Positions 1 to 64,000 of a DNA stretch of 64,000 nucleotides are shown here, piece by piece (the first letter of the stretch is position 1; each line of letters begins with the position of its first letter). Made by a program: the position numbers and the translations under genes. The notes below the pieces were generated by a model. The model did no database searches and was not told the origin of the DNA. It saw only the letters and a program-made list of their open reading frames with translations. The stretch covers positions 19,255 through 83,254 of the forward strand of contig JALOKU010000009.1 of assembly GCA_025456345.1 (NCBI GenBank), given 5' to 3'. The DNA comes from Vicinamibacterales bacterium (GTDB lineage Bacteria; Acidobacteriota; Vicinamibacteria; Vicinamibacterales; JAKQTR01).

Positions 1-1070
1 TCGGCGTTGAGACGGACCTCGATCGCGTGCCCCGAGCTGGCGGGCGGCATGGCGGCGAGCCGCCCGCCACGGGCCACGTCGATACCGAGCTTCACCAGGT
101 CAATGCCGCTGGTGAGTTCCGTCACGACGTGCTCGACCTGGAGCCGGGTATTCGCCTCGAGGAAGTAGAACCGGCCGGACAGGTCCACGAGGAACTCGAC
201 GCTGGCCTGGTCCCGGTAGTGCGCCGCCGCCACGAGCCGCACGGCGGCATCCGTCAGCGCCGTCTCGAGATCCGGAGAGAGGCCGGTCGCGGGCGCCTCG
301 GACACGAGCTTCTGGTACCGCCGCTGCAGCGAGCAGTCCCGGGTCCCGATGGCCCAGATCGCCCCGTGGCGGTCCGCCTGGACCTGCACCTCGATGTGGC
401 GCATCCCGGCCATCCAGCGCTCGACAAAGAGCGTGCGGTCATTGAAGACGCGCGACGCGTCACGCCGGACCTGGCCAAACGCCGCCTCGAGGTCGGCCGG
501 CGACGTCACGCGCCGGATCGCGCGCCCTCCGGCTCCCCCGCTCGCCTTGAGCGCGATCGGGTAGCCGACTCGCTCGGCCTGGGCCAGCGCGGCCTCCACG
601 GTGTCGGCCGGCGCCTCGCCCCACGCGACGACCGGGATGCCGGCCTGCTCGGCGAGCCGTTTCGCGCAGATCTTGTCGCCCAGCCGCCGCATCGAACCGC
701 TGTCCGGGCCGATGACCGCCACGCCGAGCCGTTCGCACAGTTCGGCGAACTCGGGCCGCTCCGCGACGAAGCCCCAGCCGGTCCAGACCGCGTCCGCCTG
801 CGCTTCGACCAGGCCCCGCTCGAGGGCACGGTAGTCGAGATACACCGGGCGCCTCAGCCCGTCGGCATCGTCTACGTACGTCGAGGGTCCGAGGTCGACG
901 GCCTCGTCGGCCTCGCGCACGAACCGGGCGTGCCGGTCGGGCTCACTGAACAAGGCGATGACGCGGATCCCGGTCCGGTGTTCCAGGTTGTACTCGCGGA
1001 CCGCGTGGATGAACCGCATGGCGGGTTCTCCACGGTTGACGATCGCGACGCGGCGGAAGTCAGTCAGCAT
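1..1070 (-). CDS. Biotin carboxylase / ATP-grasp domain of an acyl-CoA carboxylase (3' end runs off the window)
   Basis: Manual translation from ATG at 1070: MLTDFRRVAIVNRGEPAMRFIHAVRE...GWGFVAE...LGDKI...RHIEVQV...RDCSLQRRYQKL...EANTRLQVEH, all biotin-carboxylase signature motifs. Not in the ORF track because no stop codon lies inside the window. Confidence 0.9.
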   Translation of the reverse strand, partial: MLTDFRRVAIVNRGEPAMRFIHAVREYNLEHRTGIRVIALFSEPDRHARFVREADEAVDLGPSTYVDDADGLRRPVYLDYRALERGLVEAQADAVWTGWGFVAERPEFAELCERLGVAVIGPDSGSMRRLGDKICAKRLAEQAGIPVVAWGEAPADTVEAALAQAERVGYPIALKASGGAGGRAIRRVTSPADLEAAFGQVRRDASRVFNDRTLFVERWMAGMRHIEVQVQADRHGAIWAIGTRDCSLQRRYQKLVSEAPATGLSPDLETALTDAAVRLVAAAHYRDQASVEFLVDLSGRFYFLEANTRLQVEHVVTELTSGIDLVKLGIDVARGGRLAAMPPASSGHAIEVRLNA

Positions 1071-1145
1071 GAAAGCCTCGATGGCGGACCGGCCGGAATC
1101 CACCGGGCGCGCCGTTGACGGCAAAGGACCACGTATTCTAGCCCA

Positions 1146-1619
1146 TCAGGCGGGATTGGCTGCCGGGGCGAGCCGCTTCTGCATGAGGATTTCGTCGGCC
1201 TCCTCGATGAGGAAGGCCTTCAGCGTGCCCGCCGCTTCGAACCCGTGGCGCTCGTAGAAGCGCCTGGCGCGCGGATTGAAAGAGGAGACGCAGAGAAATA
1301 TGTGGCGTGCGCGTCCCCGGTAGGTGCGCTCGGCGTGGTCGAGCAGCGCGGCGCCGACTCCGCGGCTCCGGAAACCCGGTGCCGCCGCGATGGAGACGAT
1401 GTAGGGCGCACCGGCCAGGCCGGCCGGCCGCACCAGAACGAGCCCGCACCGCTCGCCTCCGGTTTCGGCAATCTCCAGCACGTCCATCGCGGACGTGCAG
1501 GCCGCCAGGCACGCGTCGAACCCGCGGCCGAGCGTGAGCCAGGGGTCCGACGAGGCCATGACTCCGGCCGCCCATTCCGCATCGTCGCCCGCGGCCATTC
1601 GGATCGTGACGGCCAGCAT
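1146..1619 (-). CDS. GNAT family N-acetyltransferase
   Basis: Acetyl-CoA motif A 'FRSRGVGAALL' and 'NPRARRFYERHGF'. Start moved to ATG at 1619 (MLAVTIR). Confidence 0.85.
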   Translation of the reverse strand: MLAVTIRMAAGDDAEWAAGVMASSDPWLTLGRGFDACLAACTSAMDVLEIAETGGERCGLVLVRPAGLAGAPYIVSIAAAPGFRSRGVGAALLDHAERTYRGRARHIFLCVSSFNPRARRFYERHGFEAAGTLKAFLIEEADEILMQKRLAPAANPA

Positions 1620-1693
1620 GCTCGCTCCCGCTATAATCGCCGGGCGGCCGCCGACGTGCGGCCGCCCGGCACCTGACGCACCAAGAGGACCCG

Positions 1694-2101
1694 ATGGCCT
1701 CGATCCCCGCGCTGCTCTTCCCGGATCCCCGGCGCCGCCTGCCCCACTCCCGCTGGTGGAACATCGGGGCGCGCACGGTGCACCTCGCCGCCACAGGCAT
1801 CCTGCTCGGCGGCCACGCCTTCGGCGCTGACGCCGCAACGTTGATGCCGCTGCTGTGGGCGGCGATCGTGAGCGGCGCGGCCATGATCGCGATCGAGTTG
1901 TATCCGACCGCCCACTGGGCCCACCAGGTCTGCGCCCTGTTCGTGTACGCGAAGCTGGGCGTGCTCTGCCTGGTGCCGTACCTGTGGGAGCAGCGCGTCG
2001 CGCTGCTGCTGGCGGTGCTCGTGCTCGCGTCGGTCGGCGCGCACGCCCCGCGCAGCGTCCGCCATTACTCGCTCTGGTACCGCCGGGTCATGGTCGACTG
2101 A
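1694..2101 (+). CDS. Small hypothetical integral membrane protein (about 4 TM helices)
   Basis: 135 aa with four hydrophobic segments; GAGGA ribosome-binding site and a TATAAT at 1632-1637 upstream. Confidence 0.7.
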   Translation: MASIPALLFPDPRRRLPHSRWWNIGARTVHLAATGILLGGHAFGADAATLMPLLWAAIVSGAAMIAIELYPTAHWAHQVCALFVYAKLGVLCLVPYLWEQRVALLLAVLVLASVGAHAPRSVRHYSLWYRRVMVD

Positions 2102-2193
2102 TCACCCGGCGGCGTTCAGCGTCGCTCCGAGGCCCGCTTGCCCCGCCGAAGCCAGCCGGCAGACCGGTTGGGGAAGGCGGGAGTCCCGGCCAA

Positions 2194-3090
2194 CTACGGC
2201 TTCTTCAACCGAAACACATTGAGCACATCCGCCCGGCTCTTGACGGTGGACCGCTGGGCGTCCTGGCGCTCCCGCGCGAGGCGTTCGAACGTCGGCCCCG
2301 GCTTCGCGTGCCGGAAGAACACGCCCGTGTAGAGCTTCTCGCCGTACGCCTGCGCCAGGTCCATGGCGGCCAGCCGGTCGGCGGGGTTGTGACTGAGCGA
2401 CTCCAGCGTCTGCAGCGTCGCTTTCTGCGCCTTGAGCATCTGGTCTTCCTGCCCGTAGGTGACGCAGGGCGACTGCACGTTGATGAAGGCGAATCCGGGG
2501 TAGCGGATGCCTTCCTCGATGATCTTCGCCAGGCCGTTCATGTCGGCCGGCGTGCCCTGCGCCACGAACTCCGCGCCGTACCCCAGCACGTAGAGCAGCG
2601 GGTTCACCGGGCTCTCCATGGCGCCGTGGGCCGACGACACGGTGGCGAGGCCCCGGCGGGAGGTCGGCGACAGCTGCCCCTTCGTGAGCCCGTAGATCTG
2701 GTTGTCCATCACGATGTACGTGATGTCGATGTTGCGCCGGATGGCGTGGGCCACGTGGCCGCCGCCAATCGAGAAGCCGTCGCCGTCGCCCCCGGCGCAC
2801 AGCACCAGGAGGTCGGGGTTGGCCAGCTTGATCCCCTGCGCGATGGGCAGCGATCGCCCGTGCACGCTGTTGAAGCCGTAGGCGGTGGTATAGCCCGGGA
2901 TGCGGCTCGAGCAGCCGATGCCGGAGATGAACGCGATCTCGTGGGGAGGCCGGCCCACGTTGGCCAGCGCCCGGTAGATGGCCTGCACGACGCCGAAGTC
3001 GCCGCAGCCCGGACACCAGATGGGCTTCAGATCGCTCTTGTAGTCCTTCGCGGTGTAGTCCTCGACGGGTCTCGCGCTCAGCGTGCTCAT
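2194..3090 (-). CDS. korB: 2-oxoacid:ferredoxin oxidoreductase beta subunit (TPP-binding)
   Basis: WCPGCGD, SGIGCSS, HGR and the TPP-binding motif GGDGD...DNQIYGLTKGQ. Confidence 0.92.
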   Translation of the reverse strand: MSTLSARPVEDYTAKDYKSDLKPIWCPGCGDFGVVQAIYRALANVGRPPHEIAFISGIGCSSRIPGYTTAYGFNSVHGRSLPIAQGIKLANPDLLVLCAGGDGDGFSIGGGHVAHAIRRNIDITYIVMDNQIYGLTKGQLSPTSRRGLATVSSAHGAMESPVNPLLYVLGYGAEFVAQGTPADMNGLAKIIEEGIRYPGFAFINVQSPCVTYGQEDQMLKAQKATLQTLESLSHNPADRLAAMDLAQAYGEKLYTGVFFRHAKPGPTFERLARERQDAQRSTVKSRADVLNVFRLKKP

Positions 3091-3109
3091 GTCCCGTGTC
3101 CTCGTGTGC

Positions 3110-4894
3110 CTAGCCCTCGGAGGGCTGCTGGTGCTTTTCGCGCTGCAGCGCGAGGGAGATCTGGCGCAACCGGTCCGCGACCTCGGCCGGCGTGATGGGG
3201 TTCGACCCGCTCTTGGCGAGCTGTTCGATCCCGCGCGGCACGTCGACGAACATGCGGAGCAGCCTGAACAGCTGGCTCTGGTGGTTCTGCTCCACCACCA
3301 GCCCGCGGGCGATGGACGCGAAGAACTCCTGGTAGACCTGTTCCGACACCGGGTAGAGCAGCCGCGGCACCAGCAGCTTCACGCGCAGGCCCTGCGTGAG
3401 GGCGAGGTGGAAGGCCTCAATGGCGATGCCCGCGGTGCTGCCCCAGCTGATCAGGCCGAGGGGCGCGTCGGCATGGCCGTCGACGATGAACAAATCGCGC
3501 CGCTGCTTGAGCGGGTCGAACTTCCTCAGCCGCTTGTCGTTCATCCGGCTGTGCATCTCGCCGTTCGCGGTCGGGGCGCCGTGCTCGTTGTGTTCGATCC
3601 CGGAGGCGAGGTAGTTGCCGCCCTTCATGCCGGGGTGGCTGATGGGGCTGATGCCGGTTTCGGTGAAGCGGAACCGGACGTAGTGCTCGAGTTCCTTCGC
3701 CGTCGGCTTCTGCCGCTCGATGATGCGGATCGCCGCCGCGTCGATGGGCTCGGCCGTCTCCTTGCGCTGCCCCACTTCCTGGTCCGACAGGATGATGACC
3801 GGCGTCTGGTACTGCTCGGCGAGGTTGAAGGCCTCGATCGTAACGGGGAACATGTCCTCGGCGCTGACCGGCGCCAGCACGGGGCGGATCACGTCGCCGT
3901 GCGCCGAGAACGCGGCCTGGAACAAGTCCGACTGCTCGCCCTTCGTCGGGATGCCGGTGGAGGGCCCTCCGCGCTGCACGTTCACGCAGACCAGCGGCAG
4001 TTCCGCGATGCTGGCCAGGCCGAGCATTTCGGTCTTGAGCGACATGCCGGGCCCCGACGTCGCCGTCATCGCCTTCTTGCCGGCGAACGACGCGCCCACC
4101 ACCGCGCCCACGCCCGCGATCTCGTCCTCGGCCTGCAGCATCGTGCCGCCGTACTTCCAGATCTCGCGGCCGAGGAAGTGCATGATCTCCGACGAGGGCG
4201 TGATCGGGTAGCCGCCGAAGAAGTCGCAACCCGCCACGATCGCGGCGGCCGCGCAGAGGTCGTTGCCGTCCACGACGAATTTCGCCGTCGGCGCGGAGGG
4301 CTCCGCCATGAGGCGGTCGGTCTTGAGGGGATGCTGCTCCGCGAACTCGAGGCCTGCGTGGAACGCCTTCTCGGCCCGCTCGATGATCTCCTCGCCCTTC
4401 TTTGCCAGGCGCTTCCGGATGCCGGCAATCACTTCCTGGCGGCCGATGCCGAGCCAGCCCGACATCAGGCCGAGCACCACGGTGTTCTTCGCCCGGTCGC
4501 TCCCGCCGGTCTCACGCGCGATCTGCTCGATCGGTACCGGGATCACCTCGGCGGGGGTGACACCCACCAGCGGAATCCTGTCCGGCGCCACGTTCGTGTT
4601 GCTGTCGTAGATCACCGTGGTCTGGCCGCCGACGGGCAACTCGGCGCCGAACTTGAGGAAGTCCTCCCAGTTCAGCGCCACCGCGAGGTCGAGCGACCCG
4701 CCCGGGCTGAGGACCTTCGCCGTGCACACGCGCAGCCGGAAACTCGACTCACCGCCGCGAATCTGCGGGCCGAAACTCTTGGTGAGGACGCCGTGATAGC
4801 CCTCGAGCGCGGCCGCGGTGAGCAGCGATTCGCCTGCCGACACGATGCCGTCGCCGCCAGAGCCGGCCATTCCGATGACAAGATCCGTATTCAT
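3110..4894 (-). CDS. korA: 2-oxoacid:acceptor oxidoreductase alpha subunit (gamma-alpha fusion)
   Basis: GSGGDG, QIRGGES, GYPITPSSE, QAEDEIA, TATSGPG, QRGGPSTG. Start set at ATG 4894 (MNTDLVIG). Confidence 0.92.
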   Translation of the reverse strand: MNTDLVIGMAGSGGDGIVSAGESLLTAAALEGYHGVLTKSFGPQIRGGESSFRLRVCTAKVLSPGGSLDLAVALNWEDFLKFGAELPVGGQTTVIYDSNTNVAPDRIPLVGVTPAEVIPVPIEQIARETGGSDRAKNTVVLGLMSGWLGIGRQEVIAGIRKRLAKKGEEIIERAEKAFHAGLEFAEQHPLKTDRLMAEPSAPTAKFVVDGNDLCAAAAIVAGCDFFGGYPITPSSEIMHFLGREIWKYGGTMLQAEDEIAGVGAVVGASFAGKKAMTATSGPGMSLKTEMLGLASIAELPLVCVNVQRGGPSTGIPTKGEQSDLFQAAFSAHGDVIRPVLAPVSAEDMFPVTIEAFNLAEQYQTPVIILSDQEVGQRKETAEPIDAAAIRIIERQKPTAKELEHYVRFRFTETGISPISHPGMKGGNYLASGIEHNEHGAPTANGEMHSRMNDKRLRKFDPLKQRRDLFIVDGHADAPLGLISWGSTAGIAIEAFHLALTQGLRVKLLVPRLLYPVSEQVYQEFFASIARGLVVEQNHQSQLFRLLRMFVDVPRGIEQLAKSGSNPITPAEVADRLRQISLALQREKHQQPSEG

Positions 4895-4988
4895 GGCAAT
4901 CCCGGGAGACAGTGGGTTCGTGGTGGCCACGTCGACCGACTCAGCCGGAGGCGGCACCTCACGGCCGACGTAAAGCCCCGCAAGCATA

Positions 4989-5900
4989 TCAGATGGAATC
5001 TGGCTCGGGCCAGAGCCACGCCGCACCCCTGACACCGCTGGCATCGCCGTGGCGCGGGGCGGCCAGCCTCGTGTCGACGCGGTCGGAGAAGACCCACGGC
5101 GCCCACTGCGCGGGTACGTGCTCGTAGAGGCGAGTCAGCTTCGACAACCCGCCGCCAAGCACGATGACATCGGGGTCGAGCACGTTGATGACGCTCGCGA
5201 GCGCGCGCGCCATCCGCCCCTCGTACCGGCGGAGCGTCGCGTCGGCGTCCGCATCGCCTCCCTCCGCGAGTGCGGCAATCGCCTCGCCGCTCAGCCGGAC
5301 GCCGGATGCCTGCTCGTGGTCGCGTGCCAGACCGGGGCCAGAGAGGAACGTCTCGATGCACCCCCGCCGGCCGCAGTAACACGGCCCGCCCGGCCACTCC
5401 TCCGGCCCGGGCCAGGGCAGCGGGTTGTGTCCCCACTCCCCCGCGATCGCGTTCGGCCCGGTGACGATCTGCTGGCGCACGGCAATGCCGCCGCCGGTGC
5501 CGGTGCCGATGATGACGCCGAAGACCACCGCGGCGCCGGCCGCTGCGCCGTCACACGCCTCGGAGAGCGCGAAGCAGTTCGCGTCGTTGGCCAGCCGCAC
5601 GGCGCGGCCGAGCGCCCGGTCGAGGTCCTGCTGCAGCGGCCTCCCGTTGAGCCATGTGGAGTTGGCGTTCTTCACGAGACCGGTCGCGGGCGAGACGGCG
5701 CCGGGCATGCCGATGCCCACCGTGCCGCGCGACCCGGCCTCCGCCTCGAGCGTGGCCACCAGCCCGGCAATCGCCCGGACCGTGGCGCCGTAGTCGTCCC
5801 GCGGCGTCGCGATGCGCCGGCCAGCCGCGACCCGGCCGCCCGCCGCGAGCGCGATGCCTTCGATTTTCGTGCCGCCGAGGTCGATGCCGATTCGAACCAT
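4989..5900 (-). CDS. ROK family sugar kinase (fructokinase/Mak-like)
   Basis: GIDLGGTK, LANDANC, GTGTGGG, GEWGH and the CYCG..GCIE zinc motif. Confidence 0.9.
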   Translation of the reverse strand: MVRIGIDLGGTKIEGIALAAGGRVAAGRRIATPRDDYGATVRAIAGLVATLEAEAGSRGTVGIGMPGAVSPATGLVKNANSTWLNGRPLQQDLDRALGRAVRLANDANCFALSEACDGAAAGAAVVFGVIIGTGTGGGIAVRQQIVTGPNAIAGEWGHNPLPWPGPEEWPGGPCYCGRRGCIETFLSGPGLARDHEQASGVRLSGEAIAALAEGGDADADATLRRYEGRMARALASVINVLDPDVIVLGGGLSKLTRLYEHVPAQWAPWVFSDRVDTRLAAPRHGDASGVRGAAWLWPEPDSI

Positions 5901-5968
5901 GATGCCGTCCGCCCGCGCCGCCCCCGTCAGCCGGGTCGCCGCGCCCGGCGCCCTGTTATGATACGCGG

Positions 5969-6298
5969 ATGGCGCTACAAGAGCGGGACTTCTACACCGA
6001 GACCCAGGGGACGCGGCCCGCCAGCTACGCGTGCCCCCACTGCAAGCGGCGCAATGACTACCAGATTCACTGGGTGACGCGGATCAAGAAGGACCGCCTG
6101 CCGCCGGGAGCCGACGATCGCGACCGCGCCCAGTTCCCCAAGCTGCGCAACTACATGATCCGCACCGACGACCTGGTGACCTGCCTCACCTGCCGCCGGC
6201 GCTTCGAGGTCCCGAGCCACCAGTCCCTCGTCTTCCTCGCCGACGGACAGGGCCCGGTCCAGTACGACCCCGACGACGACAATTTCGGCAATCGCTGA
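5969..6298 (+). CDS. Hypothetical zinc-ribbon protein (CxxC...CxxC), probably leaderless
   Basis: CPHC and CLTC pairs; extended -10 TGTTATGAT (5954-5962) ends 6 nt before the ATG. Confidence 0.75.
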   Translation: MALQERDFYTETQGTRPASYACPHCKRRNDYQIHWVTRIKKDRLPPGADDRDRAQFPKLRNYMIRTDDLVTCLTCRRRFEVPSHQSLVFLADGQGPVQYDPDDDNFGNR

Positions 6299-6376
6299 CC
6301 GCAACGCCGCGACGGCCGTACGCCAGCCGAAGCTCGCCGGTGACGACGCCTCCCATCCCGTTCTGACGAGGCGTCA

Positions 6377-7117
6377 TCACCCGTCCAGCATCCGCTGCAG
6401 CCGTTCGCGGACCGTCTCCATCAGCCGCTCCCGGTCGTGGATCGTGAGCCCGGTGGTCGGAATCGGCGCACCCACCTCAACCCGAACCACCCCGGGCTTC
6501 ACCCAGAGCTGCCCGCGGGGCATGACGTCGGCGGTGCCGTGCAGCGCCACCGGAGCCACCGGCACCTGCGCCTTGATCGCCATGACGAAGCCGCCTTTCT
6601 TGAAGGGCAGCATCGCGACGCTCCGCGCGCGCGTGCCTTCGGGCGCGATGATGAAGGAGTCGCCGGCCACGAGCCGCTCCGCGGCGGCGTCCACCGACGC
6701 GATCGCGCTGGTCCGGTTCCCGCGGTCCACCGGCACGAACCCGACCAGGCGCATCGCCCGGCCGAGGATAGGGACCTTCCCCAACTCGGCCTTGTACAAT
6801 CCGCGCAGCCGGAGGCACTTCGGGAACAGCGCCTCGAACGCCACGACGTCGGCAAGGCTCCGGTGATTGATGCAGTACAGCGTGGGCCGATCGCCCACCA
6901 CGTGCTCCAGGCCACAGACCTCGAGCCTGATGCCCAGCATCCTGCGCACAACCGTCGCGCCGAACCGGCCGAGGGCAAAGACATGTCCCGACCGGCCGGT
7001 CAGAAAGGCTGCAGCCAGGGCGGGCGGCCCTACGGCGGCGATGTAGATCGCCAGGAAGAGGTAGGCGGTGAATGACCGCAACCGGTAGAGGATGGCCGAC
7101 ATATTCCAGCCCGGCAT
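6377..7117 (-). CDS. plsC: 1-acyl-sn-glycerol-3-phosphate acyltransferase (PlsC family)
   Basis: NHRSLAD (HX4D), PVDR, PEGTR and PFKKG motifs. Confidence 0.88.
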   Translation of the reverse strand: MPGWNMSAILYRLRSFTAYLFLAIYIAAVGPPALAAAFLTGRSGHVFALGRFGATVVRRMLGIRLEVCGLEHVVGDRPTLYCINHRSLADVVAFEALFPKCLRLRGLYKAELGKVPILGRAMRLVGFVPVDRGNRTSAIASVDAAAERLVAGDSFIIAPEGTRARSVAMLPFKKGGFVMAIKAQVPVAPVALHGTADVMPRGQLWVKPGVVRVEVGAPIPTTGLTIHDRERLMETVRERLQRMLDG

Positions 7118-7174
7118 CTTATCCCAGGATGGCCGGCGGCCGTGCGGCGGAGTGCGCGGCGCGCAGTCTCAATG

Positions 7175-7190
7175 TGGTACCCTCTTTGCA
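7175..7190 (+). promoter_or_regulatory. Putative sigma54 (-24/-12) promoter for nfnAB
   Basis: TGGTAC-CCTCT-TTGCA (GG-N10-GC), about 85 nt upstream of the GTG start. Confidence 0.55.
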
Positions 7191-7274
7191 GCCCTCCGGG
7201 TGCGTCGGAGCGGACCGCCAGAATCCCGGCAGTCCTCAACTTCAGTGTGTGTCTGCAACAGCGGAGCCTGACCC

Positions 7275-8126
7275 GTGCACCGAATCCTCAGCAAGGAAAT
7301 CCTGGCGCCTGACGTGGTTCGCTTCTGGATCGAGGGGCCGCACATCGCCCGCAAGCGCAAGCCCGGCCAGTTCGTGATCGTCCGCACGGGCGAAGACGGC
7401 GAACGGATTCCCCTCACCATCGCCGACGTCGACAAGATCCGCGGCGCGATCTCCATCATTGTCCAGGGCGTCGGGAAGTCCACCCGGCAGCTGAACGCGC
7501 TCAACGAGGGCGACGCGATCCTGGACCTGGCGGGCCCCCTCGGCCGCGCCACCGAAATCCACCCGGGCCGCAAGGTCTGCTGCATCGGCGGCGGCATCGG
7601 CACGGCGGTCGTGTACCCGATCGCGTGCGGCGTCAAGGCGCTCCACGGCGAGGTTGTGGCCATCATCGGCGGGCGGACCCGGGACCTGGTGATCCTCGAG
7701 AAGGAACTCCGCGCGGCGGTGGACCAGGTCATCGTCACGACCGACGACGGGTCGTACGGCGACAAAGGCCTGGTGACCGACGCCCTGAAGGCGCTGCTGG
7801 CCGAAGGCCGCCACTTCGACGAGGTGGTTGCCGTCGGACCGCTGCCGATGATGCGCGCCGTCGTCGAGGTCACGCGCCCGCTCGGCATTCCCACGACCGT
7901 GAGCCTGAACCCCGTGATGGTGGACGGCACGGGCATGTGCGGCGGGTGCCGCGTGTCGGTTGGCGGCGAACAGAAGTTCGTGTGCGTCGACGGCCCGGAG
8001 TTCGACGGCCACCAGGTGGACTTCGAGGAGCTGAACGCGCGGCTGCGCGCGTACCGGGAGCAGGAAGCCGAGTCGCTGCGTCTGTTCGACCAGGCCACCC
8101 TCTGCCGCAGCAGTCAGGCCCGCTGA
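7275..8126 (+). CDS. nfnA: NfnA/SudB-like FAD/[2Fe-2S] NAD-binding subunit (ferredoxin:NADP oxidoreductase small subunit)
   Basis: PGQFVIV, ERIPLT, GGGIG and MVDGTGMCGGCRV...CVDGPEF (Asp plus 3 Cys [2Fe-2S] ligation typical of NfnA). Confidence 0.85.
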   Translation: MHRILSKEILAPDVVRFWIEGPHIARKRKPGQFVIVRTGEDGERIPLTIADVDKIRGAISIIVQGVGKSTRQLNALNEGDAILDLAGPLGRATEIHPGRKVCCIGGGIGTAVVYPIACGVKALHGEVVAIIGGRTRDLVILEKELRAAVDQVIVTTDDGSYGDKGLVTDALKALLAEGRHFDEVVAVGPLPMMRAVVEVTRPLGIPTTVSLNPVMVDGTGMCGGCRVSVGGEQKFVCVDGPEFDGHQVDFEELNARLRAYREQEAESLRLFDQATLCRSSQAR

Positions 8127-8160
8127 CGCACGCAACCCTACTGAGCCGAGTCTGAGACCC

Positions 8161-9594
8161 ATGGCGAAGAAGATCATCCAGAAGACCAAGAACCCGATGC
8201 CCCTCCAGGATCCGCACGAGCGGGCGCACAATTTTGAGGAGGTCTCCCTCGGCTACCCGGTGGACCTGGCGGTGCTGGAGGCCCAGCGCTGCATCCAGTG
8301 CAAGAACGAGCCCTGCATCGCCGGGTGCCCGGTCGAAATCGACATCCCGCACTTCATCAAGCAGGTCGCGGAACGCGACTTCGAAGGCGCCTACCGGACG
8401 CTCATGGATCGCAACGTGTTGCCGGCCGTCTGCGGCCGCGTGTGCCCGCAGGAAGAACAGTGCGAAGTCAAGTGCACGCTGGGGGTCAAGAACGAGCCGG
8501 TGGCCATCGGCCGGCTCGAGCGCTTCGTGGCCGACTACGCCGCCCTCGTGAAGTTCACCGACGACACGCCGCCCGCGCCGCCGACCGGCCACAAGGTGGC
8601 GGTGGTCGGCTCGGGGCCCGCCGGCCTGACCGTGGCGGCCGACCTGGCGAAGATGGGGCACGGCGTGACGATTTTCGAAGCCCTGCACAAAGCCGGCGGC
8701 GTGCTCGTCTACGGCATTCCCGAGTTCAGGCTCCCCAAGGCGATTGTCGAGCGTGAAATCGACGGCCTCAGACGGATTGGCGTCGAGATCAAGACGAACC
8801 ACGTGATCGGCCAGACGTTCACCGTCGACGAACTGTTCACCGAGCTCGGTTTCGAAGCGGTGTTCATCGGCACGGGGGCCGGCCTGCCGACATTCCCGAA
8901 GATTCCCGGCATCAACCTGATCGGCGTCTATTCGGCGAACGAGTACCTGACGCGCTCGAACCTGATGAAGGCGTACCTGTTCCCCGCCACGGACACGCCG
9001 ACCATCCGCGGCCGCAACGTGGCGGTCATCGGCGGCGGCAACACGGCGATGGACGCCGTCCGCACGTCGCTGCGCCTCGGGGCCGAACACGCCTACCTGA
9101 TCTACCGCCGCACGCGCCAGGAGATGCCCGCGCGCGCCGAGGAGATCGATCACGCCGAGGAAGAGGGCGTGCAGATCATGATGCTCGCCGCCCCGACGGC
9201 CATCCTTGCCGACGAGCGTTCGAGGGTCCGCGCGATCCGCTGCATCCGCATGGAGCTGGGCGAGCCGGATTCCTCTGGCCGCCGGAGCCCGGTGCCCGTG
9301 AAGGGCTCGGAGTTCGACGTCGAGGTGGATACGGTGGTGTTCGCCATCGGACAGGGCGCCAACCCGCTCATCCGCAACACCACGCCGGACCTCCCCGTGA
9401 ACAAGTGGGGCAACATCCTCGCCGACGACGGGACCGGCGCCACGCAGAAGGCCGGCGTCTTCGCCGGCGGCGACATCGTCACCGGCGGCGCGACGGTGAT
9501 CTCGGCGATGGGCGCCGGCCGGAAGGCCGCGGGCGCGATTGACACCTACCTGCGGAACCCGTCCTCGGACGGCTTCTCGCCCACCGACGTCTGA
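8161..9594 (+). CDS. nfnB: NfnB/SudA-like FAD/[4Fe-4S] subunit (often annotated NADPH-dependent glutamate synthase small subunit)
   Basis: RCIQC..PCIAGCP, CGRVCPQEEQCE, GSGPAG and GGGNTAMD...YRR. Paired with nfnA, and no gltB lies next to it. Confidence 0.85.
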   Translation: MAKKIIQKTKNPMPLQDPHERAHNFEEVSLGYPVDLAVLEAQRCIQCKNEPCIAGCPVEIDIPHFIKQVAERDFEGAYRTLMDRNVLPAVCGRVCPQEEQCEVKCTLGVKNEPVAIGRLERFVADYAALVKFTDDTPPAPPTGHKVAVVGSGPAGLTVAADLAKMGHGVTIFEALHKAGGVLVYGIPEFRLPKAIVEREIDGLRRIGVEIKTNHVIGQTFTVDELFTELGFEAVFIGTGAGLPTFPKIPGINLIGVYSANEYLTRSNLMKAYLFPATDTPTIRGRNVAVIGGGNTAMDAVRTSLRLGAEHAYLIYRRTRQEMPARAEEIDHAEEEGVQIMMLAAPTAILADERSRVRAIRCIRMELGEPDSSGRRSPVPVKGSEFDVEVDTVVFAIGQGANPLIRNTTPDLPVNKWGNILADDGTGATQKAGVFAGGDIVTGGATVISAMGAGRKAAGAIDTYLRNPSSDGFSPTDV

Positions 9595-9686
9595 GTCGGG
9601 TCGAGCACCCGTGCTCGCGGAAGACGGCGGGCCGCTGTCTGCAGGTTCTGAAACCGGTCATGCAGGTTCTGTCGTATCATCGTATC

Positions 9687-10256
9687 GTGACCGATGATGA
9701 CGCCGCGGACCGGCCCACGCTGGCGCCCGCGATGCTCGTGTCGATGCCGCAGCTTGCGGACCCCAACTTCCGCCACACCGTCATCCTGCTGTGCGAATAC
9801 AGCGCCGACGGGGCGTGGGGCCTCGTGCTGAACCGCCCGACCGGGAAGACGGCCGCCAGCGTGATCGAGTTCACGCCGCCCCTCGAGGGCGACAGCGGCC
9901 TGGAGATCTGGACGGGCGGCCCCGTCGAGACCCAGCGCGGCGCGCTCCTGCTGCCCGAGGAGCCGCTCGGCGACGACGCCTTCGAAGTGAGCCCCGGGAT
10001 CTTCGTGTCCTCCTCGGCCGAACTGCTGCGGAAGCTCATCGAGGGCCCGCCGGTGGAGAAGGCCCGGCTGCTGATGGGCTATGCCGGCTGGGACGCCAAG
10101 CAACTCGACCGCGAACTGACCGAGTCGTCGTGGCTCATCAGCGACGTGGCGGCCGAGATCGTGTTCGACACCAATCCCGCTGAGATGTGGGAAGCCGCCA
10201 TCCGCCGCCTGGGTGTCGACCCGGCCGCGCTGCACGCCAGTTCCGGGATTCACTAG
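9687..10256 (+). CDS. YqgE/AlgH family protein
   Basis: DPNFRHTVILLC, GLVLNRP, GGPV, GYAGW..QL..E...SW. Likely leaderless GTG start at 9687, 6 nt after TATCAT; the ORF track starts at 9660. Confidence 0.88.
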   Translation: MTDDDAADRPTLAPAMLVSMPQLADPNFRHTVILLCEYSADGAWGLVLNRPTGKTAASVIEFTPPLEGDSGLEIWTGGPVETQRGALLLPEEPLGDDAFEVSPGIFVSSSAELLRKLIEGPPVEKARLLMGYAGWDAKQLDRELTESSWLISDVAAEIVFDTNPAEMWEAAIRRLGVDPAALHASSGIH

Positions 10257-10262
10257 GCGCGC

Positions 10263-11456
10263 ATGCCCTCACTCATCTTCCGCAAGGGCCTCGACCTGAA
10301 GGCGGCCGTCGCCGGCGAACTGGCGCAGGACTACCGCAGTGCGCTGGTCGACGAGCTGAAAGGCTCCGACTTTACCTACCAGTCCGGCCGGCTCACGCTC
10401 CACCTCGCGCGGGAGTTCGGGTTCTGTTACGGCGTGGACCGCGCGGTGGACTACGCCTACCAGTCGCGGCGCAAGTTCCCGGACCGGCGCGTGTTCCTGA
10501 CCGGGGAGATCATCCACAACCCGCACGTCAACGAGAAGCTGAGGACGAGCGGCATCCGCTTCCTCGACGACGCCGGCGAGTCGCCCGGCTCACTCGGGCC
10601 CGAAGACGTCGTCATCCTGCCGGCGTTCGGGGTGACGATCGCACAGCTGGAGGCCTTCGACCGGCAGGGCTGCACGCTGGTCGATACCACCTGCGGGTCG
10701 GTGCTCAACGTCTGGAAGGCGGTCCGGCGCTACGCCGAGGGTGGCCTGACGTCCGTCATCCACGGGAAGATCCGCCACGAGGAGACCCAGGCGACAGCCT
10801 CGCAGGCCCTCAAGTCGCCGAGCGGGCCCTATCTTGTCGTGCTCGATCGCGCCGAAGCGGCGGACGTTTGCCGGTACATCCGCGAGGGGGGCAACCGGGA
10901 CGACTTCCTCGCGCGCTACGCCGAGGCTGCGTCGCCCGGATTCGATCCGGACCGGGATCTGGTCAAGGTCGGCCTGGCCAACCAGACGACCATGCTGATG
11001 ACCGAGTCGCTCGAGGTCGGCGAGATGTTCCGGGAGGCCCTGGCCGCCCGCTACGGCGCCGACGCGCTCGCCGAGCACTATCGGGCGTTCGACACGATCT
11101 GCAGCGCGACGCAGGATCGGCAGGACGCCGTCGTCGGTCTCCTGGCTGACCACCCCGTCGACCTGATGGTCGTCGTCGGCGGCTACAACAGCAGCAATAC
11201 GCTGAATCTGGCGAGAATCTGCGCGAACCGCGTGCCCACCTTTCACATCGCCGACGACGACTGCCTGATCTCCCCCGATGAGATCCGGCACCGTCCGGCA
11301 GGAGAGAAGGCCGAGGTGACGACCCGCAGGTGGATGGCCGCCGCCGGGCCGGTGTGCGTGGGCCTGACCGCTGGCGCCTCGACGCCCGACAACCTGGTCG
11401 GCGCCACGATTCTCAAGATCGCCCTCTTCGCCAACGCCTCGGCGGAGAACCGGTAA
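10263..11456 (+). CDS. ispH: 4-hydroxy-3-methylbut-2-enyl diphosphate reductase
   Basis: FGFCYGVDRA, EIIHNP, DTTC, NQTTM, TICSATQDRQ, SSNT, TAGASTP. Confidence 0.93.
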   Translation: MPSLIFRKGLDLKAAVAGELAQDYRSALVDELKGSDFTYQSGRLTLHLAREFGFCYGVDRAVDYAYQSRRKFPDRRVFLTGEIIHNPHVNEKLRTSGIRFLDDAGESPGSLGPEDVVILPAFGVTIAQLEAFDRQGCTLVDTTCGSVLNVWKAVRRYAEGGLTSVIHGKIRHEETQATASQALKSPSGPYLVVLDRAEAADVCRYIREGGNRDDFLARYAEAASPGFDPDRDLVKVGLANQTTMLMTESLEVGEMFREALAARYGADALAEHYRAFDTICSATQDRQDAVVGLLADHPVDLMVVVGGYNSSNTLNLARICANRVPTFHIADDDCLISPDEIRHRPAGEKAEVTTRRWMAAAGPVCVGLTAGASTPDNLVGATILKIALFANASAENR

Positions 11457-11482
11457 ACACTCCACGCCACCCGGTCGTAGTT
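11453..11482 (+). promoter_or_regulatory. Putative ECF-sigma promoter for the export operon
   Basis: GTAAAC-N15-GTCGTAGTT, the same layout as the element at 62026-62055. Confidence 0.4.
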
Positions 11483-11511
11483 CCCAGGCGAAGCGGAGGT
11501 GTAAGACCGCC

Positions 11512-11946
11512 ATGCTCATCTGGCGCGGCCTAATCTGGTTCCTGGTTCTGGCGCTGGCGGCTCCAGCCGTGGCGGGCGCCCAGGGTTTCAAGTGGTGGCA
11601 GTCCGATAAGTTCAAGACCGACTTGACGTTATCGGCTGACCAGATCACCCGGCTCGAAGAGGTCTACCAGAGCCTGCTGCCGAAGCTCACGGCGGGCAAG
11701 GAGGACCTCGATCGGCTCGAAAGCAGCCTGTCGACGCTCATCGCCGAGGGCGTGGCGCCCGAAGGCGACGTCATGAAGATGGTCGACCAGGTCGAGCGCT
11801 CCCGGGCCGAACTGGCGAAATCCCGCACCCTGATGATCTACCGGATGCACCGCCTCCTGACCGCTGACCAGAGGGTCAAGATGAATGCCCTCCATGAGCG
11901 CTGGGAGCGGGAACGCCGGCAGGTCCGCCGCCAGCCAGCGAAGTAA
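11512..11946 (+). CDS. Periplasmic Spy/CpxP/heavy-metal-sensor-like helical protein
   Basis: Signal peptide and two LT/LSxxQ motifs (LSADQ, LTADQ). Confidence 0.75.
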   Translation: MLIWRGLIWFLVLALAAPAVAGAQGFKWWQSDKFKTDLTLSADQITRLEEVYQSLLPKLTAGKEDLDRLESSLSTLIAEGVAPEGDVMKMVDQVERSRAELAKSRTLMIYRMHRLLTADQRVKMNALHERWERERRQVRRQPAK

Positions 11947-11982
11947 CCGCGACAGGATAGCCCCTGACCAGGGAGGAGTTCC

Positions 11983-13647
11983 GTGAAGAGGATTGGGACA
12001 TCTGCACTCATGCTGGGACTGGTGGCGGTGGCGCTCGCGCTTCCCTCCGGCACGTTCGCCCAGGCGCCGTCCGGGCTCCCCGGCGCCGTTGATCAGGCCC
12101 GCGTCGACGAACTGGTGAAGTACGCCAGAGAGAAGTACGTCCAGGGCCAGGCGCAGCCCGCGCCGGCGCAGCAGCGTACGCTCGAGGAGCGCGCGGAAGC
12201 CCGGCCCGTCATCCAGCTCACCGTGGAACAGGCGGTCAGGATGGCGCTCGAGAACAACATCGAGCTGTCCATCGAGCGCCTCAATCCCCAGTTGCAGGAC
12301 CTGACGCTCGCGCAGACGCGCGGCGCCTACCGGCCGACACTGGCGTCCACCCTGAATGCCAACTCGGCCGCGCCGCTGCCCACCAGCTTGTTGAACGGCG
12401 GCCAGAACGTGACCAACGAGACGGCCAATGCGAACGTGAACATCGCCCAGGTTCTCCCGTGGTTCGGCACGAACTACACCGCCGGGTTCAACAACTCGCG
12501 CACGAACACCACCAGCACGTTCGCGACCTTGAACCCGCAGTTCACGACGCAGCTCACGGCCTCGATTACGCAGCCGTTCCTGCGCGACTTCAAGATCGAC
12601 AACACGCGCAACCAGCTGCTGACAGGCACGATCACGCGCCAGGTCTCCGACATCACGCTGCGGACCCGCATCACGAATACCACCGCGACGACCAAGAACG
12701 CCTACTGGGACCTGCTCGCCGCGATCCGCGCGATCGAGGCCGCCAAGCAGTCGCTCGCGCTGGCCGAGAAGCTCATCGAGGACAACCGGGTCCGCGTCGA
12801 AGTCGGCACCCTGGCCCCCATGGACATCATCTCGGCCCAGGCCGAGGCGGCTACACGGCGGCAGACGCTGACCCAGGCCGAAGCGACGCGCCGCACGGCG
12901 GAGCTGGTGCTCAAGCGCCTCATCGTCAGCGAAACCAACGACCCGGTCTGGAGAGCGTCGATTGACCCGATTGACGTGGTGCAGGTCCGGCCGATCACTA
13001 TCAACCTCGAATCGGCCGTGACCGCCGCCCTCGACCAGCGGACCGACCTGCTGACGGCCAGGAAGAACCTGGAGGGCAGCGACGTCAACATCCGCTACCT
13101 GCGCAACCAGATGCTGCCCGCCCTCAACGCCGTTGCCACGCTGGGCACGCGCGGACTCGGCGGCAACCAGTTCATCCGCGAGGGCGGCGTGGTGGTGGGA
13201 TCGATCCCCGGCGGCTGGCCCGACGCCTTCGCCATGATGCGCCGCTTCGATTACCCGAACTGGACCGTTGGCGCGACCTTCTCCTACCCGCTGGGCCAGA
13301 GCTCGCAGGAAGCCGCCTTCGCCCGCGCCAAGCTGCAGTACCAGCAGTCACAGTCCCAGATTCGCGCGCTCGAACTGACCGTGGCGACCGAGGTGACCAA
13401 CGCGGCGCTGCAGGTCGAGAGCACGTTGAAGCGCATGGAAGCGTCACGCGCCGCGCGGGAACTGCAGGAGAAGCGCCTGGAGAACGAGCAGAGCAAGTTC
13501 GAGGTCGGCATGTCGACCAACTTCTTCGTGGTGCAGGCCCAGCGCGACCTGCTCGACGCCCAGATCGCCGAGCTTCGGGCGACGCTCGACTACCAGAAGG
13601 CGCTGGTCGCGTTCGAGCGTGTCCAGCAGACCGCTGGCGGCGTTTGA
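11983..13647 (+). CDS. TolC family outer-membrane efflux protein
   Basis: Signal peptide, 'LTVEQAVRMALENN', 'YWDL', 'KFEVGMST..V.QAQRDL' and two OEP repeats. Confidence 0.88.
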   Translation: MKRIGTSALMLGLVAVALALPSGTFAQAPSGLPGAVDQARVDELVKYAREKYVQGQAQPAPAQQRTLEERAEARPVIQLTVEQAVRMALENNIELSIERLNPQLQDLTLAQTRGAYRPTLASTLNANSAAPLPTSLLNGGQNVTNETANANVNIAQVLPWFGTNYTAGFNNSRTNTTSTFATLNPQFTTQLTASITQPFLRDFKIDNTRNQLLTGTITRQVSDITLRTRITNTTATTKNAYWDLLAAIRAIEAAKQSLALAEKLIEDNRVRVEVGTLAPMDIISAQAEAATRRQTLTQAEATRRTAELVLKRLIVSETNDPVWRASIDPIDVVQVRPITINLESAVTAALDQRTDLLTARKNLEGSDVNIRYLRNQMLPALNAVATLGTRGLGGNQFIREGGVVVGSIPGGWPDAFAMMRRFDYPNWTVGATFSYPLGQSSQEAAFARAKLQYQQSQSQIRALELTVATEVTNAALQVESTLKRMEASRAARELQEKRLENEQSKFEVGMSTNFFVVQAQRDLLDAQIAELRATLDYQKALVAFERVQQTAGGV

Positions 13648-13713
13648 TGATGAATATGGCGGGACCCGACACAGCCCCGGCGCGTCAAAGTCTGAGCGAC
13701 TCCGGCAGGACCT

Positions 13714-14982
13714 ATGCGTAAAGCACTCACACTCGGCATCGTGGCGGTGGCCGTCGCGCTCGGCGTCTGGATGTACTTGAGGCCCGGCCCGGCTGACGGC
13801 GCGTCATCCGCGCAGGCGGCCGCCGGCCAGCCCGGCGGCGGGGGCGGCCGCGGCGGCGCCTTCCGCCCGACGATGACCGTGGAAACCACGACGGCGAAAC
13901 GCCTCGGCGTGGCTGAGCGCGTCACGGTGGTCGGGAACCTGATCGGCGCGGTCACGGTTGACGTCGTGCCCAAGGTCAGCGGCCGCCTCGAGGCAGTGAA
14001 TGTCCGCCTCGGCGACCCGGTGCGCCGGGGCCAGTTGCTGGCGACGCTCGAGGACCGGGAACTGCGCGAGCAGGTGCGCCAGAACGAGGCCTCGCTGGAG
14101 GTGTCGAAGGCCACCGTCCGGCAGCGCGAAGCCGACCTCAAGAACGCCCAGAGCAACCTCGATCGCTCCCGGAACCTGTTCGGGCGCAGCCTGGTCGCGC
14201 GGCAGACGCTGGACGACGCCGAGGCGAGGTTCGACGCGGCGCTGGCGCAGGTCGACCTGGCCAAGGCCCAGGGCAACCAGGCGGCGGCGAGGCTGGAAGA
14301 GCTCCGCATCAACCTCTCGAACACGCGGATCCTCTCCCCCGTCGACGGCTTCGTCGGAAGCCGGCGCCTGGATCCCGGCGCTTTCGTGGGCACCAACTCG
14401 TCGTTCCTGTCGGTGGTGGACATCCACTTCGTGCGCCTCGTCGCGAACCTGGTCGAGAAGGATCTCCGGCGAATCGTCATCGACATGCCGGCACGGGTCG
14501 AGGTGGATGCGTACCCCGGCGAGGTGTTCAAAGGACGTGTCGCCCGCCTGTCGCCCGTGCTCGACCCCGCAACGCGCACGGCCCAGATGGAAGTCGAAGT
14601 CCCCAACCCCTCCGCCAGGCTCAAGCCCGGGATGTACGCACGCGTGCAGTTTGTCGTCCTCGAGCGGGCCGACGCCCTCACGGTCCCGCGCAATGCGATT
14701 GTCGACGTCGAAGGCACGCGCGGCGTGTTCGTCGCCGACGGCAAGACCGCCCGCTTCAAGCCGATCACGAGCGGCATTGTCGACGGCGAGGCCGTCGAGA
14801 TCACCGATGGCCTCGCCGACGGGAGCACGGTCATCACCCTGGGCTCCGCCTCGCTTCGCGACGGCGACCCGATCGTGGTCGCCGGCCAGGGCGGCCGGGG
14901 CGGGCGCGGCGAGGGCTCCAGGGGTGGCGGGCAGCCGGAGGGCGGAGCCAGGAGTGGGCAGCGCCCCGGCGGCGGGGCGTAG
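13714..14982 (+). CDS. RND efflux periplasmic adaptor (membrane fusion protein)
   Basis: N-terminal TM, lipoyl halves (PKVSGRL...GDPVRRGQLL; ILSPVDG), helical hairpin and LKPGM. Confidence 0.9.
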   Translation: MRKALTLGIVAVAVALGVWMYLRPGPADGASSAQAAAGQPGGGGGRGGAFRPTMTVETTTAKRLGVAERVTVVGNLIGAVTVDVVPKVSGRLEAVNVRLGDPVRRGQLLATLEDRELREQVRQNEASLEVSKATVRQREADLKNAQSNLDRSRNLFGRSLVARQTLDDAEARFDAALAQVDLAKAQGNQAAARLEELRINLSNTRILSPVDGFVGSRRLDPGAFVGTNSSFLSVVDIHFVRLVANLVEKDLRRIVIDMPARVEVDAYPGEVFKGRVARLSPVLDPATRTAQMEVEVPNPSARLKPGMYARVQFVVLERADALTVPRNAIVDVEGTRGVFVADGKTARFKPITSGIVDGEAVEITDGLADGSTVITLGSASLRDGDPIVVAGQGGRGGRGEGSRGGGQPEGGARSGQRPGGGA

Positions 14983-15017
14983 GCGGCAATCAGGTCGAAT
15001 CAGCAGAGACGGAACGT

Positions 15018-18000
15018 ATGAGCATCCCACGCACGGCCATTGAGCGCCCGATCACCATGTACATGCTCTGCGGGGTCATCGTGCTCCTCGGCGCGATTTC
15101 ACTCGTGCGGCTGCCAGTCGACCTGATGCCGGACGTCACCTTCCCCAGCATCACCGTCCGCGTGAGTTACGGCGGCGTCGGACCGCTCGAGATGGAGGAG
15201 CTCGTCACCCGGCCAATCGAGCAGGCGGTGAGCGCCGTCGCCGGACTGGAGCAGATCAACGCCACCTCGTCGGAAGGCAGTTCCACCGTCCGCCTGAACT
15301 TCGCGTGGGGGACGGACCTGAACGCGGCCGCCGACGACGTGCGCAGCCGCGTGGACCGGGTGCGCGGCCGCCTGCCGGAGGACGCGGACGCGCCGATCCT
15401 GTTCAAGTTCGACGCGTCGGCCATGCCGATCATGGGCGTGGGCGTCGAAGGCAACATGGACCGGGTCGCGCTGCGCGAGATGGCGCAGAACATCCTGTCG
15501 CCGCGGATGGAGCGCGTGCCGGGCGTGGCGGCCGTGAGCGTCGAAGGGGGGCTGCGGCGCCAGATTCACGTCGAACTGTCGAAGGAGAAGATTGCCGCCC
15601 TCAATCTCTCCGTGGACCGCGTGATCTCCATCCTGCGAACAGAGAACGAGAACACGCCGCTCGGTGAAATCGACGAAGGCGACACGACCTACCTGCTGCG
15701 CAGTCAGGGCCAGTTCGAGAACCTCGACCAAATCCGGGATCTCGTGGTGCAGTCGACCGGCAACGTGCCGGTCTACCTCCGCGACATCGCCGAGGTGAAC
15801 GACGCCACCGAGGACCTGCGGGCGTTCACGCGGATCAACGGCAAGCCGGCGATCCGGATGCGCGTCACCAAGCAGTCGGGGGAGAACACGGTGGCCATCG
15901 CCGAACTGGTGAAGGCCGAGATCGCGCGCATCAACCGCGAAGTGCCCAACGTGCGGCTGATGGTGCTCGACGACAGCTCGATCTTCATCCAGCGGTCGAT
16001 CTCGAGCGTCAAGGAAGCCGCCTATCTCGGTGCCTTCCTGGTCGTCGGTATCATCTTCCTGTTCCTGCGGGACCTCCGGTCGACGTTCATCATCTGCGCG
16101 TCGATCCCTATCTCGATCATCGGGACGTTCGCCCTGCTCTACTTCTCCGGGTTCACCCTGAACACGATGACATTTGGCGGGCTCGCGCTCGGCGTCGGCA
16201 TGATCGTCGACGCGTCGATCGTCGTCCTCGAGAACTCGTTCCGCCACATGGAGCAGTTCGGCAAGGACCGGAGGCAGGCCGCCATCGACGGCAGCGAGGA
16301 AGTCTGGTCGGCCATCCTGGCGTCGATCCTGACGCACATCTCGGTGTTCGTGCCGCTGCTGTTTCTGACCGGCATCTCGAGCGTGATGTTCAAGCAGCTC
16401 GCCATCGTCGTGATGTTCTCGCTCAGCATGTCGCTTTTCGTCGCCGTGACGCTCGTCCCGGTCCTCTGCTCGAAACTGCTGCGCCTGCCTCCTCCCGCCG
16501 AGGCGCGCCGCGGCCTCTCTGGCCGGCTGTTCACCTGGAGCGAGACGGTGCTGAGCCGGATGGACGACGGCTACCGGGCGCTGCTCCACAAGGCCCTCCA
16601 CCACCGCCCGACGGTCCTGCTCGCGGGCTCGGCGCTCTTCGTGCTGGCGCTCGCCCTGCTGCCCATGATCGGCTCCGAGCTGATGCCGCAGACCGACGAA
16701 GGCGAGGTGCAGGTCGACGTCGAGCTGCCCGTGGGGACCCGCATCGAGCGAACCGAGGCGACCATCCTCAGGCTGGAACAGATGGTCCGCGAGCTGGTGC
16801 CCGAGCTGGACATCCTCATCAGCAACGGCGGCGGCGGCGGGTTCATGGGCGGGTCGGGCCACCGCGGCTCGCTGACGCTGCGGCTCAAGCCCCGCGCCGA
16901 GCGCACGCGCTCGAACGAACAGGTGGCGGCGGATCTCCGGGTCAAGCTGACCGGCCTGCCAGGCGTGGTGCTCCGCCCGCGCGCCTCCGGCGGCAACAAC
17001 CAGATGAGCCGCATGTTCAACATGGGCGGCGAGGGGCGCCTGTCGCTCGAGATCCGCGGCCACGACCTCGAAGATTCCCGCGCCCTTTCCATTCGCGCGA
17101 AGGCGCTGATGGACCAGACGCCCGGCATCAAGGGCGCCCGCATCGGCCGCGAAGAAGGCCGGCCGGAGCTGGCCGTGCGCGTGGACCGGCCGAAGGCGGC
17201 CCTGCTCGGCCTGCGCCAGAGCGACGTGGCCAGCACGCTGCGCACGAACGTCGCCGGCACGACCGCCGCCCAGTTCCGGGAACGCGGCTTCGAGTACCCG
17301 ATCGTCGTCCGCCTGCGCGAGGAGGACCGGAGCCGGGTCGAGGACGTCGACCAGGTGATGCTCAGCGCCGGGCAGGGACAGGTGCTTCAGGCCAAGAACC
17401 TGCTCGACGTCCGCACGCAGAAGGGCCCGGTCCAGATCGAGCGGCGCAACCAGGAGCGCATCGCGCGCGTGAGCGCCGAGATCGAAGTGCCGCTGAGCGA
17501 GGCCGTCAAGGCCGTGCAGGCGCGGCTTCCCGGGATGGCTATTCCGCGCGACTTCTCCGTCGGGTTCGGCACCGAGGTCGAAGAGCAGGCCAAGGCGTTC
17601 AACCAGCTGCTGCTGACGCTGGTGCTCGCGCTCATCCTCACCTACGCGGTCATGGCGTCCCAGTACGAGTCGCTCAAGGACCCGTTCATCATCATGTTCT
17701 CGGTGCCGCTCGCCGCCATTGGCGTCGTCGGCGCGCTGCTGCTCACCGGCACGACGTTCAGCCTCCAGGCCTACATCGGCGTCATCATGCTCGCGGGCAT
17801 CGTCATCAGCAATGCCATCCTGCTGGTGGACTACACGAACGTCCTCCGGCGGCGGGACGGGCTGCCCCTGCGCGAGGCGGTCGAGCTTGCCGGCCGCACG
17901 CGGCTGCGTCCGATCCTGATGACCTCGCTCACGACGGTCCTCGGTCTGGTGCCGATGGCGATGGCGCTCGGCGAGGGCTCCGAGATCCAGGCCCCACTGG

Positions 18001-18146
18001 CGCGCGTCGTCATCGGCGGCCTCGTGACCTCGACGCTCATTACGCTCGTGTTCGTGCCCACCGTCTACACCGTCTTCGAAGAGGGCTGGAAGGGTCTCAA
18101 GCGCGGTCTTCACCATGAGCCCGCGGAATCGCAGCCGGGTGACTAA
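15018..18146 (+). CDS. RND efflux permease (AcrB/CzcA superfamily)
   Basis: 1042 aa; '[13 protein letters not shown]', 'NAILLVD', 'RLRPILMT'. Confidence 0.93.
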
Positions 18147-18149
18147 GTC

Positions 18150-19985
18150 ATGAAAAAGTTCATTATCACGCTCATCGTGCTCGGCGCCATCGCCGCTTCC
18201 GTCGGCGCGTACTACAAGTACCGCACCCCCGGCGAAGAGGTGAAGATCTCCAAGCTGGCCGTGGCCCGCGGGGACGTCATCGAGTCGGTCGGCGCCACCG
18301 GCACCCTCCAGGCGGTGAAGACGGTACTGGTCGGGTCCCAGGTGTCTGGCAACATCAAGGCGCTGTACGCCGACTTCAACTCGATCGTGAAGAAGGGCCA
18401 GGTTGTCGCCGAATTGGATCCGTCGCTGCTCCAGACCCAGATCGAGCAGGCCCGCGCCAATGTCATCCGCTCGCAGGCCGACCTCGATCGGCTGAAGGTC
18501 TCGCTGGAGGACGCGAAGGTGAAGCTGAAGCGGTCCGAGAGCCTGGCCGCGCGCAAGCTGGTCGCGCCGCAGGAACTGGAGACCGCCCAGGTCGCCGTGC
18601 GTTCGGCCGAGGCCCAGATCAAGTCGTCGGAGGCGAGCCTCACGCAGTCGAAGGCCTCGCTCAACCAGAACGAGGTCAACCTCCAGCACACGGTCATCGA
18701 GGCGCCGATTGACGGCATCGTCATTTCGCGCAACGTGGACGTGGGACAGACGGTCGCGGCGAGCATGAACGCGCCGACCCTGTTCATCATCGCCGAAGAC
18801 CTGACGAAGATGCAGGTCAACGCGAATGTCGACGAGTCGGACGTGGGCCGCATCCGGGCCGGGCAGGCCGTCAAGTTCCGCGTCGACGCCTATCCCCTCG
18901 AGGAATTCACGGGCACGGTGTCGCAGGTTCGCCTGCAGCCGATCGTCACCCAGAACGTCGTGACCTACGCGACGGTCATCGACGTGCCGAACCCGCAACT
19001 GAAGCTCAAGCCCGGGATGACCGCGAATGTCACCATCGAAATCGCGCGGAAAAACGATGTGCTCCGCGTGCCGAACGCGGCGCTGCGGTTCCGGCCGAAC
19101 GCCGACACGTTCGCGGCGCTGAACCAGGCCGTGCCGCCCGAGATGCAGCGCGCCGCGGGCGGCGGCCGCCAAGGTATGGGCGGAGGCCGACCTGGCGAGG
19201 CTGGCGGCGCGGCGGCCGCCCCGACAGCCGCGCCGGGAGCCGGCTCCCCTGCGGGCGGCCGTGCGGCATCCGGCGAGAGCCGCGGCGCCCAGAATCCGCC
19301 GGCGCCGCCCGCCGCGGGCGCAAGCCAGGGCCAGGGCGGCCAGCGCGCGCAGAGCGCCGCGCCGGCCGTGGAACAGGGCCAGCGCGGCGCGAGCGGCGGA
19401 CAGGGCGGGTTCGGCGGCGGACAGAACATGGATCCGGAGGAGCGCCGCCGCCGCTTCCAGGAGCGCATGGCCAGCATGTCTCCGGAAGAGCGCGCGCAGT
19501 TCGAGGCGCGCATGCGCGAGCGCGGCATGGACCCGAACAACCCGGGTGGTGGCACGCCGGGCGGCGGCCGCGGCGGATTCGGGCAGAGCGGCGCGGCGGG
19601 CCCCGGCCAGCGAGGCCAGGGCGGGGCGCCCGGCACGGGCCGTCCAACGGGCCAGGCACCGGCTTCGGCGAATCGCGCCGGCGCCCAGACCATCGACCAG
19701 CTGTTTGGCCCGCTGCCCGTGACCGAGTCGAGCGGCCGCGTCTGGCTCGATGCAAGCGGGCAGCTGAAGTCGGTACGCGTGCGCCTGGGCATCACCGACG
19801 GCACCTACACCGAGTTGCTGTCGGGCGAGTTGCAGGCCGGCCAGGAGCTCGTCACGGCTGTCGTCACACCGGCACAAGCGGCCGCCGCGAGCTCGCGGTC
19901 GCCGCTGATGCCTGGCGGGCCTGGCGGCGGACGACCCGGCCAGGGATTCCCGCAGCAGGGCGGACAGCGCGGCGGAGGCCGCTAG
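18150..19985 (+). CDS. MacA-like periplasmic adaptor with a long Gly/Gln/Pro-rich insertion
   Basis: VGSQVSG...DFNSIVKKGQ, APIDG..GQTVAAS, LKPGMTA; low-complexity insertion over about 19140-19690. Confidence 0.88.
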   Translation: MKKFIITLIVLGAIAASVGAYYKYRTPGEEVKISKLAVARGDVIESVGATGTLQAVKTVLVGSQVSGNIKALYADFNSIVKKGQVVAELDPSLLQTQIEQARANVIRSQADLDRLKVSLEDAKVKLKRSESLAARKLVAPQELETAQVAVRSAEAQIKSSEASLTQSKASLNQNEVNLQHTVIEAPIDGIVISRNVDVGQTVAASMNAPTLFIIAEDLTKMQVNANVDESDVGRIRAGQAVKFRVDAYPLEEFTGTVSQVRLQPIVTQNVVTYATVIDVPNPQLKLKPGMTANVTIEIARKNDVLRVPNAALRFRPNADTFAALNQAVPPEMQRAAGGGRQGMGGGRPGEAGGAAAAPTAAPGAGSPAGGRAASGESRGAQNPPAPPAAGASQGQGGQRAQSAAPAVEQGQRGASGGQGGFGGGQNMDPEERRRRFQERMASMSPEERAQFEARMRERGMDPNNPGGGTPGGGRGGFGQSGAAGPGQRGQGGAPGTGRPTGQAPASANRAGAQTIDQLFGPLPVTESSGRVWLDASGQLKSVRVRLGITDGTYTELLSGELQAGQELVTAVVTPAQAAAASSRSPLMPGGPGGGRPGQGFPQQGGQRGGGR

Positions 19986-19989
19986 GGCC

Positions 19990-20814
19990 ATGCCTGTTAT
20001 CTCGGTCAGGAACCTGAAGAAGACCTACATCGTCGGAGACATCCAGGTCCACGCCCTGCGCGGCGTGAGCGTGGATGTCGAGGCGGGCGAGTTCGTGTGC
20101 GTGACCGGGCCGTCCGGCTCGGGCAAGTCGACGTTCATGCACATCCTGGGCTGCCTCGACAAGCCGACCGCCGGCCAGTACATCCTCGGCGATCAGGACG
20201 TGTCGACGATGTCGCGCGACGAGCTCGCGAAGGTCCGGAACCACCGGATCGGATTCGTCTTCCAGGGTTTCAACCTGCTGTCGCGGACAAGCGCCATCGA
20301 GAACGTGGAACTGCCGCTGCTCTACAGCCGCGAGCACATCAAGGCGTCGGATCGGCACAAGCGCGCGCGCTCCGCGCTCGAAATCGTCGGGCTGCTCGAT
20401 CGATCGCACCACCACCCGAACCAGCTGTCCGGCGGGCAGCAGCAGCGCGTGGCGATCGCGCGCGCGCTCATCAACGACCCGTCCATCCTGCTGGCCGACG
20501 AGCCGACCGGGAACCTTGACAGCCGCACCAGCATCGAGGTGATGGACGTGTTCCAGCGCCTCAACATCGAGCGCGGCATCACGATCCTGCTCATCACCCA
20601 CGAGCACGACATCGCCGAGTACGGCACCCGGACGATTGCGTTCCGCGACGGGCACATCGTGCGGGACGAGTTCAACCAGCACCGGCGCTGGGCGAAGGAC
20701 GAACTGGCGGCGCTGCCGCCGCCCGAGGTGAACGGCACCACAGACTCGCCGAGCGGCGGCCTCAAGCGGAAATCGGCGCCCAAGGCCGCAGCGGCCGGGC
20801 CGGCCGGGAGCTGA
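19990..20814 (+). CDS. ABC transporter ATP-binding protein (MacB/LolD type)
   Basis: GPSGSGKS, LSGGQQQRVAIARA, ADEPTGNLD. Confidence 0.93.
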   Translation: MPVISVRNLKKTYIVGDIQVHALRGVSVDVEAGEFVCVTGPSGSGKSTFMHILGCLDKPTAGQYILGDQDVSTMSRDELAKVRNHRIGFVFQGFNLLSRTSAIENVELPLLYSREHIKASDRHKRARSALEIVGLLDRSHHHPNQLSGGQQQRVAIARALINDPSILLADEPTGNLDSRTSIEVMDVFQRLNIERGITILLITHEHDIAEYGTRTIAFRDGHIVRDEFNQHRRWAKDELAALPPPEVNGTTDSPSGGLKRKSAPKAAAAGPAGS

Positions 20815-20818
20815 ACCC

Positions 20819-22042
20819 ATGATGCGACTGTTGATGATCCTCCGCGTCGCGCTCAAAGCGCTCAACCGCAACAAGATGCGCACGGTGCTGACCATGCTGG
20901 GCATGATCATCGGCGTGGCCGCGGTCATCGCGATGGTGGCGCTCGGCAAGGGCGCCCAGTCGTCGATCGAAGCCCAGATCAAGTCCGCCGGCACGAACAT
21001 CATCAACGTGATGTCCGGGAACTTCATGTCGATGGGCGTGCGTCAGGGATCTGGCGCCTCGAACACCCTGACGGTCGAGGATGCCGCGGCCATCCGCCAG
21101 ATGATCCCCACGGCGCAGTATGTCGCCCCAGGCGTGAACACGCGGAACCAGGTCATCGCGGGCAACCAGAACTGGCAGACCCGCATCGAGGGCACCGACG
21201 TCGAATTCCCGATGATTCGATCGTGGCCCCTGAAGTACGGGGCGTTCTTCTCCACGCAGGACGTGACCAGTTCGACCAAGGTCGTGGTGATGGGTTCAGT
21301 CGTCGCTACCAACCTGTTCGGCGAAGACGTCGATCCGACCGGCCAGATCGTCCGGATCAAGAACCAGCCTTTCAAGGTCATCGGCGTGATGACGAGCAAG
21401 GGGTCGGGCACCGGGTTCGACGATCAGGACGACAAGGTGTACGTGCCCTACACGACGGCGCAGAAGAAGCTGATGGGCATCCAGCACATCCAGGGCATCA
21501 CGGTCTCCGCGGTCTCGGCCACCGACGTCAAGTTGACGGCCGACGCGATCACGGAACTTCTGCGCACGCGGCACAAGATCATGCCGGGCGACACCGACGA
21601 CTTCATGGTGCGCACGCTCGAGGAGATGGCGGCCATGCGGACCGAGACCACCAAGACGATGACGGCGCTGCTTGCCGGCATCGCAGGCGTCTCGCTGCTG
21701 GTCGGCGGCATCGGGATCATGAACATCATGCTCGTGTCGGTCACCGAGCGGACGCGCGAGATCGGCCTCCGCATGGCCATCGGCGCCCGCGGGTCGGACG
21801 TGCTCATGCAGTTCCTCGTTGAGGCCGTCGTGCTCAGCCTCTTCGGCGGCGGCATCGGCATCGCGCTCGGGTTCGGGATTTCCTGGGGCGTGACGAGGTT
21901 CCTCACCTGGCCGACCACGATCTCTTCGGACGCCGTGGCGCTGGCGTTCGGCTTCTCCGCGATGATCGGCATCTTCTTCGGCTTCTACCCGGCCACGAAG
22001 GCCGCGAAGCTCGACCCCATCGAAGCGCTGCGCTTCGAGTAA
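20819..22042 (+). CDS. ABC transporter permease (MacB type)
   Basis: 'RTVLTMLGMIIGVAAVI', 'GGIGIMNIMLVSVTERTREIG', 'LDPIEALRFE'. Confidence 0.93.
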   Translation: MMRLLMILRVALKALNRNKMRTVLTMLGMIIGVAAVIAMVALGKGAQSSIEAQIKSAGTNIINVMSGNFMSMGVRQGSGASNTLTVEDAAAIRQMIPTAQYVAPGVNTRNQVIAGNQNWQTRIEGTDVEFPMIRSWPLKYGAFFSTQDVTSSTKVVVMGSVVATNLFGEDVDPTGQIVRIKNQPFKVIGVMTSKGSGTGFDDQDDKVYVPYTTAQKKLMGIQHIQGITVSAVSATDVKLTADAITELLRTRHKIMPGDTDDFMVRTLEEMAAMRTETTKTMTALLAGIAGVSLLVGGIGIMNIMLVSVTERTREIGLRMAIGARGSDVLMQFLVEAVVLSLFGGGIGIALGFGISWGVTRFLTWPTTISSDAVALAFGFSAMIGIFFGFYPATKAAKLDPIEALRFE

Positions 22043-22062
22043 CCCGCAACAAGGAGTCCGGT

Positions 22063-22560
22063 ATGACAAGAACGTCCGTGTTGGTTGCCCTCCTCGCCTT
22101 CGTCCTGGCGCTCCCCGCCCTGGCGGTCGCGCAGTCTCCCAACTTCTCCGGGAAGTGGATCCAGGACGTGGAGAAGAGCGATCCGCCACCCCAGGGCATG
22201 GGCGGCGGCGGCGGGCGCGGCCCCGCAGGCCCCCAGAGCTACACCATCGCCCAGACGGCCACCGAGCTGGCCATCGAGCGTGAGACGCCCAACGGGGTGA
22301 TGAAGTCCGTGTTCAAGCTCGACGGCAGCGAGAGCGTCAATGCCGGCGGCCGCGGCGGCGAGATCAAGAGCAAGAGCAAGTGGGACGGCGCGAAACTGGT
22401 CACCACCAGCGTCCAGACCATGAACATGCAGGGGAACGAAGTCACGATCGAATCGACCGAGACCCGCAGCCTCGAGGCTGACGGCACCATGACGGTGGTC
22501 ACCGTCCGAAAGACCCCGAACGGCGAAACCACCCGCAAGCTGGTCTTCAAGAAGGCCTAG
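22063..22560 (+). CDS. Secreted beta-rich hypothetical protein (lipocalin/FABP-like pattern)
   Basis: AAGGAG ribosome-binding site, signal peptide, 'NFSGKW' N-terminal motif and repeated beta-strand pattern. Confidence 0.7.
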   Translation: MTRTSVLVALLAFVLALPALAVAQSPNFSGKWIQDVEKSDPPPQGMGGGGGRGPAGPQSYTIAQTATELAIERETPNGVMKSVFKLDGSESVNAGGRGGEIKSKSKWDGAKLVTTSVQTMNMQGNEVTIESTETRSLEADGTMTVVTVRKTPNGETTRKLVFKKA

Positions 22561-22802
22561 CCGAGCGCCTTCAGATCCGCGTCGAGCGCCGCGAGCGCCC
22601 GCTCCAGTGCATGCCGCTGGGCGGGCGACGCGGCCCTGGACAAATCGGCCGATGTCCGCGCGCGGGCCAGGTTCAGCGTCTGACGACGCTGGAGCCGGGC
22701 GCGCTCGTCGTCGGACAGCGGCCGTCCCTTCCTGTCCTCGCGGCCGCGCGCCGCCTCTTCCTGCTGGTACTCCACCGACTTGCTGTCAAAACCGCGGGCC
22801 AT
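22557..22802 (-). CDS. Small hypothetical helical protein
   Basis: 81 aa, MARGFDSKSVEYQQEEA..., plausible codon pattern, converges on the previous gene. Confidence 0.6.
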   Translation of the reverse strand: MARGFDSKSVEYQQEEAARGREDRKGRPLSDDERARLQRRQTLNLARARTSADLSRAASPAQRHALERALAALDADLKALG

Positions 22803-22816
22803 CGTGTTAATCCATC

Positions 22817-22846
22817 AGGGGCTGGGGTCTAGGGGCTAGGGGCTGG
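22817..22846. repeat. Degenerate heptamer tandem repeat (AGGGGCT) x4
   Basis: AGGGGCT GGGGTCT AGGGGCT AGGGGCT GG, intergenic; same unit as 34001-34064. Confidence 0.8.
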
Positions 22847-22870
22847 TCCGCACGCACATGGCACCTCCGC

Positions 22871-23701
22871 CTAGCCATCGAACGATAACAGCGACGTCAC
22901 CAGATCGGGTCTTCTGTCCCGCAAGAACAACTGTCTCGCGTGGCAGGACAGCAGTTGCGCCAGGTCGAGGTCCGCGTAGACAATGGCTTCGGCCGCCGCA
23001 GGCCCGCGCGCGATGACGCGTCCGGACGGGTCGCAGACGAACGACTCGCCTGCGAAGGTCATCGACGGCTCAGCGCCGACCCGATTCGCCAGGGCCGTAA
23101 AATAGCCATTCTGAAACGCCGCCACCCGGAGTTCGGCCTCATACAGCCCGTCGGGCCACTCCCCCAACATTCCCGCCTGGGGCACGACGACGACATCGGC
23201 CCGCTGCAGGCCAAGGCTGCGCATCACTTCGGGATAGTGCCGGTCGTAGCAGATGGCCACGCCAATCCGTCCCGCGGCCGTGTCGTACACCGGCAGGCCG
23301 CGGTCACCGGGCGTGTAGTAGTCCTGCTCGTAGAAGTGCGGCATCTGCGCGACGTGCAGCATGCGTGTGGTGCCGAGCAGACGGCCGTCGGCGTCAATGA
23401 CCGGCGAGCTGTCGAAGGCACGGTCGCCCTCACGTTCGTACAGGTTCAAGACAATCACGGTGCCCAGTTCGGCGGCCAGCCTGGCGAATGCCTCGGTGGT
23501 CGGTCCGGGCACCGGTTCGGCGAGTTCGAGCGGCGGCGGCCCGCCGCACCGGCGGCACGGGAAGAACGGCGTGAACGCCAATTCGGGAAACGCCACGAGC
23601 GCAGCGCCGCCGGCCGCTGCTTCCCGGACGGCGTCGAGTCCCCGAGCCACGTTGACGGCGTGATTCGCACCCGCCTGATGCTGGATGAGCGCGACGCGCA
23701 T
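22871..23701 (-). CDS. Carbon-nitrogen hydrolase (nitrilase superfamily, N-carbamoylputrescine amidase-like)
   Basis: FPEL (catalytic Glu), ICYDRHYPE (catalytic Cys), NRVG.E...FAGES. The catalytic-Lys position reads RMLH. Confidence 0.85.
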   Translation of the reverse strand: MRVALIQHQAGANHAVNVARGLDAVREAAAGGAALVAFPELAFTPFFPCRRCGGPPPLELAEPVPGPTTEAFARLAAELGTVIVLNLYEREGDRAFDSSPVIDADGRLLGTTRMLHVAQMPHFYEQDYYTPGDRGLPVYDTAAGRIGVAICYDRHYPEVMRSLGLQRADVVVVPQAGMLGEWPDGLYEAELRVAAFQNGYFTALANRVGAEPSMTFAGESFVCDPSGRVIARGPAAAEAIVYADLDLAQLLSCHARQLFLRDRRPDLVTSLLSFDG

Positions 23702-23705
23702 AGGG

Positions 23706-24164
23706 CTACCCCTCACCCAGCGACCGCAACAGCTCGGCCACTGTCCGCCCCGTCACCGGGTCCAGCAGGTCCGGGGCGATCTGGCACAGCGGGGCCAGCA
23801 CGAATCGCCGCCCCCTGAATCTCGGATGGGGAACGGCGAGGCCCGGTTCATCGATGATCGCGGAACCGAAGAGGATGAGGTCAAGGTCGAGAGTACGGGG
23901 GGCGCCAGGATACGGCCGCCGGCGCCCGGCCGCCTGCTCGATGGCCTGCAACAGGGCGAGCAGCGACCGCGGTTCGCCCTCCCAGCCGCCAACCGCGGCG
24001 CCGTTGAGGAACAACGGCTGCTCGCCGACGCCCTCCGGTTGCGTGTCGATGAAGCCTGAGGCCGTGAGGCCGGCCAGGTGCCTGGCGAGCTCGTCGACAG
24101 CGCCATTCAGTGAGGCCACTCGATCCCCCAGGTTGCTGCCAAGGGCGATGGCGGCTCGCACCAT
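23706..24164 (-). CDS. folK: 2-amino-4-hydroxy-6-hydroxymethyldihydropteridine diphosphokinase
   Basis: IALGSNLGD, FLN, PRTLDLDL, PHP...RRFVLAPL. Confidence 0.93.
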   Translation of the reverse strand: MVRAAIALGSNLGDRVASLNGAVDELARHLAGLTASGFIDTQPEGVGEQPLFLNGAAVGGWEGEPRSLLALLQAIEQAAGRRRPYPGAPRTLDLDLILFGSAIIDEPGLAVPHPRFRGRRFVLAPLCQIAPDLLDPVTGRTVAELLRSLGEG

Positions 24165-24168
24165 TCGG

Positions 24169-24657
24169 CTACTCGACCCAGCGCCGCGGGAGGACGCCGC
24201 CGCCGGTGCCAGTGCTTTCGGGCCGCCGGCCGAGGAGGTCGGTACTCCCGACCGCGGCCTGCGCGAAAAACCGCTGGTGCTCGGCGACCTCCCCGAGCAC
24301 GAGTTCCAGCAACTTCCGGTCGCGCGCCTGCGTCATCGCGGCCACGCGAGGCCGCCAGCGGACCAGGAACTCCCCCGCCGTCCGGGCATCGTCATCGGCC
24401 ACCGCCCGCGCCGCGTCTGCGGACCCGCCGCCCGGCAGCGTGACCTCGGTTGCCGCGTCGGCGGCGACACCGCCGGCCTCGACGATCGCACTCCGGAGCC
24501 AGTCGAGGTGGGTGTCCTCGCGCGCCAGCACGTATTGATAGGCGTTGTTGCTGTCGTAGGCCGACACCCGCTCGGCGCCTGCCTGGTGGCGGTAGAAAAG
24601 CGCCGCCTTCTCGCGGAAGAACTCCTGGAGCAGGGCGAGGCTGTCGGTCGGGTTCAC
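24169..24657 (-). CDS. Ferritin-like four-helix-bundle hypothetical protein
   Basis: Two ExxH-type motifs (REDTH, EVAEH); GTG start at 24657 overlaps the dksA stop (GTGA). Confidence 0.65.
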   Translation of the reverse strand: MNPTDSLALLQEFFREKAALFYRHQAGAERVSAYDSNNAYQYVLAREDTHLDWLRSAIVEAGGVAADAATEVTLPGGGSADAARAVADDDARTAGEFLVRWRPRVAAMTQARDRKLLELVLGEVAEHQRFFAQAAVGSTDLLGRRPESTGTGGGVLPRRWVE

Positions 24658-24986
24658 GAGTTCTGTTTCTCTTTGCAGGTGATGCAGACGCGGGTCCAAG
24701 GAATCGCGGTGAGGCGGGCGGCGGAAATCGGTTCGCCGCAATCCCGGCAGATCCCGAAGTTGCCCTTCTCGAGCCGTGCCAGCGCCTCTTCGATGGCCTG
24801 CAGGATCTTGGCGTCGGTCTGCTTCAGCTTGAGCTGGATGTGGACCTCGTTGTTGCCGTCGGCCTGGTCGGCCATGTCGCCCTGCCGGGAGTTGTTCTCC
24901 ATCGTCGCCGCCAGGGGGCGGACCCCGCCGGTGGTGAGGATTTCTGATTTCTTCCGCACGAGGGCTTCGCGGTAATTTTCGGACAT
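24654..24986 (-). CDS. dksA: TraR/DksA family C4 zinc-finger regulator
   Basis: DMADQA coiled-coil tip; CRDC...RLTAIPWTRVCITC. Confidence 0.85.
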   Translation of the reverse strand: MSENYREALVRKKSEILTTGGVRPLAATMENNSRQGDMADQADGNNEVHIQLKLKQTDAKILQAIEEALARLEKGNFGICRDCGEPISAARLTAIPWTRVCITCKEKQNS

Positions 24987-25064
24987 CGCACCTACTCCTG
25001 CGCCATCGGCGACGCGGCGAAGTTCACATCATAACACGTCTAATTTGGGGGCCGGCCCGCGGTG

Positions 25065-27596
25065 CTATTCGGCCCGCAACGTCGCCAGCGGCTTCCGGCG
25101 AAGCACGTCGAGGCTGGCCGTGACGCCGACGGCGGCAACCAGCGCCGAGGCCAGCCCGACGGCCGCCGCGAGTGTGCCGGGGGCGGGTTCCCAGGGCAGG
25201 TCGAGCACGTAGCGGGCGACCGCCCAGGACAGGCCGGACGCGCCAGCTGCCCCGATGACACCCGCCGCCGCCCCGATGAGGCCGTATTCGACCAGCAGCA
25301 TGGCGGCGACGTGGCCGGTAGTCGCCCCGAGCGTCTTCAGGATCGCGGTCTCGTACATGCGCTGAAACCGCGTCATCGAAACCGACCCGATGAGGATCAG
25401 GATGCCGCTGACGAGCACGAGCGTTCCGACGATGGTCACCGCCAGCGAGACCGTGCGCAGCACCCGGGTGATCCCGGCGAGGATCTCGCGCACGTCGATG
25501 ACCGACACGTTCGGGAACCTGGCCGTGAGGTCACGCTGGAATCGCGCTCGAGCCGCCGCGTCGCCTGGCCCTCTCACGGGTGCGACGAACGTGCCCGGCG
25601 CCGACTCGAGCACGCCGGGCCGGAAGACGAACATGAACCCGCCGGCGCGCGCGTCGGCCCAGTCCACCCGGCGTACGTTGGTGACGGTCGCTTCAATCGC
25701 CCGGCCGAGGACGTCGAACCGGATGACGTCCCCGGTCCCGAGCCGCTCACGCTCGGCGAGGCCCTGCTCGACCGAGACCTGCGCGCCGGCGGCAGGCGCG
25801 GCCGGCCAGAACTCTCCCGCCACGAGGCGTTCATTGTCCGCCAGGCCCGCGCGGTACGTGACCACGTACTCCCGGCCAAGCCCGCGTCCCCGGCTGCGGA
25901 CGTCCTCGTAGCTGTCAAGCGCGGTCTCCCTCCCGCGGATCGCCGTGATCCGCGCGCGCAGCACCGGGATCAGCGTCGCCTCGCCCGGCGCGCCGGGCCC
26001 GCGGAGAAACGCGCGAACGCCGTCGGCCTGGTCCGGCTGGACATCGATGAGGAACATGTCCGGCGAGTCCGGCCGCATGCTGACCGCCATCGCCCGCAGC
26101 ACGTCCTCCTGGAGCACGCGCACGCCGACCACGAGGAAGGTTCCAAGTCCCACGGCCAGCAGCACCGGCCGGACCTGGCTCCCGGGCCGTCCGACCCGGC
26201 GCGACGCGTAGCGGATGGCGAGGCGATGGCTCCGCTGCAGGGGCCGCATCGCCCGCACGAGCAGGATGCCCGCGCCCATCAGCACCGCCGACACGCCCGC
26301 GAACCCGGTGGCCAGGATCAGGCCCACACGCCACGACCCGGCCTGCCACGCGGCCATCGCCACCAGCAGGGCCCCGATGACGAACGTCGTGCCGAACCAC
26401 ACGGCGTCGCGCCGGGGCCGCGGAGGCTCCGAGGCCCGCAGCAGGATCGACGGTCGCACGTGCCGCACATCGAGCAGCGGCACCAGGGCAAACAGCAGCG
26501 CGACCAGCAGCCCGATGCCCGCGCCCTGCGCGACAGCGCTGGCGGTCAGCCCTGCGCCCGCCTCGACGCCGGTGGCGGCGGCCACGGCAGGCCGCAGCCA
26601 CGCCACCGCGCCGGCCGCCAGGATCACGCCGATGGCGCTGCCCGTCAGGCCCATCAAGACGACCTGCGCGACGTAGACCGTCAGCACCTGCCTCGTACTG
26701 CCGCCGACGCACTTCAGAACCGCCACGCTGCGGAGCTTCTGCTGGACGAAGACGCGGATCACGCTCCAGACCCCGACCCCGCCGAGCAGCACGATGATGA
26801 GGCCGACCAGGCTGAGGTAGTTCTCGGCCCGCCCGAGTTCACGGCCCAGTTCGTCCTCGGCGGACCGCGACGTCCTCACCGACACGAACCGGCCGCGAAA
26901 CGCCTGCCGCAGGTCGCGCGCCAGCCGCTCGGTGTCAGGGCCGGGCATTCTGAGGAGCATCCGGTGCGTGGCGCGGCTGCCGAGCCCCAGCAACCCGGAG
27001 GCCTTGAGATCTTCGAGGTCGACGATTGCCCGCGTGCCGAAACTGAACGAGCCGACGCGCCGGCCCGGCTCCGCCAGCACCACCCCTCGGATGGTGAACC
27101 GGGCGTCGCCCATGATCACGTCGTCGCCGACCGCGACGTCGAGTTGCGCGAGAAGCTCGGGGCGCACCAGCAGCCCCCGCCGTTCCAGCAGCCGGTGCGT
27201 GTAGCGGCCGCCCCCGTCCAGCTCGACGGTGCCGTACAGCGGGTATTCCGGCTCGACGCCAAGCAGTTCGACGAGGCGTGACGCGGCTTTCGCAGGATCG
27301 GCCGGCCGTACCATCGTCAGCGTCTCGACCTGCTGCGAGGCCGCGGCGGCTTGATACGGCGCGACGAGGCCCCCGATAACGGCCCGCGCCGCATCGTCCC
27401 AGGCGCCGCTCGTGGACAGCGCGAGATCCCCTCCCAGCCGCGTGCGCGCCTCGCTGAGCAGCGCCGCCCGCACGCCCTGAACGACGGACCGGAGGGTGAC
27501 GATTGAGGCGACCCCGATCGACAGGCAGAGGAAGAAGAACAGCAGGCGCCGCCAGGCCCACCGCATCTCCCGCCACGCCATCCGGACGACGAACAT
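25065..27596 (-). CDS. ABC transporter permease (YbbP-like, duplicated FtsX domains)
   Basis: 'MAWREMR..WRR', 'LKCVG', 'FLIDVQPDQ', 'AILKTLGA'; clustered with ybbA and tesA homologs. Confidence 0.87.
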   Translation of the reverse strand: MFVVRMAWREMRWAWRRLLFFFLCLSIGVASIVTLRSVVQGVRAALLSEARTRLGGDLALSTSGAWDDAARAVIGGLVAPYQAAAASQQVETLTMVRPADPAKAASRLVELLGVEPEYPLYGTVELDGGGRYTHRLLERRGLLVRPELLAQLDVAVGDDVIMGDARFTIRGVVLAEPGRRVGSFSFGTRAIVDLEDLKASGLLGLGSRATHRMLLRMPGPDTERLARDLRQAFRGRFVSVRTSRSAEDELGRELGRAENYLSLVGLIIVLLGGVGVWSVIRVFVQQKLRSVAVLKCVGGSTRQVLTVYVAQVVLMGLTGSAIGVILAAGAVAWLRPAVAAATGVEAGAGLTASAVAQGAGIGLLVALLFALVPLLDVRHVRPSILLRASEPPRPRRDAVWFGTTFVIGALLVAMAAWQAGSWRVGLILATGFAGVSAVLMGAGILLVRAMRPLQRSHRLAIRYASRRVGRPGSQVRPVLLAVGLGTFLVVGVRVLQEDVLRAMAVSMRPDSPDMFLIDVQPDQADGVRAFLRGPGAPGEATLIPVLRARITAIRGRETALDSYEDVRSRGRGLGREYVVTYRAGLADNERLVAGEFWPAAPAAGAQVSVEQGLAERERLGTGDVIRFDVLGRAIEATVTNVRRVDWADARAGGFMFVFRPGVLESAPGTFVAPVRGPGDAAARARFQRDLTARFPNVSVIDVREILAGITRVLRTVSLAVTIVGTLVLVSGILILIGSVSMTRFQRMYETAILKTLGATTGHVAAMLLVEYGLIGAAAGVIGAAGASGLSWAVARYVLDLPWEPAPGTLAAAVGLASALVAAVGVTASLDVLRRKPLATLRAE

Positions 27597-27600
27597 GACG

Positions 27601-28269
27601 TCAGGCCCCGGCGGTGTCGACGCGGCCGCCGCGCAGCCGCAGCCGCGCATCGGCCCGCGCCGCGAGCGCCGCGTCGTGGGTGGCGAGCATCAGCGTGGCG
27701 CCGCGCGTCCGCCGGATGTCGAGCAGCAGGTCCATGACGTGCTGCCCGTTGTCGAGGTCGAGGTTGCCCGTCGGCTCGTCGGCCAGCAGGATTGGGGGAT
27801 CGTTCGACAGCGCGCGCGCCAGCGCGACGCGCTGCTGTTCGCCGCCCGACAACTGCGACGGATAGTGGTGCCCGCGGTCGGTCAGGCCCACTTCGGCCAG
27901 CAGCCCGCGCCCCCGGGCGACAGCGTCGTGCCGTCCGGCGAGTTCCATCGGCACGCACACGTTCTCGAGGGCCGTGAGCGACGGAATCAGGTGGAAGAAC
28001 TGGAACACGAACCCAATCGTGGAACGGCGCAGCCGCGCGAGGTCATCTTCGCCCAGGCCCGTGATGTCGCGGCCTGCGATCAGGATGCGGCCCGCGGTGG
28101 GTGCGTCCAGCCCGGCGATCAGGCCGAGCAGCGTCGACTTGCCGCTGCCCGACGGCCCCGTGATCGCGAGGAACTGCGCCGGCGGCACGGTCAGGTCGAG
28201 CGGGTGCAGGATGGTGAGGGGCTGCCCGCCGCTCTCCACGGTCTTGGTCACCTGTCGCAGTTCAATCAT
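27601..28269 (-). CDS. ABC transporter ATP-binding protein (YbbA-like)
   Basis: GPSGSGKS, LSGGEQQRVALARA, ADEPTGNLD. Confidence 0.92.
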   Translation of the reverse strand: MIELRQVTKTVESGGQPLTILHPLDLTVPPAQFLAITGPSGSGKSTLLGLIAGLDAPTAGRILIAGRDITGLGEDDLARLRRSTIGFVFQFFHLIPSLTALENVCVPMELAGRHDAVARGRGLLAEVGLTDRGHHYPSQLSGGEQQRVALARALSNDPPILLADEPTGNLDLDNGQHVMDLLLDIRRTRGATLMLATHDAALAARADARLRLRGGRVDTAGA

Positions 28270-28981
28270 GCGGCGGGGCCTCGCGCAGCGCGCGTTCGAC
28301 GAAGGGCCAGACCAGCGAGGCGATCCGCTTCGCGCCCTCCGCGTTGGGATGAATGAGATCGGCCTGATTCAGCGCGGGCTGGCCCGCCACGCCCTCCAGC
28401 AGAAACGGGACGAGCGCGATGCGGTACTGCGCCGCGAGATCCCGGTAGGTCTGGCGGAACGCCGTCGTATAGGCCCTGCCGAGATTCGGGGGCGCTTCCA
28501 TCCCGGCGAGGACGACGGTCACGCGACGCGCCCGCGCAGCGTCGATGATGGCCGCGAGGTTCCGGCGGAGGTCGTCGGTGCTGAGTCCGCGCAGGGCGTC
28601 GTTGCCACCCAGCGCAACGACCAGCACCGCGACATGGCCGTCAAGCGACCAGTCCAGCCGCCTCAGGCCGCCGGCCGACGTGTCGCCCGACACGCCCGCA
28701 TTCACGACGTCCACGGCGACACCGGCCTCGCGCAGCCGCAGCCGCACGAGGCTCGGGTAGTCCTCTCCCGCGCCGAGACCGTACCCCGCCGTCAGGCTGT
28801 CTCCGAGAAAGACCACGCGCGGCGGTGACGACGGAACGGTCCGGGCGTCCTGGCGCGCCTCCGGTACCCTGGCCGGAGCCGGCTCGCGCGGCGCCTCGCG
28901 CCCGCAGGCCACGGCCATCGCCAGTCCGGCCAGCACGGCGGCGAGCGGCCGCGGAAGGAATCGTCGTCGCATGTGAACCAC
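28262..28981 (-). CDS. GDSL/SGNH arylesterase / acyl-CoA thioesterase I (TesA-like), probable lipoprotein
   Basis: GDSL, NAGVSGDT, GGND, DLIHP; lipobox-like 'AVAC'. Confidence 0.9.
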   Translation of the reverse strand: MVHMRRRFLPRPLAAVLAGLAMAVACGREAPREPAPARVPEARQDARTVPSSPPRVVFLGDSLTAGYGLGAGEDYPSLVRLRLREAGVAVDVVNAGVSGDTSAGGLRRLDWSLDGHVAVLVVALGGNDALRGLSTDDLRRNLAAIIDAARARRVTVVLAGMEAPPNLGRAYTTAFRQTYRDLAAQYRIALVPFLLEGVAGQPALNQADLIHPNAEGAKRIASLVWPFVERALREAPPHD

Positions 28982-29378
28982 GCGGGCTCCATTATCCTAC
29001 GGCGTGCTTCCCGCGTGCTTCCCGCTTCACAAACGCCCGGTCCCGTAGTACTGTTTGCTGGCTGTCGGTGAGCGTCCGGCTCCCGCTGTGGGTGGCCCCC
29101 TTTCTCCCGCCCCCCCATCACCTGCCGCGGCTTCCGAACTTCCGTCCGGCCCTGATTCGCACATCACCGCAGTCCGACCAGCCGGATGTCCTGGCGTGCC
29201 GGTAATCCGGCAGCCGTCTGCATTCCCCGCCGAAAGGGCCTGGAATGCACGTATTTCGAGGCCGTTCCGAAGGGCACGGAGGTTGCGTAAGTCAGAGGGG
29301 TCCGACCAGGCCCGCCCCGGGACACACCGACGGCACTTCCACGGATCTGCCCGGTTTTCAATCGGAGATTGCATACAC

Positions 29379-32300
29379 ATGACACGGGAGCACATCACCA
29401 TCGACGGCAACGAGGCAGTCGCCTCCGTTGCGCACCGCACCAACGAAGTCATCGCGATCTACCCCATCACGCCCTCCTCCAACATGGGGGAATGGGCGGA
29501 CGAATGGTCCGCCAAGGGCATGAAGAACATCTGGGGCACGGTCCCGCAGGTCACCGAGATGCAGTCCGAAGGCGGCGCCTCGGGAGCCGTCCACGGCGCG
29601 CTCCAGGCGGGCGCCCTCACGACGACGTTCACCGCGTCGCAGGGCCTGCTGCTGATGATCCCGAACATGTTCAAGATCGCGGGCGAGCTGACCTCGTTCT
29701 GCATGCACGTGTCGGCCCGGACCGTCGCCACGCACGCCCTGTCGATTTTCGGTGATCACTCCGACGTCATGGCGTGCCGGCAGACCGGGTTCGCGATGCT
29801 GGCGTCTGGCTCCGTCCAGGAAGCCCACGACTTCGCCGCGATTGCCCAACTGGCGACGCTGCGGTCCCGCGTGCCCTTCCTGCATTTCTTCGACGGCTTC
29901 CGGACGTCGCACGAGGTCGCGAAGATCGTCTCGATTTCGGACGACGAGCTGCTGCAGCTGCTGCCCAACGACCTCATCGCGGCGCACCGGAACCGCGCGT
30001 TGACGCCGGACCGGCCCCTGCTGAGGGGGACCGCGCAGAACCCCGACGCGTTCTTCCAGGCTCGTGAGGCGTGCAACCGCTTCTACACCGAGTGTCCGTC
30101 GCACGTCGACGCGGCGATGGCCCAGTTCAAGGCCATCGTCGGCCGCTCGTACGGCCTGGCCGAGTACGTGGGTCACCCGGAGGCCGACCGCGTCATCGTC
30201 GTGATGGGCACCGGCGCCGAGGTGACGCATGAGGCCGTGGAATGGCTCAACGCCGGCGGCGCGAAGGTCGGCGTCCTGAAGCTCAGATTGTACCGTCCAT
30301 TCCCGCTGGACCACTTCATCAAGGCGCTGCCGTCCACGGTCAAGGCCATCGCGGTCCTCGACCGCACCAAGGAACCCGGGGCCCTCGGCGAACCCCTCTA
30401 CCTCGACGTCGTCACCGCGCTGCGCGAGGCCAAGGACAGCGGCCAGACGGCGTTCGCCGCCGATCCGAAGGTCATCGGCGGGCGCTACGGCCTCTCGTCC
30501 AAGGAGTTCACGCCGACGATGGTCAAGGCGGTGTTCGACGAACTGGCGAAGCCGGCGCCGAAAAACCACTTCACCATCGGCATCATGGACGACGTCACGC
30601 ACCTGTCGCTCCCCTACGACGCCGACCTGGATATCGAGCCGGACGAGGTGCGGCGCTGCGTGTTCTTCGGCCTCGGCGCCGACGGCACCGTGGGCGCGAA
30701 CAAGAACTCGATCAAGATCATCGGCGAAGAGACCGAGAATCACGCCCAGGGCTACTTCGTGTACGACTCGAAGAAAGCGGGCGCCATTACGATCTCGCAC
30801 CTGCGCTTCGGCCCGCGCCAGATCCGGTCGTCCTACCTGGTGAAGCAGGCGGCGTTCGTGGCCTGCCACCAGTACGAGTTCATGGACAAGTACGACGTGC
30901 TCGGCTACGCGGCGCCCGGCGGCGTGTTCCTGCTCAACAGCCCGTTCAGCGCCGGCGAGATCTGGGACCAACTGGCCCGCGAAGTGCAGCAGGAGATCCT
31001 CGACAAGAAGCTGTCCTTCTACGTGATCGACGCCTTCGCCGTGGCCAGCGACACCGGCATGGGCACGCGCATCAACACCGTGATGCAGACCTGCTTCTTC
31101 GCAATCTCCGGCGTGCTGCCGCGCGACGAGGCCATCGCGCAGATCAAGAAGTCCATCGAGAAGACGTACGGCAAACGCGGACCCGACGTGGTGCGCAAGA
31201 ACTTCGCGGCGGTCGACCAGACGCTGGCGAATCTCCACCAAGTCAAGGTGCCCGCCGCCGCCACGGCCACCCGCGCGCTGCCGCCCATCGTGTCGGACGC
31301 GGCGCCCGACTTCGTGAAGCGCGTGACCGCCGTGATGCTCGCCAACAAGGGCGACCTGCTGCCGGTCAGCGCCTTCCCGGTCGACGGCACGTGGCCGACG
31401 GCCACCGCGCAGTGGGAGAAGCGGAACATCGCGCAGGACATCCCGGTGTGGGATCCTGCCATCTGCATCCAGTGCAACAAGTGCGCGATGGTCTGCCCGC
31501 ACGCCGCCATCCGCGCGAAGGTCTACGAGTCCGATCTCCTGAAGGGCGCGCCGGAGACGTTCAAGGGCGTCGACTTCAAGGGCAACGAGTTCAAGGGGCT
31601 GAAGTACACGATTCAGATCGCGCCCGAGGACTGCACGGGCTGCACGCTGTGCGCCGTGGTCTGCCCGGCCAAGGACAAGGCGAACCCGAAGCACAAGTCC
31701 CTCGACATGCACCCGCAACGGCCGCTGCGCGACACGGAGCGCGAGAATTACGCGTTCTTCCTCGGCCTGCCGGAAGTCGATCGGACCAAGATCAAGATGG
31801 ATCTGAAGGGCGTGCAGTTTCTGCAGCCCCTCTTCGAGTACTCGGGGGCCTGCGTCGGCTGCGGCGAGACGCCGTACGTCAAGCTGCTCACGCAGTTGTT
31901 CGGCGACCGCACGGTCGTCGCCAACGCCACCGGCTGTTCGTCAATCTACGGCGGCAACCTGCCGACCACGCCGTACGCGGTCGACGCCAACGGCCGCGGC
32001 CCGGCCTGGTCCAACTCGCTCTTCGAAGACAACGCCGAGTTCGGCGTCGGTTACCGGCTGGCGTTCGACAAGCACGCCGAGCAGGCCCATGAACTGCTGA
32101 AGGTGCTGGGGGCCGGGTTGGGAGACACGCTGGTTGACGGCCTCCTCACCGCCGACCAGTCGACCGAGGCGGGCATCGCCGAACAGCGTGCCCGTGTGGC
32201 CGCGCTCGTCGACAAGCTGAGGGCCGTCGACAGCCTCCAGGCGCGCCGGTTGGAGAAGCTCGCGGACTATCTCGTCCGCAAGAGCGTCTGGATCGTGGGC

Positions 32301-32942
32301 GGAGACGGCTGGGCCTACGACATCGGGTACGGCGGCCTCGACCACGTGATGGCCATGGGCCGCGACGTCAACATCCTGGTGCTCGACACCGAGGTCTACT
32401 CGAACACGGGCGGCCAGGCGTCAAAGGCCACGCCCATCGGCGCGTCGGCCCGCTTCGCGATGGCCGGCAAAGCCACCGGCAAGAAGGACCTCGGCATGAT
32501 GGCCATGGCCTATGGCAACGTCTATGTCGCGCACGTCGCCTTCGGCGCCAAGGACGTGCAGACGGTGAAGGCGTTCCAGGAGGCCGAGGCGTACCCGGGC
32601 ACCTCGATCATCATCGCCTACAGCCACTGCATCGCCCACGGCTACGACATGGCGAAGGGCCTGGACCAGCAGAAACTGGCGGTCGACACCGGCTACTGGC
32701 CGCTCTTCCGCTTCGACCCGCGGCGCGCGGCGACCGGCGAGAGCCCGCTCGTGCTGGATTCGCCCGCACCCAAGCTCGACCTGGCCAAGTACACCGGGAA
32801 TGAAATGCGCTTCCGGGTCGTCGAACAGATGGATCCCGCGCGGTTCAAGATGCTGTCGCAGCAGGCCCAGGAGCAAGTCGCCCGGCGCGTCAGTCTCTAC
32901 GAGCAGCTGGCGAAGATGGCGTTCCCCGTGACGAAGGCGTAA
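29379..32942 (+). CDS. nifJ: Pyruvate:ferredoxin (flavodoxin) oxidoreductase, single-chain
   Basis: DGNEAVA, YPITPS, two CxxCxxCxxxCP motifs, GACVGCGE, NATGCSSIYG, GGDGWAYDIG. Real start is ATG 29379. Confidence 0.95.
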   Translation: MTREHITIDGNEAVASVAHRTNEVIAIYPITPSSNMGEWADEWSAKGMKNIWGTVPQVTEMQSEGGASGAVHGALQAGALTTTFTASQGLLLMIPNMFKIAGELTSFCMHVSARTVATHALSIFGDHSDVMACRQTGFAMLASGSVQEAHDFAAIAQLATLRSRVPFLHFFDGFRTSHEVAKIVSISDDELLQLLPNDLIAAHRNRALTPDRPLLRGTAQNPDAFFQAREACNRFYTECPSHVDAAMAQFKAIVGRSYGLAEYVGHPEADRVIVVMGTGAEVTHEAVEWLNAGGAKVGVLKLRLYRPFPLDHFIKALPSTVKAIAVLDRTKEPGALGEPLYLDVVTALREAKDSGQTAFAADPKVIGGRYGLSSKEFTPTMVKAVFDELAKPAPKNHFTIGIMDDVTHLSLPYDADLDIEPDEVRRCVFFGLGADGTVGANKNSIKIIGEETENHAQGYFVYDSKKAGAITISHLRFGPRQIRSSYLVKQAAFVACHQYEFMDKYDVLGYAAPGGVFLLNSPFSAGEIWDQLAREVQQEILDKKLSFYVIDAFAVASDTGMGTRINTVMQTCFFAISGVLPRDEAIAQIKKSIEKTYGKRGPDVVRKNFAAVDQTLANLHQVKVPAAATATRALPPIVSDAAPDFVKRVTAVMLANKGDLLPVSAFPVDGTWPTATAQWEKRNIAQDIPVWDPAICIQCNKCAMVCPHAAIRAKVYESDLLKGAPETFKGVDFKGNEFKGLKYTIQIAPEDCTGCTLCAVVCPAKDKANPKHKSLDMHPQRPLRDTERENYAFFLGLPEVDRTKIKMDLKGVQFLQPLFEYSGACVGCGETPYVKLLTQLFGDRTVVANATGCSSIYGGNLPTTPYAVDANGRGPAWSNSLFEDNAEFGVGYRLAFDKHAEQAHELLKVLGAGLGDTLVDGLLTADQSTEAGIAEQRARVAALVDKLRAVDSLQARRLEKLADYLVRKSVWIVGGDGWAYDIGYGGLDHVMAMGRDVNILVLDTEVYSNTGGQASKATPIGASARFAMAGKATGKKDLGMMAMAYGNVYVAHVAFGAKDVQTVKAFQEAEAYPGTSIIIAYSHCIAHGYDMAKGLDQQKLAVDTGYWPLFRFDPRRAATGESPLVLDSPAPKLDLAKYTGNEMRFRVVEQMDPARFKMLSQQAQEQVARRVSLYEQLAKMAFPVTKA

Positions 32943-33004
32943 CCGGTACCGCACCACCAACCAGCCTGGCGCCGGAATGAGGCGCCGGGCGATGGAGACT
33001 GGCC

Positions 33005-34000
<996 letters not shown>

Positions 34001-34006
<6 letters not shown>

Positions 34007-34064
34007 GGGCTAGGGGCTAGGGGCTAGGGGCTAGGGGCTAGGGGCTAGGGGCTAGGGGCTAGGG
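34001..34064. repeat. Perfect heptamer tandem repeat (GGCTAGG) x9
   Basis: Counted directly; starts on the last codons of the DHOD-like gene. Confidence 0.97.
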
Positions 34065-34179
34065 AAAGAACGATAGACTCTCACACCATTTCGCTGTCAA
34101 GTTGTCGGCATTGAGGATCGGGGAAAGAGTTTCGTCGCGGCGGGATCCGCCGGACGGAGCAGGATCCCCGGTCCTCAAT

Positions 34180-34452
34180 TCATGTACTGCGGCGCGCGGC
34201 GCCGCCCGACCCTAGCAGCGTGGCGATGCGCGCCCTGGCCCGCAGGCGCACGTCGGCGGGCAGCCTGGCGGTCCCCGCCTTGCGGCACGCATCGACCGTG
34301 TGTTTCAAGCTGTCGGCCATGGTTTGACAGCACGGGCACCGGCGCAAGTGCGCCGAGAGCGAGCGCCGCTCGGCCGGCGTCAGCTCGTCGTCGATGTACT
34401 TTGAGAGCTGTCCGAGCAGCGCACGGCAGCGATCCGATGCCGGCGACTTCAT
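34180..34452 (-). CDS. zf-HC2 (ZAS) anti-sigma factor
   Basis: 'LSKYIDDEL....HLRRCPCC' (HxxxCxxC); overlaps the sigma-factor stop. Confidence 0.85.
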   Translation of the reverse strand: MKSPASDRCRALLGQLSKYIDDELTPAERRSLSAHLRRCPCCQTMADSLKHTVDACRKAGTARLPADVRLRARARIATLLGSGGAARRST

Positions 34453-35084
34453 GGGGCCTCCAGATGCTGGCGCAGGCTCAGCCTCGCGCGGTGCAACCGG
34501 GTCTTCACGTTCGCCTCAGAGATGCCCACCACCGCGGCCACATCGCGCGTGGAGAGGCCCTCGACCTCCCTCAGGAACACGATCAGCCGGCTGTCGGGCG
34601 GCAGGGTCTGGAGCGCGCGGTGCAGCGACTGGCGGAGGCGCGAGTTTTCCATGACCTGGTCCGGCCGCCGCCCCTGGTCTTCGACGTCTATCCGCTGCAG
34701 GCTGCCGTCCGGGGCCATCGACACCTCGTCGAGCGAGTGCAGCCGCGCCGGCTCGTCCACGCGCCGCCTCCGGCTGATGAGGCAGGCGTTTTTCACCGTC
34801 CGGTACAGCCACGTCCTGAAGGCTGCCGGCTCCTTGATCTGGGCCGCGTGCCGGTAGGTCTTCAGCAGCGCCTCCTGCATCGCGTCGTCGGCGTCATCGG
34901 CGTGGCCGCAGACGAGCAGGCTGAACCGGTACGCGATCTCCTGGGTCTTCATCAGAAGCCGCTCCATGGCCGCCTGGTTCCCGCCCTGCGCCGCTCTCAG
35001 CAGCGTCGCGTAGTCGGTGCCTCGGGCGTCCTGGCCTTTGGTAGAGGGATTCGTTTCTGCGCGTTTGGTCACAGCAATCGTCAT
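34449..35084 (-). CDS. ECF RNA polymerase sigma-70 factor
   Basis: 'DADDAMQEALLK', 'FRTWLY', 'VFLREVEGLS..DVA..VG...VKTRLHRAR'. Start uncertain (ATG 35084 or GTG 35072). Confidence 0.88.
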   Translation of the reverse strand: MTIAVTKRAETNPSTKGQDARGTDYATLLRAAQGGNQAAMERLLMKTQEIAYRFSLLVCGHADDADDAMQEALLKTYRHAAQIKEPAAFRTWLYRTVKNACLISRRRRVDEPARLHSLDEVSMAPDGSLQRIDVEDQGRRPDQVMENSRLRQSLHRALQTLPPDSRLIVFLREVEGLSTRDVAAVVGISEANVKTRLHRARLSLRQHLEAP

Positions 35085-35219
35085 TGTAGCCTGTTCCGGC
35101 AGCCCTCCGCGCGCCGCAGCCCTCGTGTCACGTTCAGGTGAATTCCGCATCTCTGGAAGAGGCGAGGTCCGGGGCGCATCTTCGGGCCGGGATGGGCTAC
35201 GATAGGCGTTGGAGGCAGC

Positions 35220-35645
35220 ATGAAGGAATCGCGGTACGGCATGGGCGTCGACGTGGCGCTGCCCTACGAGCAGGCGGTGGAGCGCGCGACTGAGGAGTTG
35301 AAGAAAGAGGGATTCGGCATCCTGACCACCATCGACGTCCAGCAGACGCTCAAGCAGAAGCTCGACAAGGACTTCCGCAAGTACACGATTCTCGGGGCCT
35401 GCAATCCGCCGCTGGCCCACCGGGCGTTCGAGGCCGAACTCGAAATCGGCCTGCTGCTCCCCTGCAACGTCGTCGTCTACGAAACGGAACCCGGGCGGAG
35501 CGTGGTGTCGGCGATGGCCCCGATTGCCGCCATGGGCGTGGTCGGCGGCAACCCTGCCCTCAAGGACGTGGCGCGGGAAGCCGACGAGAAGCTGCGGCGA
35601 GCCCTGAAGGCCATCGAGGCCGTCGGCGCCGCGGAGAGGTCCTAG
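35220..35645 (+). CDS. DUF302 domain protein
   Basis: 'EGFGILTTIDVQQTLK', 'YTILGACNP', 'IGLLLPCNVVV'. Confidence 0.9.
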   Translation: MKESRYGMGVDVALPYEQAVERATEELKKEGFGILTTIDVQQTLKQKLDKDFRKYTILGACNPPLAHRAFEAELEIGLLLPCNVVVYETEPGRSVVSAMAPIAAMGVVGGNPALKDVAREADEKLRRALKAIEAVGAAERS

Positions 35646-35647
35646 CC

Positions 35648-35806
35648 GTGGACTACCTCATCCCCGTCGCGATCCTGGCGGTATGGGTCGTGCTGAATGC
35701 GTGGGTGCTGCCCAGGCTCGGCGTCCCGACTTGAATGAGCGGCGCGTGCGACGTCGAGTCTCGACGTCCAGACGAGAAGCGCGAACGGGAACGGGAGCAG
35801 GCGTGA
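35648..35806 (+). CDS. Candidate 52-aa single-TM selenoprotein (Sec at codon 29, UxxxxC)
   Basis: GGAGAGG ribosome-binding site and GTG start; MDYLIPVAILAVWVVLNAWVLPRLGVPT-[TGA 35732-35734]-MSGACDVESRRPDEKREREREQA; SECIS-like hairpin at 35750-35768. Confidence 0.65.
35750..35768 (+). promoter_or_regulatory. Putative bacterial SECIS element
   Basis: GACGTCG-AGTCT-CGACGTC hairpin starting 16 nt after the UGA; loop GU at +24/+25. Confidence 0.55.
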
Positions 35807-35828
35807 GCCGCGGCTCGCGCCCGCCGCG

Positions 35829-36395
35829 TCACGGCGACGCGCACCAGCCCGCGACGATGGCTGGATACGTCTCGAGCATCTTCAGGTAGCGCTCGCGATC
35901 GGGGTTCGTGGCGCGGCCGCCGGGGCTGTCGCTGAACTGCTCCACGATCGAGGCATGCTCCGCCTCGGTCAACACCTGGTCCGCGAGCTTGTAGAAGTAC
36001 TCGTCCTCGATCCGGATGTGCTCGCGGATGAGCTCCGTGTAGGCCCGCGCGTCGGCCGCCAGAGCCGAGGCGGCCGTCGGGTCCCGCTGCTGAAGCCGCT
36101 TCAGTTGCTTCTTCATCTTCGTCCCGTAGACCCGCCCGGCCTCGTGCTGCGAAACGAGCACGCTCACCACCGTCTGGTCGGGGCCGATGCCGTGCCTGGC
36201 TAGCAGCGGGAACAGCATCTCCTCTTCCCTGTCGTGGTGGCGGTCCGTGAAACTCTCGAAGAAGTCGAGCACGTCGACGAGCATCGGCATCGGGACCGGT
36301 TCGCCGCGTTCGAGCCGCCCGGCGACCGCGTCGAGGACGTCGAGCATGGAACTGAACCCGCGGTGCTCGTCCATCAGGACCGTGAGGAATCGCAT
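35829..36395 (-). CDS. Hemerythrin/HHE-domain protein
   Basis: 'LMDEH', 'HHDREEEMLFP', 'QHEAGR', 'EHIRIEDEYFY'. Confidence 0.88.
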   Translation of the reverse strand: MRFLTVLMDEHRGFSSMLDVLDAVAGRLERGEPVPMPMLVDVLDFFESFTDRHHDREEEMLFPLLARHGIGPDQTVVSVLVSQHEAGRVYGTKMKKQLKRLQQRDPTAASALAADARAYTELIREHIRIEDEYFYKLADQVLTEAEHASIVEQFSDSPGGRATNPDRERYLKMLETYPAIVAGWCASP

Positions 36396-36537
36396 GTCTG
36401 GGCTCTCCACTCCTTGCCGCGCGGCCACGCCGGACCGGCCCGTGGCACGCCGGGACGGCACCAGCCGCGAACGCGCTCATCCGAACCGGCTGGGGGCTGC
36501 GGAATCCCGGCAGGAGCAAGGGGACAGGCAAAAGGAT

Positions 36538-36553
36538 CGCAAGCTGCGTGCCG
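36538..36553 (-). promoter_or_regulatory. Putative sigma54 promoter for the hemerythrin gene
   Basis: Minus strand CGGCAC-GCAGC-TTGCG (GG-N10-GC) in the feoA-hemerythrin spacer. Confidence 0.5.
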
Positions 36554-36576
36554 GATCGGCCCGGATCAGGGCGTGT

Positions 36577-36816
36577 CTACTCGAGTTCGACGACGATGGC
36601 GCGGGCGACCGCTGGTTCGACGGCGAGTTCTGTGTGATCGCAGAGAAACACCACACCCGGGAACCGTTGGAGGACAGTCACGGTGGCACCGGGCGTCACG
36701 CCGAGGGCCATCAACCGATCGGCGCGGTCGGGATTCTCGCGCATGACCCGGAGCACCCGGCCGCTCGCCCCCGGGCGCATCGCCGACAGGCGCCGCGTCT
36801 TCTCAGAAGGTGACAT
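36577..36816 (-). CDS. feoA: Ferrous iron transport protein A
   Basis: 'LSAMRPG..GRV....RLMALGVTPGATVTV' SH3-like pattern; overlaps the end of feoB. Confidence 0.85.
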   Translation of the reverse strand: MSPSEKTRRLSAMRPGASGRVLRVMRENPDRADRLMALGVTPGATVTVLQRFPGVVFLCDHTELAVEPAVARAIVVELE

Positions 36817-38593
36817 GGAGTCCGCGCAGGATGGCGTTCAAGACGACGCCGGTGCCAAGCGCGATGACGGTGACCGCGCCCAGGATCCCCATGGCCGCTT
36901 TCAGGCCCTGCTCCTTGACCATCATGAGGAAGTTGGCCACGCACGGCACGAAGAGCGTCATCACGGTGAGCGCCACCACAGCCTGGACGCCGTCCAGCTC
37001 CCCCGCCTTCGACATCTGGAAGAGCCCGGCCGCGCCGTAGTCGCGACGCAGGAAGCCCATCACGAAGACGGTCGCGGCGTCTTTCGGCAGCCCGAGCAGC
37101 CCCGCCACGACGGGTTCCATCGCCTCGGTCAGCACCGTCAGCAGCCCAAGACGGCTGAGCGTGAACAGCAGCGCCGTGCCGAACAGGAACAGCGGGACGG
37201 CCTCGCCGAGGTACCAGCGCACGCGCAGCAGCGTCTTCCGGACGATGTTGCCGAGTTGCGGCAGCCGAAGCGGCGGAAGCTCCATGATGAATTCCGAGCG
37301 CTCGCCGGGGATGGTCCGCGCGGCGAGGAACCCCACCAGGAACATCTGGAGCATCACCACGCCAAACAACGTCACCAGGGCGAAGAACGACACGCCGCCG
37401 AGGATGCCGAGGATGGTGGCCAGCTGCGCCGAGCACGGGATGCCGAGCGCGAGCAGCAGGACCGCGATCAGCCGCTCCTTCGGCGTCCCGAGGATCCGCG
37501 TCGTCATCGTGGCCATCGTGTCGCAGCCAAGGCCGAGCACCATCGGCAGCACGGCCTTCCCGTTCAGCCCCATCGTGCGGAAGATCCGGTCGCTGAAGAT
37601 AGCCAGCCTGGGGATGTAGCCCGAATCCTCGAGGAACCCGAACACCAGGAAGAACGTGGCGACCACCGGCAGCACGATGGCGATGGCGTACGTGAGCCCC
37701 ATCGTGATGAGACCGTACTCGCCGACGAGAAAGTCCCTGGCGACCGCCCACGGCACGGCCCGGTTCACCAGGGCGATGGCGCCCGGGTTGATGAACTGCT
37801 CGAACAGGCCGCCCTCGATGAGGCCTACCAGCGTCTGGGCGCCGAACACCCCGACGGCGAGGTACATGCCGTAGAGCACGATGGCGAGAATCGGCAGGCC
37901 CGTCAGCGGCTCGCGGACGAGCCGTCCGAGACGCTCCTGGATGCGCGCGGCCGATCGCCGGCGATAGCAGCGATACTGGACCGCCAGATCGTGTGCGAGG
38001 TGCGCGTGGTCGCCGCGGTGCGGCGCATCAAACGCCGGCACCGCCGCGCGCCCGATCGCGTCGCGCAGTCCGGCAATGCCGCGCCCCTCGGTGGCCACCG
38101 TCTCGACCACCGGGATGCCCAGGCGCGCCGCCAGCCCCGCGGCGTCGATGACGATGCCGTGTACCCGGGCTTCGTCGATCATGTTCAGGACGAGCACCAT
38201 GGGCCGGCCGATGGCCGCCAGTTGCGAGGTGAGCATCAGGGCGCGCCGGAGGTTCCGGGCGTCCGAGACCTGGATGACGACGTCGGTCTGCCCGGCGTTG
38301 AGGATACGCCGCGCGACGAGTTCGTCCTCGGTGAGAGCCCCTTCGAGCGCCGTGACGCCGGGCGTGTCGACCAGTTCGCAGACTTCCCCGCCCAGCACGA
38401 CGCGCCCGGTTGTGAGCGCCACCGTCGTGCCGGGGTAGTTCGAGACGACGGCATACTGCCCGGTCAGACGGCCGAACAGGACGCTCTTGCCGACGTTGGC
38501 GTTGCCGACGAGCGCGATGCGGCGTGGGCGGGCCCGCAGCGTCAGAAGAGGGTCGGCTGCCGGTTCGCGCACCGCAGCCTGGGCGCAGGACAT
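36803..38593 (-). CDS. feoB: Ferrous iron transport protein B
   Basis: G1 GNANVGKS, NYPGTTV, DTPG, G4 NMID; 'LEDSGYIPRLA', 'GLGC', 'IPCSAQ', 'FVPCVA'. Confidence 0.92.
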   Translation of the reverse strand: MSCAQAAVREPAADPLLTLRARPRRIALVGNANVGKSVLFGRLTGQYAVVSNYPGTTVALTTGRVVLGGEVCELVDTPGVTALEGALTEDELVARRILNAGQTDVVIQVSDARNLRRALMLTSQLAAIGRPMVLVLNMIDEARVHGIVIDAAGLAARLGIPVVETVATEGRGIAGLRDAIGRAAVPAFDAPHRGDHAHLAHDLAVQYRCYRRRSAARIQERLGRLVREPLTGLPILAIVLYGMYLAVGVFGAQTLVGLIEGGLFEQFINPGAIALVNRAVPWAVARDFLVGEYGLITMGLTYAIAIVLPVVATFFLVFGFLEDSGYIPRLAIFSDRIFRTMGLNGKAVLPMVLGLGCDTMATMTTRILGTPKERLIAVLLLALGIPCSAQLATILGILGGVSFFALVTLFGVVMLQMFLVGFLAARTIPGERSEFIMELPPLRLPQLGNIVRKTLLRVRWYLGEAVPLFLFGTALLFTLSRLGLLTVLTEAMEPVVAGLLGLPKDAATVFVMGFLRRDYGAAGLFQMSKAGELDGVQAVVALTVMTLFVPCVANFLMMVKEQGLKAAMGILGAVTVIALGTGVVLNAILRGLHVTF

Positions 38594-38652
38594 CCGGTGC
38601 CTCTTACGCCGGCCCGCGAGTGGCGGTGCCGGCCGGGGCAATCGCCCCTCTA

Positions 38653-38669
38653 TTGAGATCCAATCTCAA
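38653..38669. promoter_or_regulatory. Fur-box-like palindrome upstream of feoB
   Basis: TTGAGAT-CCA-ATCTCAA (7-3-7 inverted repeat), 60 nt upstream of the feoB start. Confidence 0.6.
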
Positions 38670-38684
38670 CACGCTCCCATCGTA

Positions 38685-41135
38685 TCAGATTCGGGGTGGC
38701 CCGGCACCCGATTCGGCCAGCCCCCGGAAACCCGTGCCGCGTACGAAGAACGGGCCGGCCGCCCCCGTGGAGCGGCCGGCCCGGCGTGCGATCGAGGTGA
38801 CGGGCGCCAAGAACGTGTAGAGCAGGCGCGCGGCGAACGTGCTGCCGTTGTACGGCCGGTTGCCGTACCCGGTTGTCAGGCCGCCCAGGTAGTCGATCCT
38901 CGGCTGATCGGTGCCCGGGAGGTTGATGGTCGCGAAATCGCTGATGCTGAGCTTCTCGTAGAAATACCCGATCGCGAAGCCGACTTTCGCGTTGAACGAG
39001 TACTTCAGGTCAATCATGAACTGCTGCCAGTCGTTGGTCACGTCCGGCAGCTGCTCGAACGTCCGGAAGCCGTTCGCGTCGATCGTGTTGAACAGGGTCA
39101 CGGTGCGCGGCCCGCCCAGCACGAAGGCGTTGTCCGAGTCGCTGTAGTTGTACGCGAACCGGATGCCCGTGTTCTTGAACATGTTGAGCAGGTCGACGTA
39201 GACGTCGACGTTGTTGACCTTCTCGTCGTTGTCGAGCGTCCAGTCGCGGTTCGGGTCCGTCCAGGACGGATCCGGCGGCGGGTTGGCGTTGCGCGCCCGC
39301 TGGTAGGTACTGAAGTCGTCGCGGCCGTAGTTGACGCCCATCGCGACGTGGTCGCTCGGCGTGTAGTTGACGCCGACGTTGTACGCCGTATTGGTCACGT
39401 CGAACAACCCGAACTCCATGCCCGGGCCGCCGTAGTGGTCGTCGGTGTACGTGACCGACGCCGTGAAGTCCATCGTCTGGAACGGCGTCAGGGTCACCAT
39501 GGCGTTGAAGCGGTTCCGCTCGCGGTCCGCTTCGTCGTAGAAACGCAGCCCGGGCTGCGCCGCCGCGTCCTCGACGGCCTGCTCGGAAAAGCCGAAGCCC
39601 GTGCGGTCGATGTACTCGTACCCCACGCGCACCGACAGCCACGCCGTGCCGACGGTGTCCCAGGTCAGCCGCATGCCCTGATCCCGCATGTCGTTGTGCG
39701 TCCGGCCCGTGCGGTCGTAGTTGTCGTAGAGGTAGCCGACGCGCAGGGTCGAGTAGGCCAGCGGGGAGAACGACACCGACGCGTCGAAGGTGTCACGGAT
39801 GACGCTGTGGCCTTCGGCGAACTCTCCAGGGGTCTCCTCGGACACCGCGTCGAATCGCACGTTCTCGTCGTACGGGAACGGCCGCGAGATGTTCGAATGG
39901 GTGTTGTGGCGGTATTTCGCGTTGACGCCCATCCAGCGCACCGGGCGCGACGTGAAGTTGACGAGCGCGTTGACGCCGCGCACCTTCGCCTCGGCGGTCG
40001 GCCTCGGGAGTGCGGCGAGGTGCGGGAACAGCGCCCACACGCTCGGCTGGTTGATCTGCGCGTTGCTCGTCCAGGGGATCAGATCGTCGTCGTTGCTCTG
40101 GTCGCTGACCTGGACGGTCCCGTTCAGCGTCGTGGTGCGGTTGAACTTGTACAACCCCATGAAGCTGACGACCGTCATGGAATTGTCCGGGAACGAGGAG
40201 ATCCGGCCGCGGGCCGCGCCGTTGCCGTTGCTGTAGCCGTTGGCGTCGTACGGGCCGCTCGGCGGCTGCAGGCCGTTGTTGTAGTCGGTGAGGTTCAGCG
40301 GGTTGTCCCACAGCACGTCGTTGAACTGGTTCGAGAACATCGAGCGCTCGAACGCGGCCCGGAACATGCCCTGCGGCCGCACCCACTCGACGGCGGCGCC
40401 GAAGTCGTTGGTGCGGTTGTCGAGCTGCACCGGCAGCTCGTTCGCGTTGCTGAACGCGTGAGACATGCCGAACGGCTGGTAGCCCGACTTCTTGGTGCTC
40501 GTGAAGTCGACCGACAGCGCGACGTCGTTCGTCATGTCGTAGCCGAACTTGACGCCGGTCGTATCGCGGCGCGACTGCATCTCGAAGGTCTGCGCCTGGG
40601 CTCGGTAGACCGAGGTCAGCTGGTTCTGCAGGTAGTTCGTGGGAATGGCCACAAACCCCGGAGGCAGCGGAGTCACCGGAGCCGGGTAGCGGCTCTTCTG
40701 CACCTGGTTCTGGACGGCATCGTCGAGCACCCAGGAGTTCGCCGACGCCTCGCGCCACGGCGTGAGGCAGTTGTAGCAGTAGTTCAGCGGGATCGAGTCG
40801 TACAGGAACGAGAACCTGAACTTGCTGTTCTGGTAGTCGACCGCGTACTGCTGGTCGCGGTAGCCGATGTTCTTCGCCGTCACGTCGAGCAGATAGCCGT
40901 CGGTCTGTTTCCCGAACACGCAATTGGTGAACAACCCGCTTCGCAGGTCGCGGTACCGCTCGAAGCGGGCCTCGTCACCATTCGCGTCCGTGACGCGGAC
41001 CCCGACGTCCGCCATGCCGGTCACGCCCCAGGGGGCGTTGCCCGAAGTCGCCTCGGCGGGCTTCGTCTGCGCCTTCGCGTGGATCGCGGAGGCGAGCAGA
41101 AGCGCCGCAGTCACCGTCACTACTCTGTTGCGCAT
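38685..41135 (-). CDS. mtrB: MtrB/PioB/MtoB family outer-membrane beta-barrel porin (natural end probably ...LLYTF at 38811)
   Basis: Signal peptide, 'ARFERYRDL', beta-strand pattern, C-terminal aromatic beta-signal; follows a decaheme gene; GAGGAGG ribosome-binding site. Confidence 0.85.
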   Translation of the reverse strand: MRNRVVTVTAALLLASAIHAKAQTKPAEATSGNAPWGVTGMADVGVRVTDANGDEARFERYRDLRSGLFTNCVFGKQTDGYLLDVTAKNIGYRDQQYAVDYQNSKFRFSFLYDSIPLNYCYNCLTPWREASANSWVLDDAVQNQVQKSRYPAPVTPLPPGFVAIPTNYLQNQLTSVYRAQAQTFEMQSRRDTTGVKFGYDMTNDVALSVDFTSTKKSGYQPFGMSHAFSNANELPVQLDNRTNDFGAAVEWVRPQGMFRAAFERSMFSNQFNDVLWDNPLNLTDYNNGLQPPSGPYDANGYSNGNGAARGRISSFPDNSMTVVSFMGLYKFNRTTTLNGTVQVSDQSNDDDLIPWTSNAQINQPSVWALFPHLAALPRPTAEAKVRGVNALVNFTSRPVRWMGVNAKYRHNTHSNISRPFPYDENVRFDAVSEETPGEFAEGHSVIRDTFDASVSFSPLAYSTLRVGYLYDNYDRTGRTHNDMRDQGMRLTWDTVGTAWLSVRVGYEYIDRTGFGFSEQAVEDAAAQPGLRFYDEADRERNRFNAMVTLTPFQTMDFTASVTYTDDHYGGPGMEFGLFDVTNTAYNVGVNYTPSDHVAMGVNYGRDDFSTYQRARNANPPPDPSWTDPNRDWTLDNDEKVNNVDVYVDLLNMFKNTGIRFAYNYSDSDNAFVLGGPRTVTLFNTIDANGFRTFEQLPDVTNDWQQFMIDLKYSFNAKVGFAIGYFYEKLSISDFATINLPGTDQPRIDYLGGLTTGYGNRPYNGSTFAARLLYTFLAPVTSIARRAGRSTGAAGPFFVRGTGFRGLAESGAGPPRI
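38746..38783 (-). terminator. Intrinsic terminator after mtrB
   Basis: 12-bp stem CGGGCCGGCCGC / GCGGCCGGCCCG followed by UUCUU on the minus strand. Confidence 0.6.
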
Positions 41136-41150
41136 CGCAATCCTCCTCAA

Positions 41151-42106
41151 TTAGCGCAGGAAGGCCTTGCCGTTCGGAGAGTTGGAGCCGTGCACCATCT
41201 GGTGGCACACGACGCAGGAACGGCCGTAGATCCTGTTGGCGTTCTGCGAGTTCTTCAGCAGGTAGCCATCGTAAATCGTCGGGGGGTGCCGCGACGTCAC
41301 GTGGCAGCGCTGGCAGAGGTAGGGCTGCTTGGCGACGAGCATCCGGTCGTTGTTCGAGCCGTGCGGGTCGTGGTGGTGGCGCAGCTGTCGGCCACCGGCG
41401 CGTGCTCCCACATGTACGGGCCGCGCTTCTCGGCGTGGCAGCTCGTGCAGCTCTCGTCAATCGTCGTGCCCGTCTTGAGCAGTCTCTGGTTCGAGCTGCC
41501 GTGCACGTTGTGGCACGACGCGCACGTCATCTTGCCTTCGCGCACCGGCATGTGGTTGAACCGGTTCTGCTTGTTCACGACGGCCCGGTGGCAGGACGCG
41601 CAGAGCGCAGACTGGTCCTTCGCCTTCAGCAGTCCGGCATCGCTCTTCGGCGAGTGGATGCTGTGGCAGCTCATGCAGCCGACGTTCCGGTTGTCGTGCT
41701 GGCTGCCGGCCCAGAGGGCGTGGGATTTGCGGTCGTGGCAGCTCGTGCACAGCGCGCTCGCGTCCTGCGCCGACAGCTTCGAGATCTGCGTGATTTTCGT
41801 TTTGTCGCCGCCGGCCTCGGCGTGGGCCTTCCCCGCGCCGTGGCAGCTCTCGCAACCCATCGTCGCGTTGGGGGTCTTCGGGTTGAACGCGCGGGCGTGC
41901 GCGCCGGCCTTGGTGACGGCGCTCTGGCCTTCGTGACAGCCCAGGCACGTGTCCTGACCGGCGTAGTCGGCGGCGGTGGCCACCGGGGCCTTGGCCGCCG
42001 CCGGCTTCTGCGTCGCCGCCGATGCCGTCCCCACGGACGCGAGCCAGGCGGCCACCAGGCCGGCCAGCGCTACCCCTCGGATGAGGGTCCTGCAAACAGA
42101 ATGCAT
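41151..42106 (-). CDS. mtrA: MtrA/DmsE/MtoA family periplasmic decaheme cytochrome c, frameshifted at about 41373 (sequencing error or pseudogene)
   Basis: Seven CxxCH in the upstream frame, a broken 8th motif (CAT-[ac]-HDPHGS) and two more (CQRCH, CVVCH) in the downstream frame ending 'HGSNSPNGKAFLR'; 'EKRGPYMWEHAPV' family motif. Confidence 0.88.
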
Positions 42107-42302
42107 GGCGTGCTCCTTGAGTAGAATCCAGCAGGATCCGGCCAAAGGACCGAATCCGCCGATTCGAGTGCAGACAGAATGCCCGTTCACGCCCGGAGAA
42201 CTACCACACACCTCCCGAATGAACAGTCGGGCTGTTTGCTGGTCAATCGTCAACTAAATCGACGCATTCGCAGATAACCGTCGGTTGACGACAGATATTG
42301 CC

Positions 42303-42360
42303 GGAAAACCGACAGGCTCAGGCAGTATCCAATCCAACCGATTGGATTATTGCCCTGTCG
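42303..42360 (-). terminator. Long stem-loop directly after the imcH-like stop (terminator or operator)
   Basis: CGACAGG...AATCCAA-CCGA-TTGGATT...CCTGTCG nested inverted repeats, followed by GUUUU on the minus strand. Confidence 0.45.
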
Positions 42361-42369
42361 TGAATTGCA

Positions 42370-43752
42370 CTACTCGATGGTGTGGCAGAGGCTGCAGTCC
42401 TGGGAGATCACCTTCCCGGCCCGGCTCTTGTGGCTGTCGTCGTGGCAGCGGAAACACCCCGCATAGGAGCTCGGGCCGGGGTCGCTGTGCCCGACGTTGT
42501 TCGGGTACGTTCCCCAGGTGACGTTCATGGCAGGAAACACGTTGCGGGCGAACACATGCTGCGCGGTGGCCACGGCCCGGTCCACCGATGCCTTCGGCAC
42601 GTTCGCGGCATCCTTGTAGAACGCCGTGAGGCCGTTCTGGATGCCCCGGAAGGCTGCGGCCCTATCGGGATAGGCCACCTTCAACACCTTGACCGCCTCG
42701 CGCCGGATGAACGGCATCGCCGAGTCGAAGCCGCCGGCCGCAATCGCCTCGTCGACGGCCCGCTCGGCGGAGTACGCAAAGGTGTGCGACGGCCGGTTGT
42801 GGCAGTCCACGCAGTCGAGTACGCGCCGCTCGCCCTTCAACGACGCGGCGTCGGCGACACCATCGGCGAGGAACTCCGTGACGTTGCCCTTGCCATCGTC
42901 GAGCCTCACGTACGGAATGACCTGGCGCTTGTCGTCGGTCGCGATGTACTCGATGCGGTTCTGCCGCGAGACGTGCCAGTGGATGCCGGTGGCGGACTTG
43001 TCGAGCCGGTTGACCCCGCCGATGTGCATCCGCAGCGTCGTCACCGATTCGGTGTTCGCCTCGTCGTCGGCGTACGTGCGGATGGTGCGGATCTTGTCGC
43101 CGTGGAACTTCTCCGGCCAGTGGCACTGCTCGCAGGTGTCGCGGGCCGGGCGCAGGTCCGTGACCGGCGACGGGATCGGCCGCGAGTGCGTGTTGAAGGT
43201 GACGGCGTAGACCTGCCGGAGCCCCGACATCTTGGACTTGACGAACCAGCTGGCGCCCGGCCCGATGTGGCACTGCACGCACACCACGCGGGAGTGCGGG
43301 CTGTCCTGGTAGCCGGCCCATTGCGGTTCCATCACCTCGTGGCACAGCTGGCCGCAGAACTGCGGAGAGTCCATGTACTCGATGCCGGCAAAGGCGGCCA
43401 CCAGCACGATCAGGAGGTTCGCGATCGTGGACGCGAGGAAGATCGCCGTGGCGCGGCGCTGGGTGACGTCGTTCAGGTCGATCTTCGGCCACGAGGGGCG
43501 CCAGGCGGTCAATCCGGCCGCATCGCGCCGGTGGGCCAGCCAGACCCCGAGGGGCATGAGGACGAGGCCCGCGACGAACAGCCCGGGGAGAATCAGGAAG
43601 AACAGCATCCCCACGTACGGGTTGGCGTGCATGCCCGCCAGTTCGAGGAGCAGGAACGCCAGGAAGAGGATGGCGCCGGTCGTGGTCAGCGCGGCCCCGA
43701 AGATCGTGATGGCGTTCTTGAACAGCGAGAAACGCGTGTGCGCTGGGCTCAT
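42370..43752 (-). CDS. NapC/NirT-domain membrane multiheme cytochrome c (ImcH-like)
   Basis: Three N-terminal TM helices; CGQLCH (CX3CH), CVQCH, CEQCH, CVDCH, CFRCH, CSLCH; NapC motif 'KSKMSGLRQ'; extra C-terminal periplasmic domain. Confidence 0.82.
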   Translation of the reverse strand: MSPAHTRFSLFKNAITIFGAALTTTGAILFLAFLLLELAGMHANPYVGMLFFLILPGLFVAGLVLMPLGVWLAHRRDAAGLTAWRPSWPKIDLNDVTQRRATAIFLASTIANLLIVLVAAFAGIEYMDSPQFCGQLCHEVMEPQWAGYQDSPHSRVVCVQCHIGPGASWFVKSKMSGLRQVYAVTFNTHSRPIPSPVTDLRPARDTCEQCHWPEKFHGDKIRTIRTYADDEANTESVTTLRMHIGGVNRLDKSATGIHWHVSRQNRIEYIATDDKRQVIPYVRLDDGKGNVTEFLADGVADAASLKGERRVLDCVDCHNRPSHTFAYSAERAVDEAIAAGGFDSAMPFIRREAVKVLKVAYPDRAAAFRGIQNGLTAFYKDAANVPKASVDRAVATAQHVFARNVFPAMNVTWGTYPNNVGHSDPGPSSYAGCFRCHDDSHKSRAGKVISQDCSLCHTIE

Positions 43753-43776
43753 AGGATGGCGACCGTTCCCGGAACG

Positions 43777-44625
43777 CTAATTCAGGATCGCGAAGACAAT
43801 CAAGGCGACCATCAGCAGGCCGAGGACGACGGCGATGCCGCCGGCCGTGCGGCCGAGGCGGTACACCCAGCGCGGCGCCGCCGCGCTGGCCAGATCGTCG
43901 ATGCGACCCGTCCGCGTCAGGCGGGCGAACTCCTCCGGGCGCTCCTCCTCCATTTCCTTCAGCGTCACGCGGCCCGTGAACATCACCGAGTCCATCGGGA
44001 ACTTCTCCGGCCTGAGGTGCCCGGTGAAGAAGTGGAACGTGAAGATGAACACGACGGCGAGCAGCGCTTCTTCGCCGTGGACGAGCGCGGCGATGTTGAA
44101 GACCCAGCCCGGCACCACGTGCGCGAACGTCTCGGGCAGCCAGAGGATGAGGCCGGAGCCGCCGATGATCCCCATCCCCCAGAAGACCGCCCAGTAGTCG
44201 AACTTCTCCCAGTAAGTAAAGTGATCGAAGCGCGGGTGCGGGCCAGCGCCCACGAACCAGCGGATGTGGGCGATCATTTCGAAGAAGTCGCGCGGCTGGG
44301 GCACCATCGAGTTCGGCCCCCACAGGATGCCGAGGTCCTTCTGGCCGAACAGCCGGCGGAAGATCCGGCTCAGGTGAAGCACGAACACGGTGATCATCAC
44401 CACGGCACAGATGCGGTGGACAATCCCCGCGCTGCGGAACCCGCCGAAGAACCGTACGAGCGTCGCCGCCCACTCCTGGTGGCTGAACAGCAGCGGCAGG
44501 CCGGTGAAGGCCAGTCCCAGGAAGCTGAACATCAGGAATCCGTGCAGGAGCCGCTCTTCCCGGCCGAACCTCCGGTAGTGCGTATGGGCGGCCAATCGGC
44601 CGCCCTCCGGGACCTCCACGTTCAT
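43777..44625 (-). CDS. Di-heme cytochrome b subunit (FdnI/HydC-like; b domain of a CbcL-type quinol oxidoreductase)
   Basis: TM histidines RLLH, IVH, LVHGEEA, TFHFF; 'YWEKFDYWAVFWG'; ATGA overlap with the upstream cytochrome gene. Confidence 0.85.
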   Translation of the reverse strand: MNVEVPEGGRLAAHTHYRRFGREERLLHGFLMFSFLGLAFTGLPLLFSHQEWAATLVRFFGGFRSAGIVHRICAVVMITVFVLHLSRIFRRLFGQKDLGILWGPNSMVPQPRDFFEMIAHIRWFVGAGPHPRFDHFTYWEKFDYWAVFWGMGIIGGSGLILWLPETFAHVVPGWVFNIAALVHGEEALLAVVFIFTFHFFTGHLRPEKFPMDSVMFTGRVTLKEMEEERPEEFARLTRTGRIDDLASAAAPRWVYRLGRTAGGIAVVLGLLMVALIVFAILN

Positions 44626-45896
44626 TCGCCGTCCTCCGTCGCGTCGTCGTTCCTGGGGCGGCGCCATGCCCCGGCCGCCTTGAGCTGCACACTCCGCCCG
44701 AGCCACAGCACCGTGAGCAGGCCGAAGAACGAGAACACGCCCACCAGGAGCATCTTCATGAACTGGGCGGTGTAGAAGAGCGTCGGGTTCCGCTCGCGGT
44801 TCTCCGGGTCGGCGTGCGGGTCGAACTCGGCGAAGCTCGGCGTGGCGCCCTCATGGCACTGCTGGCACGTGGCCACACGCTTGGCGTCCGACACCATCGA
44901 GCGCGGGTCCGCCTTCGGGAACACGTTGTGCGCGCCATGGCAATCCGCGCACGAGGCGACGCGGGCGTACCCGAGCGCCGTGACCTGGCCGTGAAACGTG
45001 TCGCGGTAGGTCTCGAGGGAATGCTCGTGGCACGTCCCGCATTCCGTGATGACCTCGAGTTTCCATCCCTCCACGTCGGACCGGCGGATCTCGTGCGCCG
45101 TGTGGCAATTCGTGCAGACCGGCGCGAGGGGGCTACCCTTGGCGACCTGCGTCCCGTGCACGCTCTCCCAGTACTCGCGTCCGATGCCCTCGTGGCAGCT
45201 GCTGCACATGCCGGGAATCGTGGTGCGGAAGACCTTGCTCGCCGGGTCCGACTTGCGGCGGATGTCGTGGCTGCCGTGGCAGTCGGTGCACGTGGGCGCA
45301 ACGCTCAAACCGCTCTTGATGAGGGCCTTCCCGTGGATGCTGTCCTTGAAGAGATCGACGACATTGCCGATGCCGATCTGGCCGCGCTTGATGATCTCTT
45401 CGTCACCGTGGCACCGGCCGCACGTGTCGAGCAGCCGCGCATGGTGGGTGCGCGATCCCGGGTCCGCCGACGGCCTGATGTCGTGGCTGCCGTGGCAATC
45501 CGCGCAGGCGGCCGCCGAGAGATTGCCGCCCGACCGCCGCGCCTGCGCATGTACGCCCGAGTCGTACGCGGCGACGGCCTTCTCATGGCAGGTCCCGCAC
45601 TGCGCGGGCTTCAGCTTCTCGGCGTGGGGAAACTCGGCGAGCGTCGCCAGGTCCGTGTGACAGTCCACGCACGCCAGGCCGCCCATCCCGTGGATGGACT
45701 CTGCGAAGGTCTCGGGCTTGACCGCCACCGGCCGGCCGTCGGCGCGCACAGCACCGGCGTCGCTGTGGCACGCCAGGCAGTCGTCATTACTGGGAGGCTT
45801 CGGCGCGGCCGCCTTTTGCGGCGACGCCGCCGCGAATGAAACGGCGACGCCCAGCACGAGCGCAACACGGCAGCAGAGGAGGCTCACACGTATCAT
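44622..45896 (-). CDS. 11-heme periplasmic cytochrome c with C-terminal membrane anchor (c domain of a CbcL-type protein)
   Basis: Signal peptide, 11 CxxCH motifs counted, C-terminal TM 'MLLVGVFSFFGLLTVLWL'. Confidence 0.88.
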   Translation of the reverse strand: MIRVSLLCCRVALVLGVAVSFAAASPQKAAAPKPPSNDDCLACHSDAGAVRADGRPVAVKPETFAESIHGMGGLACVDCHTDLATLAEFPHAEKLKPAQCGTCHEKAVAAYDSGVHAQARRSGGNLSAAACADCHGSHDIRPSADPGSRTHHARLLDTCGRCHGDEEIIKRGQIGIGNVVDLFKDSIHGKALIKSGLSVAPTCTDCHGSHDIRRKSDPASKVFRTTIPGMCSSCHEGIGREYWESVHGTQVAKGSPLAPVCTNCHTAHEIRRSDVEGWKLEVITECGTCHEHSLETYRDTFHGQVTALGYARVASCADCHGAHNVFPKADPRSMVSDAKRVATCQQCHEGATPSFAEFDPHADPENRERNPTLFYTAQFMKMLLVGVFSFFGLLTVLWLGRSVQLKAAGAWRRPRNDDATEDGE

Positions 45897-45989
45897 GGAA
45901 ATGCCAGACACACGCAGGTTCTGAGGACTGGCCTCACCAGTTGCGTGCGGCGGCCCGCTCAGGCCGCCCGCACGGATCATGACACCGCC

Positions 45990-46205
45990 CTACAGCACGA
46001 TATCACGCGGCGGCTGGCCGGCCCGCTCATCGCGCGCGTCGTACTTCTGGCAATCGACGCAGCGGTCGAGTGCGCCGGCGCCGGTCCGCTGCCGCTCAGC
46101 CAGGCAGACCCACTGCGCCATCCAGTCTTCCATCCACATCGGCGACGGCGTGGCCGGGCGGAACTCGCTCCAGCGGCACGTCCACGGCATCCGTTCGGTG
46201 TTCAT
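45990..46205 (-). CDS. Small Trp/Cys-rich hypothetical protein
   Basis: GAAGGAG ribosome-binding site; four Cys (WTCRW, WVC, CVDC). Confidence 0.55.
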   Translation of the reverse strand: MNTERMPWTCRWSEFRPATPSPMWMEDWMAQWVCLAERQRTGAGALDRCVDCQKYDARDERAGQPPRDIVL

Positions 46206-46214
46206 GGCACTCCT

Positions 46215-46496
46215 TCGGGCGGCGCTGACAGGCGCCGCATCAGCGGCCCCTGGCCGGGGCCGCTCCCTCTCGTCTATCGCAACTGATCTGCCGCTCGGAA
46301 GATTCGCCCTGTGGATTCAGGGTCTGGAAGGATGATAAAGAGCAGGTCGTCACAGTCGGCCGTTTCATGGGCTGACCGACCGCGGTGGGTTCTAGAGGTG
46401 TCGTATGTGCGAGCCTCCCGAGCGGCCAGATCGTTGCGTTTGAGAGCTTGTCATCTACACCACGGGCCGGTCTTCGAATCGTTGTGGCCCATGCGC
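46215..46496 (-). ncRNA. Candidate structured ncRNA or leader (6S/Ms1-like architecture)
   Basis: 5' hairpin, ~28-bp irregular closing stem (46278-46307 paired with 46409-46438), large central bubble, apical hairpin and two 3' hairpins. G-U wobbles fix the minus strand; starts just after a sigma54 promoter. Confidence 0.5.
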
Positions 46497-46506
46497 CGAT
46501 ATTAAA

Positions 46507-46523
46507 TGCAAATTTGATACCAA
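46507..46523 (-). promoter_or_regulatory. Putative sigma54 (-24/-12) promoter
   Basis: Minus strand TTGGTAT-CAAAT-TTGCA (GG-N10-GC) in an AT-rich patch. Confidence 0.6.
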
Positions 46524-46626
46524 CACGAAAGGCCAGCAAAATCAACGCGCGCGCTCCGGCCGCTGGCGCGCCCTCGGCACAATTCGCGTTGCGCGCCGAC
46601 ATCGCTGCCGAAATTCCGCCACCTGA

Positions 46627-46869
46627 CTACTCCGGTGGCGGCTTCATCAGAATCCGGAACTCCGAACCCTGTTGCCGCTGGTCGGCAATGAAGCAGGTCT
46701 GAGCGCAATGCACCGACGCGCAGAAATTCACCTCGGGCTGGCACGCGGTGACATCGACCCACTCGTCCGCCAGGCCGACGATGGCGTTTGCCGCGCCGGC
46801 CACCTGATCTGGTGTCGCCCCGGGGAATCGCTTGTGAAGAACGGCCAGGACTCGCTCTCGGTCAATCAT
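46627..46869 (-). CDS. Small hypothetical protein with a Cys cluster
   Basis: 80 aa, MIDRERVLAVLHKRFPGA..., with four Cys in the C-terminal half. Confidence 0.5.
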   Translation of the reverse strand: MIDRERVLAVLHKRFPGATPDQVAGAANAIVGLADEWVDVTACQPEVNFCASVHCAQTCFIADQRQQGSEFRILMKPPPE

Positions 46870-46951
46870 GCAGGTATTCCGTCACCTGCGAACGACACGA
46901 GCAAGAGGAATGCCAAACCCGGATGGCCTCGAGAATATGCAGGAATCCTGC

Positions 46952-48235
46952 TCAGGCCGCGGCCGAGTCGTCGCGGGAGGATGGCCCGACCGGCGCTCCG
47001 CCGCCAGGAACGCCGGGAATTCGTCGCGACCGCGCCCGCCGCCGCCAGGCAAACAGCGGCGCGGCCGCCACCCGCGCCGTCCGCCGGTAGGCCTCATAAG
47101 CCCAGAAGGCTCCGTCTCTCGGCGCCAGCAGCGCGGCATCATCAGGGTTCACGACGATGCTGACCTCGATGTTCGGCGCCGCGCCGATGGGAATCCAGTT
47201 CTTCCGGCAGGCCTCGTAGACGTGCAGCATCACCGCGCGCATCTCGTCGTACTTGGGTGGCGGCCACGACTCCATGTCGGCGCCGACGGTGGGCCGGAAG
47301 ACGCAGACGGTCGGAAAGGCGCCGAGGCCCGCGATGTAGTCGATGGCGGCGATGGTGTCCTCGACGGGCTCGATGCCCGCGATGATTTCCCCCGACACGG
47401 CCCCCTTCGGCATGCGCTTCGCGCAATACTCCATCGCCTCGAGGAACAGCGTCTGGCCGAGCATCTTCTCCTTGCCGGGGCAGATCTCGGCGAAGTACTT
47501 CGGGTTCCAGAACTCGAGGCAGAACGACAGGTGGTCGACGCCCAGATCGATCAGGCGGTCGTAGCGGCTGAAGTCCTTCTCGGGCGCCAACTGCACACCG
47601 GTCAGCATCCCCACGTCCTCTTTGATCGCGCGGATGTAGGGCTCGGTGAACTGGATGCCGCGGCTGCCCTGGAAGCCGCCGTTCAGGTGCACGAAGGTGA
47701 CGCCCGACTCTTCTTTCGCCGCCCAGCAGGTCTCGACAACGTCCGACACCGCCTTGTCGGCCGACTCGCTCTCCCCCACGTTCTCGCCGGTCGTGCAGTA
47801 GCGGCAATTGAGGGCGGGGCTGTAGTTCCAGAACGTGCAGACGAGGTTGACGTAGATCCCGAGGTACGTGCCCTGCAGCACGCCGATGTGGTTCATCGCG
47901 ATGTCGCGCGACGTTTGCCGGCTGTACCACTCCGGCTCCTTCGGCACGCCCACCGTATAGCGGTCCTTCGTCTGCTCGTTGGTCAGCGCGTAGCCGGCGG
48001 CCGGCGAACCCGAGAGGACGTACGGCGACCGCCGCGCGAACGACTCGACCACGGGCACGTTGACCCAGACCTCGGGCTTCATCCACGAGCCGGTCGGAAT
48101 GGTGATCTCAAGGCCGGACCCGAGGCCGGCGCGGGTCCGCGAGATGCCCCGCGCCCCCTCGAGCGACACGTCGGCGGGAATCCTCATGCCGCGGCAGAAG
48201 AGGTCGATCTCGAGTTCGCACGCGTTGAGCGCCAT
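46952..48235 (-). CDS. Radical SAM protein with a non-canonical CX10CX2C motif
   Basis: 'CTFWNYSPALNCRYC', 'HLNGG', 'IIAGIEP', 'VCVFRP' (biotin-synthase-like barrel). Confidence 0.78.
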   Translation of the reverse strand: MALNACELEIDLFCRGMRIPADVSLEGARGISRTRAGLGSGLEITIPTGSWMKPEVWVNVPVVESFARRSPYVLSGSPAAGYALTNEQTKDRYTVGVPKEPEWYSRQTSRDIAMNHIGVLQGTYLGIYVNLVCTFWNYSPALNCRYCTTGENVGESESADKAVSDVVETCWAAKEESGVTFVHLNGGFQGSRGIQFTEPYIRAIKEDVGMLTGVQLAPEKDFSRYDRLIDLGVDHLSFCLEFWNPKYFAEICPGKEKMLGQTLFLEAMEYCAKRMPKGAVSGEIIAGIEPVEDTIAAIDYIAGLGAFPTVCVFRPTVGADMESWPPPKYDEMRAVMLHVYEACRKNWIPIGAAPNIEVSIVVNPDDAALLAPRDGAFWAYEAYRRTARVAAAPLFAWRRRARSRRIPGVPGGGAPVGPSSRDDSAAA

Positions 48236-48280
48236 ATGCGGCTCATTATGGATCAGGCGCGGCGCGTGAACCAGCGCGCG

Positions 48281-48298
48281 CTATGACGGCCGTCATAG
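48281..48298. promoter_or_regulatory. CRP/FNR-family operator palindrome
   Basis: Perfect 18-bp palindrome CTATGACGGCCGTCATAG with a TGA-N6-TCA core, in the divergent spacer. Confidence 0.62.
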
Positions 48299-48341
48299 GA
48301 CGCGGCGGCCAGACAGCGGATGCTTCCCTCGCGAGGCCCCC

Positions 48342-50324
48342 ATGCCCATTTCCGTACGGCTGCCGGACATCGATCACTGGAAGGCCCAGGTGAAGTGCCA
48401 GGCCGGCTGCCCCGTGTCGACCGACGCCGGCCGTTACGTGCAACTGATCGCCGAGGGCCGGCACGAAGACGCCTTCCTCGTTGCCCGAGGCCCGAATCCC
48501 TTCGCCTCCATCTGCGGGCGTGTGTGCGCAGCGCCCTGCGAGGACGCCTGCCGCAGGGCGGCCATCGACGCACCGGTCTCCATACGCGCGCTGAAGCGCT
48601 TCGTCACCGAGCAGTACGGCGTCGAGTCCACGCGGCCCGACACCCAGGATCGGCTGGCGGCGACGGCGATCGAAGAAGGCAACCGTTACGCCGGGCACAT
48701 GCCCCTAACGCTTCACCGCACCCTCCCGCCCACAGCGCGCGAAAATCGGAAAAAAGTCGCTGTGATCGGTGCCGGCCCGGCCGGCATGGCGGCCGCCCAT
48801 GACCTGGCCCTTCTGGGCTACAGCGTGACGGTGTTCGAAGCGGCGGCGGAACCCGGCGGCATGGTGCGGTTCGGAATCCCGGAGTACCGGCTTCCCCGCT
48901 CGGTCATCAGGTCGGAGATCGACAAGATCACGGCCCTCGGCATCGATCTCCGACTCGGCACGCCGCTCACCGCCGAGTTCGGCCTCTCGGATCTCCGCCG
49001 CCAGGGCTTCGAGTCCGTGTTTCTGTCGGTCGGGGTCGCCAAGGGACGCGACCTTCAGATGCCAGGCGTCGAACTCGATGGCGTCGTGAAGGCGGTGGAC
49101 TACCTGCTGAACATCAACCGCGGCTACCGCGTGCAGCTGGGACGGCGCGTCGTCGTCATCGGGGGCGGGTTTGTCGCCTTCGACGCCGCCCGCACGGCGC
49201 TGCGCGAGTACGCCGCCGACGCCGACGGCGAACGCGCCGAACTGGCGGCAGAATCCGACGCACGGGTGAAGGAGGCCTTCGATTCGGCGCGATCGGCCAT
49301 CCGGTCCGGTGCGCGTGACGTCACCATCGTCTCCCTTGAGAACTTCGAGGAAATGCCGGTTCTGCGCACGACGCAGGGCCACGAGGAGTTCGAAGAAGCC
49401 CGGAAGGAAGGCATCACGTTCCTGCCGCGCCGAGGCCCGTTCCGGTTCGTCGGAAACGGTACGCTGTCGGCGATCGAGTTGCGCGCCGTCACCTCGGTGT
49501 TCGACGCCAGCGGCCGCTTCGCCCCGACCTACGACGACGATGACGTGGTGACGATTGAAGCCGACGCGTGCGTCCTGGCGATCGGCCAACGCGCGGACCT
49601 TTCTTTTCTGAAGCCCGAGGACGGCGTGGCGCTGACACCAATGGGCACGATCCGCATCGACCCGTCGACGCTGGCCACCTCGGCCCCGGGCGTGTTCGCG
49701 GGCGGCGATGTCGCGTTCGGGCCCCGGAATCTGATCGAGGCTGTCGCCAACGGCAAGCGCGCGGCCCGCTCGATTCACGACTACCTCGGGCCGGGCGGCG
49801 GACGCACCGAGCAGCGCCTCGACATCGAGAAGCTGCCGACCGCGCGGTATCGCATGATCGCCGGGTTCGAGCGCTTCGACCGACAGGCTCCGCCCACGCT
49901 GGATCTGGGGCGCCGCACGGGCATCGCCGAGGTCGAAACGGGATATGGCCCCGCCGACGCGATTGAGCAGGCGGCGCGGTGCCTCGTCTGCCACGTGCAG
50001 ACGATTTACGACCCGGAACTGTGCGTCCTCTGCAACCGCTGCGTCGACATCTGCCCCGAGCACTGCCTGGCCATCGTCCCGTTCGAGGCGCTCGACCTGG
50101 ACGCGACAACGCGCCAGTCGCTGGTCGAGCGGGCCGGCGCCTCCAGCCTTCCTCTGTCGGCCATGGTGAAAGACGATGAGCGGTGCATTCGCTGCGGGTT
50201 GTGCGCCATCCGCTGCCCGACCGACGCGATGACGATGGAGAAGTTCACAATCACGGAACGCCTCGTGCCGTCCGGTCCGCACCCGCCCGATGCCGGTGCG
50301 CCAACGCAGGTGGGAACGAAATGA
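48342..50324 (+). CDS. NfnB/GltD/DsrL-like FAD-dependent NAD(P)H oxidoreductase with a C-terminal 2x[4Fe-4S] domain
   Basis: CQAGCP, CGRVCAAPCEDAC, GAGPAG, GGGFVAFD, RCLVC, CVLCNRCVDICP, CIRCGLCAIRCP; no signal peptide. Confidence 0.88.
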   Translation: MPISVRLPDIDHWKAQVKCQAGCPVSTDAGRYVQLIAEGRHEDAFLVARGPNPFASICGRVCAAPCEDACRRAAIDAPVSIRALKRFVTEQYGVESTRPDTQDRLAATAIEEGNRYAGHMPLTLHRTLPPTARENRKKVAVIGAGPAGMAAAHDLALLGYSVTVFEAAAEPGGMVRFGIPEYRLPRSVIRSEIDKITALGIDLRLGTPLTAEFGLSDLRRQGFESVFLSVGVAKGRDLQMPGVELDGVVKAVDYLLNINRGYRVQLGRRVVVIGGGFVAFDAARTALREYAADADGERAELAAESDARVKEAFDSARSAIRSGARDVTIVSLENFEEMPVLRTTQGHEEFEEARKEGITFLPRRGPFRFVGNGTLSAIELRAVTSVFDASGRFAPTYDDDDVVTIEADACVLAIGQRADLSFLKPEDGVALTPMGTIRIDPSTLATSAPGVFAGGDVAFGPRNLIEAVANGKRAARSIHDYLGPGGGRTEQRLDIEKLPTARYRMIAGFERFDRQAPPTLDLGRRTGIAEVETGYGPADAIEQAARCLVCHVQTIYDPELCVLCNRCVDICPEHCLAIVPFEALDLDATTRQSLVERAGASSLPLSAMVKDDERCIRCGLCAIRCPTDAMTMEKFTITERLVPSGPHPPDAGAPTQVGTK

Positions 50325-50842
50325 GCGACGCCAAACAGCCCCAGAACACCGACCGGCGCGACTTCTTGCTGAAGCTCGGCGCGGGCGCCGGATTCGTTGC
50401 GATTACGGCCCAAGCGGGCGCGTCGCTGCGTTCGCTGGTCCCGAACGTCACCTACGACGCTCCCACGACCGTGAAGGTCGGGCCTCCCGGAGAGTTCCCG
50501 GACGGCTTGAAATTCCTCCCCGACCAACGCCTGTTCGTGTTCCGGAACGGCAAGACGTTTCATGCCATCTCCGCCGTGTGCACGCACCTCGGTTGCACCG
50601 TCCGCGCGGAGGCGCTGTCCCGCGCGGAGGAGCAGACGATTGACGGCCAGCCGTTGCGCCTGACTCACCGCTTCATGTGCCCGTGCCACGGATCGCGATA
50701 CGGCGGCGACGGGACGAATGTCTCGGGCCCTGCGCCGAAGCCGCTCGCCTGGTACCGGTTGTCGGTCTCTCCCGACGACGGTCAGCTCGTGGCGGACCTC
50801 GCGGACGAAGTCGACCACAGCTTCCGCTTGACGCTGCCTTGA
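50321..50842 (+). CDS. Rieske [2Fe-2S] protein with a Tat signal anchor
   Basis: DRRDFL, CTHLGC, CPCHGS; ATGA overlap with the oxidoreductase gene. Confidence 0.92.
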   Translation: MSDAKQPQNTDRRDFLLKLGAGAGFVAITAQAGASLRSLVPNVTYDAPTTVKVGPPGEFPDGLKFLPDQRLFVFRNGKTFHAISAVCTHLGCTVRAEALSRAEEQTIDGQPLRLTHRFMCPCHGSRYGGDGTNVSGPAPKPLAWYRLSVSPDDGQLVADLADEVDHSFRLTLP

Positions 50843-50852
50843 GGTACCGACC

Positions 50853-52202
50853 ATGAGACTTCCGTTCACCCGAAGGGCGGCCGCCGGCGAAACCTCGCCA
50901 GGCGTGCACCCGCAGCCGCTCTGGAGCTACCGCCCGCAGTCGGACCGCGAGGCTGGCGACGCCGTCGTCTCGAACCTGCTGCTGCACTGGTTTCCCTCGA
51001 AGGTCTACAAGCCATCGTTGGCATGGAACTACTCGGCGTGGCTCGGCACCATCTCCGGCGCGCTGTTCTTCCTGCTGGTGCTGTCCGGCCTGCCCCTGAT
51101 GTTCCTGTACGTCCCGTCGGTGGAGCGCGCCTACCAGTCGGTGAAGGACATCGAGTACGTCGTGACCTTCGGCTGGTGGATTCGCGCCGTGCACCGAATC
51201 GGGGCGCACCTGATGGTGGTCGCGGTTGTGCTGCACCTGGCGCGGGTGTTCTTCACCGGCGCGTACAAGAACGGCGTCGGCCAAGGGCAGCAGCGCGAAT
51301 GGAACTGGGTCATCGGCGTCGTCATGCTGCTGCTGACGTTGTTTCTGTCTTTCACCGGCTACCTGCTCCCGTGGGATCAGCTCGCGTTCTGGGCCGTGAC
51401 GGTCGGGACCAACATTGCATCGGCGGTTCCCGGGATCGGGCCCCGGATCCGGGAACTCCTGATCGGCGGGCGCGCGATCGAGCAGGCCACCCTGATTCGC
51501 TTCTACGTCCTGCACATCATCGTCCTCCCCGGCGCCCTCGGCGGCCTCTTCGCGTATCACATGTGGCGCATCCGGAAGGATGGCGGGCTGGCGAGGGCCG
51601 ATGCCGCGGCTCTGGCGCCCGACGCGAAGGACACCGGACCGGTCCCGACGAAGACCTACACCCTGCTCGGCGTCGCCCGCGGCACGTCTCCGGCGGTCAC
51701 GGCGCGTTCCCCCGAAGCTCCGGACCAGACCGTCAATGCGGTCCCCGACCTCACGCGGCGAGCCCTGATCGTGATTCTCGGCACGTTCGCGCTCGTGAGC
51801 ATCCTCGCCAGCGCCATTCCATCCCCGCTGGAAGAACCGGCGAACGCGCTGATCACGCCGAACCCGGCCAAGGCCCCGTGGTACTTCCTCTGGCTGCAGG
51901 AAATCGTCACCGACACCACGATTCGGCTCGGGTCACTCACGATCAACGGCGCCTTTCTCGGCGGCGTGATTCTGCCAGGCCTGCTGGTCGGCCTCCTGAC
52001 GGTCTGGCCCTGGCTGGACAAGTCGGCCGTCTCCACGGCAGGGCTCTGGTTCCCGCGAAGCCGCCGGCGTCAGAACCTGCTGTTCATCCTGGCGATGCTG
52101 TTCATCCTGGCCTTCACGTTCGTCGGCATGTTCATGCGCGGGCCGTACTGGAACCTCTACTGGCCGTGGGAGACGTGGCCGGGCATTCCCGGGAGGATCT
52201 GA
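50853..52202 (+). CDS. Cytochrome b of a Rieske/cytb complex (b6-like and subunit IV regions fused)
   Basis: RAVHRIGAHLMV...LHLARVF, FTGYLLPWDQLAFWA, RFYVLH...YH; Qo motif reads APWYF. Confidence 0.92.
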   Translation: MRLPFTRRAAAGETSPGVHPQPLWSYRPQSDREAGDAVVSNLLLHWFPSKVYKPSLAWNYSAWLGTISGALFFLLVLSGLPLMFLYVPSVERAYQSVKDIEYVVTFGWWIRAVHRIGAHLMVVAVVLHLARVFFTGAYKNGVGQGQQREWNWVIGVVMLLLTLFLSFTGYLLPWDQLAFWAVTVGTNIASAVPGIGPRIRELLIGGRAIEQATLIRFYVLHIIVLPGALGGLFAYHMWRIRKDGGLARADAAALAPDAKDTGPVPTKTYTLLGVARGTSPAVTARSPEAPDQTVNAVPDLTRRALIVILGTFALVSILASAIPSPLEEPANALITPNPAKAPWYFLWLQEIVTDTTIRLGSLTINGAFLGGVILPGLLVGLLTVWPWLDKSAVSTAGLWFPRSRRRQNLLFILAMLFILAFTFVGMFMRGPYWNLYWPWETWPGIPGRI

Positions 52203-52203
52203 C

Positions 52204-53448
52204 ATGGAGAAACGAACCAACTCCCCGTTTCCCAGGATCGATCGCCCGGTGCTGGCCGCCATCGGGATTGTGCTCGTGGGGGCGACCGTCTTCTTCGCCT
52301 GGAGCGACCGCCAGCACGACTACAAGTACTACCAGTACGCCTTCCGCGGCATGGTGGCGGAGAAGCTGGGCGCGGAGCGCGCCGCGACCGTACCGTCCGG
52401 GCTGCAGCAGGTCTGGGTGCCCGGCTTGCGCCGCGCCGATCGGTGCGTGACCTGCCACCAGGCCGTCTCCTGGAAGGGGTTCGAGACCGCCGAGGAGCCC
52501 CACCGGACGCATCCGGGCGACCTCCTGAAGTCCCATCCGCCGGAGCGGTTCGGGTGCAGCGCGTGTCACGGCGGGCAGGGGTGGGCCATCGACACCGCCG
52601 CTGCGCACGGCGAGGTGGCGCACTGGGAGGAGCCGCTGCTCGGCAAGCCGCTCGGCGAGGCGTATTCGCTGACCGACAACAAGGCCGCGCTGATGCAGAT
52701 GAACTGCAATATCTGCCATCGCTACGAGCGGGCGACCAAGGGCGCGGAGATGATCAACCTGGCCAAGGACCTCGTCCAGGAGAAGGGCTGCCGGGCCTGC
52801 CACGTGATCAACGGCCGCGGCGGCACGATCGGCCCCGATCTGACGTGGGTCGGCGACAAGGCCCCGGAACAGTACGACTACAGCCGCCTGTCGGGCCAGA
52901 CGACGGCGTTCGCCTGGCACGTGGCGCATTTCAAGGACCCGCGGGCGCTCGTGCAGGATACGGTGATGCCGAACTTCCACCTGTCCACCAAACAGGCGCA
53001 GGCGCTCGCGATGCTCATGCTCTCCTGGCGCAAGGCGCCCTTCGACGCGGCGTTCCTCCCGGGCGTGCCGCGCACGGACCCGCAGACCGCCGATGAGCGG
53101 AAGGCCGAAGAGGACATGAAGACCGGGCCGGGCGCCTGGTTCGTGCAAACGGGCTGCTTCGTGTGCCACTCGATCGCCGCCCTGAAGGTGCGCAGTCCCG
53201 CCCAGATCGGCCCCGACCTGTCCACGGCCGTCGAGGACACGCAGAAGCGGTTCGGCGTGACCGTCGACCAGTTCCTGAAGAACCCGACCGGCACGATGTC
53301 GGTGGTGCTGTCGCGCCAGATCGTGCTGACGCCGGAACAGAAGGAGACCGCGATTCAGAAGTTGCGCGAGGCGTTCGCCGAGTATCAACGCCTCGTCGCC
53401 GAGGGCAAGAACCCGCTGGCGCCCCCGGTGGAGGCCGCCCCGAAGTAG
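52204..53448 (+). CDS. Membrane-anchored pentaheme cytochrome c
   Basis: N-terminal TM; CVTCH, CSACH, CNICH, CRACH, CFVCH. Confidence 0.88.
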   Translation: MEKRTNSPFPRIDRPVLAAIGIVLVGATVFFAWSDRQHDYKYYQYAFRGMVAEKLGAERAATVPSGLQQVWVPGLRRADRCVTCHQAVSWKGFETAEEPHRTHPGDLLKSHPPERFGCSACHGGQGWAIDTAAAHGEVAHWEEPLLGKPLGEAYSLTDNKAALMQMNCNICHRYERATKGAEMINLAKDLVQEKGCRACHVINGRGGTIGPDLTWVGDKAPEQYDYSRLSGQTTAFAWHVAHFKDPRALVQDTVMPNFHLSTKQAQALAMLMLSWRKAPFDAAFLPGVPRTDPQTADERKAEEDMKTGPGAWFVQTGCFVCHSIAALKVRSPAQIGPDLSTAVEDTQKRFGVTVDQFLKNPTGTMSVVLSRQIVLTPEQKETAIQKLREAFAEYQRLVAEGKNPLAPPVEAAPK

Positions 53449-53548
53449 ACGGGCGATGCACGGAGGCGCAGGCTTTCCCCGGCCCGCCTGTTCCCCTGCC
53501 TCCTTGAACGAGTGAGCCGGCCGTGACTGCTACGTGGAGGACATGCAC

Positions 53549-55408
53549 ATGAGTTGGATTCGCTCCCGATCCGCTGCCTGGGCGACGATTGGCGCCCTGG
53601 CGCTGGCGCTGTTCGTCAGCCGTTGCGCGCCGAGCGCGCCCAAGAAGGACGCCAAGAAGGCCGGCGGCGGCACCTCGGACATCGCCGTCGCCGCCCAGAA
53701 GACCTACGTCGCCCCGGGCGACCTGGACGAGTACTACCTGTTCTCGTCTGGCGGGCACTCCGGCCAAATCTACGTCTTCGGCGTGCCGTCGATGCGCCAC
53801 ATCTCGACGATTCCCGTCTTCACCCCCTACCCCGCCACCGGCTACGGCTTCGACGACGATTCGAAGAAGATGCTCGGGAACCTGACCTGGGGAGACGTGC
53901 ACCACCCGGCCCTCTCTGAGACCAACGGCGACTACGACGGCCGTTGGCTCTTCGTGAACGAGATGAACGGGCGGGTGGCGCGGATCGACCTGCGCGACTT
54001 CAAGACGAAGCAGATCCTCGGGCCGATCCCCAACGTCTCCGGCAACCACGCGTCCGCGTTCGTCACGCCGAACAGCGAGTACTCCGTGATGGCCTCGCGT
54101 TTCTCGATTCCCATCCCGAAAGGCACGGCCCTCGAGATCGCGAAGTACGCCACCGACTTCAAGGGCGTCATCACCGGGATCAAGATCGATCCCAAGAGCG
54201 GCGAGATGTCCTTCGGCTGGCAGGTGGTGATGCCGCCGTTCAACTACGACCTGGGCGACGCCGGGAAGAAGGCGTCCGACGGGTGGGTCTTCTTCACCTC
54301 GTACAACGCGGAGCGCGCCACCGGCAAGCTGGAGGTCACCTCGACCCAGCGCGATCGCGACTACATCGCGATGGTCGACTGGAAGATGGCGGAGAAGCTG
54401 GCCGCCGAGGGCAAGGGCACGCTCATCGGGGGCGTCAAGGTCCTGGACCCGAAGGAACTGCCGGGCCTGGTGTACCTCCTCCCCTGCGGCAAATCGCCCC
54501 ATGGCGTCGACGTGGCGCCCGACGGCAACTGGATCGTCGGCTCGGGCAAGCTCCAGGGCGTGACGACGGTATTCAACTTCGAGAAGATCCAGACGGCCAT
54601 CCGGAACAAGGACTTCACCGGCGAGGAAGACGGCATCCCGGTCCTGAAGTACGAGTCCATCAAGGACGCCGAGGTCCCGGTCGGCCTCGGGCCGCTGCAC
54701 ACCCAGTTCGGCACGGACGGCTACGCCTATACGTCGCTCTTCGTGGACAGCGCGGTCGCGAAGTGGAAACTCGGCACCTGGGAGGTCGTGGACAAGGTCC
54801 CGATGTCGTACTCGATCGGCCACCTCACGGCGGCCGAAGGTGACACGGTCAGTCCCGACGGCAACTACCTGGTCGGCCTGAACAAGCTGTCGCACGGGCG
54901 GCACCTGTCGGTCGGCCCGTCGCAGCCCGAGTCGTCGCAGCTGGTCGACATCACCGAGGAGAAGATGAAGCTGCTGTACGACGCGTTCACCGAGCCCGAG
55001 CCGCACTACGCGCAGATGGTGAAGGCCGACAAGATCCACCCGATCGAGGTGTATCCGAAGGAGGAGAACAAGCATCCGCACGCCATCTGGGACGTCAAGG
55101 ACGCCAGCGTGACGCGCAACGGCAACAAGGTCCTCGTCAAGATGATCGCGGTCCGTTCCACCCTCACGCCGACGGACTTCGAGCTGAAGGAGGGCGACGA
55201 GGTGACGATCGCCATCACCAACATCGAGCAGACAACCGATGAGCTGCACGGGCTCGGCATCCTCGACTACAACATCAACCTGGTCGTGGATCCCGGAGAA
55301 ACGAAGACCGTGACGTTCAAGGCGAAACGGGGCACGTTCCCGTTCTACTGCACGAACTTCTGCTCCGCACTCCACCAGGAGATGCAGGGCTACATGATCG
55401 TCCGCTAG
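53549..55408 (+). CDS. nosZ: Nitrous oxide reductase, clade II (Sec-pathway signal peptide)
   Basis: SGGHSGQ; CuZ histidines DVHH, GNH, SPHG, GPLH, IGH, EPHY; CuA motif H...CTNFCSALHQEM; no twin-arginine motif and no C-terminal heme domain. Confidence 0.96.
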   Translation: MSWIRSRSAAWATIGALALALFVSRCAPSAPKKDAKKAGGGTSDIAVAAQKTYVAPGDLDEYYLFSSGGHSGQIYVFGVPSMRHISTIPVFTPYPATGYGFDDDSKKMLGNLTWGDVHHPALSETNGDYDGRWLFVNEMNGRVARIDLRDFKTKQILGPIPNVSGNHASAFVTPNSEYSVMASRFSIPIPKGTALEIAKYATDFKGVITGIKIDPKSGEMSFGWQVVMPPFNYDLGDAGKKASDGWVFFTSYNAERATGKLEVTSTQRDRDYIAMVDWKMAEKLAAEGKGTLIGGVKVLDPKELPGLVYLLPCGKSPHGVDVAPDGNWIVGSGKLQGVTTVFNFEKIQTAIRNKDFTGEEDGIPVLKYESIKDAEVPVGLGPLHTQFGTDGYAYTSLFVDSAVAKWKLGTWEVVDKVPMSYSIGHLTAAEGDTVSPDGNYLVGLNKLSHGRHLSVGPSQPESSQLVDITEEKMKLLYDAFTEPEPHYAQMVKADKIHPIEVYPKEENKHPHAIWDVKDASVTRNGNKVLVKMIAVRSTLTPTDFELKEGDEVTIAITNIEQTTDELHGLGILDYNINLVVDPGETKTVTFKAKRGTFPFYCTNFCSALHQEMQGYMIVR

Positions 55409-55418
55409 GCACGAATGT

Positions 55419-55446
55419 GCGGGCGCCCCGCGATCGGGGCGCCCGC
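55419..55446 (+). terminator. Stem-loop after nosZ (mRNA stabiliser or partial terminator)
   Basis: Perfect 12-bp stem GCGGGCGCCCCG-CGAT-CGGGGCGCCCGC with no U tract. Confidence 0.55.
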
Positions 55447-55514
55447 CCTGCCCGCCCCGAGGTCGACGGGCCGACGCAGCGGTCGGAGGCCCCCTTCGAT
55501 CGGGAGAACGCACG

Positions 55515-56153
55515 ATGCAAGGCTTCTTCGCGCGACTGAACCAGTCTCTCGCCCGCCCCCTCGGTGTTGCGCCGCGGCTGCTCGTCGTGGCGTCGGCACT
55601 CCTCCTGGTCGCCGTGTATCTCTTTCCGCTGTGGAACCTGACGATGTTCGCTCCGCAGTACCCTGAAGGCCTCCGCCTGGACATCTACAGCTACAAGCTG
55701 GTCGGCGGGAACGGGGGGCAGGACATTCCCGAGATCAACATCCTCAACCACTACATCGGCATGCGGGATCTCGTGACCGACGACTTCACCGAATTCAAGT
55801 GGCTGCCGTTTGTCGTCGGCGCCCTCGGCTTGCTCTACCTCCGGGCGGCGGTGATGGGCACCGTGGGCGGGCTCGTCGACGTCCTGGTGCTCAACATCTA
55901 CTTCTCGGCGTTCGCGCTCTGGTCCTTCGGCTACAAGATGTACGTCTACGGGCACAACCTGCTGCCCACGGCGGCGGTGAAGGTGGAGCCGTTCATGCCT
56001 CCGATGTTCGGGGGAACGCAGCTGGCGAACTTCGAGGTCTACTCGTATCCGCAGGCGGGCTCGTACGCGATGGGCCTGTCGTCCCTGCTGCTCGTTGCGG
56101 CGTTGGTCGTGGCCTGGCGCCAGTCCCGCGCCGCCAGCCGGCAAGGCACGTGA
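55515..56153 (+). CDS. nosB: NosB-like membrane protein of clade II nos clusters
   Basis: 'PLWNLTMFAPQYPEGL', 'INILNHYIGM', 'YGHNL', four TM; located right after nosZ. Confidence 0.82.
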   Translation: MQGFFARLNQSLARPLGVAPRLLVVASALLLVAVYLFPLWNLTMFAPQYPEGLRLDIYSYKLVGGNGGQDIPEINILNHYIGMRDLVTDDFTEFKWLPFVVGALGLLYLRAAVMGTVGGLVDVLVLNIYFSAFALWSFGYKMYVYGHNLLPTAAVKVEPFMPPMFGGTQLANFEVYSYPQAGSYAMGLSSLLLVAALVVAWRQSRAASRQGT

Positions 56154-57529
56154 TGCGGGTGGCGGCCTTCCTCGCCGGGATGCTGGTTGCCGCGAGCGCC
56201 GCGGCGCAGGACCATGCCGTGACCCCGGGGAATCTCGAAGGGCGGCCGGGCGCTGAAAGCGCCTCGCCGCTCCAGGCGCGTCTCGACGCGGCGCCGCGAG
56301 GGGCCCGCGTGCTGGTCGACGCGGGCACGTATCGCGGCGATCTCGTCATCGAGAGACCGGTCCATCTCGTGGGGGTCGGGAGACCAGTGCTGGAGGGATC
56401 GGGCTCGGGCAGCGTGGTGAGGATTCGAGCAGCAGATGTGACCATCGAGGGCTTCGACGTCGACGGACTGGGTCACGGCGACCTTGGCCGCGACACGTCG
56501 GGCATCCACGTCGCCGCGCCCCGAGCGACCGTCAAGGACTGCCGAGTGAAGCGCGCCCTGTTCGGCGTGTATCTCCGCGAGGCCCCGGGCTCGACAGTCC
56601 AGGGCACGGTCATCGAAGGCGTGCCCGGCCTCGAGCCCGGCGAGAAGGGTTCTGGCATCCACGTCTGGAACACGGACGGATTCACCCTGACCGACAACCG
56701 GATCTACGAAGCACGGGACGGCCTCTACATCCAGTCCTCGCCCCACGGGTTCGTCGCCCGCAACGTGGCGAGCCACGTCCGGTACGGCCTGCACTACATG
56801 TTCTCCGACGACAACGTCTTCGAAGACAACCGGTTCGAGTACGCCGCGGCAGGTTCGGCCATCATGTACTCGAACCGCATCCGGTTCCGCCGCAACCAGT
56901 TCCTGCACAACCGGGGCTTCGCGTCCGTCGGGCTGCTCTTCAAGGCCTGCGACGACGTGGTGGCGGAGGACAACCTGATCGCGGACAACGCCCGAGGCAT
57001 CTTCCTCGAAGGTTCGAACCGCGATGTCTTCCGCCGGAACATCATCGCCGAGTCCGACGTGGCCATCGTGCTCTACGACTCCTGCGCGCGCATCCGATTC
57101 GAAGGCAATTCCTTCGTGGCGAACCTCTCGCCGCTCATGCTGGTGGGACGCAGGACCGATACCGTCGTCGCCGGGAACTACTGGTCGGAGAACCGCGAAC
57201 TCGATCTCGACGGCGACGGCTTCGCGGACCGCCCGTACCGGCTGTCCAGCGTGTTCGACCACATGCGGGGCAACCTCACGGCAGCTGATCTCTTCGCGCA
57301 GGGATTGGCGGCCACGGCGCTTGGCGCTGCCGAAACGGCGTTTCCCGTCCTGACCGCCATCACGGTCGAGGACAGCCGTCCGCTGGCGAGGCCTCCCGCG
57401 CTCCCCCTCGTACCGCGTCCTGAGCGCCAGACACGCTCCGCGAGACTTGCCGGCCTTGCCCTCTCGCTGGGCCTCGTCGCGGTGGGAGGTGCGGCGGCGG
57501 CCGCCGCCCGCGGGAGCCGCCGTCGATGA
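56153..57529 (+). CDS. nosD: Nitrous oxide reductase maturation protein NosD
   Basis: Beta-helix repeats, 'RDGLY', 'RYGLHYMFS', 'GNYWS...DLDGDGFAD.PY'; TGATG coupling. Confidence 0.93.
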   Translation: MRVAAFLAGMLVAASAAAQDHAVTPGNLEGRPGAESASPLQARLDAAPRGARVLVDAGTYRGDLVIERPVHLVGVGRPVLEGSGSGSVVRIRAADVTIEGFDVDGLGHGDLGRDTSGIHVAAPRATVKDCRVKRALFGVYLREAPGSTVQGTVIEGVPGLEPGEKGSGIHVWNTDGFTLTDNRIYEARDGLYIQSSPHGFVARNVASHVRYGLHYMFSDDNVFEDNRFEYAAAGSAIMYSNRIRFRRNQFLHNRGFASVGLLFKACDDVVAEDNLIADNARGIFLEGSNRDVFRRNIIAESDVAIVLYDSCARIRFEGNSFVANLSPLMLVGRRTDTVVAGNYWSENRELDLDGDGFADRPYRLSSVFDHMRGNLTAADLFAQGLAATALGAAETAFPVLTAITVEDSRPLARPPALPLVPRPERQTRSARLAGLALSLGLVAVGGAAAAAARGSRRR

Positions 57530-58425
57530 TCGCTTTCCGCGGTTTCCGCAAGCAGTTCGGGACGCACGTCGCCGTGGCGGATCTCACGCTGGAGATCGGG
57601 CGGGGAGAGACGCTCGCCCTGCTCGGACCGAATGGTTCAGGGAAGACCACCTCGCTCAAGGCGGCCGCAGGCCTCATCACGCCGACCGCCGGGGAGGTGC
57701 TACTCGGTGAACCGGGCCGGAGCGCGCACGCGCCATCGGCGCGCCAGGCTGTGTCATACCTGCCCCAGCGGGTGACCTTTCCCGACACCCTGACGGGCCG
57801 TGACGTCATCGAGTTCTACCGGCGCCTCCGCGGCTCGCCCGCGTCACGCACCGACGAGGTGCTGCGGGTTGCCTCGCTCAATGGCGCCGCCGGTCGGGCC
57901 GTGGGCACCTATTCGGGCGGTATGACGCAGCGCCTGGGCCTGGCCGTCGCCGTGCTGCCGAACGCCCCCGTCTTCCTCCTGGACGAGCCGACCGCCGCCC
58001 TCGATCCCGACGGGCTGGCGGCCTTCTACTCGACCGTTGAGCGGCACGCCGCCGAAGGGCGAACGGTGCTCTTCACCTCTCATCAACTGGGCGATGTCGA
58101 GCGTCTCGCGGATCGCTTTGCCGTCCTGGTGGCCGGGCGGCTGGTCGCCCTGCTGACGCAACGCGAACTGCACGATAGCCTCGCGCAGCGTGGCCTCATG
58201 CGCGTCCGGGCGGCCGGCCACCTCGAGGACGCCGTGGGGCGGCTCCGCTCGATTGCGCCTGATAGCCACCTGGAGGCCGACGAAATCGTGGTCCCCGGCC
58301 CTCCGTCGCTGCGCCCCGCGGCCCTCGAGGCGCTGCGCGACGCCGGCGTCGAGATCCGCGGCCTGACCGCCGAGGAGGGCCGTCTGGACAGGTTCTATCG
58401 CGAGCTGGTCGGAGACTCCGCATGA
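57526..58425 (+). CDS. nosF: ABC ATP-binding protein NosF
   Basis: GPNGSGKT, YSGGMTQR, LDEPT; follows nosD. Confidence 0.88.
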   Translation: MIAFRGFRKQFGTHVAVADLTLEIGRGETLALLGPNGSGKTTSLKAAAGLITPTAGEVLLGEPGRSAHAPSARQAVSYLPQRVTFPDTLTGRDVIEFYRRLRGSPASRTDEVLRVASLNGAAGRAVGTYSGGMTQRLGLAVAVLPNAPVFLLDEPTAALDPDGLAAFYSTVERHAAEGRTVLFTSHQLGDVERLADRFAVLVAGRLVALLTQRELHDSLAQRGLMRVRAAGHLEDAVGRLRSIAPDSHLEADEIVVPGPPSLRPAALEALRDAGVEIRGLTAEEGRLDRFYRELVGDSA

Positions 58426-58868
58426 AGGCCTTCGTGGCGGCCGCGCTCGCGCTGCTGGCGTCGGCCTGCGGCAGCGGCGTTCCAGGGCCTGTGCCTCTCG
58501 ACACGCGCACCGACGCCTGCGCCGAGTGTCGCATGGCCGTCTCGAGCGGCCGCTTCGCCTCCCAGATCGTCGCACCAGGCGAGGAGCCGCGTTTCTTCGA
58601 CGACCTCGGATGCCTGGCGGCCTACCTCGGCACCCGCTCCACGGTCCCGCCGAGAGCGGTCGCCTACGTCGCCGATCACCGCTCGGGCGAATGGGTGACT
58701 CTCGCCTCGGCGGTCTTCACGCGGGTGCCGGGCCTCGAGACGCCGATGGGCTCTCACGTGGTCGCGCACGCGTCGGCGGCCTCACGCGATGGCGATCCCG
58801 ATGTGCAGGGCGGCTCGGCCGTGGACGTACGCGCATTCTTCAAACGCGCCCTGCCGGACGGTTCCTGA
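58422..58868 (+). CDS. nosL: Copper chaperone lipoprotein NosL
   Basis: Lipobox 'ASAC', CAECRM, FDDLGC, TPMG. Confidence 0.9.
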   Translation: MKAFVAAALALLASACGSGVPGPVPLDTRTDACAECRMAVSSGRFASQIVAPGEEPRFFDDLGCLAAYLGTRSTVPPRAVAYVADHRSGEWVTLASAVFTRVPGLETPMGSHVVAHASAASRDGDPDVQGGSAVDVRAFFKRALPDGS

Positions 58869-59716
58869 TGACGGCCGTGTCGACGATCCACGCGATTGCC
58901 CTCTGCGCCCGACAGGAACTGGTCCTGGCGTACCGGTCGCGATGGACCCAGACGTTTGCCGTCGCCTTCGCCGTTCTCGCGCTCGCCGTGGCGGTCTCCG
59001 GCTACGTGCTCTCGGGCGGCAGCGGTGTCCAGGACTTCTCTCGCACCGCCGCGTCGCTCGTGCAGCTCGTGATTCTGCTCGTCCCGCTGACCGCCCTCCT
59101 GCTCGGCGTCCTCACCCTGGCCTCCGACCGCGGCAACGCGGAACTGCTCTTCTCGCAGCCCGTGTCGCGCGCCGCGATCCTGCTCGGCCGCGTGCTGGGC
59201 CTGTACCAGGCGCTGATTTCGGCCCAGGCGATCGGGTTCGGTGCGGCAGGCCTCGTCATCTACTCGCAGGCGGGCGAAGACGGCGTGACCGGTTTCCTCG
59301 TGGTGATCGCGGCGGCGTTCGTCCTGACGGGGGTATGCCTGGGCCTGGCCGCCGTCATCGCGGCCGGCAACATCGGCAGGCGGCGCTCGCGTGCGCTGGC
59401 CGTGGCCCTCGTGGTCTGGCTCGTGCTTGTGGTGCTCGCCGACCTTGCGGCCCTCGGCGCGGCGTCCCTGCTCCGATCTGGCGCCGCGTCCCGCCTCCTC
59501 ATCACGGCCGCCATCGTCAACCCGGTTGGCGCCGTGCGGACGGCCGCGCTCCTGTTGATTGATGGCACCGCGGCCTTCGGTTCGGCATCCCTGGCGCTCC
59601 TGAGGTTCTCGGGAGGTCCCCTCCGCGCCGGCCTGCTTCTCGCCGCGTCGCTCGTTCTCTGGCTCGTGCTGCCGTTCTGGGCCGCTTCGCGGCGCCTCTC
59701 TCGCGCCGATATCTGA
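58868..59716 (+). CDS. nosY: ABC permease NosY
   Basis: Six TM, 'ELLFSQPVSR..ILLG', 'NPV'; TGATG coupling with nosL. Confidence 0.88.
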   Translation: MTAVSTIHAIALCARQELVLAYRSRWTQTFAVAFAVLALAVAVSGYVLSGGSGVQDFSRTAASLVQLVILLVPLTALLLGVLTLASDRGNAELLFSQPVSRAAILLGRVLGLYQALISAQAIGFGAAGLVIYSQAGEDGVTGFLVVIAAAFVLTGVCLGLAAVIAAGNIGRRRSRALAVALVVWLVLVVLADLAALGAASLLRSGAASRLLITAAIVNPVGAVRTAALLLIDGTAAFGSASLALLRFSGGPLRAGLLLAASLVLWLVLPFWAASRRLSRADI

Positions 59717-59725
59717 GGCCGGCCC

Positions 59726-61957
59726 TCAAAATCGGAACAGGTAACTCAGCTTCACGAAGACCTGCCGCCCGGTGGAAATCAAGGGCAACTCGGCCGGCGA
59801 CGGCGGCGGAGACGTCAAAGGCGCGAGGGGGCGGTTCTCGTAGCCGTCCGTGTAGCCCACGTATACGGCGGTCCACGGATTCACCAGGTAGGTGAAGAGG
59901 ATGTCGGCGTTGAACCGCCGCTCGTGCTCCAGGTCGACCAGCGCCTGGTTCGAGGAAAGCGACTCGTAGTCGAAGATGATCCGTGCCGACAGCTCGCGCG
60001 TGAACTGGTAATTCACCCGCGTGCGCAGGATGTGGTCGGTGAAGATGCGGCCGCGCGGCGCCCCGGGCGGCAGGGCGCTCTCGCCGCTGGTCGACAGGTC
60101 CGAATACAGGTACGACAAGTCGAGCCGCAGCCGTGAGAAGGGCCGCAGCGTGAGCCCCGCCTCGACGCTTTGTTCCGTGCCCAGAAACGGATCGAGCCCC
60201 TCCGCCGGGAAGTAGTTGATCCCGCTGCCGCGAAAGTAGTGCACGTTGGCGCCGAGCCACGTCAGCCACTCAGTGCTCGCCCGGACCATTCCGCCGCCGC
60301 GCCTGAAGTCGGTGCCTTCGTAGCGCTCGAAGGCTTCGACGTACAGGGCGCCGATTTCCGTCTGGCCGGGGAGCTCGATTTCGACGCCTGGCTCGAGCTG
60401 CCAGTCCTGCAGCTGCCCGCCGTAGTCCCACAGCGCGCCGGCTTCGACGTCGGCCCCGACTCTCAGGATTCGGCGCTTCTCCGGGTACCACGAGTAGTCG
60501 GCTTCCTGCTGCACCTCGCGCATGTCCACGCGGCGGATGTACCCGAGCTCCGATCGGAAATCGGGGCTTCTCGACGTGTACGAGCCCGTGTAGTCGAAGC
60601 CGCGCCCTTCCCTGCTCACCTCGGCGATCCAGGAGGTGCCGCTCGCCGAGTCGCCCGCCTCGTCGATGGTCTGGCTGCCCACCCACTGGCCCGACACCGT
60701 CCAGTTGTCTGTGAACTTCCACCGGGCATCGCCGCCATACACCCGGTTGGCTGCAGGGCCGAGTTCCCGATCCGTGAAGATGCCGCCGATGTACGACTGG
60801 CGCGCGAATTCGCGCTGGGCCCGGAAGACGCCGACGCCTGCGAGCTTGCCGCTCCGCGGGTCGCCTGACTCGACTTCGCGGCCCGGCTCTTGGTCGTTGA
60901 CGCCGAGCACGCCGAACGCCCACCCGCGCGCCTTTCCCGTCAATCGGACGCCGACGCCCGGGTCGGCGACGCGCCGCGAGAAAAACAGGTTCTGCGGCGT
61001 CTCGAAATAGCCGGCATTCTCGATGAAGAACGGCCGCTTCTCCGGAAAGAACACCTCGAACCGCTGGTTGACGGTGACCTGCGGTTGGTCCGACTCGATC
61101 TGGCTGAAGTCGGGGTTCACGGTCATGTCCACGGTCAACGCGTCCTTGATGACCGCTTTGCCGTCCACGCCCGCGCGGGCGGCGTTCTCCGGTACCCGTA
61201 CGCCCTGCTCGTCGAGAACCTTGGCCGCGGCGAAGTTCCCGTATGGGATCACCTGGATGTTCCGCCCCGGCGAAATGCCTTGCAGCCCTTCCAGCGTGGC
61301 CATCTGCTGTCCGAGCCCGGCGATGCGCCGCGTGATGTAGGGCCAGAACGAGGTCTCGTTGTTGCGCGGGACGATCCGGCCCACGGCCACGCCCCACGTC
61401 TGCTCCGACGCGTTGCTGAAGCGAAGACTCTTGAACGGGATCTTCAGGAGGACCACGTAGCCGTCTGCGGTGAGCCTGCCGTCGGATTGCCACAGCGTGT
61501 CGTAGCTGAAATCGTCATCCTGCCCCTCCGTGGTGACGCCGTCCAGCTGAATGCCGAGCGGGTTCACGATGAACTCGTACGCCCGCCGCCCGTCGTGGTA
61601 AGTGTCCAGGAGGACCGCGACCAGGTCATCGCCCATGATCGCCTCGCGCTTCGTCATGTTCGCGCGGACTTTCGCCGGGTCGTCCTTGCAGACGAACACC
61701 GCGTAGAGGTGGCCGTCGTCGTACGAGAGAAAGGCGGTTGTCTCGACCGACGCCGGCACGCCGTCGCCCGGCTCCCGCTGCACGAGGCCCGAGATCCGGA
61801 CCCCCGGCGGAGTGGTCGTCCCGTCGAGATAGCGCGAGAGCACGGGCGGCTCGGTGACCCGGGGGATGGCGACGGTTGGCTTGTCGGCGCCTGCGGCCAG
61901 CGCCGGACCAGCCGCGGCGGCCATAAGGAAGGCTACGCAACCCAGAATCCGGCGCAT
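59726..61957 (-). CDS. CBM9-like / DUF5916 outer-membrane protein
   Basis: Signal peptide, 'NPLGIQLD', 'IPFKSLRF', 'NPDFSQIESD', 'FPEKRPFF.E'; C-terminal 'KLSYLFRF'. Confidence 0.8.
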   Translation of the reverse strand: MRRILGCVAFLMAAAAGPALAAGADKPTVAIPRVTEPPVLSRYLDGTTTPPGVRISGLVQREPGDGVPASVETTAFLSYDDGHLYAVFVCKDDPAKVRANMTKREAIMGDDLVAVLLDTYHDGRRAYEFIVNPLGIQLDGVTTEGQDDDFSYDTLWQSDGRLTADGYVVLLKIPFKSLRFSNASEQTWGVAVGRIVPRNNETSFWPYITRRIAGLGQQMATLEGLQGISPGRNIQVIPYGNFAAAKVLDEQGVRVPENAARAGVDGKAVIKDALTVDMTVNPDFSQIESDQPQVTVNQRFEVFFPEKRPFFIENAGYFETPQNLFFSRRVADPGVGVRLTGKARGWAFGVLGVNDQEPGREVESGDPRSGKLAGVGVFRAQREFARQSYIGGIFTDRELGPAANRVYGGDARWKFTDNWTVSGQWVGSQTIDEAGDSASGTSWIAEVSREGRGFDYTGSYTSRSPDFRSELGYIRRVDMREVQQEADYSWYPEKRRILRVGADVEAGALWDYGGQLQDWQLEPGVEIELPGQTEIGALYVEAFERYEGTDFRRGGGMVRASTEWLTWLGANVHYFRGSGINYFPAEGLDPFLGTEQSVEAGLTLRPFSRLRLDLSYLYSDLSTSGESALPPGAPRGRIFTDHILRTRVNYQFTRELSARIIFDYESLSSNQALVDLEHERRFNADILFTYLVNPWTAVYVGYTDGYENRPLAPLTSPPPSPAELPLISTGRQVFVKLSYLFRF

Positions 61958-62025
61958 CGGGACGATCCTCGGGGAGAGCAGTGCCGACGGCCGGGCACAC
62001 AGCCGGCGTCAGGAGGGCTGACCGT

Positions 62026-62055
62026 AATTACGACGACGGCCGCCGGGACGTTTCA
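62026..62055 (-). promoter_or_regulatory. Putative ECF-sigma promoter for the DUF5916 gene
   Basis: Minus strand TGAAAC-N15-GTCGTAATT, resembling SigW-type TGAAAC...CGTA. Confidence 0.45.
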
Positions 62056-62111
62056 CCGGCGCGCCCGCCACTCTTCAGCCGGGAACGAGATAGGGTAGGA
62101 TGGTCTGGTCC

Positions 62112-62801
62112 ATGCCCGCCGAAATCGACGAGGCTCTGCTTCGCGCGCCGGTCTTCTCGAGGCTCGGAGCCGAGGACCGCCGCCGGCTCGCCGAAGTGTC
62201 CCGGCTGCAGCACTTTCATCGCGGCGAGACGGTGTTCGCGGAGGGAGACCCGCCCGAGCATTTCTGCACGGTCGCCTCCGGCCGGGTCAAGGTGTTCAAG
62301 ATGACCCCTGCCGGCAAGGACGTCATTCTGGAGATCTTCGGCGCCGGCGACCCGCTTGGCGCCGTGGCCGCCTACGACGGACATCCGTTTCCGGCCTCGG
62401 CCGTCGCCATCGAGGAGTCGCGGGTGCTGCTGGTTCCGCGACAGGCCTTCTTCACGCTGCTCGAGCAGCATCCCACGCTCGTTCGCGGCCTGCTTTCGGG
62501 CCTGACCCACCGGCTGGCGGAACTCGCGGTCCGCCTCGCCGAGCTCAGCGGCGGCCGGGTCGAACCGCGGTTCGCGCGGCTGTTTCTCAAGCTCGCCGAG
62601 GAGCAGGGACGTCCCGAACGAGGCGGCACCTTCGTGCCCGTCGCCTTGTCGCGCCAGGAACTCGCCGACATGACGGGCACCACCGTCGAGACCTGCATCC
62701 GCATCATGAGTCGCTGGGGCAAGCAGCGCACGGTGATCACCGAAAAGGACGGATTCCTCGTCCTCAATCCGGCGGAACTCGAGACCCTCGCGCTCGCCTG
62801 A
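62112..62801 (+). CDS. Crp/Fnr family transcriptional regulator (Dnr/HcpR-like, no FNR Cys cluster)
   Basis: cNMP-binding fold, 'LSRQELADMTGTTVETCIR' helix-turn-helix. Confidence 0.9.
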   Translation: MPAEIDEALLRAPVFSRLGAEDRRRLAEVSRLQHFHRGETVFAEGDPPEHFCTVASGRVKVFKMTPAGKDVILEIFGAGDPLGAVAAYDGHPFPASAVAIEESRVLLVPRQAFFTLLEQHPTLVRGLLSGLTHRLAELAVRLAELSGGRVEPRFARLFLKLAEEQGRPERGGTFVPVALSRQELADMTGTTVETCIRIMSRWGKQRTVITEKDGFLVLNPAELETLALA

Positions 62802-62995
62802 GGGAACGGTTCAGCTCAGACCCGGCGCGCCTCCCCCCGACACGGCAGCGACGGACGTGCGATAATGCCGAGAGGGCGCCGCGTCGGCGCCTCCGCGGTC
62901 TGGCCCCCCGTCCTCCGGCGCGAGACGGGATTCCCCGGCGGGTGCGCTGCCTGGCTGCTTGGCCTGGCCCGGGTCCCCGAACGGCGGAGGTTGAC

Positions 62996-64000
62996 GTGAA
63001 GAAGGTCGCATCGAAACCCTCTCCGGCGCCGGCTCGCAAGCCGGCAAAGACCGGTTCCCGAGTCCGCGGTCCGGTGAAGGCCCGGGTCGCGCCCGCCAAA
63101 GCCCGCGCGGCCAAGCCCGGGCGCCCCGCTGCGCCGAAGCCCGCACGTGCCGCCAGCCCGCAGCCCTCCGCCGCCGTCCAGGCGAAGCCCGCCCGTGCCG
63201 CCGAACCGGCCCGAGCCGCCGGCGCAGGACCGGCCCGTGCGACGGCTCCCAGGCCGCGGACCATTGCGGTGAAGGCGGTTCGGGCGTCGGCCGCGCACCC
63301 GAAGCCGTCGGCCACGGCGATGCTGATGCCGCTGCACGAAGGCATCGTGTACGGGCCCGTGCGCTCGCGGCGCCTCGGCCGCTCGCTCGGCATCAATCTC
63401 ACGCCCGCCCATCTCAAGTTGTGTTCGTTCAACTGCTCGTATTGCCAATACGGATGGTCGGAGCACTCCCGCCGCGCCTCGGAGCCGGCCTTCGAGCACT
63501 GGCCGAGCGCCGCCACGGTGGCCAGGGCCGTGGCCGCGGCGCTGCGCTCGCTCGCCGCGCAGGGCGACCGCATCGATCGCCTGACGCTCGCCGGGCACGG
63601 CGAACCGACGATGCACCCGAAGTTCAAGGAGGTGGTCGCGGCGCTGCGGAAGGTCCGCGACGAACTGGCGCCCAGCGTGCCCATCGCCGTACTGTCCAAT
63701 GCCAGCACCCTCGAACGCGCCGATGTGAGGGAGGCCCTCGCGGGGCTCGATGAGCGCTACATGAAGCTGGATGCGGGCGACACCGCAACGCTGCGGTCGG
63801 TGAACGGCTCCCCGCTCTCCATCGAGCAACTCGTGACCGGCCTGAAGAAGGTGCCCGGCATCGTCATCCAGGCGATGTTCGTGAAGGACCGCACCGGCCG
63901 CATCGACAACACGGGCGACCTCACCGTGATCAACTGGGTGGGCGCCCTCGATCGCATACGGCCGAAGGCCGTCCAGATCTACACGATCGACCGCACCCCG
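62996..64000 (+). CDS. Radical SAM protein (COG0731-like) with a 108-aa Ala/Lys/Arg/Pro-rich N-terminal extension; runs off the window
   Basis: GGAGG ribosome-binding site and GTG at 62996, open frame to 'IVYGPVRSRRLGRSLGINL...CSFNCSYC', 'GHGEPTMHP', 'KLDAG'. Confidence 0.85.
   Translation, partial: MKKVASKPSPAPARKPAKTGSRVRGPVKARVAPAKARAAKPGRPAAPKPARAASPQPSAAVQAKPARAAEPARAAGAGPARATAPRPRTIAVKAVRASAAHPKPSATAMLMPLHEGIVYGPVRSRRLGRSLGINLTPAHLKLCSFNCSYCQYGWSEHSRRASEPAFEHWPSAATVARAVAAALRSLAAQGDRIDRLTLAGHGEPTMHPKFKEVVAALRKVRDELAPSVPIAVLSNASTLERADVREALAGLDERYMKLDAGDTATLRSVNGSPLSIEQLVTGLKKVPGIVIQAMFVKDRTGRIDNTGDLTVINWVGALDRIRPKAVQIYTIDRTP

Follow-up and report, generated by a model that had tools for sequence, protein, structure and literature searches.

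Canonical bacterial selenoprotein genes, among them fdhF and the selD of the genome studied here, have an in-frame UGA, a SECIS inside the gene and homologues with Cys, and they share a dependence on selA, selB, selC and selD; the candidate gene that we describe would be organised likewise. The eukaryotic selenoproteins SELENOK and SELENOS have a single transmembrane helix close to the N-terminal end, and their Sec sits in the disordered, charged tail behind it; in SELENOS the Sec and a nearby Cys form a selenenylsulfide. They resemble our peptide in this architecture only, and we claim no homology: unlike the peptide, they are ER proteins with Sec close to the C-terminal end and a SECIS in the 3′ UTR.

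A sulfur-transfer theme is common to the peptide and to YgaP-like_TM (PF11127, DUF2892), small membrane proteins with conserved Cys that account for 3 of 103 and 3 of 75 flanking ORFs of the family. Membership in PF11127 was rejected: there is no Pfam match, the single helix of the peptide contrasts with their two, and the motifs differ. PF12669, which we take to be the FeoB-associated Cys-rich membrane protein, has an N-terminal helix followed by a short Cys-bearing tail, as the peptide does, and feoAB is found 1 kb from the peptide gene, in convergent orientation and with a hemerythrin gene in between. This assignment was rejected too, with no Pfam match at E <= 1 and a peptide gene that is convergent with the feo operon and not part of it.

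An inventory of May 2026 gathers 119 prokaryotic selenoprotein families in its Table 1 (PMC13188914). Compared with the families of that table, the peptide is far smaller, single-pass, and carries U-x4-C instead of the usual UxxC or CxxU. TsoA (LULAxC-motif, NF045695) has its Sec near a Cys, as in the peptide, but in a different motif, and the MerT-like (PF02411), YeeE/YedE (PF04143), SO_0444 (NF033936) and dual-CXXC (NF041197) families are small or membrane proteins with similar sulfur or metal themes. All five are polytopic or soluble with other motifs, and none of their models matches the peptide at E <= 1.

The locus lies in a window of 64,000 nucleotides, by which we mean the whole stretch of DNA that was analysed, and comprises the following features.

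35648..35806, + strand: proposed selenopeptide gene, with a GTG start, 52 sense codons (Sec as codon 29) and a terminal TGA stop.
35220..35645, + strand: DUF302 gene (Pfam, 1.1e-26), closely abutting the selenopeptide gene upstream.
35633..35639, + strand: Shine-Dalgarno-like GGAGAGG, 8 nt 5′ of the GTG and within the end of the DUF302 gene.
35657..35716, + strand: predicted transmembrane helix, residues 4-23 (Kyte-Doolittle peak 2.23; AlphaFold2).
35732..35734, + strand: TGA proposed to be read as selenocysteine, residue 29; the TGA is kept, with Cys at the same column in homologues.
35747..35749, + strand: TGC codon of Cys34, five residues past the TGA and the proposed partner of Sec in U-x4-C.
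35750..35768, + strand: putative SECIS hairpin in the coding sequence, with a stem of 7-8 bp and the apical loop A-GUC-U (from fold, covariation and controls).

We conclude that 35648-35806 (+) is very probably a real gene, encoding a membrane selenoprotein of 52 residues that spans the membrane once. A preliminary description, made from the sequence alone, had put this reading forward, and it is supported by homologues with TGA or Cys, by the SECIS and by the presence of selA, selB and selD. The ribosome-binding site, the GTG 2 nt past the DUF302 stop and the in-frame TGA are all where that description had placed them (the TAG stop is at 35643-35645, the GTG at 35648-35650), and the sequence bears out the 23 sense codons and the Cys five residues after the TGA. 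The hydrophobic segment that it noted before the TGA has a Kyte-Doolittle 19-residue mean of 2.23 (residues 3-21). Translated with read-through, the product of 35648..35806 (+) is M/V-DYLIPVAILAVWVVLNAWVLPRLGVPT-U-MSGAC-DVESRRPDEKREREREQA. After the codon-29 TGA the frame runs for 23 further codons and is closed by the TGA at 35804-35806; the ORF list has a 28-aa ORF, 35648..35734, as its entry for the locus. A 23-codon open frame is in itself unremarkable in G+C-rich DNA. A 209-nt contig from an RNA library is identical to 35568-35776; such contigs are no proof of transcription.

It is the comparative data, unlike the single sequence alone, that show that the features of the locus are not due to chance. 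Among 61 related genomes, 27 gave a total of 28 matches (E <= 2.2e-5), every match has exactly one in-frame TGA, and the TGA falls in the same alignment column in 27/27 related loci; related genomes are not independent, and these tallies, like the shuffle counts given below, overstate the case. The layout is identical in the orthologues at all 27 loci, with a start-to-TGA distance of 28 codons in 23 of them; the four closest relatives also share the codon at which the frame terminates, and purine runs resembling GGAGAGG also precede the start in relatives. Furthermore, matches were found in 115 of the 401 genomes of a phylum sample, with TGA in 111 of 116 match rows, and tblastn confirmed 512 places in a species collection, the best 80 of the 512 coming from many phyla and all having TGA.

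If the gene ended at this TGA, it would encode a hydrophobic micropeptide of 28 residues, and the hairpin would serve mRNA stability, attenuation or termination. Such an ending agrees with the many stubs of 28-29 residues reported by gene callers (58 of the 120 listed database relatives), and a short product is probably made as well, given that Sec insertion in bacteria is generally inefficient. We nevertheless regard it as very improbable, in the first place on account of what follows the TGA. Among 124 distinct Sec-form sequences, Met stands at +1 in 97, Ser at +2 in 91 and Cys at +5 in 118 (TGC in 80, TGT in 38), the Cys being absent in 6, and the codons of Ser +2 span both serine codon families (AGC 45, AGT 5, TCC 21, TCG 13, TCT 7). 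The residues after the TGA are thus conserved at the protein level, which points to translation past it.

Cys forms, moreover, continue through the same motif. A profile search of 1.84 billion protein representatives gave 1276 matches; among the best 150 of these, the Sec column holds Cys in 110, of which 103 have the second Cys too, and 8 end at the Thr preceding the Sec column. At the DNA level, the Sec column is TGC or TGT in 44 loci and TGA in 35, the Cys-form loci having been searched with a 13-row alignment since a 43-row alignment was too loose. Homologues with TGA or Cys at position 29, and conservation beyond it, were what the preliminary description had looked to for support, and both were found.

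That description had also named selA, selB, selC and selD as genes to be expected in the genome. Three of them are present, with selA at 527.5 bits, selB at 335.6 bits and selD at 347.5 bits, all above the curated cut-offs, and the SelD of this genome has Sec at its canonical site (C-S-G-U-A-S-K); selC was not found in the incomplete assembly. The best Rfam match to tRNA-Sec in the assembly reached 42.9 bits, below the gathering score of 47, and the sub-threshold matches are tRNA-Ser and tRNA-Leu. ARAGORN reported no tRNA-Sec among the 44 tRNAs of the assembly, and tRNA-Sec genes of the same genus, used with their flanks as blastn queries, gave no match in it; no tRNA-Sec was found in the window either. 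Because the assembly is incomplete (90.8% complete, 253 contigs) and the flanks of the same-genus selC are missing from it as well, we read the missing tRNA-Sec as an assembly gap and not as absence. tRNA-Sec (anticodon tca) was found in 5/5 relatives, three of them from the same genus.

By hand cross-tabulation, selA occurs in 107 of 110 genomes with a TGA-bearing match compared with 301 of 401 genomes overall, an association that also speaks against a gene ending at the TGA. As for the three genomes with a TGA match and no selA match, the match in G219 is weak, in the 95%-complete G276 selB reaches 363 bits, and G374 is 64% complete. The sole genome with the full Cys form in the 401-genome sample, G404, has neither selA nor selB above cut-off.

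The same genes bear on whether the TGA might be read through as a residue other than Sec, by near-cognate insertion of Trp or Cys or under a variant genetic code. Among the best 150 of the 1276 matches, W stands at the Sec column in 19 and G in 4, as callers using code 4 or 25 would write it; most simply, these letters would be caller artefacts. We consider such read-through highly improbable in a genome that uses TGA as a stop, with 6847 long ORFs ending in it, and that encodes selA, selB and a SelD with U at its canonical site. Nor would it select a SECIS-type hairpin at a fixed distance, which SelB needs.

In the published model, a bacterial SECIS is a stem-loop 16-37 nt from the UGA whose small apical loop has G as its first or second base (PMC13188914). 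The hairpin in the window consists of GACGTCG (35750-35756), AGTCT (35757-35761) and CGACGTC (35762-35768), exactly as the preliminary description had drawn it, starting at +16 with a loop GU at +24/+25. Its stem starts 15 nt past the TGA, at the 16th base, and the G and U are the 24th and 25th bases after the TGA, or +27 and +28 if the U of UGA is taken as +1; the preliminary description had likened this GU to the SelB-binding one of the E. coli fdhF SECIS. The loop begins 22-23 nt after the UGA with the G first or second in it, and the earlier SECIS proposal agrees both with the bSECIS model of PMC13188914 and with the covariation of the hairpin across homologues.

ViennaRNA draws the hairpin with 8 bp and the loop GUC. 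Taken by itself, however, the 76-nt sequence does not fold better than its shuffles (ViennaRNA, z = -0.61; 50/200 shuffles equal it), and this unremarkable fold is a point in favour of the micropeptide. Across 102 sequences, 81.7% of the cells of the named 8-bp helix are paired compared with 63.2% in shuffles, with 131 double-change cells compared with 41 (0/500 shuffles reach either value), and slid registers of the helix are only 22-46% paired; the count took 102 of the 124 distinct sequences and left out 22 with the hairpin seemingly shifted or absent, which favours the named helix. The RNAalifold consensus on alignment A3 has only 4 pairs (-0.82 kcal/mol), because subfamilies carry the hairpin in shifted registers. 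Since these registers blur the consensus, we relied on pair counts for the named helix and, with controls, on a rule that needs no alignment. This rule derives from the published bSECIS model and specifies a stem of at least 6 bp and a loop of 3-7 nt with G at loop position 1 or 2, the loop starting 16-37 nt after the UGA (PMC13188914).

Hairpins conforming to this rule were found in 114 of the 124 Sec forms (10 fail), compared with 1012 of the 6847 places where a long ORF of this genome ends in TGA (14.8%) and 249 of 2480 shuffles (10%). Within the family, they were found in 27 of 34 Sec forms, the other 7 failing, compared with 4 of 44 Cys forms. These results support the hairpin at 35750-35768 as a putative bacterial SECIS that accompanies the TGA and not Cys codons, and this association, like the lack of a T-run after the hairpin, speaks against the micropeptide. 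Because the SECIS would lie inside the coding sequence, the peptide reads D-V-E-S-R-R at the hairpin.

The peptide and its relatives form a large unnamed family of 45-90-residue proteins, with Sec and Cys forms in many phyla and the core W-x5-W-[VIL]-L-P-x-[LFM]-G-[VI]-x-T-[U/C]-x4-C. The family is present in Planctomycetota, Verrucomicrobiia, Armatimonadota, delta-proteobacterial lineages, Chloroflexota and others; among cultured bacteria, Tundrisphaera lichenicola P12 and Aquisphaera insulae JC669 have the Sec form, and Gimesia panareensis has the Cys form. In a protein atlas, a natural Cys form led only to an unnamed 56-aa cluster, at 0.87, which we note as a lead only.

The peptide and ten Cys-form relatives had no match in Pfam or NCBIfam at E <= 1 besides noise, and the names of relatives in the sources are only “hypothetical protein” or “Uncharacterized protein”. 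Table 1 of the inventory has no row with U-x4-C or a peptide of ~50 residues among its 119 families (PMC13188914); the model scans covered Pfam and NCBIfam, and the families listed only under cd or PTHR identifiers are all larger domains. The Haft preprint and deep-Sep, whose supplements may list more candidates, mention no such family, and literature searches on DUF302 with selenoprotein and on the family motif strings returned nothing relevant. We conclude that the family is not among the selenoprotein families currently listed in Pfam, NCBIfam and Table 1 of PMC13188914.

A second profile search gave 515 relatives, and a word-index protein search with the single peptide gave none; as the profile searches had yielded 1276 and 515 relatives, the empty result reflects a limit of the index and not absence. 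The preliminary description had held that the ORF track missed the gene, and gene callers do indeed miss or shorten it. The truncated 28-aa product is under the length limit of most callers, so that the gene usually vanishes rather than appearing shortened.

In the N-terminal part, the conserved residues of the helix are W13, N/Q17, W19 and L21-P22 (invariant columns). AlphaFold2 predicts a helix at residues 4-23 with pLDDT ~90, then a loop that contains U29 to C34, and a flexible tail. The mean number of K+R is 1.12 in the 15 residues after L-P compared with 0.36 before the helix, and, by the positive-inside rule alone, these charges favour a cytoplasmic C-terminus.

The DUF302 gene is immediately 5′ of the peptide gene in 24 of 27 related loci, its stop lying -1 to +6 nt from the peptide start in 17 of 22, and its Cys61 and Cys82 are invariant in 22 orthologues. 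As the stretch abuts DUF302 in this lineage, one could imagine that it encodes nothing and is a conserved element of the DUF302 gene, either regulatory or 3′ untranslated. This is scarcely credible: the same ORF occurs without DUF302 in most other lineages (DUF302 makes up 30 of 110 crude upstream ORFs), in other operons. The entropy before the TGA, 0.83, 0.53 and 1.44 at codon positions 1, 2 and 3, also shows the lowest variation at positions 1 and 2, and the start-to-TGA distance is fixed in the 23 of 27 loci given above. Around the pair, we found the following features.

35126..35151, + strand: candidate ECF-type promoter of the DUF302-selenopeptide pair, TGTCAC-N15-GCATC.
34452-35084, - strand: ECF sigma factor (Pfam), part of a divergent regulator pair at 34183..35084.
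34183-34452, - strand: zf-HC2 anti-sigma factor of 90 aa (Pfam), carrying H-x3-C-x2-C.
35829..36461, - strand: hemerythrin-domain gene (Pfam, 4.3e-19), convergent, its stop 22 nt from the selenopeptide stop.

The second half of the promoter candidate is GAATC in most relatives (GCATC here), and the bipartite motif is common to 10 of 17 aligned upstream regions, namely those with the divergent sigma/anti-sigma pair. Inspection by eye found no SigR-type promoter upstream of DUF302. At the 27 related loci, the anti-sigma gene is at the same place in 12 and the hemerythrin gene is present in 19.

Elsewhere in the family, the 75 flanking ORFs of 44 Cys-form loci include, by Pfam, thioredoxin (15), zf-HC2 (11), rhodanese (10), metallo-beta-lactamase (7), TauE (6), DsbD_TM (6), YgaP-like TM (3) and DUF302 (2). 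Examples of operons are MBL-rhodanese/peptide/TauE, thioredoxin/peptide/DsbD_TM-thioredoxin and Usp/peptide/DUF302, and one database protein (P0093) runs from the peptide into a thioredoxin domain. We tentatively propose, from these neighbourhoods, that U-x4-C may be a membrane-side selenol/thiol site that cooperates with sulfur and thiol-redox proteins, a role that we hold to be quite possible while falling short of probable. What speaks against it is that the neighbours vary from lineage to lineage, DUF302 making up just 30 of the 110 crude upstream ORFs.

A selenoprotein of this kind might instead use U-x4-C to bind a metal or metalloid (Hg, Cu, As, selenium), as a membrane-anchored chaperone or sensor. 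Metal-related membrane selenoproteins are known, such as the MerT-like family, the SO_0444 Cu/Zn efflux transporter and a cation ATPase (PMC13188914); some loci adjoin P-type ATPases, RND/HlyD efflux parts or ArsR, and in this lineage FeoAB and the hemerythrin gene are nearby. We think a metal-binding role unlikely, as the commonest neighbours among the 75 ORFs above are sulfur and thiol proteins (thioredoxin, rhodanese, MBL, TauE and DsbD_TM), whereas each metal-related neighbour occurs only 2-3 times, and FeoAB is convergent with another gene between.

Under the selenoprotein reading, translation would begin at the GTG 2 nt past the DUF302 stop, and residues 1 to ~23 would form one transmembrane helix. 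The hairpin at 35750-35768 would recruit SelB carrying Sec-tRNA(Sec) at codon 29, where the UGA would be read as selenocysteine, and translation would run on to the TGA at 35804, adding Cys34 and a tail that is charged and disordered. The U-x4-C pair would then be only a few residues away from the membrane, in all likelihood on its cytoplasmic face, and may cycle between selenol/thiol and selenenylsulfide or carry sulfane sulfur. In this way the peptide could link soluble sulfur or thiol-redox proteins to membrane partners, the soluble partner being DUF302 here and a rhodanese-metallo-beta-lactamase fusion or thioredoxin elsewhere, and the membrane partners elsewhere TauE/SafE or a DsbD/CcdA-thioredoxin fusion. 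The DUF302-peptide pair of this lineage is probably controlled by a redox-sensing ECF sigma/zf-HC2 anti-sigma system.

A broader and more doubtful idea is that U/C-x4-C peptides are widespread, unrecognised membrane carriers of sulfane sulfur or of thiol/selenol groups between soluble and membrane proteins. Were it true, the soluble side would comprise DUF302, rhodanese-persulfide dioxygenase fusions and thioredoxin, and the membrane side TauE/SafE sulfite exporters and CcdA/DsbD. The peptides would then be a bacterial architectural counterpart of the single-pass eukaryotic selenoproteins K and S, and DUF302 would gain its first concrete partner.

If the selenoprotein reading is true, it adds a family absent from the 119 families tabulated in the May 2026 inventory (PMC13188914), one that is found in about a quarter of the 401-genome phylum sample and yet is uncatalogued. 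It also points to a blind spot of method: where a gene is too short up to its UGA to reach the minimum length of gene callers, it is lost altogether, and homology-based screens for selenoproteins may never see such genes if they set out from annotated proteins. Being far shorter than the listed families, membrane-anchored and equipped with U-x4-C, the peptide may serve as a minimal model for the chemistry of selenols at a membrane. Its neighbourhoods would join DUF302, the rhodanese-dioxygenase/TauE sulfide-detoxification operons and the CcdA/thioredoxin systems to one small partner, and with such a partner in common the function of these systems would become testable.

We examined the sequence features on which a preliminary description had proposed a tiny membrane selenoprotein, and on reading the sequence found the ribosome-binding site, start, TGA, Cys codon and inverted repeat all present as described:

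35633-35639, + strand, purine-rich GGAGAGG
35643-35645, + strand, TAG stop of the upstream DUF302 gene
35648, + strand, GTG start of the selenopeptide gene
35732-35734, + strand, in-frame TGA closing a 28-codon hydrophobic stretch
35747-35749, + strand, Cys codon
35750-35768, + strand, inverted repeat GACGTCG / CGACGTC
35804-35806, + strand, second TGA, the terminal stop

Past the TGA at 35732-35734 another 23 codons follow in the open frame, and with this TGA translated as selenocysteine (U) the product reads VDYLIPVAILAVWVVLNAWVLPRLGVPT-U-MSGAC-DVESRRPDEKREREREQA. The mechanical ORF list of the window holds only a 28-aa stub for this gene, which was thus missed, as had been claimed. The gene upstream encodes a DUF302 protein (Pfam, 1.1e-26) and the convergent gene downstream a hemerythrin domain (Pfam). 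A hairpin is predicted in the window, with a z of -0.61 for the 76-nt fold relative to shuffles. Taken from the window sequence alone, the locus shows no more than chance would give.

Using a six-frame search that reads through stops, we found 28 matches (E <= 2.2e-5) in 27 of 61 related genomes, the next-best match having E = 0.0065. Each of the 28 contains exactly one in-frame TGA, and most alignments extend beyond it. The TGA column is identical in all 27 loci fetched; a Cys stands five residues past the TGA in 25 of them, the start lies 28 codons ahead of the TGA in 23, and the hairpin starts, by eye, 15 nt past the TGA in 26. A genome of the same genus (G002) has two copies, both with TGA (G002:C8:350945-351100 and G002:C3:2301-2450). 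A profile of the peptides of 27 close relatives (A1) detected the gene in 115 of the 401 genomes sampled from the phylum, 111 of the 116 match rows having TGA; one of the remaining five (genome G404) is a full Cys form, with Cys in place of selenocysteine, and the other four are short matches within long ORFs. Furthermore, a scan of one genome per species gave at least 512 places confirmed by tblastn. The best 80 of these all have TGA. Taxa given in their record titles include Acidobacteriota (the closest being Vicinamibacterales), Planctomycetota, Verrucomicrobiia, Armatimonadota, several delta-proteobacterial lineages, Chloroflexota, Zixiibacteriota and a Kuenenia MAG.

Among 124 distinct Sec forms, the family members with TGA, Met directly follows the TGA in 97, Ser occupies position +2 in 91 (AGC 45, AGT 5, TCC 21, TCG 13, TCT 7) and Cys occupies position +5 in 118 (TGC 80, TGT 38). 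Because Ser is kept via both of its unconnected codon families and Cys via both of its codons, the codons past the TGA show selection acting on the protein rather than on the RNA, and we take them to be translated. Upstream of the TGA, the entropy at codon positions 1, 2 and 3 is 0.83, 0.53 and 1.44, variation being mostly at the third position.

A profile search of 1.84 billion representative proteins returned 1276 matches (E <= 0.001). In the best 150 of these, the Sec column holds Cys in 110, 103 of which have the second Cys too; the column otherwise holds W (19), G (4), R (3), S (2) or L (1), and 8 proteins stop at the Thr preceding the TGA and 3 fall outside the pattern used. The W and G are most simply explained as TGA written under other codes by gene callers; judged from the protein entries, these look like codes 4 or 25 applied to ordinary bacterial contigs. 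In a locus scan seeded with Cys forms, this codon was TGC or TGT in 44 loci, TGA in 35 and TAT in one. The TAT locus, from a Planctomycetaceae MAG (L230), has Tyr where the others have Sec or Cys and retains the second Cys. The preliminary description had named as support homologues with TGA or Cys at codon 29 and conservation beyond it, and both kinds were found.

In the published bacterial SECIS model, as given in PMC13188914, a small apical loop lies 16-37 nt from the UGA and has G in first or second place, often followed by G/U. The loop of the window hairpin starts 22-23 nt past the UGA and reads (A)GUC(U). We aligned 102 of the 124 distinct sequences without gaps; leaving out the other 22, in which the hairpin is apparently shifted or absent, favours the helix. 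In this alignment 81.7% of the cells of the 8-bp helix are paired compared with 63.2% in shuffles, and double-sided changes occur in 131 cells compared with 41, with 0 of 500 shuffles reaching either value. Double changes are seen in all 8 pairs, and sliding the partner by 1-3 columns lowers pairing to 22-46% in the same 102 sequences. The consensus that RNAalifold itself draws is weak, with 4 pairs at -0.82 kcal/mol, because subfamilies have the hairpin in other registers. An alignment-free rule (a stem of 6 bp or more; a 3-7 nt loop that begins 16-37 nt past the TGA; G at loop place 1 or 2) is satisfied by 114 of the 124 Sec forms, compared with 1012 of 6847 (14.8%) ends of ORFs in the source genome that are 200 codons or longer and stop at TGA, and with 249 of 2480 shuffles. 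Within the family, 27 of 34 Sec forms but only 4 of 44 Cys forms satisfy it, and the hairpin therefore goes with the TGA and not with the protein family. A D-V-E-S-R-R stretch present in the Sec forms is missing from the Cys forms; it is imposed by the hairpin. The SECIS suggested at the outset is supported by its fit to the published model, its covariation and its tracking of the TGA, and we identify the hairpin at 35750-35768 as the predicted SECIS of the gene.

The source assembly (5.07 Mb, 253 contigs, 90.8% complete) contains selB (335.6 bits), selA (527.5 bits) and selD (347.5 bits), all over curated cut-offs, and its SelD is itself a selenoprotein with an in-frame TGA (C-S-G-U-A-S-K; G000:C60:11345-12277 (-), locus L008). 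The preliminary description had named selA, selB, selC and selD as the genes to look for; three are present, and selC was not found in this 90.8%-complete assembly, where the best Rfam matches are sub-threshold and correspond to tRNA-Ser and tRNA-Leu, ARAGORN reports no tRNA-Sec among 44 tRNAs, and blastn with same-genus selC genes and the sequence flanking them gives no match. Five of five relatives examined, three of them in the same genus, do have a tRNA-Sec (anticodon tca), and an assembly gap is the likeliest explanation. Comparing tables by hand, we found selA in 107 of 110 genomes with a TGA-bearing match versus 301 of 401 overall, proportions that overstate the case because related genomes are not independent; the selA tally takes in three genomes flagged unpublished (G106, G203, G083), all without the peptide. 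The three genomes with a TGA-bearing match that lack selA are G219 (weak match), G276 (95% complete, selB 363 bits) and G374 (64% complete). G404, with the Cys form, has neither selA nor selB over cut-off.

Collectively, the conserved TGA, the Cys forms, the SECIS and the machinery bear out the overall reading of a small membrane selenoprotein gene: the selenopeptide gene is real and very probably encodes selenocysteine by the canonical recoding mechanism.

Contigs from wetland RNA-library runs match the locus without differences at 35180-35430 (X1), 35391-35538 (X3) and 35568-35776 (X2), the last running from the end of DUF302 through the start of the peptide to its TGA and hairpin. Because such contigs can come from DNA and show no single transcript, they are only a weak hint of transcription. 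Record 4 of run X3 matches 35701-35737 and continues with a relative's post-TGA sequence, in which a Cys codon and a hairpin with a GUC loop recur; samples of this kind therefore also contain related selenopeptide genes.

Residues 3-21 of the peptide are strongly hydrophobic. AlphaFold2 run on A1 (mean pLDDT 74.8) predicts a helix at 4-23 with pLDDT of about 90, a loop at 24-35 that contains U29 and C34, and a tail of low confidence. Across the 27 close relatives, W13, W19, L21, P22, G25, V26, T28, U29 and R40 do not vary. Lys and Arg average 1.12 in the 15 residues after the helix versus 0.36 before it, and one or the other falls within the last six helix residues in 92 of 177 proteins. Since positive charges are commoner after the helix than before, the sequences favour a cytoplasmic tail.

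DUF302 lies directly upstream in 24 of 27 related loci, with a gap of -1 to +6 nt between its stop and the selenopeptide start in 17 of 22. No function is known for this domain, which has been observed within sox clusters (PMC5037610). Its Cys61 (L-G-A-C-N-P) and Cys82 (L-P-C-N) are invariant in 22 orthologues (window 35220-35645; alignment A6) and are possible partners for Se-S exchange. In five loci (L026, L028, L032, L033, L039), the gene before DUF302 ends with F-T-N-W-C-P-M-M, which by eye resembles a YgaP-like / DUF2892 membrane motif. The convergent block (35829-38641, - strand) consists of the hemerythrin-domain gene, kept in 19 of 27 related loci, feoA, kept in 15, and feoB. The divergently transcribed genes encode an ECF sigma factor and a zf-HC2 anti-sigma factor of 90 residues (H-x3-C-x2-C), the latter gene being kept in 12 of 27 loci. 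Upstream of DUF302, TGTCAC-N15-G(A/C)ATC (35126-35151) is common to 10 of 17 aligned upstream regions and, because these 10 loci also have the divergent pair, is a candidate ECF-type promoter.

In lineages outside that of the window the neighbours differ, yet the theme recurs. The 110 crude upstream ORFs of Sec-form loci include 30 DUF302, 5-6 thioredoxin-like, 5 AhpC/TSA and 5 Usp, and the downstream ORFs are mixed. The 75 ORFs flanking 44 Cys-form loci include thioredoxin (15), zf-HC2 (11), rhodanese (10), metallo-beta-lactamase (7), TauE (6), DsbD_TM (6), YgaP-like TM (3) and DUF302 (2). Examples of operons are MBL-rhodanese fusion, peptide, TauE/SafE; thioredoxin, peptide, DsbD_TM-thioredoxin fusion; and Usp, peptide, DUF302. 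In Planctomycetaceae, the Cys-form gene lies between a metallo-beta-lactamase-rhodanese fusion (477 aa) and a TauE/SafE exporter, as scanned gene by gene for L171 and deduced for L184, L187, L203, L212 and similar loci from equal ORF sizes and domain tallies; the arrangement resembles sulfide or persulfide detoxification operons. In a metagenomic protein of 208 aa (P0093), the Cys-form peptide is followed, with no intervening stop, by a thioredoxin domain of the TrxA type (TIGR01068, 105.7 bits), perhaps as a genuine fusion, perhaps as two neighbouring genes called as a single one. On this neighbourhood evidence (DUF302 Cys, thioredoxin, rhodanese, TauE, DsbD_TM) we therefore favour, tentatively and at somewhat below even confidence, a juxtamembrane selenol/thiol pair acting in thiol-disulfide or sulfane-sulfur transfer between soluble and membrane proteins, the main alternative being that the selenopeptide binds metal.

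Pfam and NCBIfam (E <= 1) return only noise for the selenopeptide and ten Cys forms. A profile search of 5.8 billion proteins yielded 515 relatives, which where named are called only "hypothetical protein" or "Uncharacterized protein"; by our own count, 58 of the 120 listed are stubs of 28-29 residues. Table 1 of a May 2026 review of prokaryotic selenoproteins (PMC13188914) holds 119 families, each with a domain identifier, and none is a peptide of about 50 residues or has U-x4-C; its supplements may hold further candidates. We found no mention of a U-x4-C peptide family in the Haft preprint (10.1101/2022.07.06.499078) or in deep-Sep (PMC12013277), each with a supplement that may hold candidates, and literature searches with the peptide's motif strings gave nothing relevant. 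These are widespread, unnamed and very small membrane proteins that have apparently not been catalogued. The recoding itself is ordinary; what merits attention is the family, with its small size, its motif and the way annotation systematically loses it.

Follow-up and report, generated by a model that had tools for sequence, protein, structure and literature searches.

ImcH of Geobacter sulfurreducens is an inner-membrane quinol oxidase for high-potential acceptors, and in Anaeromyxobacter Onley et al. 2018 are said to have found Fe(III) reduction, chemodenitrification and NosZ coupled, the genes reportedly not being described as linked. Homologs of ImcH are treated in a survey (PMC6295460) whose sections on the family count 19 of them in Acidobacteria, report homologs from Fe(III) reducers only, which its authors read as quinol oxidases, and find no mtrAB or mtoAB beside imcH. 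For the related CbcL/MtrH/MtoC-type proteins, the same sections give a c part of 3-23 heme motifs. On the N2O-reducing side, a figure legend in PMC13122619 (ISME J 2026) lists cyt-b, cyt-c, Fe-S and Rieske genes in the nosZII clusters of Acidobacteriota, and N2O reduction by a Vicinamibacteria isolate is among the results given there.

Here we describe a locus of an uncultured wetland acidobacterium in which extracellular-electron-transfer genes lie directly beside a complete N2O-reducing operon, as separable modules that are neighbours by descent. Genes were called by Pfam and NCBIfam profile searches of the open reading frames of the window, which is the whole 64,000-nucleotide stretch of DNA analysed, and every gene named for the two blocks in a preliminary description of this DNA was found. 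The features are as follows.

35829..36461, minus strand: hemerythrin-domain protein, closing the left block (PF01814, 69.7 bits)
36577..36816, minus strand: FeoA, 79 aa, overlapping the feoB end (PF04023, 51.3 bits)
36803..38641, minus strand: FeoB ferrous-iron transporter (PF02421 162.8, PF07670 94.7, PF07664 51 bits)
38685..41150, minus strand: MtrB/PioB-type outer-membrane porin (PF11854, 254.5 bits)
41151..42253, minus strand: MtrA-like periplasmic decaheme cytochrome, broken, in two frames
42370..43752, minus strand: ImcH-type inner-membrane cytochrome, 460 aa (motifs, hydropathy, profile matches)
43777..44706, minus strand: b-type cytochrome membrane subunit, HydC/FdnI- and b561-like (PF01292 44.4, TIGR01583 32.1 bits)
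44622..45980, minus strand: 11-heme c-type cytochrome, c11 (11 CXXCH; PF14522, 71 bits)
45990..46205, minus strand: small ORF of about 71 aa, Trp- and Cys-rich, first gene of the cytochrome operon
46506..46522, minus strand: putative sigma-54-like promoter motif TGG-N10-GC, TGGTATCAAATTTGCAT, upstream of the small ORF and c11
46627..46869, minus strand: orf80, conserved Cys-containing ORF of 80 aa just downstream of the radical-SAM gene
46952..48235, minus strand: variant radical-SAM protein, 427 aa (NF045502 188.6, PF04055 24.5 bits)
48282..48297, no strand: palindrome TATGAC-N4-GTCATA in the divergent intergenic region, with the flavoprotein ATG about 50 nt further on
48342..50324, plus strand: flavo-FeS oxidoreductase, first nos-operon gene (PF07992 106.6, PF14691 65.5, PF00037 37.9 bits)
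50183..50842, plus strand: Rieske 2Fe-2S protein (PF00355, 45.8 bits)
50853..52202, plus strand: cytochrome b, b6 fused to a subunit-IV-like part (PF00033 151.6, PF13631 137.9 bits)
52204..53448, plus strand: membrane-anchored pentaheme cytochrome c, c5 (PF00034, 45.8 bits)
53534..55408, plus strand: NosZ, nitrous-oxide reductase of the Sec-dependent type, clade II (TIGR04246, 891.1 bits; cut-off 625)
55515..56153, plus strand: membrane protein in the nosB position, 212 aa, several hydrophobic segments
about 56150-57529, plus strand: nosD (PF05048, 115.9 bits)
57526-58425, plus strand: nosF (PF00005, 97.5 bits)
58422-58868, plus strand: nosL (PF05573, 21.2 bits, under the cut-off of 24)
about 58865-59716, plus strand: nosY (PF12679, 53.4 bits)
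59726..61957, minus strand: DUF5916 protein, backbone gene flanking the nos insertion site (PF19313, 63.7 bits)
62094..62801, plus strand: Crp/Fnr-family regulator, backbone gene (PF00027 84, PF13545 49.8 bits)

On either side of a divergent intergenic region of 106 bp (48236-48341), the minus strand carries the radical-SAM gene, two small conserved ORFs, the 11-heme cytochrome, the b-type cytochrome, the ImcH-type hexaheme, MtrA, MtrB, FeoB, FeoA and hemerythrin, and the plus strand carries the flavo-FeS protein, Rieske protein, cytochrome b and pentaheme c followed by Sec-type (clade II) nosZ-B-D-F-L-Y. The two blocks are opposed, as first described, but the gene divergent from nos is the variant radical-SAM gene, not a cytochrome gene, and it is parted from the cytochrome genes by the two small ORFs and a 420-nt non-coding stretch. 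The 11-heme c and the cytochrome b that had been listed together are both present but as two separate ORFs, feoA is placed downstream of feoB, and MtrA and MtrB are both identified, with MtrA split over two frames. Intact heme motifs number 31, in agreement with the earlier figure of about 32: 11 in c11, 5 CXXCH and 1 CX3CH in the ImcH-type protein, 9 in MtrA (the tenth is destroyed) and 5 in c5.

The reading that we favour, with moderate confidence, takes the region for an anaerobic-respiration neighbourhood conserved in one Vicinamibacterales-like acidobacterial family, in which each of several separable modules has its own connection to the quinone pool. The first, from the radical-SAM gene to hemerythrin, would be an extracellular-electron-transfer chain in which the ImcH-type and split-CbcL-type cytochromes oxidise quinol at the inner membrane, electrons traverse the periplasm and exit through an MtrAB porin-cytochrome conduit without MtrC, and FeoAB imports the Fe(II) produced. 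The second, from the flavo-FeS gene to nosY, would be a self-contained Anaeromyxobacter-type clade II N2O-respiration operon, whose own Rieske/cytochrome b complex would oxidise quinol and whose pentaheme c would hand electrons to NosZ. Any link between the two would pass by way of the quinone pool that they share, and perhaps of the Crp/Fnr regulator close by, with no dedicated wire; the nos operon, at a fixed site in the family, has been kept, lost or moved independently of MtrAB. Two parallel quinol-oxidising branches are the most likely arrangement.

At the inner membrane, the ImcH-type protein has three N-terminal hydrophobic segments, a CX3CH motif (CGQLCH, residues 133-138) and five CXXCH motifs; it matches the PF03264 NapC/NirT (33.4 bits) and NrfH TIGR03153 (62.2 bits) profiles, and an ortholog is present in 21 of the 22 genomes of the family. 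The 11-heme cytochrome begins with a signal or anchor and has a single hydrophobic segment at its C-terminal end, and the adjoining b-type subunit, whose start codon is uncertain (44706 or about 44625), has four hydrophobic segments. Together the two proteins resemble a split CbcL, the 11 motifs falling inside the range cited above, and the split is also found in relatives.

The conduit itself is damaged. Seven CXXCH motifs lie in the first mtrA frame (41297-42253) and two in the second (41151-41456), and heme motif 8 is destroyed at 41373-41374, where the codon for its second Cys has both a 1-nt deletion and a substitution. A single mtrA frame with 10 CXXCH is present in all 12 relatives compared, and the intact ortholog at L005:1111-2094, also with 10, passes TIGR03508 (260.9 against a cut-off of 192.2) and matches PDB 6r2q_A with an E value of 1.1e-64. 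The deletion is also present in independent Logan contigs of run X1, with an insertion in 0 of a depth of 84.4. The frameshift therefore probably leaves the first module impaired in the sampled population, and the pseudogenisation of mtrAB that the preliminary description had named as telling against its proposal is seen here for MtrA, with mtrB an intact ORF of 821 aa that contains no CXXCH. MtrB orthologs in relatives share 40-80% identity. The feoB start lies about 44 nt past the mtrB stop, and hemerythrin orthologs come after FeoB or ImcH in relatives. The genome, which is 90.8% complete, was searched for MtrC/OmcA and none was found (the best TIGR03507 match scores 20.8 bits, the cut-off being 209.3), in keeping with the earlier description of a conduit without MtrC.

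The right block begins with a flavo-FeS protein made of a GltD-like NAD(P)H/FAD domain and 4Fe-4S domains; it has 157 relatives, and the best 80 of these (67-83% identity) all head the same operon. The true Rieske start is probably near 50300, the cytochrome b is ExtP/ExtQ-like by NCBIfam, and the pentaheme c, with five CXXCH and one N-terminal hydrophobic segment, is the probable electron donor to NosZ. The assignment of NosZ to clade II, already made in the preliminary description, is borne out by the TIGR04246 score, with the TAT-type model TIGR04244 giving 435, under its cut-off of 625. Although the protein in the nosB position has no Pfam or NCBIfam match, it follows nosZ in related loci at 57-80% identity (one outlying 40% match lies elsewhere in L040), and the nosD-F-L-Y order is the same in these loci. 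All 52 related loci whose downstream flank is 5.6 kb or longer keep Rieske protein, cytochrome b, c5 and NosZ together, and of the 55 related nos loci whose upstream flank is 8 kb or longer only 2 have the c11 and ImcH genes, 53 lacking them; the nos operon is therefore self-contained and of a known type. The palindrome ahead of the flavoprotein gene is, by its distribution, a probable nos-operon operator: TGAC-N4-GTCA occurs within 260 nt upstream of that gene in 42 of 80 related loci. Within the family, 3 of the 4 loci examined next to nos have the palindrome, and none of 12 without the flavoprotein-nos module at that site does. It was not found before the cytochrome operon, which instead has a putative sigma-54-like motif, present by strict pattern in 5 of 10 regions compared (window included).

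Between the blocks, the radical-SAM protein has no relative in the PDB and in the Atlas matches only unnamed radical-SAM clusters rich in Acidobacteriota. Since 13 loci from other families (14 of 67 with L005 counted) also have a homolog (47-51% identity) less than 600 nt away from nos, this hinge gene may serve both modules. At the same position in the relatives searched, orf80 recurs with 56-76% identity by tblastn and has no NCBIfam family match, and the small ORF, which has an AAGGAG-like site ahead of its ATG, recurs with 46-89% identity and has no Pfam or NCBIfam match.

The family of the window comprises 22 species genomes, 11 of them NosZ-bearing, and the back-to-back arrangement noted in the preliminary description recurs in these: five show it (G000, G002, G006, G010 and G015), the coordinates imply it for G019, and G007 probably has it as well, with G011 and G012 placed in neither class and nos lying elsewhere only in G014 and G020. 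All relatives sharing it come from this one family. The MtrAB block occurs without nos at the site in nine family loci (G003, G009, G013, G014, G016, G017, G020, G021 and G002:C3), and nos lies beside a block without MtrAB in one genome (G002:C8); the modules are gained, lost or moved independently. Where nos is missing from the site, DUF5916 and/or Crp/Fnr genes abut the radical-SAM gene (G003, G014, G020, G021, G002:C3, G016, G017), the Crp/Fnr gene stays at the locus with or without nos, and its orthologs (62-85% identity) lie beside radical-SAM/DUF5916 genes in nine loci of relatives. The nos operon thus occupies a fixed chromosomal site, between the radical-SAM gene and DUF5916/Crp-Fnr, and the two modules are therefore neighbours. 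In G004, G005 and G008, ImcH occurs without c11, the b subunit, MtrAB or Feo, beside Rieske-cytochrome b-c5 without NosZ, which may point to a more deep-seated connection of the two sides. In another family, G036 carries MtrA-MtrB-FeoB and, after 7 kb, a nos operon in convergent orientation, the Crp/Fnr and DUF302 neighbours being the same, and because of this rearranged version selection for linkage of the two modules stays conceivable.

The preliminary description had proposed one functional unit in which N2O would receive electrons from Fe(II) or a solid donor. This is not supported: nos has its own quinol oxidase and operator and in most related loci is not accompanied by the cytochrome block, that block is found with no nos at the site, nos also lies beside a block without MtrAB, a relative about 96% identical lacks both MtrAB and the junction to nos, and MtrA is broken here. 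The weaker alternative offered at the time, in which the cell would switch its acceptor between Fe(III) and N2O, is reasonable.

A possible but unlikely reading is that of an ecologically coupled island, in which Fe(III) would be reduced through the ImcH, CbcL-like and MtrAB proteins, the Fe(II) and nitrite would yield N2O abiotically by chemodenitrification, NosZ would respire this N2O, Crp/Fnr would control both modules under anoxia and selection would keep them linked. The gene content is consistent with it, since the genome has NosZ and NrfA (461.5 bits), NirK was not found (19.9 bits against 296.3) and for NirS there are only weak Cytochrom_D1 matches (30.3 and 19.0 bits), so that by gene content it would resemble a non-denitrifying N2O reducer; the arrangement recurs in the family with Crp/Fnr always nearby; and the idea of clade II nosZ iron reducers promoting chemodenitrification appears in a preprint (bioRxiv 10.1101/2022.01.14.475290). 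The independent variation of the modules, the palindrome that accompanies nos only and the broken MtrA argue against it.

Reductive iron acquisition, in which the cytochromes and MtrAB would reduce extracellular or periplasmic Fe(III) for FeoAB, hemerythrin would sense O2 or iron and the iron would feed heme and Fe-S synthesis, is improbable. It would account for mtrB, feoB, feoA and hemerythrin lying in the same orientation with very short gaps, and for feoB following mtrB in G036 and following imcH directly where MtrAB is missing; however, 26 intact c-heme motifs (11 + 6 + 9) and a b-type subunit exceed the need of assimilation, and G004, G005 and G008 retain imcH and hemerythrin without feoAB.

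More doubtful still is electron uptake, with MtrAB working inward as MtoAB/PioAB do and Fe(II), reduced humics or a cathode feeding inner-membrane cytochromes, the quinone pool and N2O reduction. The conduit without MtrC is shared with those systems, the survey sections cited above (PMC6295460) place CbcL/MtoC-type proteins in Fe(II) oxidisers as well as in Fe(III) reducers, and PioA/PioB homologs in Acidobacteria are mentioned in passages of PMC10654088. Against it stand the restriction of ImcH homologs to Fe(III) reducers in that survey, the absence of HiPIP and RuBisCO matches (0 each in the 90.8%-complete genome), feoAB after mtrB, which suits Fe(II) production or uptake, the broken MtrA and the nos operon beside a block without MtrAB. 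Returning to the two-branch reading, outward flow is more plausible than Fe(II) uptake, and outward flow or alternative acceptors are favoured because of the ImcH-type quinol oxidase, the FeoAB genes beside MtrB and the lack of RuBisCO and HiPIP matches; we infer direction, operon boundaries and regulation from sequence.

Strain variants bear on the junction near 48281. In the run X5 relative, a 6490-nt contig, with 71 differences over 1698 aligned letters, runs from the imcH end into feoB, skipping mtrA and mtrB, and in a 7747-nt contig matching ends at 48281, just left of the palindrome. Exact-match contigs have depths of 16.9-20.1 in the left block and 13.6-20.4 in the right block in X1, and of 8.7-9.4 and 5.9-8.7 in X2, and this similarity in two runs supports both blocks belonging to one genome. 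That the contig fuses two organisms at this strain-variable point is hardly credible: X5 and X23 contigs stop matching at 48281, an X1 contig starts at 48278, suggesting an assembly-graph branch, and none of the contigs listed for the runs compared bridges 48281, but independently assembled relatives (G002:C8, G006, G010, G015) have the same junction and depth is similar on both sides.

Compared with described systems, the ImcH-type protein shares with Geobacter sulfurreducens ImcH three N-terminal membrane segments followed by an atypical CX3CH, five CXXCH and NapC/NirT-like similarity, an assignment made by architecture against the family description in the ImcH sections of PMC6295460; unlike the Geobacter proteins (495-519 aa, seven motifs), it has 460 aa and six heme motifs. 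In contrast to that survey, mtrAB adjoins imcH here and in most of the family. As in CbcL/MtrH/MtoC, in the terms of the same sections, a multiheme c part is followed by an FdnI/HydC-like b-type membrane part, but the fused proteins (multiheme c plus dihaem b domain) are represented here by two overlapping ORFs, the c-type protein keeping one C-terminal membrane segment and the b subunit about four. The conduit resembles MtrAB/MtoAB/PioAB in its adjacent genes for an MtrA-family decaheme and an MtrB/PioB porin, and MtoAB/PioAB in having no MtrC; it differs in its frameshifted mtrA with nine intact motifs, in an MtrB under the NCBIfam subfamily cut-off (TIGR03509, 174.2 against 240), in partners that are ImcH-type and split CbcL-type cytochromes and not CymA/MtoD or PioC, and in the feoBA and hemerythrin genes that come after mtrB. 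The nos operon matches the Anaeromyxobacter-type clade II cluster (flavoprotein-Rieske-cytb-c5-nosZ-B-D-F-L-Y, 63-77% protein identity in Anaeromyxobacter record L061), with nothing essential differing apart from its head-to-head position with the radical-SAM/cytochrome block. As is reported for the Anaeromyxobacter of Onley et al. 2018, the genome combines clade II NosZ and NrfA with numerous multiheme cytochromes (20 ORFs having four or more CXXCH) and has no convincing NirS or NirK match, a likeness of gene content.

The genome carrying the window (G000; assembly of 5.07 Mb, 253 contigs, 90.8% complete, ~68% G+C; the window is C64:19255-83254) contains two divergent gene blocks: a left block on the minus strand, led by a radical-SAM gene and comprising cytochrome, MtrAB and Feo genes, and a right block on the plus strand, led by a flavoprotein gene and comprising a nos operon. 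Genes were picked by codon-position G+C and CXXCH counts followed by Pfam and NCBIfam matches, and transmembrane segments are simple hydropathy-window calls.

Genes of the two divergent blocks, each in transcription order (window positions).
46952-48235, minus: variant radical-SAM gene, first in transcription order of the left block
46627-46869, minus: conserved 80-aa ORF (orf80)
Between orf80 and the ~71-aa ORF, minus-strand block: ~420 nt of non-coding DNA
45990-46205, minus: conserved small ORF, ~71 aa
44622-45980, minus: 11-CXXCH cytochrome (c11)
43777-44706, minus: FdnI/HydC-like b-type subunit
42370-43752, minus: ImcH-type cytochrome, 460 aa
41151-42253, minus: MtrA-like decaheme cytochrome, in two frames
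38685-41150, minus: MtrB/PioB porin
After MtrB/PioB, minus, in this order: FeoB, FeoA, hemerythrin-domain protein
48342-50324, plus: GltD-like flavoprotein with 4Fe-4S domains, heading the right block 106 nt from the radical-SAM start
After the flavoprotein, plus: Rieske protein, cytochrome b, membrane-anchored pentaheme c (c5)
Next, plus: Sec-type NosZ
Downstream of NosZ, plus: membrane protein in the nosB position, then nosD, nosF, nosL, nosY

The two blocks hold 31 intact c-heme motifs in total. The gene content in the preliminary description was right, with small corrections: feoA lies after feoB, the gene divergent from nos encodes the radical-SAM protein, and the 11-heme and b-type components are separate ORFs. 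Rfam gave no match at the gathering threshold in 33000-62000. The left flank (29049-35645) encodes a 1297-aa pyruvate:ferredoxin oxidoreductase, a dihydroorotate-dehydrogenase-like protein, an ORF assigned to no family and a DUF302 protein, a backbone conserved (51-96% identity) in those members of the genus whose flank was fetched (G002, G004, G005, G007). Farther out (18147-27689) lie an HlyD-type membrane-fusion protein and two MacB/FtsX-type ABC permeases, which have no relation to the conduit or nos genes.

NosZ passes the Sec-type model (TIGR04246, 891.1 versus a cut-off of 625) and falls below the TAT-type one (TIGR04244, 435 versus 625), and by eye there is no RR pair in its first 30 residues. 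NosD, NosF and NosY pass Pfam, NosL is under its cut-off (21.2 versus 24), and the protein in the nosB position has hydrophobic segments and is conserved in relatives, there being no family model for comparison. A scan with the flavoprotein, using one genome per species, gave 157 relatives, and in all of the best 80 loci kept (67-83% identity) this 660-aa protein, which combines GltD-like NAD(P)H/FAD and ferredoxin-type 4Fe-4S domains, heads a nos operon. The titles of these 80 loci name Vicinamibacterales, Vicinamibacteria, Thermoanaerobaculia and other Acidobacteriota MAGs together with Anaeromyxobacteraceae and one Anaeromyxobacter strain. By tblastn with the window proteins, all 52 loci whose sequence extends 5.6 kb or more past the flavoprotein gene have Rieske, cytochrome b, c5 and NosZ, and nosB-D-F-L-Y follow as far as each flank extends. 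This kept order marks the right block, as judged from gene content, as an Anaeromyxobacter-type clade II nos cluster with its own Rieske/cytochrome b quinol oxidase and cytochrome c. The operon is thus of a known kind and self-contained, and c11 and ImcH genes accompany it in only 2 of the 55 nos loci whose upstream flank extends 8 kb or more, both being records of family members (G015, G010). According to a 2026 ISME J paper, the acidobacterial group in which nosZII is most prevalent in soils is the Vicinamibacteria, one Vicinamibacteria isolate reduces N2O, and nosZII clusters include cytochrome b, cytochrome c, Fe-S and Rieske genes, the last according to a figure legend (PMC13122619). A soluble flavo-FeS protein ahead of a Rieske/cytochrome b complex is odd, and the parts of the literature consulted leave its role in N2O respiration unexplained.

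The window mtrA was compared with an intact MtrA ortholog from a related locus (L005:1111-2094), which has 10 CXXCH motifs, passes TIGR03508 (260.9 versus a cut-off of 192.2) and matches PDB 6r2q chain A (E 1.1e-64). This PDB entry is a structure of MtrCAB from Shewanella, although the molecule name given by the depositor is misleading. When it was used as a query, 4591 of the 8000 proteins scored had E <= 1e-20, and the 120 matches listed are all named 'DmsE family decaheme c-type cytochrome'. The MtrB protein matches PF11854 over residues 57-780 (254.5 versus 23) and adjoins the decaheme gene, which places it in the family, and it does not pass the stricter TIGR03509 (174.2 versus 240). The window mtrA itself is broken. 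Rather than ten motifs in one protein of ~320 aa it has 7 + 2 CXXCH over two frames, with motif 8 destroyed, and its N-terminal fragment scores just under the TIGR03508 cut-off (182.3 versus 192.2). Alignment of the intact ortholog places the frame change at 41373-41374, in the ortholog's second Cys codon of heme motif 8, where the window lacks one base and differs at another. In relatives mtrA is in one frame with 10 motifs in all 12 examined, one of which has an internal stop.

Logan contigs of four sequencing runs (X1, X2, X5 and X23) were compared with 38500-58400, with interpretation confined to covered stretches. X1, in which 0.93 of the sampled words are found, is possibly the source sample. 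Its contigs have the insertion in 0 of a depth of 84 at 41373-41374, so the mtrA deletion is not confined to the MAG but occurs in the assemblies of those reads too. One X2 contig (depth 16 of 87) has the extra base and two substitutions, restoring a Cys codon, and two contigs of the RNA library X23 also have the extra base at this site. Intact mtrA alleles exist in closely related sequences, while the reads suggest that mtrAB is probably truly pseudogenised in the dominant population sampled. This is the outcome that the preliminary description, which proposed a linked respiratory island, had itself named as fatal to it. Its remark that MtrC is missing holds up, in that no MtrC or OmcA was found in the 90.8% complete genome, the best TIGR03507 match being 20.8 versus a cut-off of 209.3. 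Elsewhere (G000:C82:744-3398) a small tetraheme (4-CXXCH) ORF is directly followed by a distant MtrB-like ORF with 25% identity to the window MtrB, and this second porin-cytochrome-like pair could partly stand in for the broken conduit.

The 460-aa cytochrome has hydrophobic segments at residues 17-35, 47-65 and 103-121 by hydropathy window, a CX3CH motif (CGQLCH, 133-138) right after the third segment, CXXCH motifs at 158, 207, 314, 433 and 453, and NapC/NirT-like similarity. It fits the ImcH architecture of three N-terminal transmembrane helices, an adjoining atypical CX3CH and then 5-9 CX2CH motifs, as defined in a survey (PMC6295460), and is assigned to the ImcH type on this architecture. 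The c11 protein has a single membrane segment at its end, and the b-type membrane subunit comes next in a different frame, a split also seen in relatives, and from their domains the two look like a CbcL/MtoC-type protein divided over two ORFs.

The regions of relatives were compared by tblastn with the window proteins for the family, which has 22 species genomes including G000. These are related, such that counts are not independent events, and several of the assemblies, such as G003 and G006, are in many pieces or have numerous frame breaks. An ImcH-type ortholog occurs in 21/22 of them (G000 counted), an MtrB homolog (E <= 0.001) in 18/21 of the others and NosZ in 11/22. Of the 11 genomes with NosZ, five (G000, G002 on contig C8, G006, G010 and G015) have the nos operon head-to-head with the radical-SAM-led block. 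The arrangement is probably the same in G007, because the nos contig begins with a radical-SAM fragment and the cytochrome contig ends at orf80. In G019 the coordinates by themselves indicate it, in G014 and G020 the nos operon is elsewhere in the genome, and in G011 and G012 contig ends cut the locus. The conserved synteny that had been proposed as a check therefore recurs within the family.

The two blocks also occur apart. The cytochrome block has no nos operon at the site in G003, G009, G013, G014, G016, G017, G020, G021 and a second copy in G002 (C3), and in seven of these loci (G003, G014, G020, G021, G002:C3, G016, G017) DUF5916 and/or Crp/Fnr genes, which in the window form the far-side flank of the nos operon, abut the radical-SAM gene. 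Since the far-side genes close up in this way where nos is missing, the comparison identifies the nos operon as a presence/absence cassette at a fixed site. Conversely, the nos operon of G002:C8 lies beside a block in which imcH is directly followed by feoB, without mtrAB. In three species of the window's genus (G004, G005 and G008; loci L104, L105 and L106) the left block consists only of hemerythrin, imcH, the small ORF, (orf80) and the radical-SAM gene, and opposite the latter is a more distant Rieske-cytochrome b-c5 set (57-71% identity to the nos-linked one) without the flavoprotein or NosZ. In G004 this set is followed by a RACo-like gene and another radical-SAM gene. G015 and G009 have two divergent MtrAB-like pairs (21-24% MtrB identity). 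A lone nosL-like gene (42-48% identity) lies between the radical-SAM and DUF5916/Crp-Fnr genes at three sites where nos is missing (L082 in G020, L091 in G017 and L109 in G016), the G020 copy scoring 25.8 bits with Pfam NosL, and is either a nos operon remnant or an independent copper chaperone. In a genome of another family (G036) the order is Crp/Fnr, MtrA-MtrB-FeoB, 7 kb and a convergent nos operon, and its shared DUF302 and hemerythrin neighbors indicate the same neighborhood rearranged and not an independent event.

The reads add a further variant. In the wastewater run X5, a 6490-nt contig joins the imcH end (42370) to the feoB start (38604) (71 differences in 1698 aligned letters), mtrA and mtrB being replaced by 180 other letters, and a 7747-nt contig matches 44188-48281 and is then unlike the window; together they point to a close relative lacking both MtrAB and the junction to nos. 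The match of a 299-nt contig from X23 also ends at 48281, immediately left of a palindrome at 48282-48297. No contig among those listed for the runs compared bridges 48281, and relatives and depth support the junction. Other X23 contigs (92-98% identity) lie on mtrB, the mtrA 3' end, imcH, the radical-SAM gene, the flavoprotein gene and nosZ, and since the left-block pieces (96-98%) are closer than the nos pieces (~93%), they may come from different organisms. These contigs do not demonstrate co-expression of the two blocks; they come from an RNA library and may include DNA. For habitat, rows with small shares were set aside. Four runs, under 4 study codes, account for half or more of the sampled words; all are labelled as wetland metagenomes, may stem from one campaign and may be the source.

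Regulatory motifs, all of which are pattern matches, also separate the two blocks. The palindrome at 48282-48297 is perfect (TATGAC-N4-GTCATA) and lies ~50 nt before the flavoprotein ATG, and in 42/80 related loci (Acidobacteriota and Myxococcota records) TGAC-N4-GTCA is found no more than 260 nt ahead of the flavoprotein gene, mostly at a similar distance. Within the family the palindrome is present at the nos-adjacent loci of G002:C8, G010 and G015, was not found in exact form at that of G006, an assembly with many frame breaks, and is in none of the 12 loci that have no flavoprotein-nos module at the site; there is no copy before the cytochrome operon. It is likely, from its position and recurrence, to be a nos operator for a Crp/Fnr-type regulator. 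Tied as it is to nos loci, the nos module would thus bring its own putative operator, and the cytochrome operon has a different, sigma-54-like -24/-12 motif (TGG-N10-GC, 46506-46522, minus), a consensus match upstream of the small ORF that sits inside an unusually A+T-rich patch and has a similar match, by the strict pattern, in 5/10 regions compared, the window included. The FNR-box consensus is TTGAT-N4-ATCAA. Allowing up to 2 mismatches, there are 14 matches in the window versus 5.24 expected, none of them in the radical-SAM/flavoprotein intergenic region or upstream of the cytochrome operon, so that the search gives no evidence of an FNR box common to both blocks. The Crp/Fnr gene (62094-62801) stays at the locus with or without nos, and its product could serve either side.

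The radical-SAM gene, orf80 and the ~71-aa ORF, the latter two containing Cys, accompany the ImcH-type gene in the family loci examined. The radical-SAM protein has no relative in the PDB at E <= 0.01 and its only matches in the Atlas are radical-SAM clusters with a generic name or none, most frequent in Acidobacteriota; the small ORF has no family match in Pfam or NCBIfam, and orf80 none in NCBIfam. Outside the family, a radical-SAM homolog (47-51% identity) ends within 600 nt of the nos start, on either strand, in 13 other loci (14/67 when L005 is counted). These genes could encode a maturation or cofactor system common to both modules.

For the remainder of the genome, absences mean not found in a 90.8% complete assembly. 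NrfA is present (461.5 bits) with an NrfH-like tetraheme beside it, NirK was not found (19.9 bits versus 296.3), and two weak partial matches to Cytochrom_D1 (30.3 and 19.0 bits) make no convincing NirS. Five of the six molybdoenzyme loci (all except C147) were scanned as domain fragments; their best names are formate dehydrogenase alpha, DmsA/YnfE family and PhsA, and Nar or Nap was not found among these fragments (NarG <=98 bits, NapA <=54 bits, never the best name). The heme-copper oxidases are an aa3-type, a cbb3-type and a third divergent one (G000:C86:17001-18419, L095; COX1 178 bits, weak CtaD/CcoN matches), which from these scores may be an unusual oxidase or a NO reductase relative. 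RuBisCO and HiPIP gave no match. There are 20 ORFs with at least 4 CXXCH motifs, and C229:3167-5569 and C161:1323-5118 hold very large multiheme cytochromes, one ORF with 30 motifs and adjacent ORFs with 26 and 16, which may be one gene.

Taken together, both modules are most likely, from their gene content, quinol-oxidizing branches of an anaerobic respiratory chain. In the first, the ImcH-type and split-CbcL-type cytochromes would oxidize quinol, the electrons would reach Fe(III), humics or another external acceptor by way of the periplasmic MtrA that sits within MtrB, and the Fe(II) formed would be imported by FeoAB. In the second, the Rieske/cytochrome b complex would oxidize quinol and the pentaheme c would carry the electrons to NosZ. 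For the first branch, outward flow is the favored direction, because ImcH-type proteins are reported only from Fe(III) reducers (PMC6295460), feoAB lies beside mtrB and no HiPIP or RuBisCO was found. As far as gene order tells, the blocks are neighbors by descent at a variable locus, and the fact that each is gained and lost independently of the other speaks against any dedicated wire joining them.

The branches could still interact ecologically. Fe(III) reduction would yield Fe(II), nitrite would be converted to N2O abiotically and NosZ would consume that N2O, a plausible loop. Onley et al. in 2018 reportedly described such coupling in iron-reducing clade II organisms. It has also been proposed for these organisms, as coupling of Fe(III) reduction, chemodenitrification and NosZ, in a preprint (bioRxiv 10.1101/2022.01.14.475290). 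It is improbable, despite the recurrent head-to-head order, that the conduit block and nos are kept adjacent, with a common Crp/Fnr regulator and the radical-SAM gene as 'hinge', as one iron-nitrogen unit running either from Fe(II) or another extracellular donor to N2O or as an Fe(III)-Fe(II)-chemodenitrification-N2O loop; were it true, some component used by both branches would be matured or supplied by the radical-SAM protein together with the two small Cys-rich proteins. The result is a sobering one for the donor-to-N2O island of the preliminary description, whose parts are separable and whose conduit is broken in this genome, and the independent gain and loss of the blocks among relatives does not support treating them as one functional unit.

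The locus shows a family that combines a Geobacter-type quinol oxidase (ImcH type plus split CbcL type) with Shewanella/Sideroxydans-type MtrAB and FeoAB, next to a fixed site at which the nos operon is gained or lost as a cassette. The natural variants (nos and MtrAB together, or either one alone) would allow the interplay of iron and N2O respiration to be tested, and, given the prevalence of Vicinamibacteria among acidobacterial nosZII carriers in soils (PMC13122619), their respiratory wiring is relevant to N2O sinks. Several of the components are in print: ImcH homologs in Acidobacteria, of which 19 were counted (PMC6295460), MtrAB/PioAB homologs in Acidobacteria (PMC10654088), and multiheme cytochromes with nosZ in acidobacterial MAGs (PMC8100337). 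A limited search of open-access text found no description of an imcH-mtrAB block beside a nos operon (supplementary lists of homologs or nos clusters may include it), of the compact imcH/split-cbcL/mtrAB/feoBA operon, of the fixed-site pairing of a cytochrome operon with a nos cassette in one family, or of the conserved nos palindrome.

The conduit block differs from each of the systems that it resembles. Unlike Shewanella-type MtrCAB, it comes from a genome in which the outer-surface decaheme MtrC/OmcA was not found. In comparison with MtoAB/PioAB, no PioC-like HiPIP was found in G000 (0 matches to PF01355) and the membrane partner is of the ImcH type and not the tetraheme CymA. In contrast to the published survey, which states that neither mtrAB nor mtoAB adjoins imcH (PMC6295460), the window shows imcH-mtrAB adjacency, as does most of this family. 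Finally, while CbcL, MtrH and MtoC each unite in one polypeptide a multiheme c domain at the N-terminus and, at the C-terminus, a b-type domain of ~6 transmembrane helices, the window has two ORFs, the domain content of which is otherwise as in that family.

Follow-up and report, generated by a model that had tools for sequence, protein, structure and literature searches.

A flavoprotein gene coupled to Rieske and cytochrome b genes at the head of a nosZ operon in an acidobacterium

Rieske/cytochrome b complexes that bear a flavoprotein are little understood and have been discussed until now mainly for anammox bacteria. The Kuenenia operons Kuste4569-4574 and Kustd1480-1485 each carry a flavoprotein gene among those for Rieske, cytochrome b and multihaem cytochrome c subunits, and the quinol-based bifurcation assigned to them is itself only proposed. 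To our knowledge, NAD(P)+ reduction has been shown experimentally for no member of the group, the anammox ones included. As stated in the passages covered of the published accounts, the complex and the homologous Kuenenia subunits migrate together (De Almeida 2016, as cited in PMC12954380 and PMC5600118), Hauser et al. placed four Fe-S clusters in Kuste4570 using 9bov/9bp5 (NfnABC) and 5t5i (FwdF) and predicted an interfacial haem b on His43/His62, and Ser (+Tyr) hydrogen-bond donors in the Rieske protein accompany potentials higher than +300 mV. Beyond planctomycetes, Dibrova et al. 2017 (PMC5600118) place such oxidoreductase genes near cytochrome b genes 'in many other cases'. The module described here resembles the pairing of cytochrome b 'subfamily G' with adjacent Fe-S oxidoreductases that bind NAD(P), as given by Dibrova et al. 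(2013, 2017), and, judged by the description in the passages covered, probably belongs to that group. That co-occurrence beyond anammox bacteria is already in print; the design is of a kind that is known, though still uncharacterised. The words 'nitrous' and 'Acidobacteria' have 0 occurrences each in the text of PMC5600118, and nosZ is unmentioned in the passages covered.

For N2O respiration, the route of Wolinella succinogenes comprises NosGH, NosC1, NosC2 and NosB together with a general Rieske/cytochrome bc complex, which Hein et al. 2017 are said to have found necessary for that respiration. Clade I nos operons encode the Fe-S flavoprotein NosR, thought to feed or activate NosZ, and a NosR-substituting function in clade II is discussed for NosGH, according to the passages covered of PMC13685413.

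The window analysed here, a stretch of 64,000 nucleotides, comes from a soil/wetland acidobacterium and contains a nosZ operon at 48342-59716 on the + strand (Table 1). Open reading frames and their translations give a tightly packed order of flavoprotein, Rieske, cytochrome b, pentahaem c, NosZ and NosBDFLY, with successive gaps of -4, +10, +1, +85, +106, -1, -4, -4 and -1 nt. The overlap between the first two genes was read from the DNA as ...acg aaA TGA gcg..., with the ATG at 50321 and the stop at 50322-50324. Together with the Pfam matches, these data bear out the preliminary description of a flavoprotein with FAD, Fe-S and an extra 2x[4Fe-4S] unit that overlaps the Rieske gene by ATGA and is followed on the same strand by cytochrome b, pentahaem c and nosZ. 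Because the upstream radical SAM gene (46952-48235) lies on the - strand, the flavoprotein gene is the first of the unit. A sigma-70 consensus scan of the intergenic region yielded zero sites, the consensus being uninformative for the host phylum. Exact-match contigs from two RNA libraries, in which carried-over DNA is possible, lie on the flavoprotein gene, cytochrome b, the cytochrome b/multihaem c junction, NosZ and NosB; none of them bridges the flavoprotein/Rieske junction.

Table 1. Features of the nosZ operon and its upstream region (positions in the window).
Feature	Coordinates	Strand	Length	Basis and remarks
Divergent intergenic region	48236..48341	.	106 bp	Between - strand radical SAM gene and flavoprotein ATG at 48342; presumed operon promoter region
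NfnB/GltD/DsrL-type flavoprotein	48342..50324	+	660 aa	Pfam, NCBIfam and PDB matches; predicted cytoplasmic
Rieske [2Fe-2S] subunit	50321..50842	+	173 aa	Pfam Rieske; Tat signal RRDFLL; ATGA overlap with flavoprotein gene
Fused cytochrome b (b6-like + subunit-IV-like)	50853..52202	+	449 aa	Pfam Cytochrome_B + Cytochrom_B_C
Membrane-anchored pentahaem cytochrome c	52204..53448	+	414 aa	Cytochrome c domains; N-terminal hydrophobic helix in translation
NosZ, clade II (Sec-dependent)	53534..55408	+	624 aa	TIGR04246 891 bits (cut-off 625); nos_propeller + cupredoxin
NosB-position membrane protein	55515..56153	+	212 aa	Named by position; directly 3' of nosZ in 51/51 loci long enough
NosD	56153..57529	+		TIGR04247 382 bits (cut-off 300)
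NosF ABC ATPase	57526..58425	+		ABC_tran, position and conservation
NosL-like lipoprotein	58422..58868	+		Pfam NosL E 4e-4, below cut-off; kept in 45/46 loci
NosY ABC-2 permease	58868..59716	+		ABC2_membrane_2; kept in 44/44 loci

The flavoprotein, merely an 'FAD-dependent oxidoreductase' in public annotation, consists of a partial Fer4_20 domain (17-91), FAD and NAD(H) Rossmann domains (Pyr_redox_2, 137-471), a conserved linker and a C-terminal 2x[4Fe-4S] ferredoxin domain (556-630). Its PDB matches are NfnABC/StnC-type, NfnB and GltD chains (E 1e-73 to 1e-46). The N-terminus is without the first CxxC of Fer4_20 and RCLxC is found at 546-550 instead, as in StnC-type chains; by its motifs, the Cys content suffices for four [4Fe-4S] clusters. 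The 17 Cys of the Fe-S motifs and Cys410 are each 100% conserved in 75 orthologues, and the same 17 are kept in most of 99 distant representatives. Alignments show that L332/E333 ('VSLE') is invariant (n=68 sequences) at the place where NADPH enzymes have 'YRR', and the nucleotide site is predicted to favour NAD(H) over NADP(H), which narrows the NAD(P)+/NAD(P)H partner named in the preliminary description. NfnAB and NfnABC/StnABC bifurcating transhydrogenases and GltD have the Fer4_20 + Pyr_redox_2 core in common with this protein but differ in the NADPH-binding YRR and in having no extra C-terminal 2x[4Fe-4S] domain, and the window flavoprotein gene has no NfnA-like partner gene next to it. 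DsrL, the NAD(P)H:acceptor oxidoreductase of dissimilatory sulfite reductase, joins an NfnB-like part to a C-terminal two-cluster ferredoxin domain. The window flavoprotein has the same domain order and a similar length; however, it stands outside any dsrAB context, its partner is a membrane cytochrome b complex, and the DsrL model is absent among the best 25 of its 88 NCBIfam matches.

The Rieske boxes are CTHLGC and CPCHGSRY, with Ser and Tyr, and box II reads GS.Y in 73/76 nos-type orthologues. The cytochrome b, whose NCBIfam matches are ExtP/ExtQ-like and below cut-off, has haem ligands His114, His128, His221 and His236, an invariant Qo motif and a further conserved His45. This His is found in 100% of nos-type (n=70) and 98% of distant sequences (n=54) and is missing from 4/4 other-type cytochromes b of the same genomes; the motif also occurs in two cytochrome b genes (loci L171 and L175) whose surroundings, out to 8 kb, contain no flavoprotein gene. 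By comparison with Kuenenia, His45 may carry an extra haem. The protein contains zero cysteines, and in alignment with b6 Trp63 occupies the position of the haem-cN Cys35. The pentahaem protein has exactly five CxxCH motifs (at 81, 118, 168, 196 and 318), kept in 62/62 orthologues.

At the sequence level, the likeness to the anammox complexes noted in the preliminary description holds. The top two PDB matches of the Rieske protein, and thus its nearest solved relatives, are Kuste4569 (9rk4, E 8e-18) and Kustd1480 (9rk3, E 1e-16), with which it has the Ser (+Tyr) signature in common. The flavoprotein matches the same solved homologues, 9bov/9bp5 (NfnABC) and 5t5i (FwdF), and it combines FAD and a nucleotide site with enough Cys for four Fe-S clusters, as modelled for Kuste4570; His45 is a candidate counterpart of Kuste4571 His43, and the partner reaction is likewise of high potential. 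On the other hand, the anammox cytochrome b is split into b6 and subunit IV whereas the window protein is fused and lacks CxGG/haem cN, and the c cytochrome carries five haems where the anammox ones carry six or eight. The module here also differs in having no HAO-like subunit, in NosZ as terminal enzyme, in the predicted NAD(H) site (VSLE, not YRR) and in its hosts, which are heterotrophic Acidobacteriota and Myxococcota.

The present system resembles that of W. succinogenes in its clade II Sec-type NosZ, in the accompanying NosB and NosDFYL, and in having a Rieske/cytochrome b complex. In contrast, it is without NosG/H/C1/C2, its NosZ contains no CxxCH and no C-terminal cytochrome c domain, and its Rieske/cytochrome b genes lie within the nos operon and bear a flavoprotein. 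The NosB-position protein, which follows nosZ as in clade II clusters (passages covered of PMC11409646), has zero Pfam or NCBIfam matches. A search of the entire genome (90.8% complete) found neither a NapH/NosH-type (nosG/H) gene above cut-off nor an FMN_bind domain (the periplasmic domain of NosR); ApbE/NosX-family genes are present, all on other contigs, so that the reported absence of nosR, nosG and nosH stands and that of nosX applies to the operon only. The window cytochrome b gene is the sole PF00033 gene of the genome, which also has ACIII-like and Complex I genes. With NosR/NosGH-type genes and a second cytochrome b absent and with these complexes present, a role dedicated to NosZ is plausible in this genome.

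To see how far the arrangement extends, 80 related loci from Acidobacteriota and Anaeromyxobacter were compared, with counts restricted to loci long enough. Rieske was kept in 75/75, cytochrome b in 72/72, multihaem c in 67/67 and NosZ in 62/62, in the same order throughout, and the flavoprotein/Rieske stop-start gap was at most 50 nt in 71/77 orthologous loci (median -4). Such recurrence is far beyond chance, and by this comparison the flavoprotein gene does not lie beside Rieske/cytochrome b by accident. The design is common here and can be tested in cultivable N2O reducers (Anaeromyxobacter). A second, more distant set came from Acidobacteriota and comprised 60 loci whose flavoprotein homologues showed 40-62% identity. 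All 60 had Rieske, as the preliminary description would predict for a conserved partner, and 59 had cytochrome b and multihaem c; Rieske came directly after the flavoprotein in 48, and in the remaining 12 the two shared a strand and lay no more than about 8-9 kb apart. In the cbb3-type loci it is cytochrome b, multihaem c, ccoNO and a small ORF that separate the two. Only five of the 60 carried nosZ, others having the module inside cbb3-oxidase operons or ahead of a type-II molybdoenzyme (DMSO-reductase family), which indicates a general flavoprotein-bearing Rieske/cytochrome b module of which the NosZ-wired type is a subclade. The module, taken as dedicated to NosZ in the preliminary description, is hence not NosZ-specific across Acidobacteriota. 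Flavoprotein and cytochrome b trees both resolve a separate clade for each of the nos, cbb3 and Mo-enzyme types and show co-diversification; by the distant loci, the partnership predates the NosZ link. Among 401 Acidobacteriota genomes, 42 were NosZ-positive, and in 18 of these the flavoprotein gene lay upstream at a distance of up to about 6 kb. In 20 of the other 24, which were examined, Rieske, cytochrome b, multihaem c and flavoprotein were all absent near nosZ, and all 20 clusters still had NosZBDF(Y/L).

We propose a respiratory module encoded by four genes, in which Rieske, cytochrome b and multihaem c are joined on the cytoplasmic side by the flavoprotein as a subunit, and which is hard-wired here to periplasmic NosZ. 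The flavoprotein is probably bound physically to the cytochrome b complex. The Qo site would oxidise menaquinol, which we take to be the pool quinone of this host, and the high-potential electron would pass through Rieske and pentahaem c to NosZ and N2O. The low-potential electron would cross the membrane via haems bP and bN and, instead of being given back to quinone at Qi, leave the membrane for the four [4Fe-4S] clusters and FAD of the flavoprotein, possibly via the putative haem on His45. The FAD would then reduce NAD+, at a cost paid by the very oxidising N2O/N2 couple. Quinol-based bifurcation of this kind, as proposed for the anammox complexes, is offered tentatively. It is supported by the retained Rieske Ser (+Tyr) and by terminal enzymes that are all of high potential (NosZ, cbb3, type-II DMSO-reductase family). 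Its benefit is less evident in heterotrophs that make NADH from substrates, and haem cN, which is on the electron path in the Kuenenia models, is by alignment missing from the window cytochrome b and counts against it.

Electrons could also flow the other way, the flavoprotein oxidising NADH and its Fe-S clusters passing electrons to haem bN or Qi, so that the module would act as a self-contained NADH:cytochrome c (NosZ) oxidoreductase that uses a Q-cycle but needs no Complex I. NADH is abundant in heterotrophic hosts, every step would be downhill, known enzymes of the NfnB/GltD/DsrL family run both ways, catabolic NADH would suit a site that is predicted to bind NAD(H) and bears the invariant Glu333, and the gene neighbourhoods fit this direction as well as they fit bifurcation. 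Yet we regard it as less likely. Since the genome has Complex I genes, the need for another entry point for NADH is not obvious, and the same electrons yield more conserved energy through Complex I; a downhill chain requires neither the Ser/Tyr signature nor exclusively very-high-potential acceptors, and since the invariant Qo motif indicates that the module still oxidises quinol, the design is not accounted for by NADH input alone. A further reading, in which the flavoprotein is soluble in the cytoplasm, merely co-expressed, and serves NAD(P)H/ferredoxin balance or another acceptor without binding cytochrome b, would agree with its unspecific public annotation and with its distance from Rieske in cbb3-type loci. 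It is improbable: linkage in 60/60 and 75/75 loci, over four terminal-enzyme contexts and two phyla, the prevailing start/stop overlap, the congruent trees and the co-migration of the Kuenenia homologues would be hard to explain. Least probable, and doubtful indeed, is a NosR-like role, in which low-potential electrons from NAD(P)H would travel across the membrane via the b haems and keep CuZ of NosZ reduced and active. In its favour, NosR too is a flavoprotein with Fe-S clusters whose gene lies in a nos operon, clade II clusters must have something in place of NosR, and NosR and NosGH-type genes were not found in this 90.8% complete genome. However, NosR sits in the membrane, carries an FMN domain on the periplasmic side and is not homologous to the window flavoprotein, and acidobacterial nos clusters that keep NosZBDF(Y/L) without the module argue against a general maturation need. 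The CuZ activation considered in the preliminary description is further weakened because, in the 55/60 distant loci without NosZ, the flavoprotein family serves the same four-gene module wired to a cbb3 oxidase or a type-II Mo enzyme.

In the window, whose G+C content was 64-73%, ten genes of the + strand were packed with almost no gaps between positions 48342 and 59716, the distances from 5' to 3' being -4, +10, +1, +85, +106, -1, -4, -4 and -1 nt. The stop codon of the flavoprotein gene and the start codon of the Rieske gene share an ATGA, and the flavoprotein gene was taken as the head of the unit because the radical SAM gene upstream of it lies on the opposite strand. The preliminary description of the window, made from the sequence alone, was correct on every point that could be checked. 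The window NosZ scored 435 with the TAT-type NosZ model, under its cut-off, and falls in the Sec-dependent class. The arrangement is that of a clade II cluster, with nosB directly after nosZ and with nosDFYL; NosB was named by position and conservation only. Genes of the Wolinella-type electron module (nosG, nosH, nosC1, nosC2) were not found at 46.8-59.8 kb. In 15 of 68 loci, a relative of the radical SAM protein (47-80% identity) was encoded no more than 1.5 kb upstream of the flavoprotein gene, on one strand or the other. Two further multihaem cytochrome genes and, 40 kb upstream, a paralogue of the flavoprotein are included in the table.

Genes of the operon and its surroundings. The last column gives the loci with the gene in the same order and on the same strand, out of the homologous loci extending far enough.
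Gene product	Position	Strand	Description	Loci
GltD-like paralogue	~8311-9558	+	519 aa; 42% identity to the flavoprotein over the FAD domain, without C-terminal ferredoxin match	
Multihaem c-type cytochromes (two genes)	42370-43752; 44622-45980	-; -	NapC/NirT-like, cytochrome c7/c3-like domains	
Variant radical SAM protein	46952-48235	-	NF045502 189 bits, cut-off 125; divergent from operon	
Flavoprotein	48342-50324	+	660 aa; Fer4_20, Pyr_redox_2, two-cluster ferredoxin domain	
Rieske protein		+	173 aa; Rieske domain behind RRDFLL Tat motif	75/75
Cytochrome b	50853-52202	+	449 aa; b6-like part fused to subunit-IV-like part	72/72
c-type cytochrome		+	414 aa; five CxxCH motifs	67/67
NosZ		+	Sec-type; TIGR04246 891 bits, cut-off 625	62/62
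NosB		+	first after NosZ	51/51
NosD		+	after NosB	50/50
NosF		+	after NosD	50/50
NosL		+	after NosF	45/46
NosY		+	after NosL	44/44
Crp/Fnr-family regulator	62100-62801	+	cNMP_binding and HTH_Crp_2; 2.4 kb past nosY	

A search with the flavoprotein recovered 80 loci at 67-83% identity. The hosts were Acidobacteriota (Vicinamibacterales, Thermoanaerobaculia and others), Anaeromyxobacter sp. PSR-1, three Anaeromyxobacteraceae MAGs, one Myxococcales MAG and one MAG labelled Acidithiobacillales. The distance from flavoprotein stop to Rieske start had a median of -4 nt and was 50 nt or less in 71 of 77 loci, the few large negative values being artefacts of ORF calling. The Anaeromyxobacter locus had the same operon, with a flavoprotein 71% identical to that of the window. 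In the locus labelled Acidithiobacillales, the genes for the flavoprotein (69% identity), Rieske protein, cytochrome b and pentahaem cytochrome c were present before the end of the locus, which may reflect a binning error or horizontal transfer. One acidobacterial genome carried its nos-linked flavoprotein gene in two pieces (G362:C2:1089610-1091540; residues 1-374 and 390-647, each 74% identical), which could be due to a frameshift or an assembly error.

To see whether the flavoprotein goes with NosZ or with Rieske/cytochrome b, we first searched the whole library. The family proved to be large, with 21,231 matches at E <= 1e-3, of which 3,406 reached E <= 1e-30. Among the best 150 representatives, 99 were 560-720 aa long, and nearly all kept the cysteines of the Fe-S motifs; two fusion forms of 1069 and 820 aa gave only a weak TPR match when scanned for extra domains. 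Family matches at E <= 1e-80 occurred in 87 of 401 Acidobacteriota genomes, and 60 of the corresponding loci, one or two per genome and 40-62% identical in the flavoprotein, formed a distant set. A Rieske gene was present in all 60, directly after the flavoprotein gene in 48, and cytochrome b and multihaem cytochrome c genes were present in 59, the remaining locus having the Rieske gene only. The neighbourhood survey proposed in the preliminary description thus found the flavoprotein kept with a Rieske gene in 75/75 nos-type and 60/60 distant loci, and these conserved neighbourhoods rule out a chance adjacency. Among the 59 cytochrome b ORFs of the distant set, 18 were only 234-301 aa long and correspond to the b6-like half alone (split forms).

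The four-gene module of flavoprotein, Rieske protein, cytochrome b and multihaem cytochrome c was linked to nosZ in just 5 of the 60 distant loci (L090-L094, 52-62% identity). In 12 others (L112-L116, L118-L122, L125, L128; for example L112:2495-11851) it was joined to a cbb3 oxidase operon, in the order Rieske protein, cytochrome b, multihaem cytochrome c, CcoN (COX1), CcoO (FixO), small ORF, flavoprotein, DsbD_2, FixG and FixI. About 16-18 loci, among L126, L127, L129 and L133-L149 (for example L135:1795-5265 and L126:570-1694), had the order flavoprotein, Rieske protein, cytochrome b, cytochrome with 7-8 haems, molybdopterin subunit of about 1150 aa and Fe-S subunit of 375 aa; the last two resemble the alpha and beta subunits of type II DMSO reductases, with matches to TIGR03479 and TIGR03478 both under the NCBIfam cut-offs. 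A third type of neighbourhood (L095, L098-L111, L131; for example L103:8137-9603 on the - strand and L098:8143-8727 on the + strand) had upstream of the module a PAS-LuxR regulator, a protein of about 490 aa and a cupredoxin-like protein of 195 aa. The second of these (489 aa) had no Pfam or NCBIfam match and could be an unrecognised terminal enzyme.

Conversely, NosZ was found at E <= 1e-50 in 42 of the 401 Acidobacteriota genomes. In 18 of the 42, the flavoprotein gene was about 6 kb or less upstream of nosZ on the same contig, and in all 20 examined of the 24 others no Rieske, cytochrome b, multihaem cytochrome c or flavoprotein homologue was near nosZ. From this test and the distant-locus counts, therefore, nos-linked Rieske/cytochrome b is always accompanied by the flavoprotein, and the flavoprotein by Rieske/cytochrome b, in this sample. 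Two loci (L171, L175) had a Rieske gene, a split cytochrome b with CxGG (haem cN) and the histidine of an N..LH motif, and a multihaem cytochrome c, with no flavoprotein gene within 8 kb; their flavoprotein partner may be encoded elsewhere or absent.

Trees of the flavoprotein and of cytochrome b were constructed with FastTree from 65 shared loci. The nos, cbb3 and molybdoenzyme types were clades in both, with supports of 0.985, 1.0 and 1.0 in the flavoprotein tree and 0.37, 1.0 and 1.0 in the cytochrome b tree, and the pairwise distances of the two proteins, in pairs that are not independent, correlated with r = 0.97. In Myxococcota, the flavoprotein family was found in 20 of 301 genomes, 15 of which had a member 68-75% identical to that of the window. 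The fact that nos-type flavoproteins are more alike across phyla than flavoproteins of different module types are inside one phylum points to horizontal transfer of the nos unit as a whole.

The flavoprotein contains FAD and NAD(P)H Rossmann domains (PF07992, E 2e-30, residues 137-471), and G143, G145, G148 and G274-G276 were invariant in 68 family sequences. Its solved relatives were chains of NfnABC/StnC type (9bov/9bp5 and 8oh5), then NfnA (9n5u), NfnB (4ylf/5jca) and GltD, with E values of 1e-73 to 1e-46, and its C-terminal domain matched FwdF (5t5i). In contrast to the NfnAB transhydrogenase, the adjacent NfnA partner (ferredoxin-NADP reductase-like, [2Fe-2S]) is absent here, the neighbours being the radical SAM gene upstream (-) and the Rieske gene downstream. 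Each of 18 cysteines was 100% conserved in 75 orthologues: 19, 23, 58, 62, 66 and 70, together with Glu67, in the NfnB-type domain; 547 and 550 in an RCLVC motif; 561/564/567/571 and 615/618/621/625 in two classical CxxCxxCxxxCP motifs; 575; and, apart from the Fe-S motifs, 410 of the flavin/nucleotide part. The Fer4_20 profile was matched at positions 30-107 of 113 only, so the usual first CxxC is absent from the N-terminus. The StnC-type chain has an RCLxC that aligns to the one at 546-550, and we infer that Cys547 and Cys550 complete the two NfnB-type clusters, which would give the protein four [4Fe-4S] clusters and an FAD. CLVCH (547-551) is unlikely to be a haem c site, as the protein is predicted to be cytoplasmic and both cysteines align with the StnC-type Fe-S motif. 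The cytoplasmic location is predicted because neither a signal peptide nor a hydrophobic helix was seen in the translation.

Where beta-2 of the nucleotide domain ends, the window protein has VSLE (330-333) in place of the YRR of the NADPH enzymes 9bov and 9n5u, and Leu332 and Glu333 were invariant in the 68 family members. By the usual Rossmann rule, an acidic residue at this place favours NAD(H), whereas the basic YRR binds the 2'-phosphate. Since VSLE replaces YRR, the site is predicted to bind NAD(H) and not NADP(H).

The two best solved relatives of the window Rieske protein were both from the anammox bacterium Kuenenia, 9rk4 (Kuste4569) and 9rk3 (Kustd1480). Hauser et al. 2025 (PMC12954380) describe two Kuenenia Rieske/cytochrome b complexes that include an NAD(P) oxidoreductase subunit and have Rieske potentials of +303 and +335 mV, and AlphaFold3 models with four Fe-S clusters and FAD and an extra haem b predicted at the cytochrome b dimer interface, on His43 (Kuste4571) or His62 (Kustd1481). 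As in the anammox complexes, the window has the flavoprotein gene within an operon of Rieske, cytochrome b and multihaem cytochrome c genes. Box II of its Rieske protein, CPCHGSRY, keeps both hydrogen-bond donors (Ser, Tyr) of Kuste4569; 73 of 76 nos-type orthologues had GS.Y, and most of the distant proteins had GS.F, as in Kustd1480 (Ser, Phe), so that the signature appears to be of the high-potential type. The putative homology to Kuste4570 and Kuste4571 is judged from the solved homologues held in common and from the Rieske matches.

Three differences from the anammox complexes were found. Whereas the anammox cytochrome b is split into a b6-type protein and a five-helix subunit IV, that of the window is a single fused protein; the c-type cytochrome of the window has five haems; and the haem cN cysteine (CxGG) is absent, Trp63-Leu-Gly-Thr being aligned to Cys35-x-Gly-Gly of b6. 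As the window cytochrome b has no cysteine, it has no haem cN. It keeps the four canonical haem ligands and, in an N..LH motif, His45, which was conserved in 70/70 nos-type and 98% of 54 distant sequences. His45 may be the counterpart of the two Kuenenia histidines. The histidine was absent from 4/4 cytochromes b of other types in the same genomes; the motif was present in the two CxGG-bearing genes of L171 and L175. The Qo motif, NPAKAPWYFL (337-346), did not vary among 65 cytochromes b that cover all module types and has no acidic residue where PEWY/PDWY have one.

The genome measures 5.07 Mb and is 90.8% complete. Its only PF00033 cytochrome b is that of the nos operon, as was also the case in 2 of 5 other cluster-bearing genomes, including Anaeromyxobacter PSR-1. 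Three haem-copper oxidase genes were present, two of them on contigs with NrfD-type genes and an ACIII-like look, as were genes for Complex I. At this completeness, no protein of the genome exceeded the NapH/NosH-type cut-off of 213 bits (the highest score was 78), and no FMN_bind domain was found. A Rieske/cytochrome b complex dedicated to NosZ, as proposed in the preliminary description, is plausible because this is the sole cytochrome b, ACIII-like oxidases and Complex I are also encoded, and NapH/NosH and FMN_bind were not detected.

Within such a complex, the flavoprotein is probably the subunit on the n-side. Prediction of a cytochrome b dimer (36-449) with flavoprotein residues 495-660 from alignments scored 0.12 against a mark of 0.32 and was uninformative either way. 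For the path of the electrons, we tentatively favour quinol bifurcation to NAD+, at a little under an even chance, because of the high-potential Rieske signature, the links only to very high-potential terminal enzymes, the presence of Complex I and the anammox precedent. The reverse direction, in which NADH would feed electrons into the complex, is somewhat less likely but a serious rival. A NosR-like activation role of the flavoprotein is weakened, for modules without nos genes carry the same flavoprotein family. Extended to all module types, quinol bifurcation would mean that Acidobacteriota and Anaeromyxobacter, which are abundant in soil, possess a whole family of Rieske/cytochrome b complexes bearing a flavoprotein. 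Each member would be tied firmly to a single, very oxidising terminal enzyme (NosZ, cbb3 oxidase or type II molybdoenzyme) and would make NADH by quinol-based bifurcation in place of a Q-cycle. This wider proposal is speculative, and we give it roughly one chance in three. If it is true, clade II N2O respiration would conserve energy as reducing power, and the anammox proposal would be one example of a general way of respiring, not recognised before and open to testing in an organism that can be cultivated.

The greenhouse gas N2O has its main biological sink in organisms with clade II NosZ, and to our knowledge the electron route to this enzyme is known only for Wolinella. The anammox hypothesis of an NAD(P)H-forming bc complex has, so far as we know, stalled for want of tractable organisms. 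Anaeromyxobacter strains can be cultivated on N2O. Whichever the direction of flow, the same operon in this cultivable N2O reducer makes the hypothesis testable there, which is its practical value. In our sample, the flavoprotein-bearing module is used by 18/42 NosZ-positive acidobacterial genomes and by 15/20 family-holding Myxococcota (301 searched), and in a survey of 172 soil metagenomes nosZ II of Acidobacteriota dominated over the other nosZ groups in 61 (PMC13122619). Should the module bifurcate, N2O respiration in these organisms would depart from textbook schemes in its energy yield and redox balance.

NAD(P)-binding Fe-S oxidoreductase genes near subfamily-G cytochrome b genes were noted in many lineages by Dibrova et al. 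2017 (PMC5600118). Genes labelled 'Fe-S', 'Rieske', 'cy-b' and 'cy-c' appear without comment in drawings of nos clusters in PMC13122619 and PMC11096178, and the Anaeromyxobacter flavoprotein is annotated just as 'FAD-dependent oxidoreductase'. Our search of the accessible literature found no publication tying the electron supply of NosZ to an NAD-linked or bifurcating Rieske/cytochrome b complex. We therefore regard the nos-linked complex as a seemingly new form of a kind that is already known and for which functions have been proposed.

In metatranscriptome runs X20 and X21, contigs with zero differences were found on the flavoprotein gene, cytochrome b, the cytochrome b/multihaem cytochrome c junction, NosZ and NosB; DNA carry-over is possible for these contigs. 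In all four RNA runs, the Rieske bins (50329-50890) were without cover and no contig spanned the flavoprotein/Rieske junction (50321), neither of which is evidence of absence. A promoter and terminator consensus scan was uninformative, with one promoter-like site where chance would give 0.8 and five terminator-like sites where it would give 6.7. The Crp/Fnr-family protein encoded past nosY is a candidate regulator of the operon.
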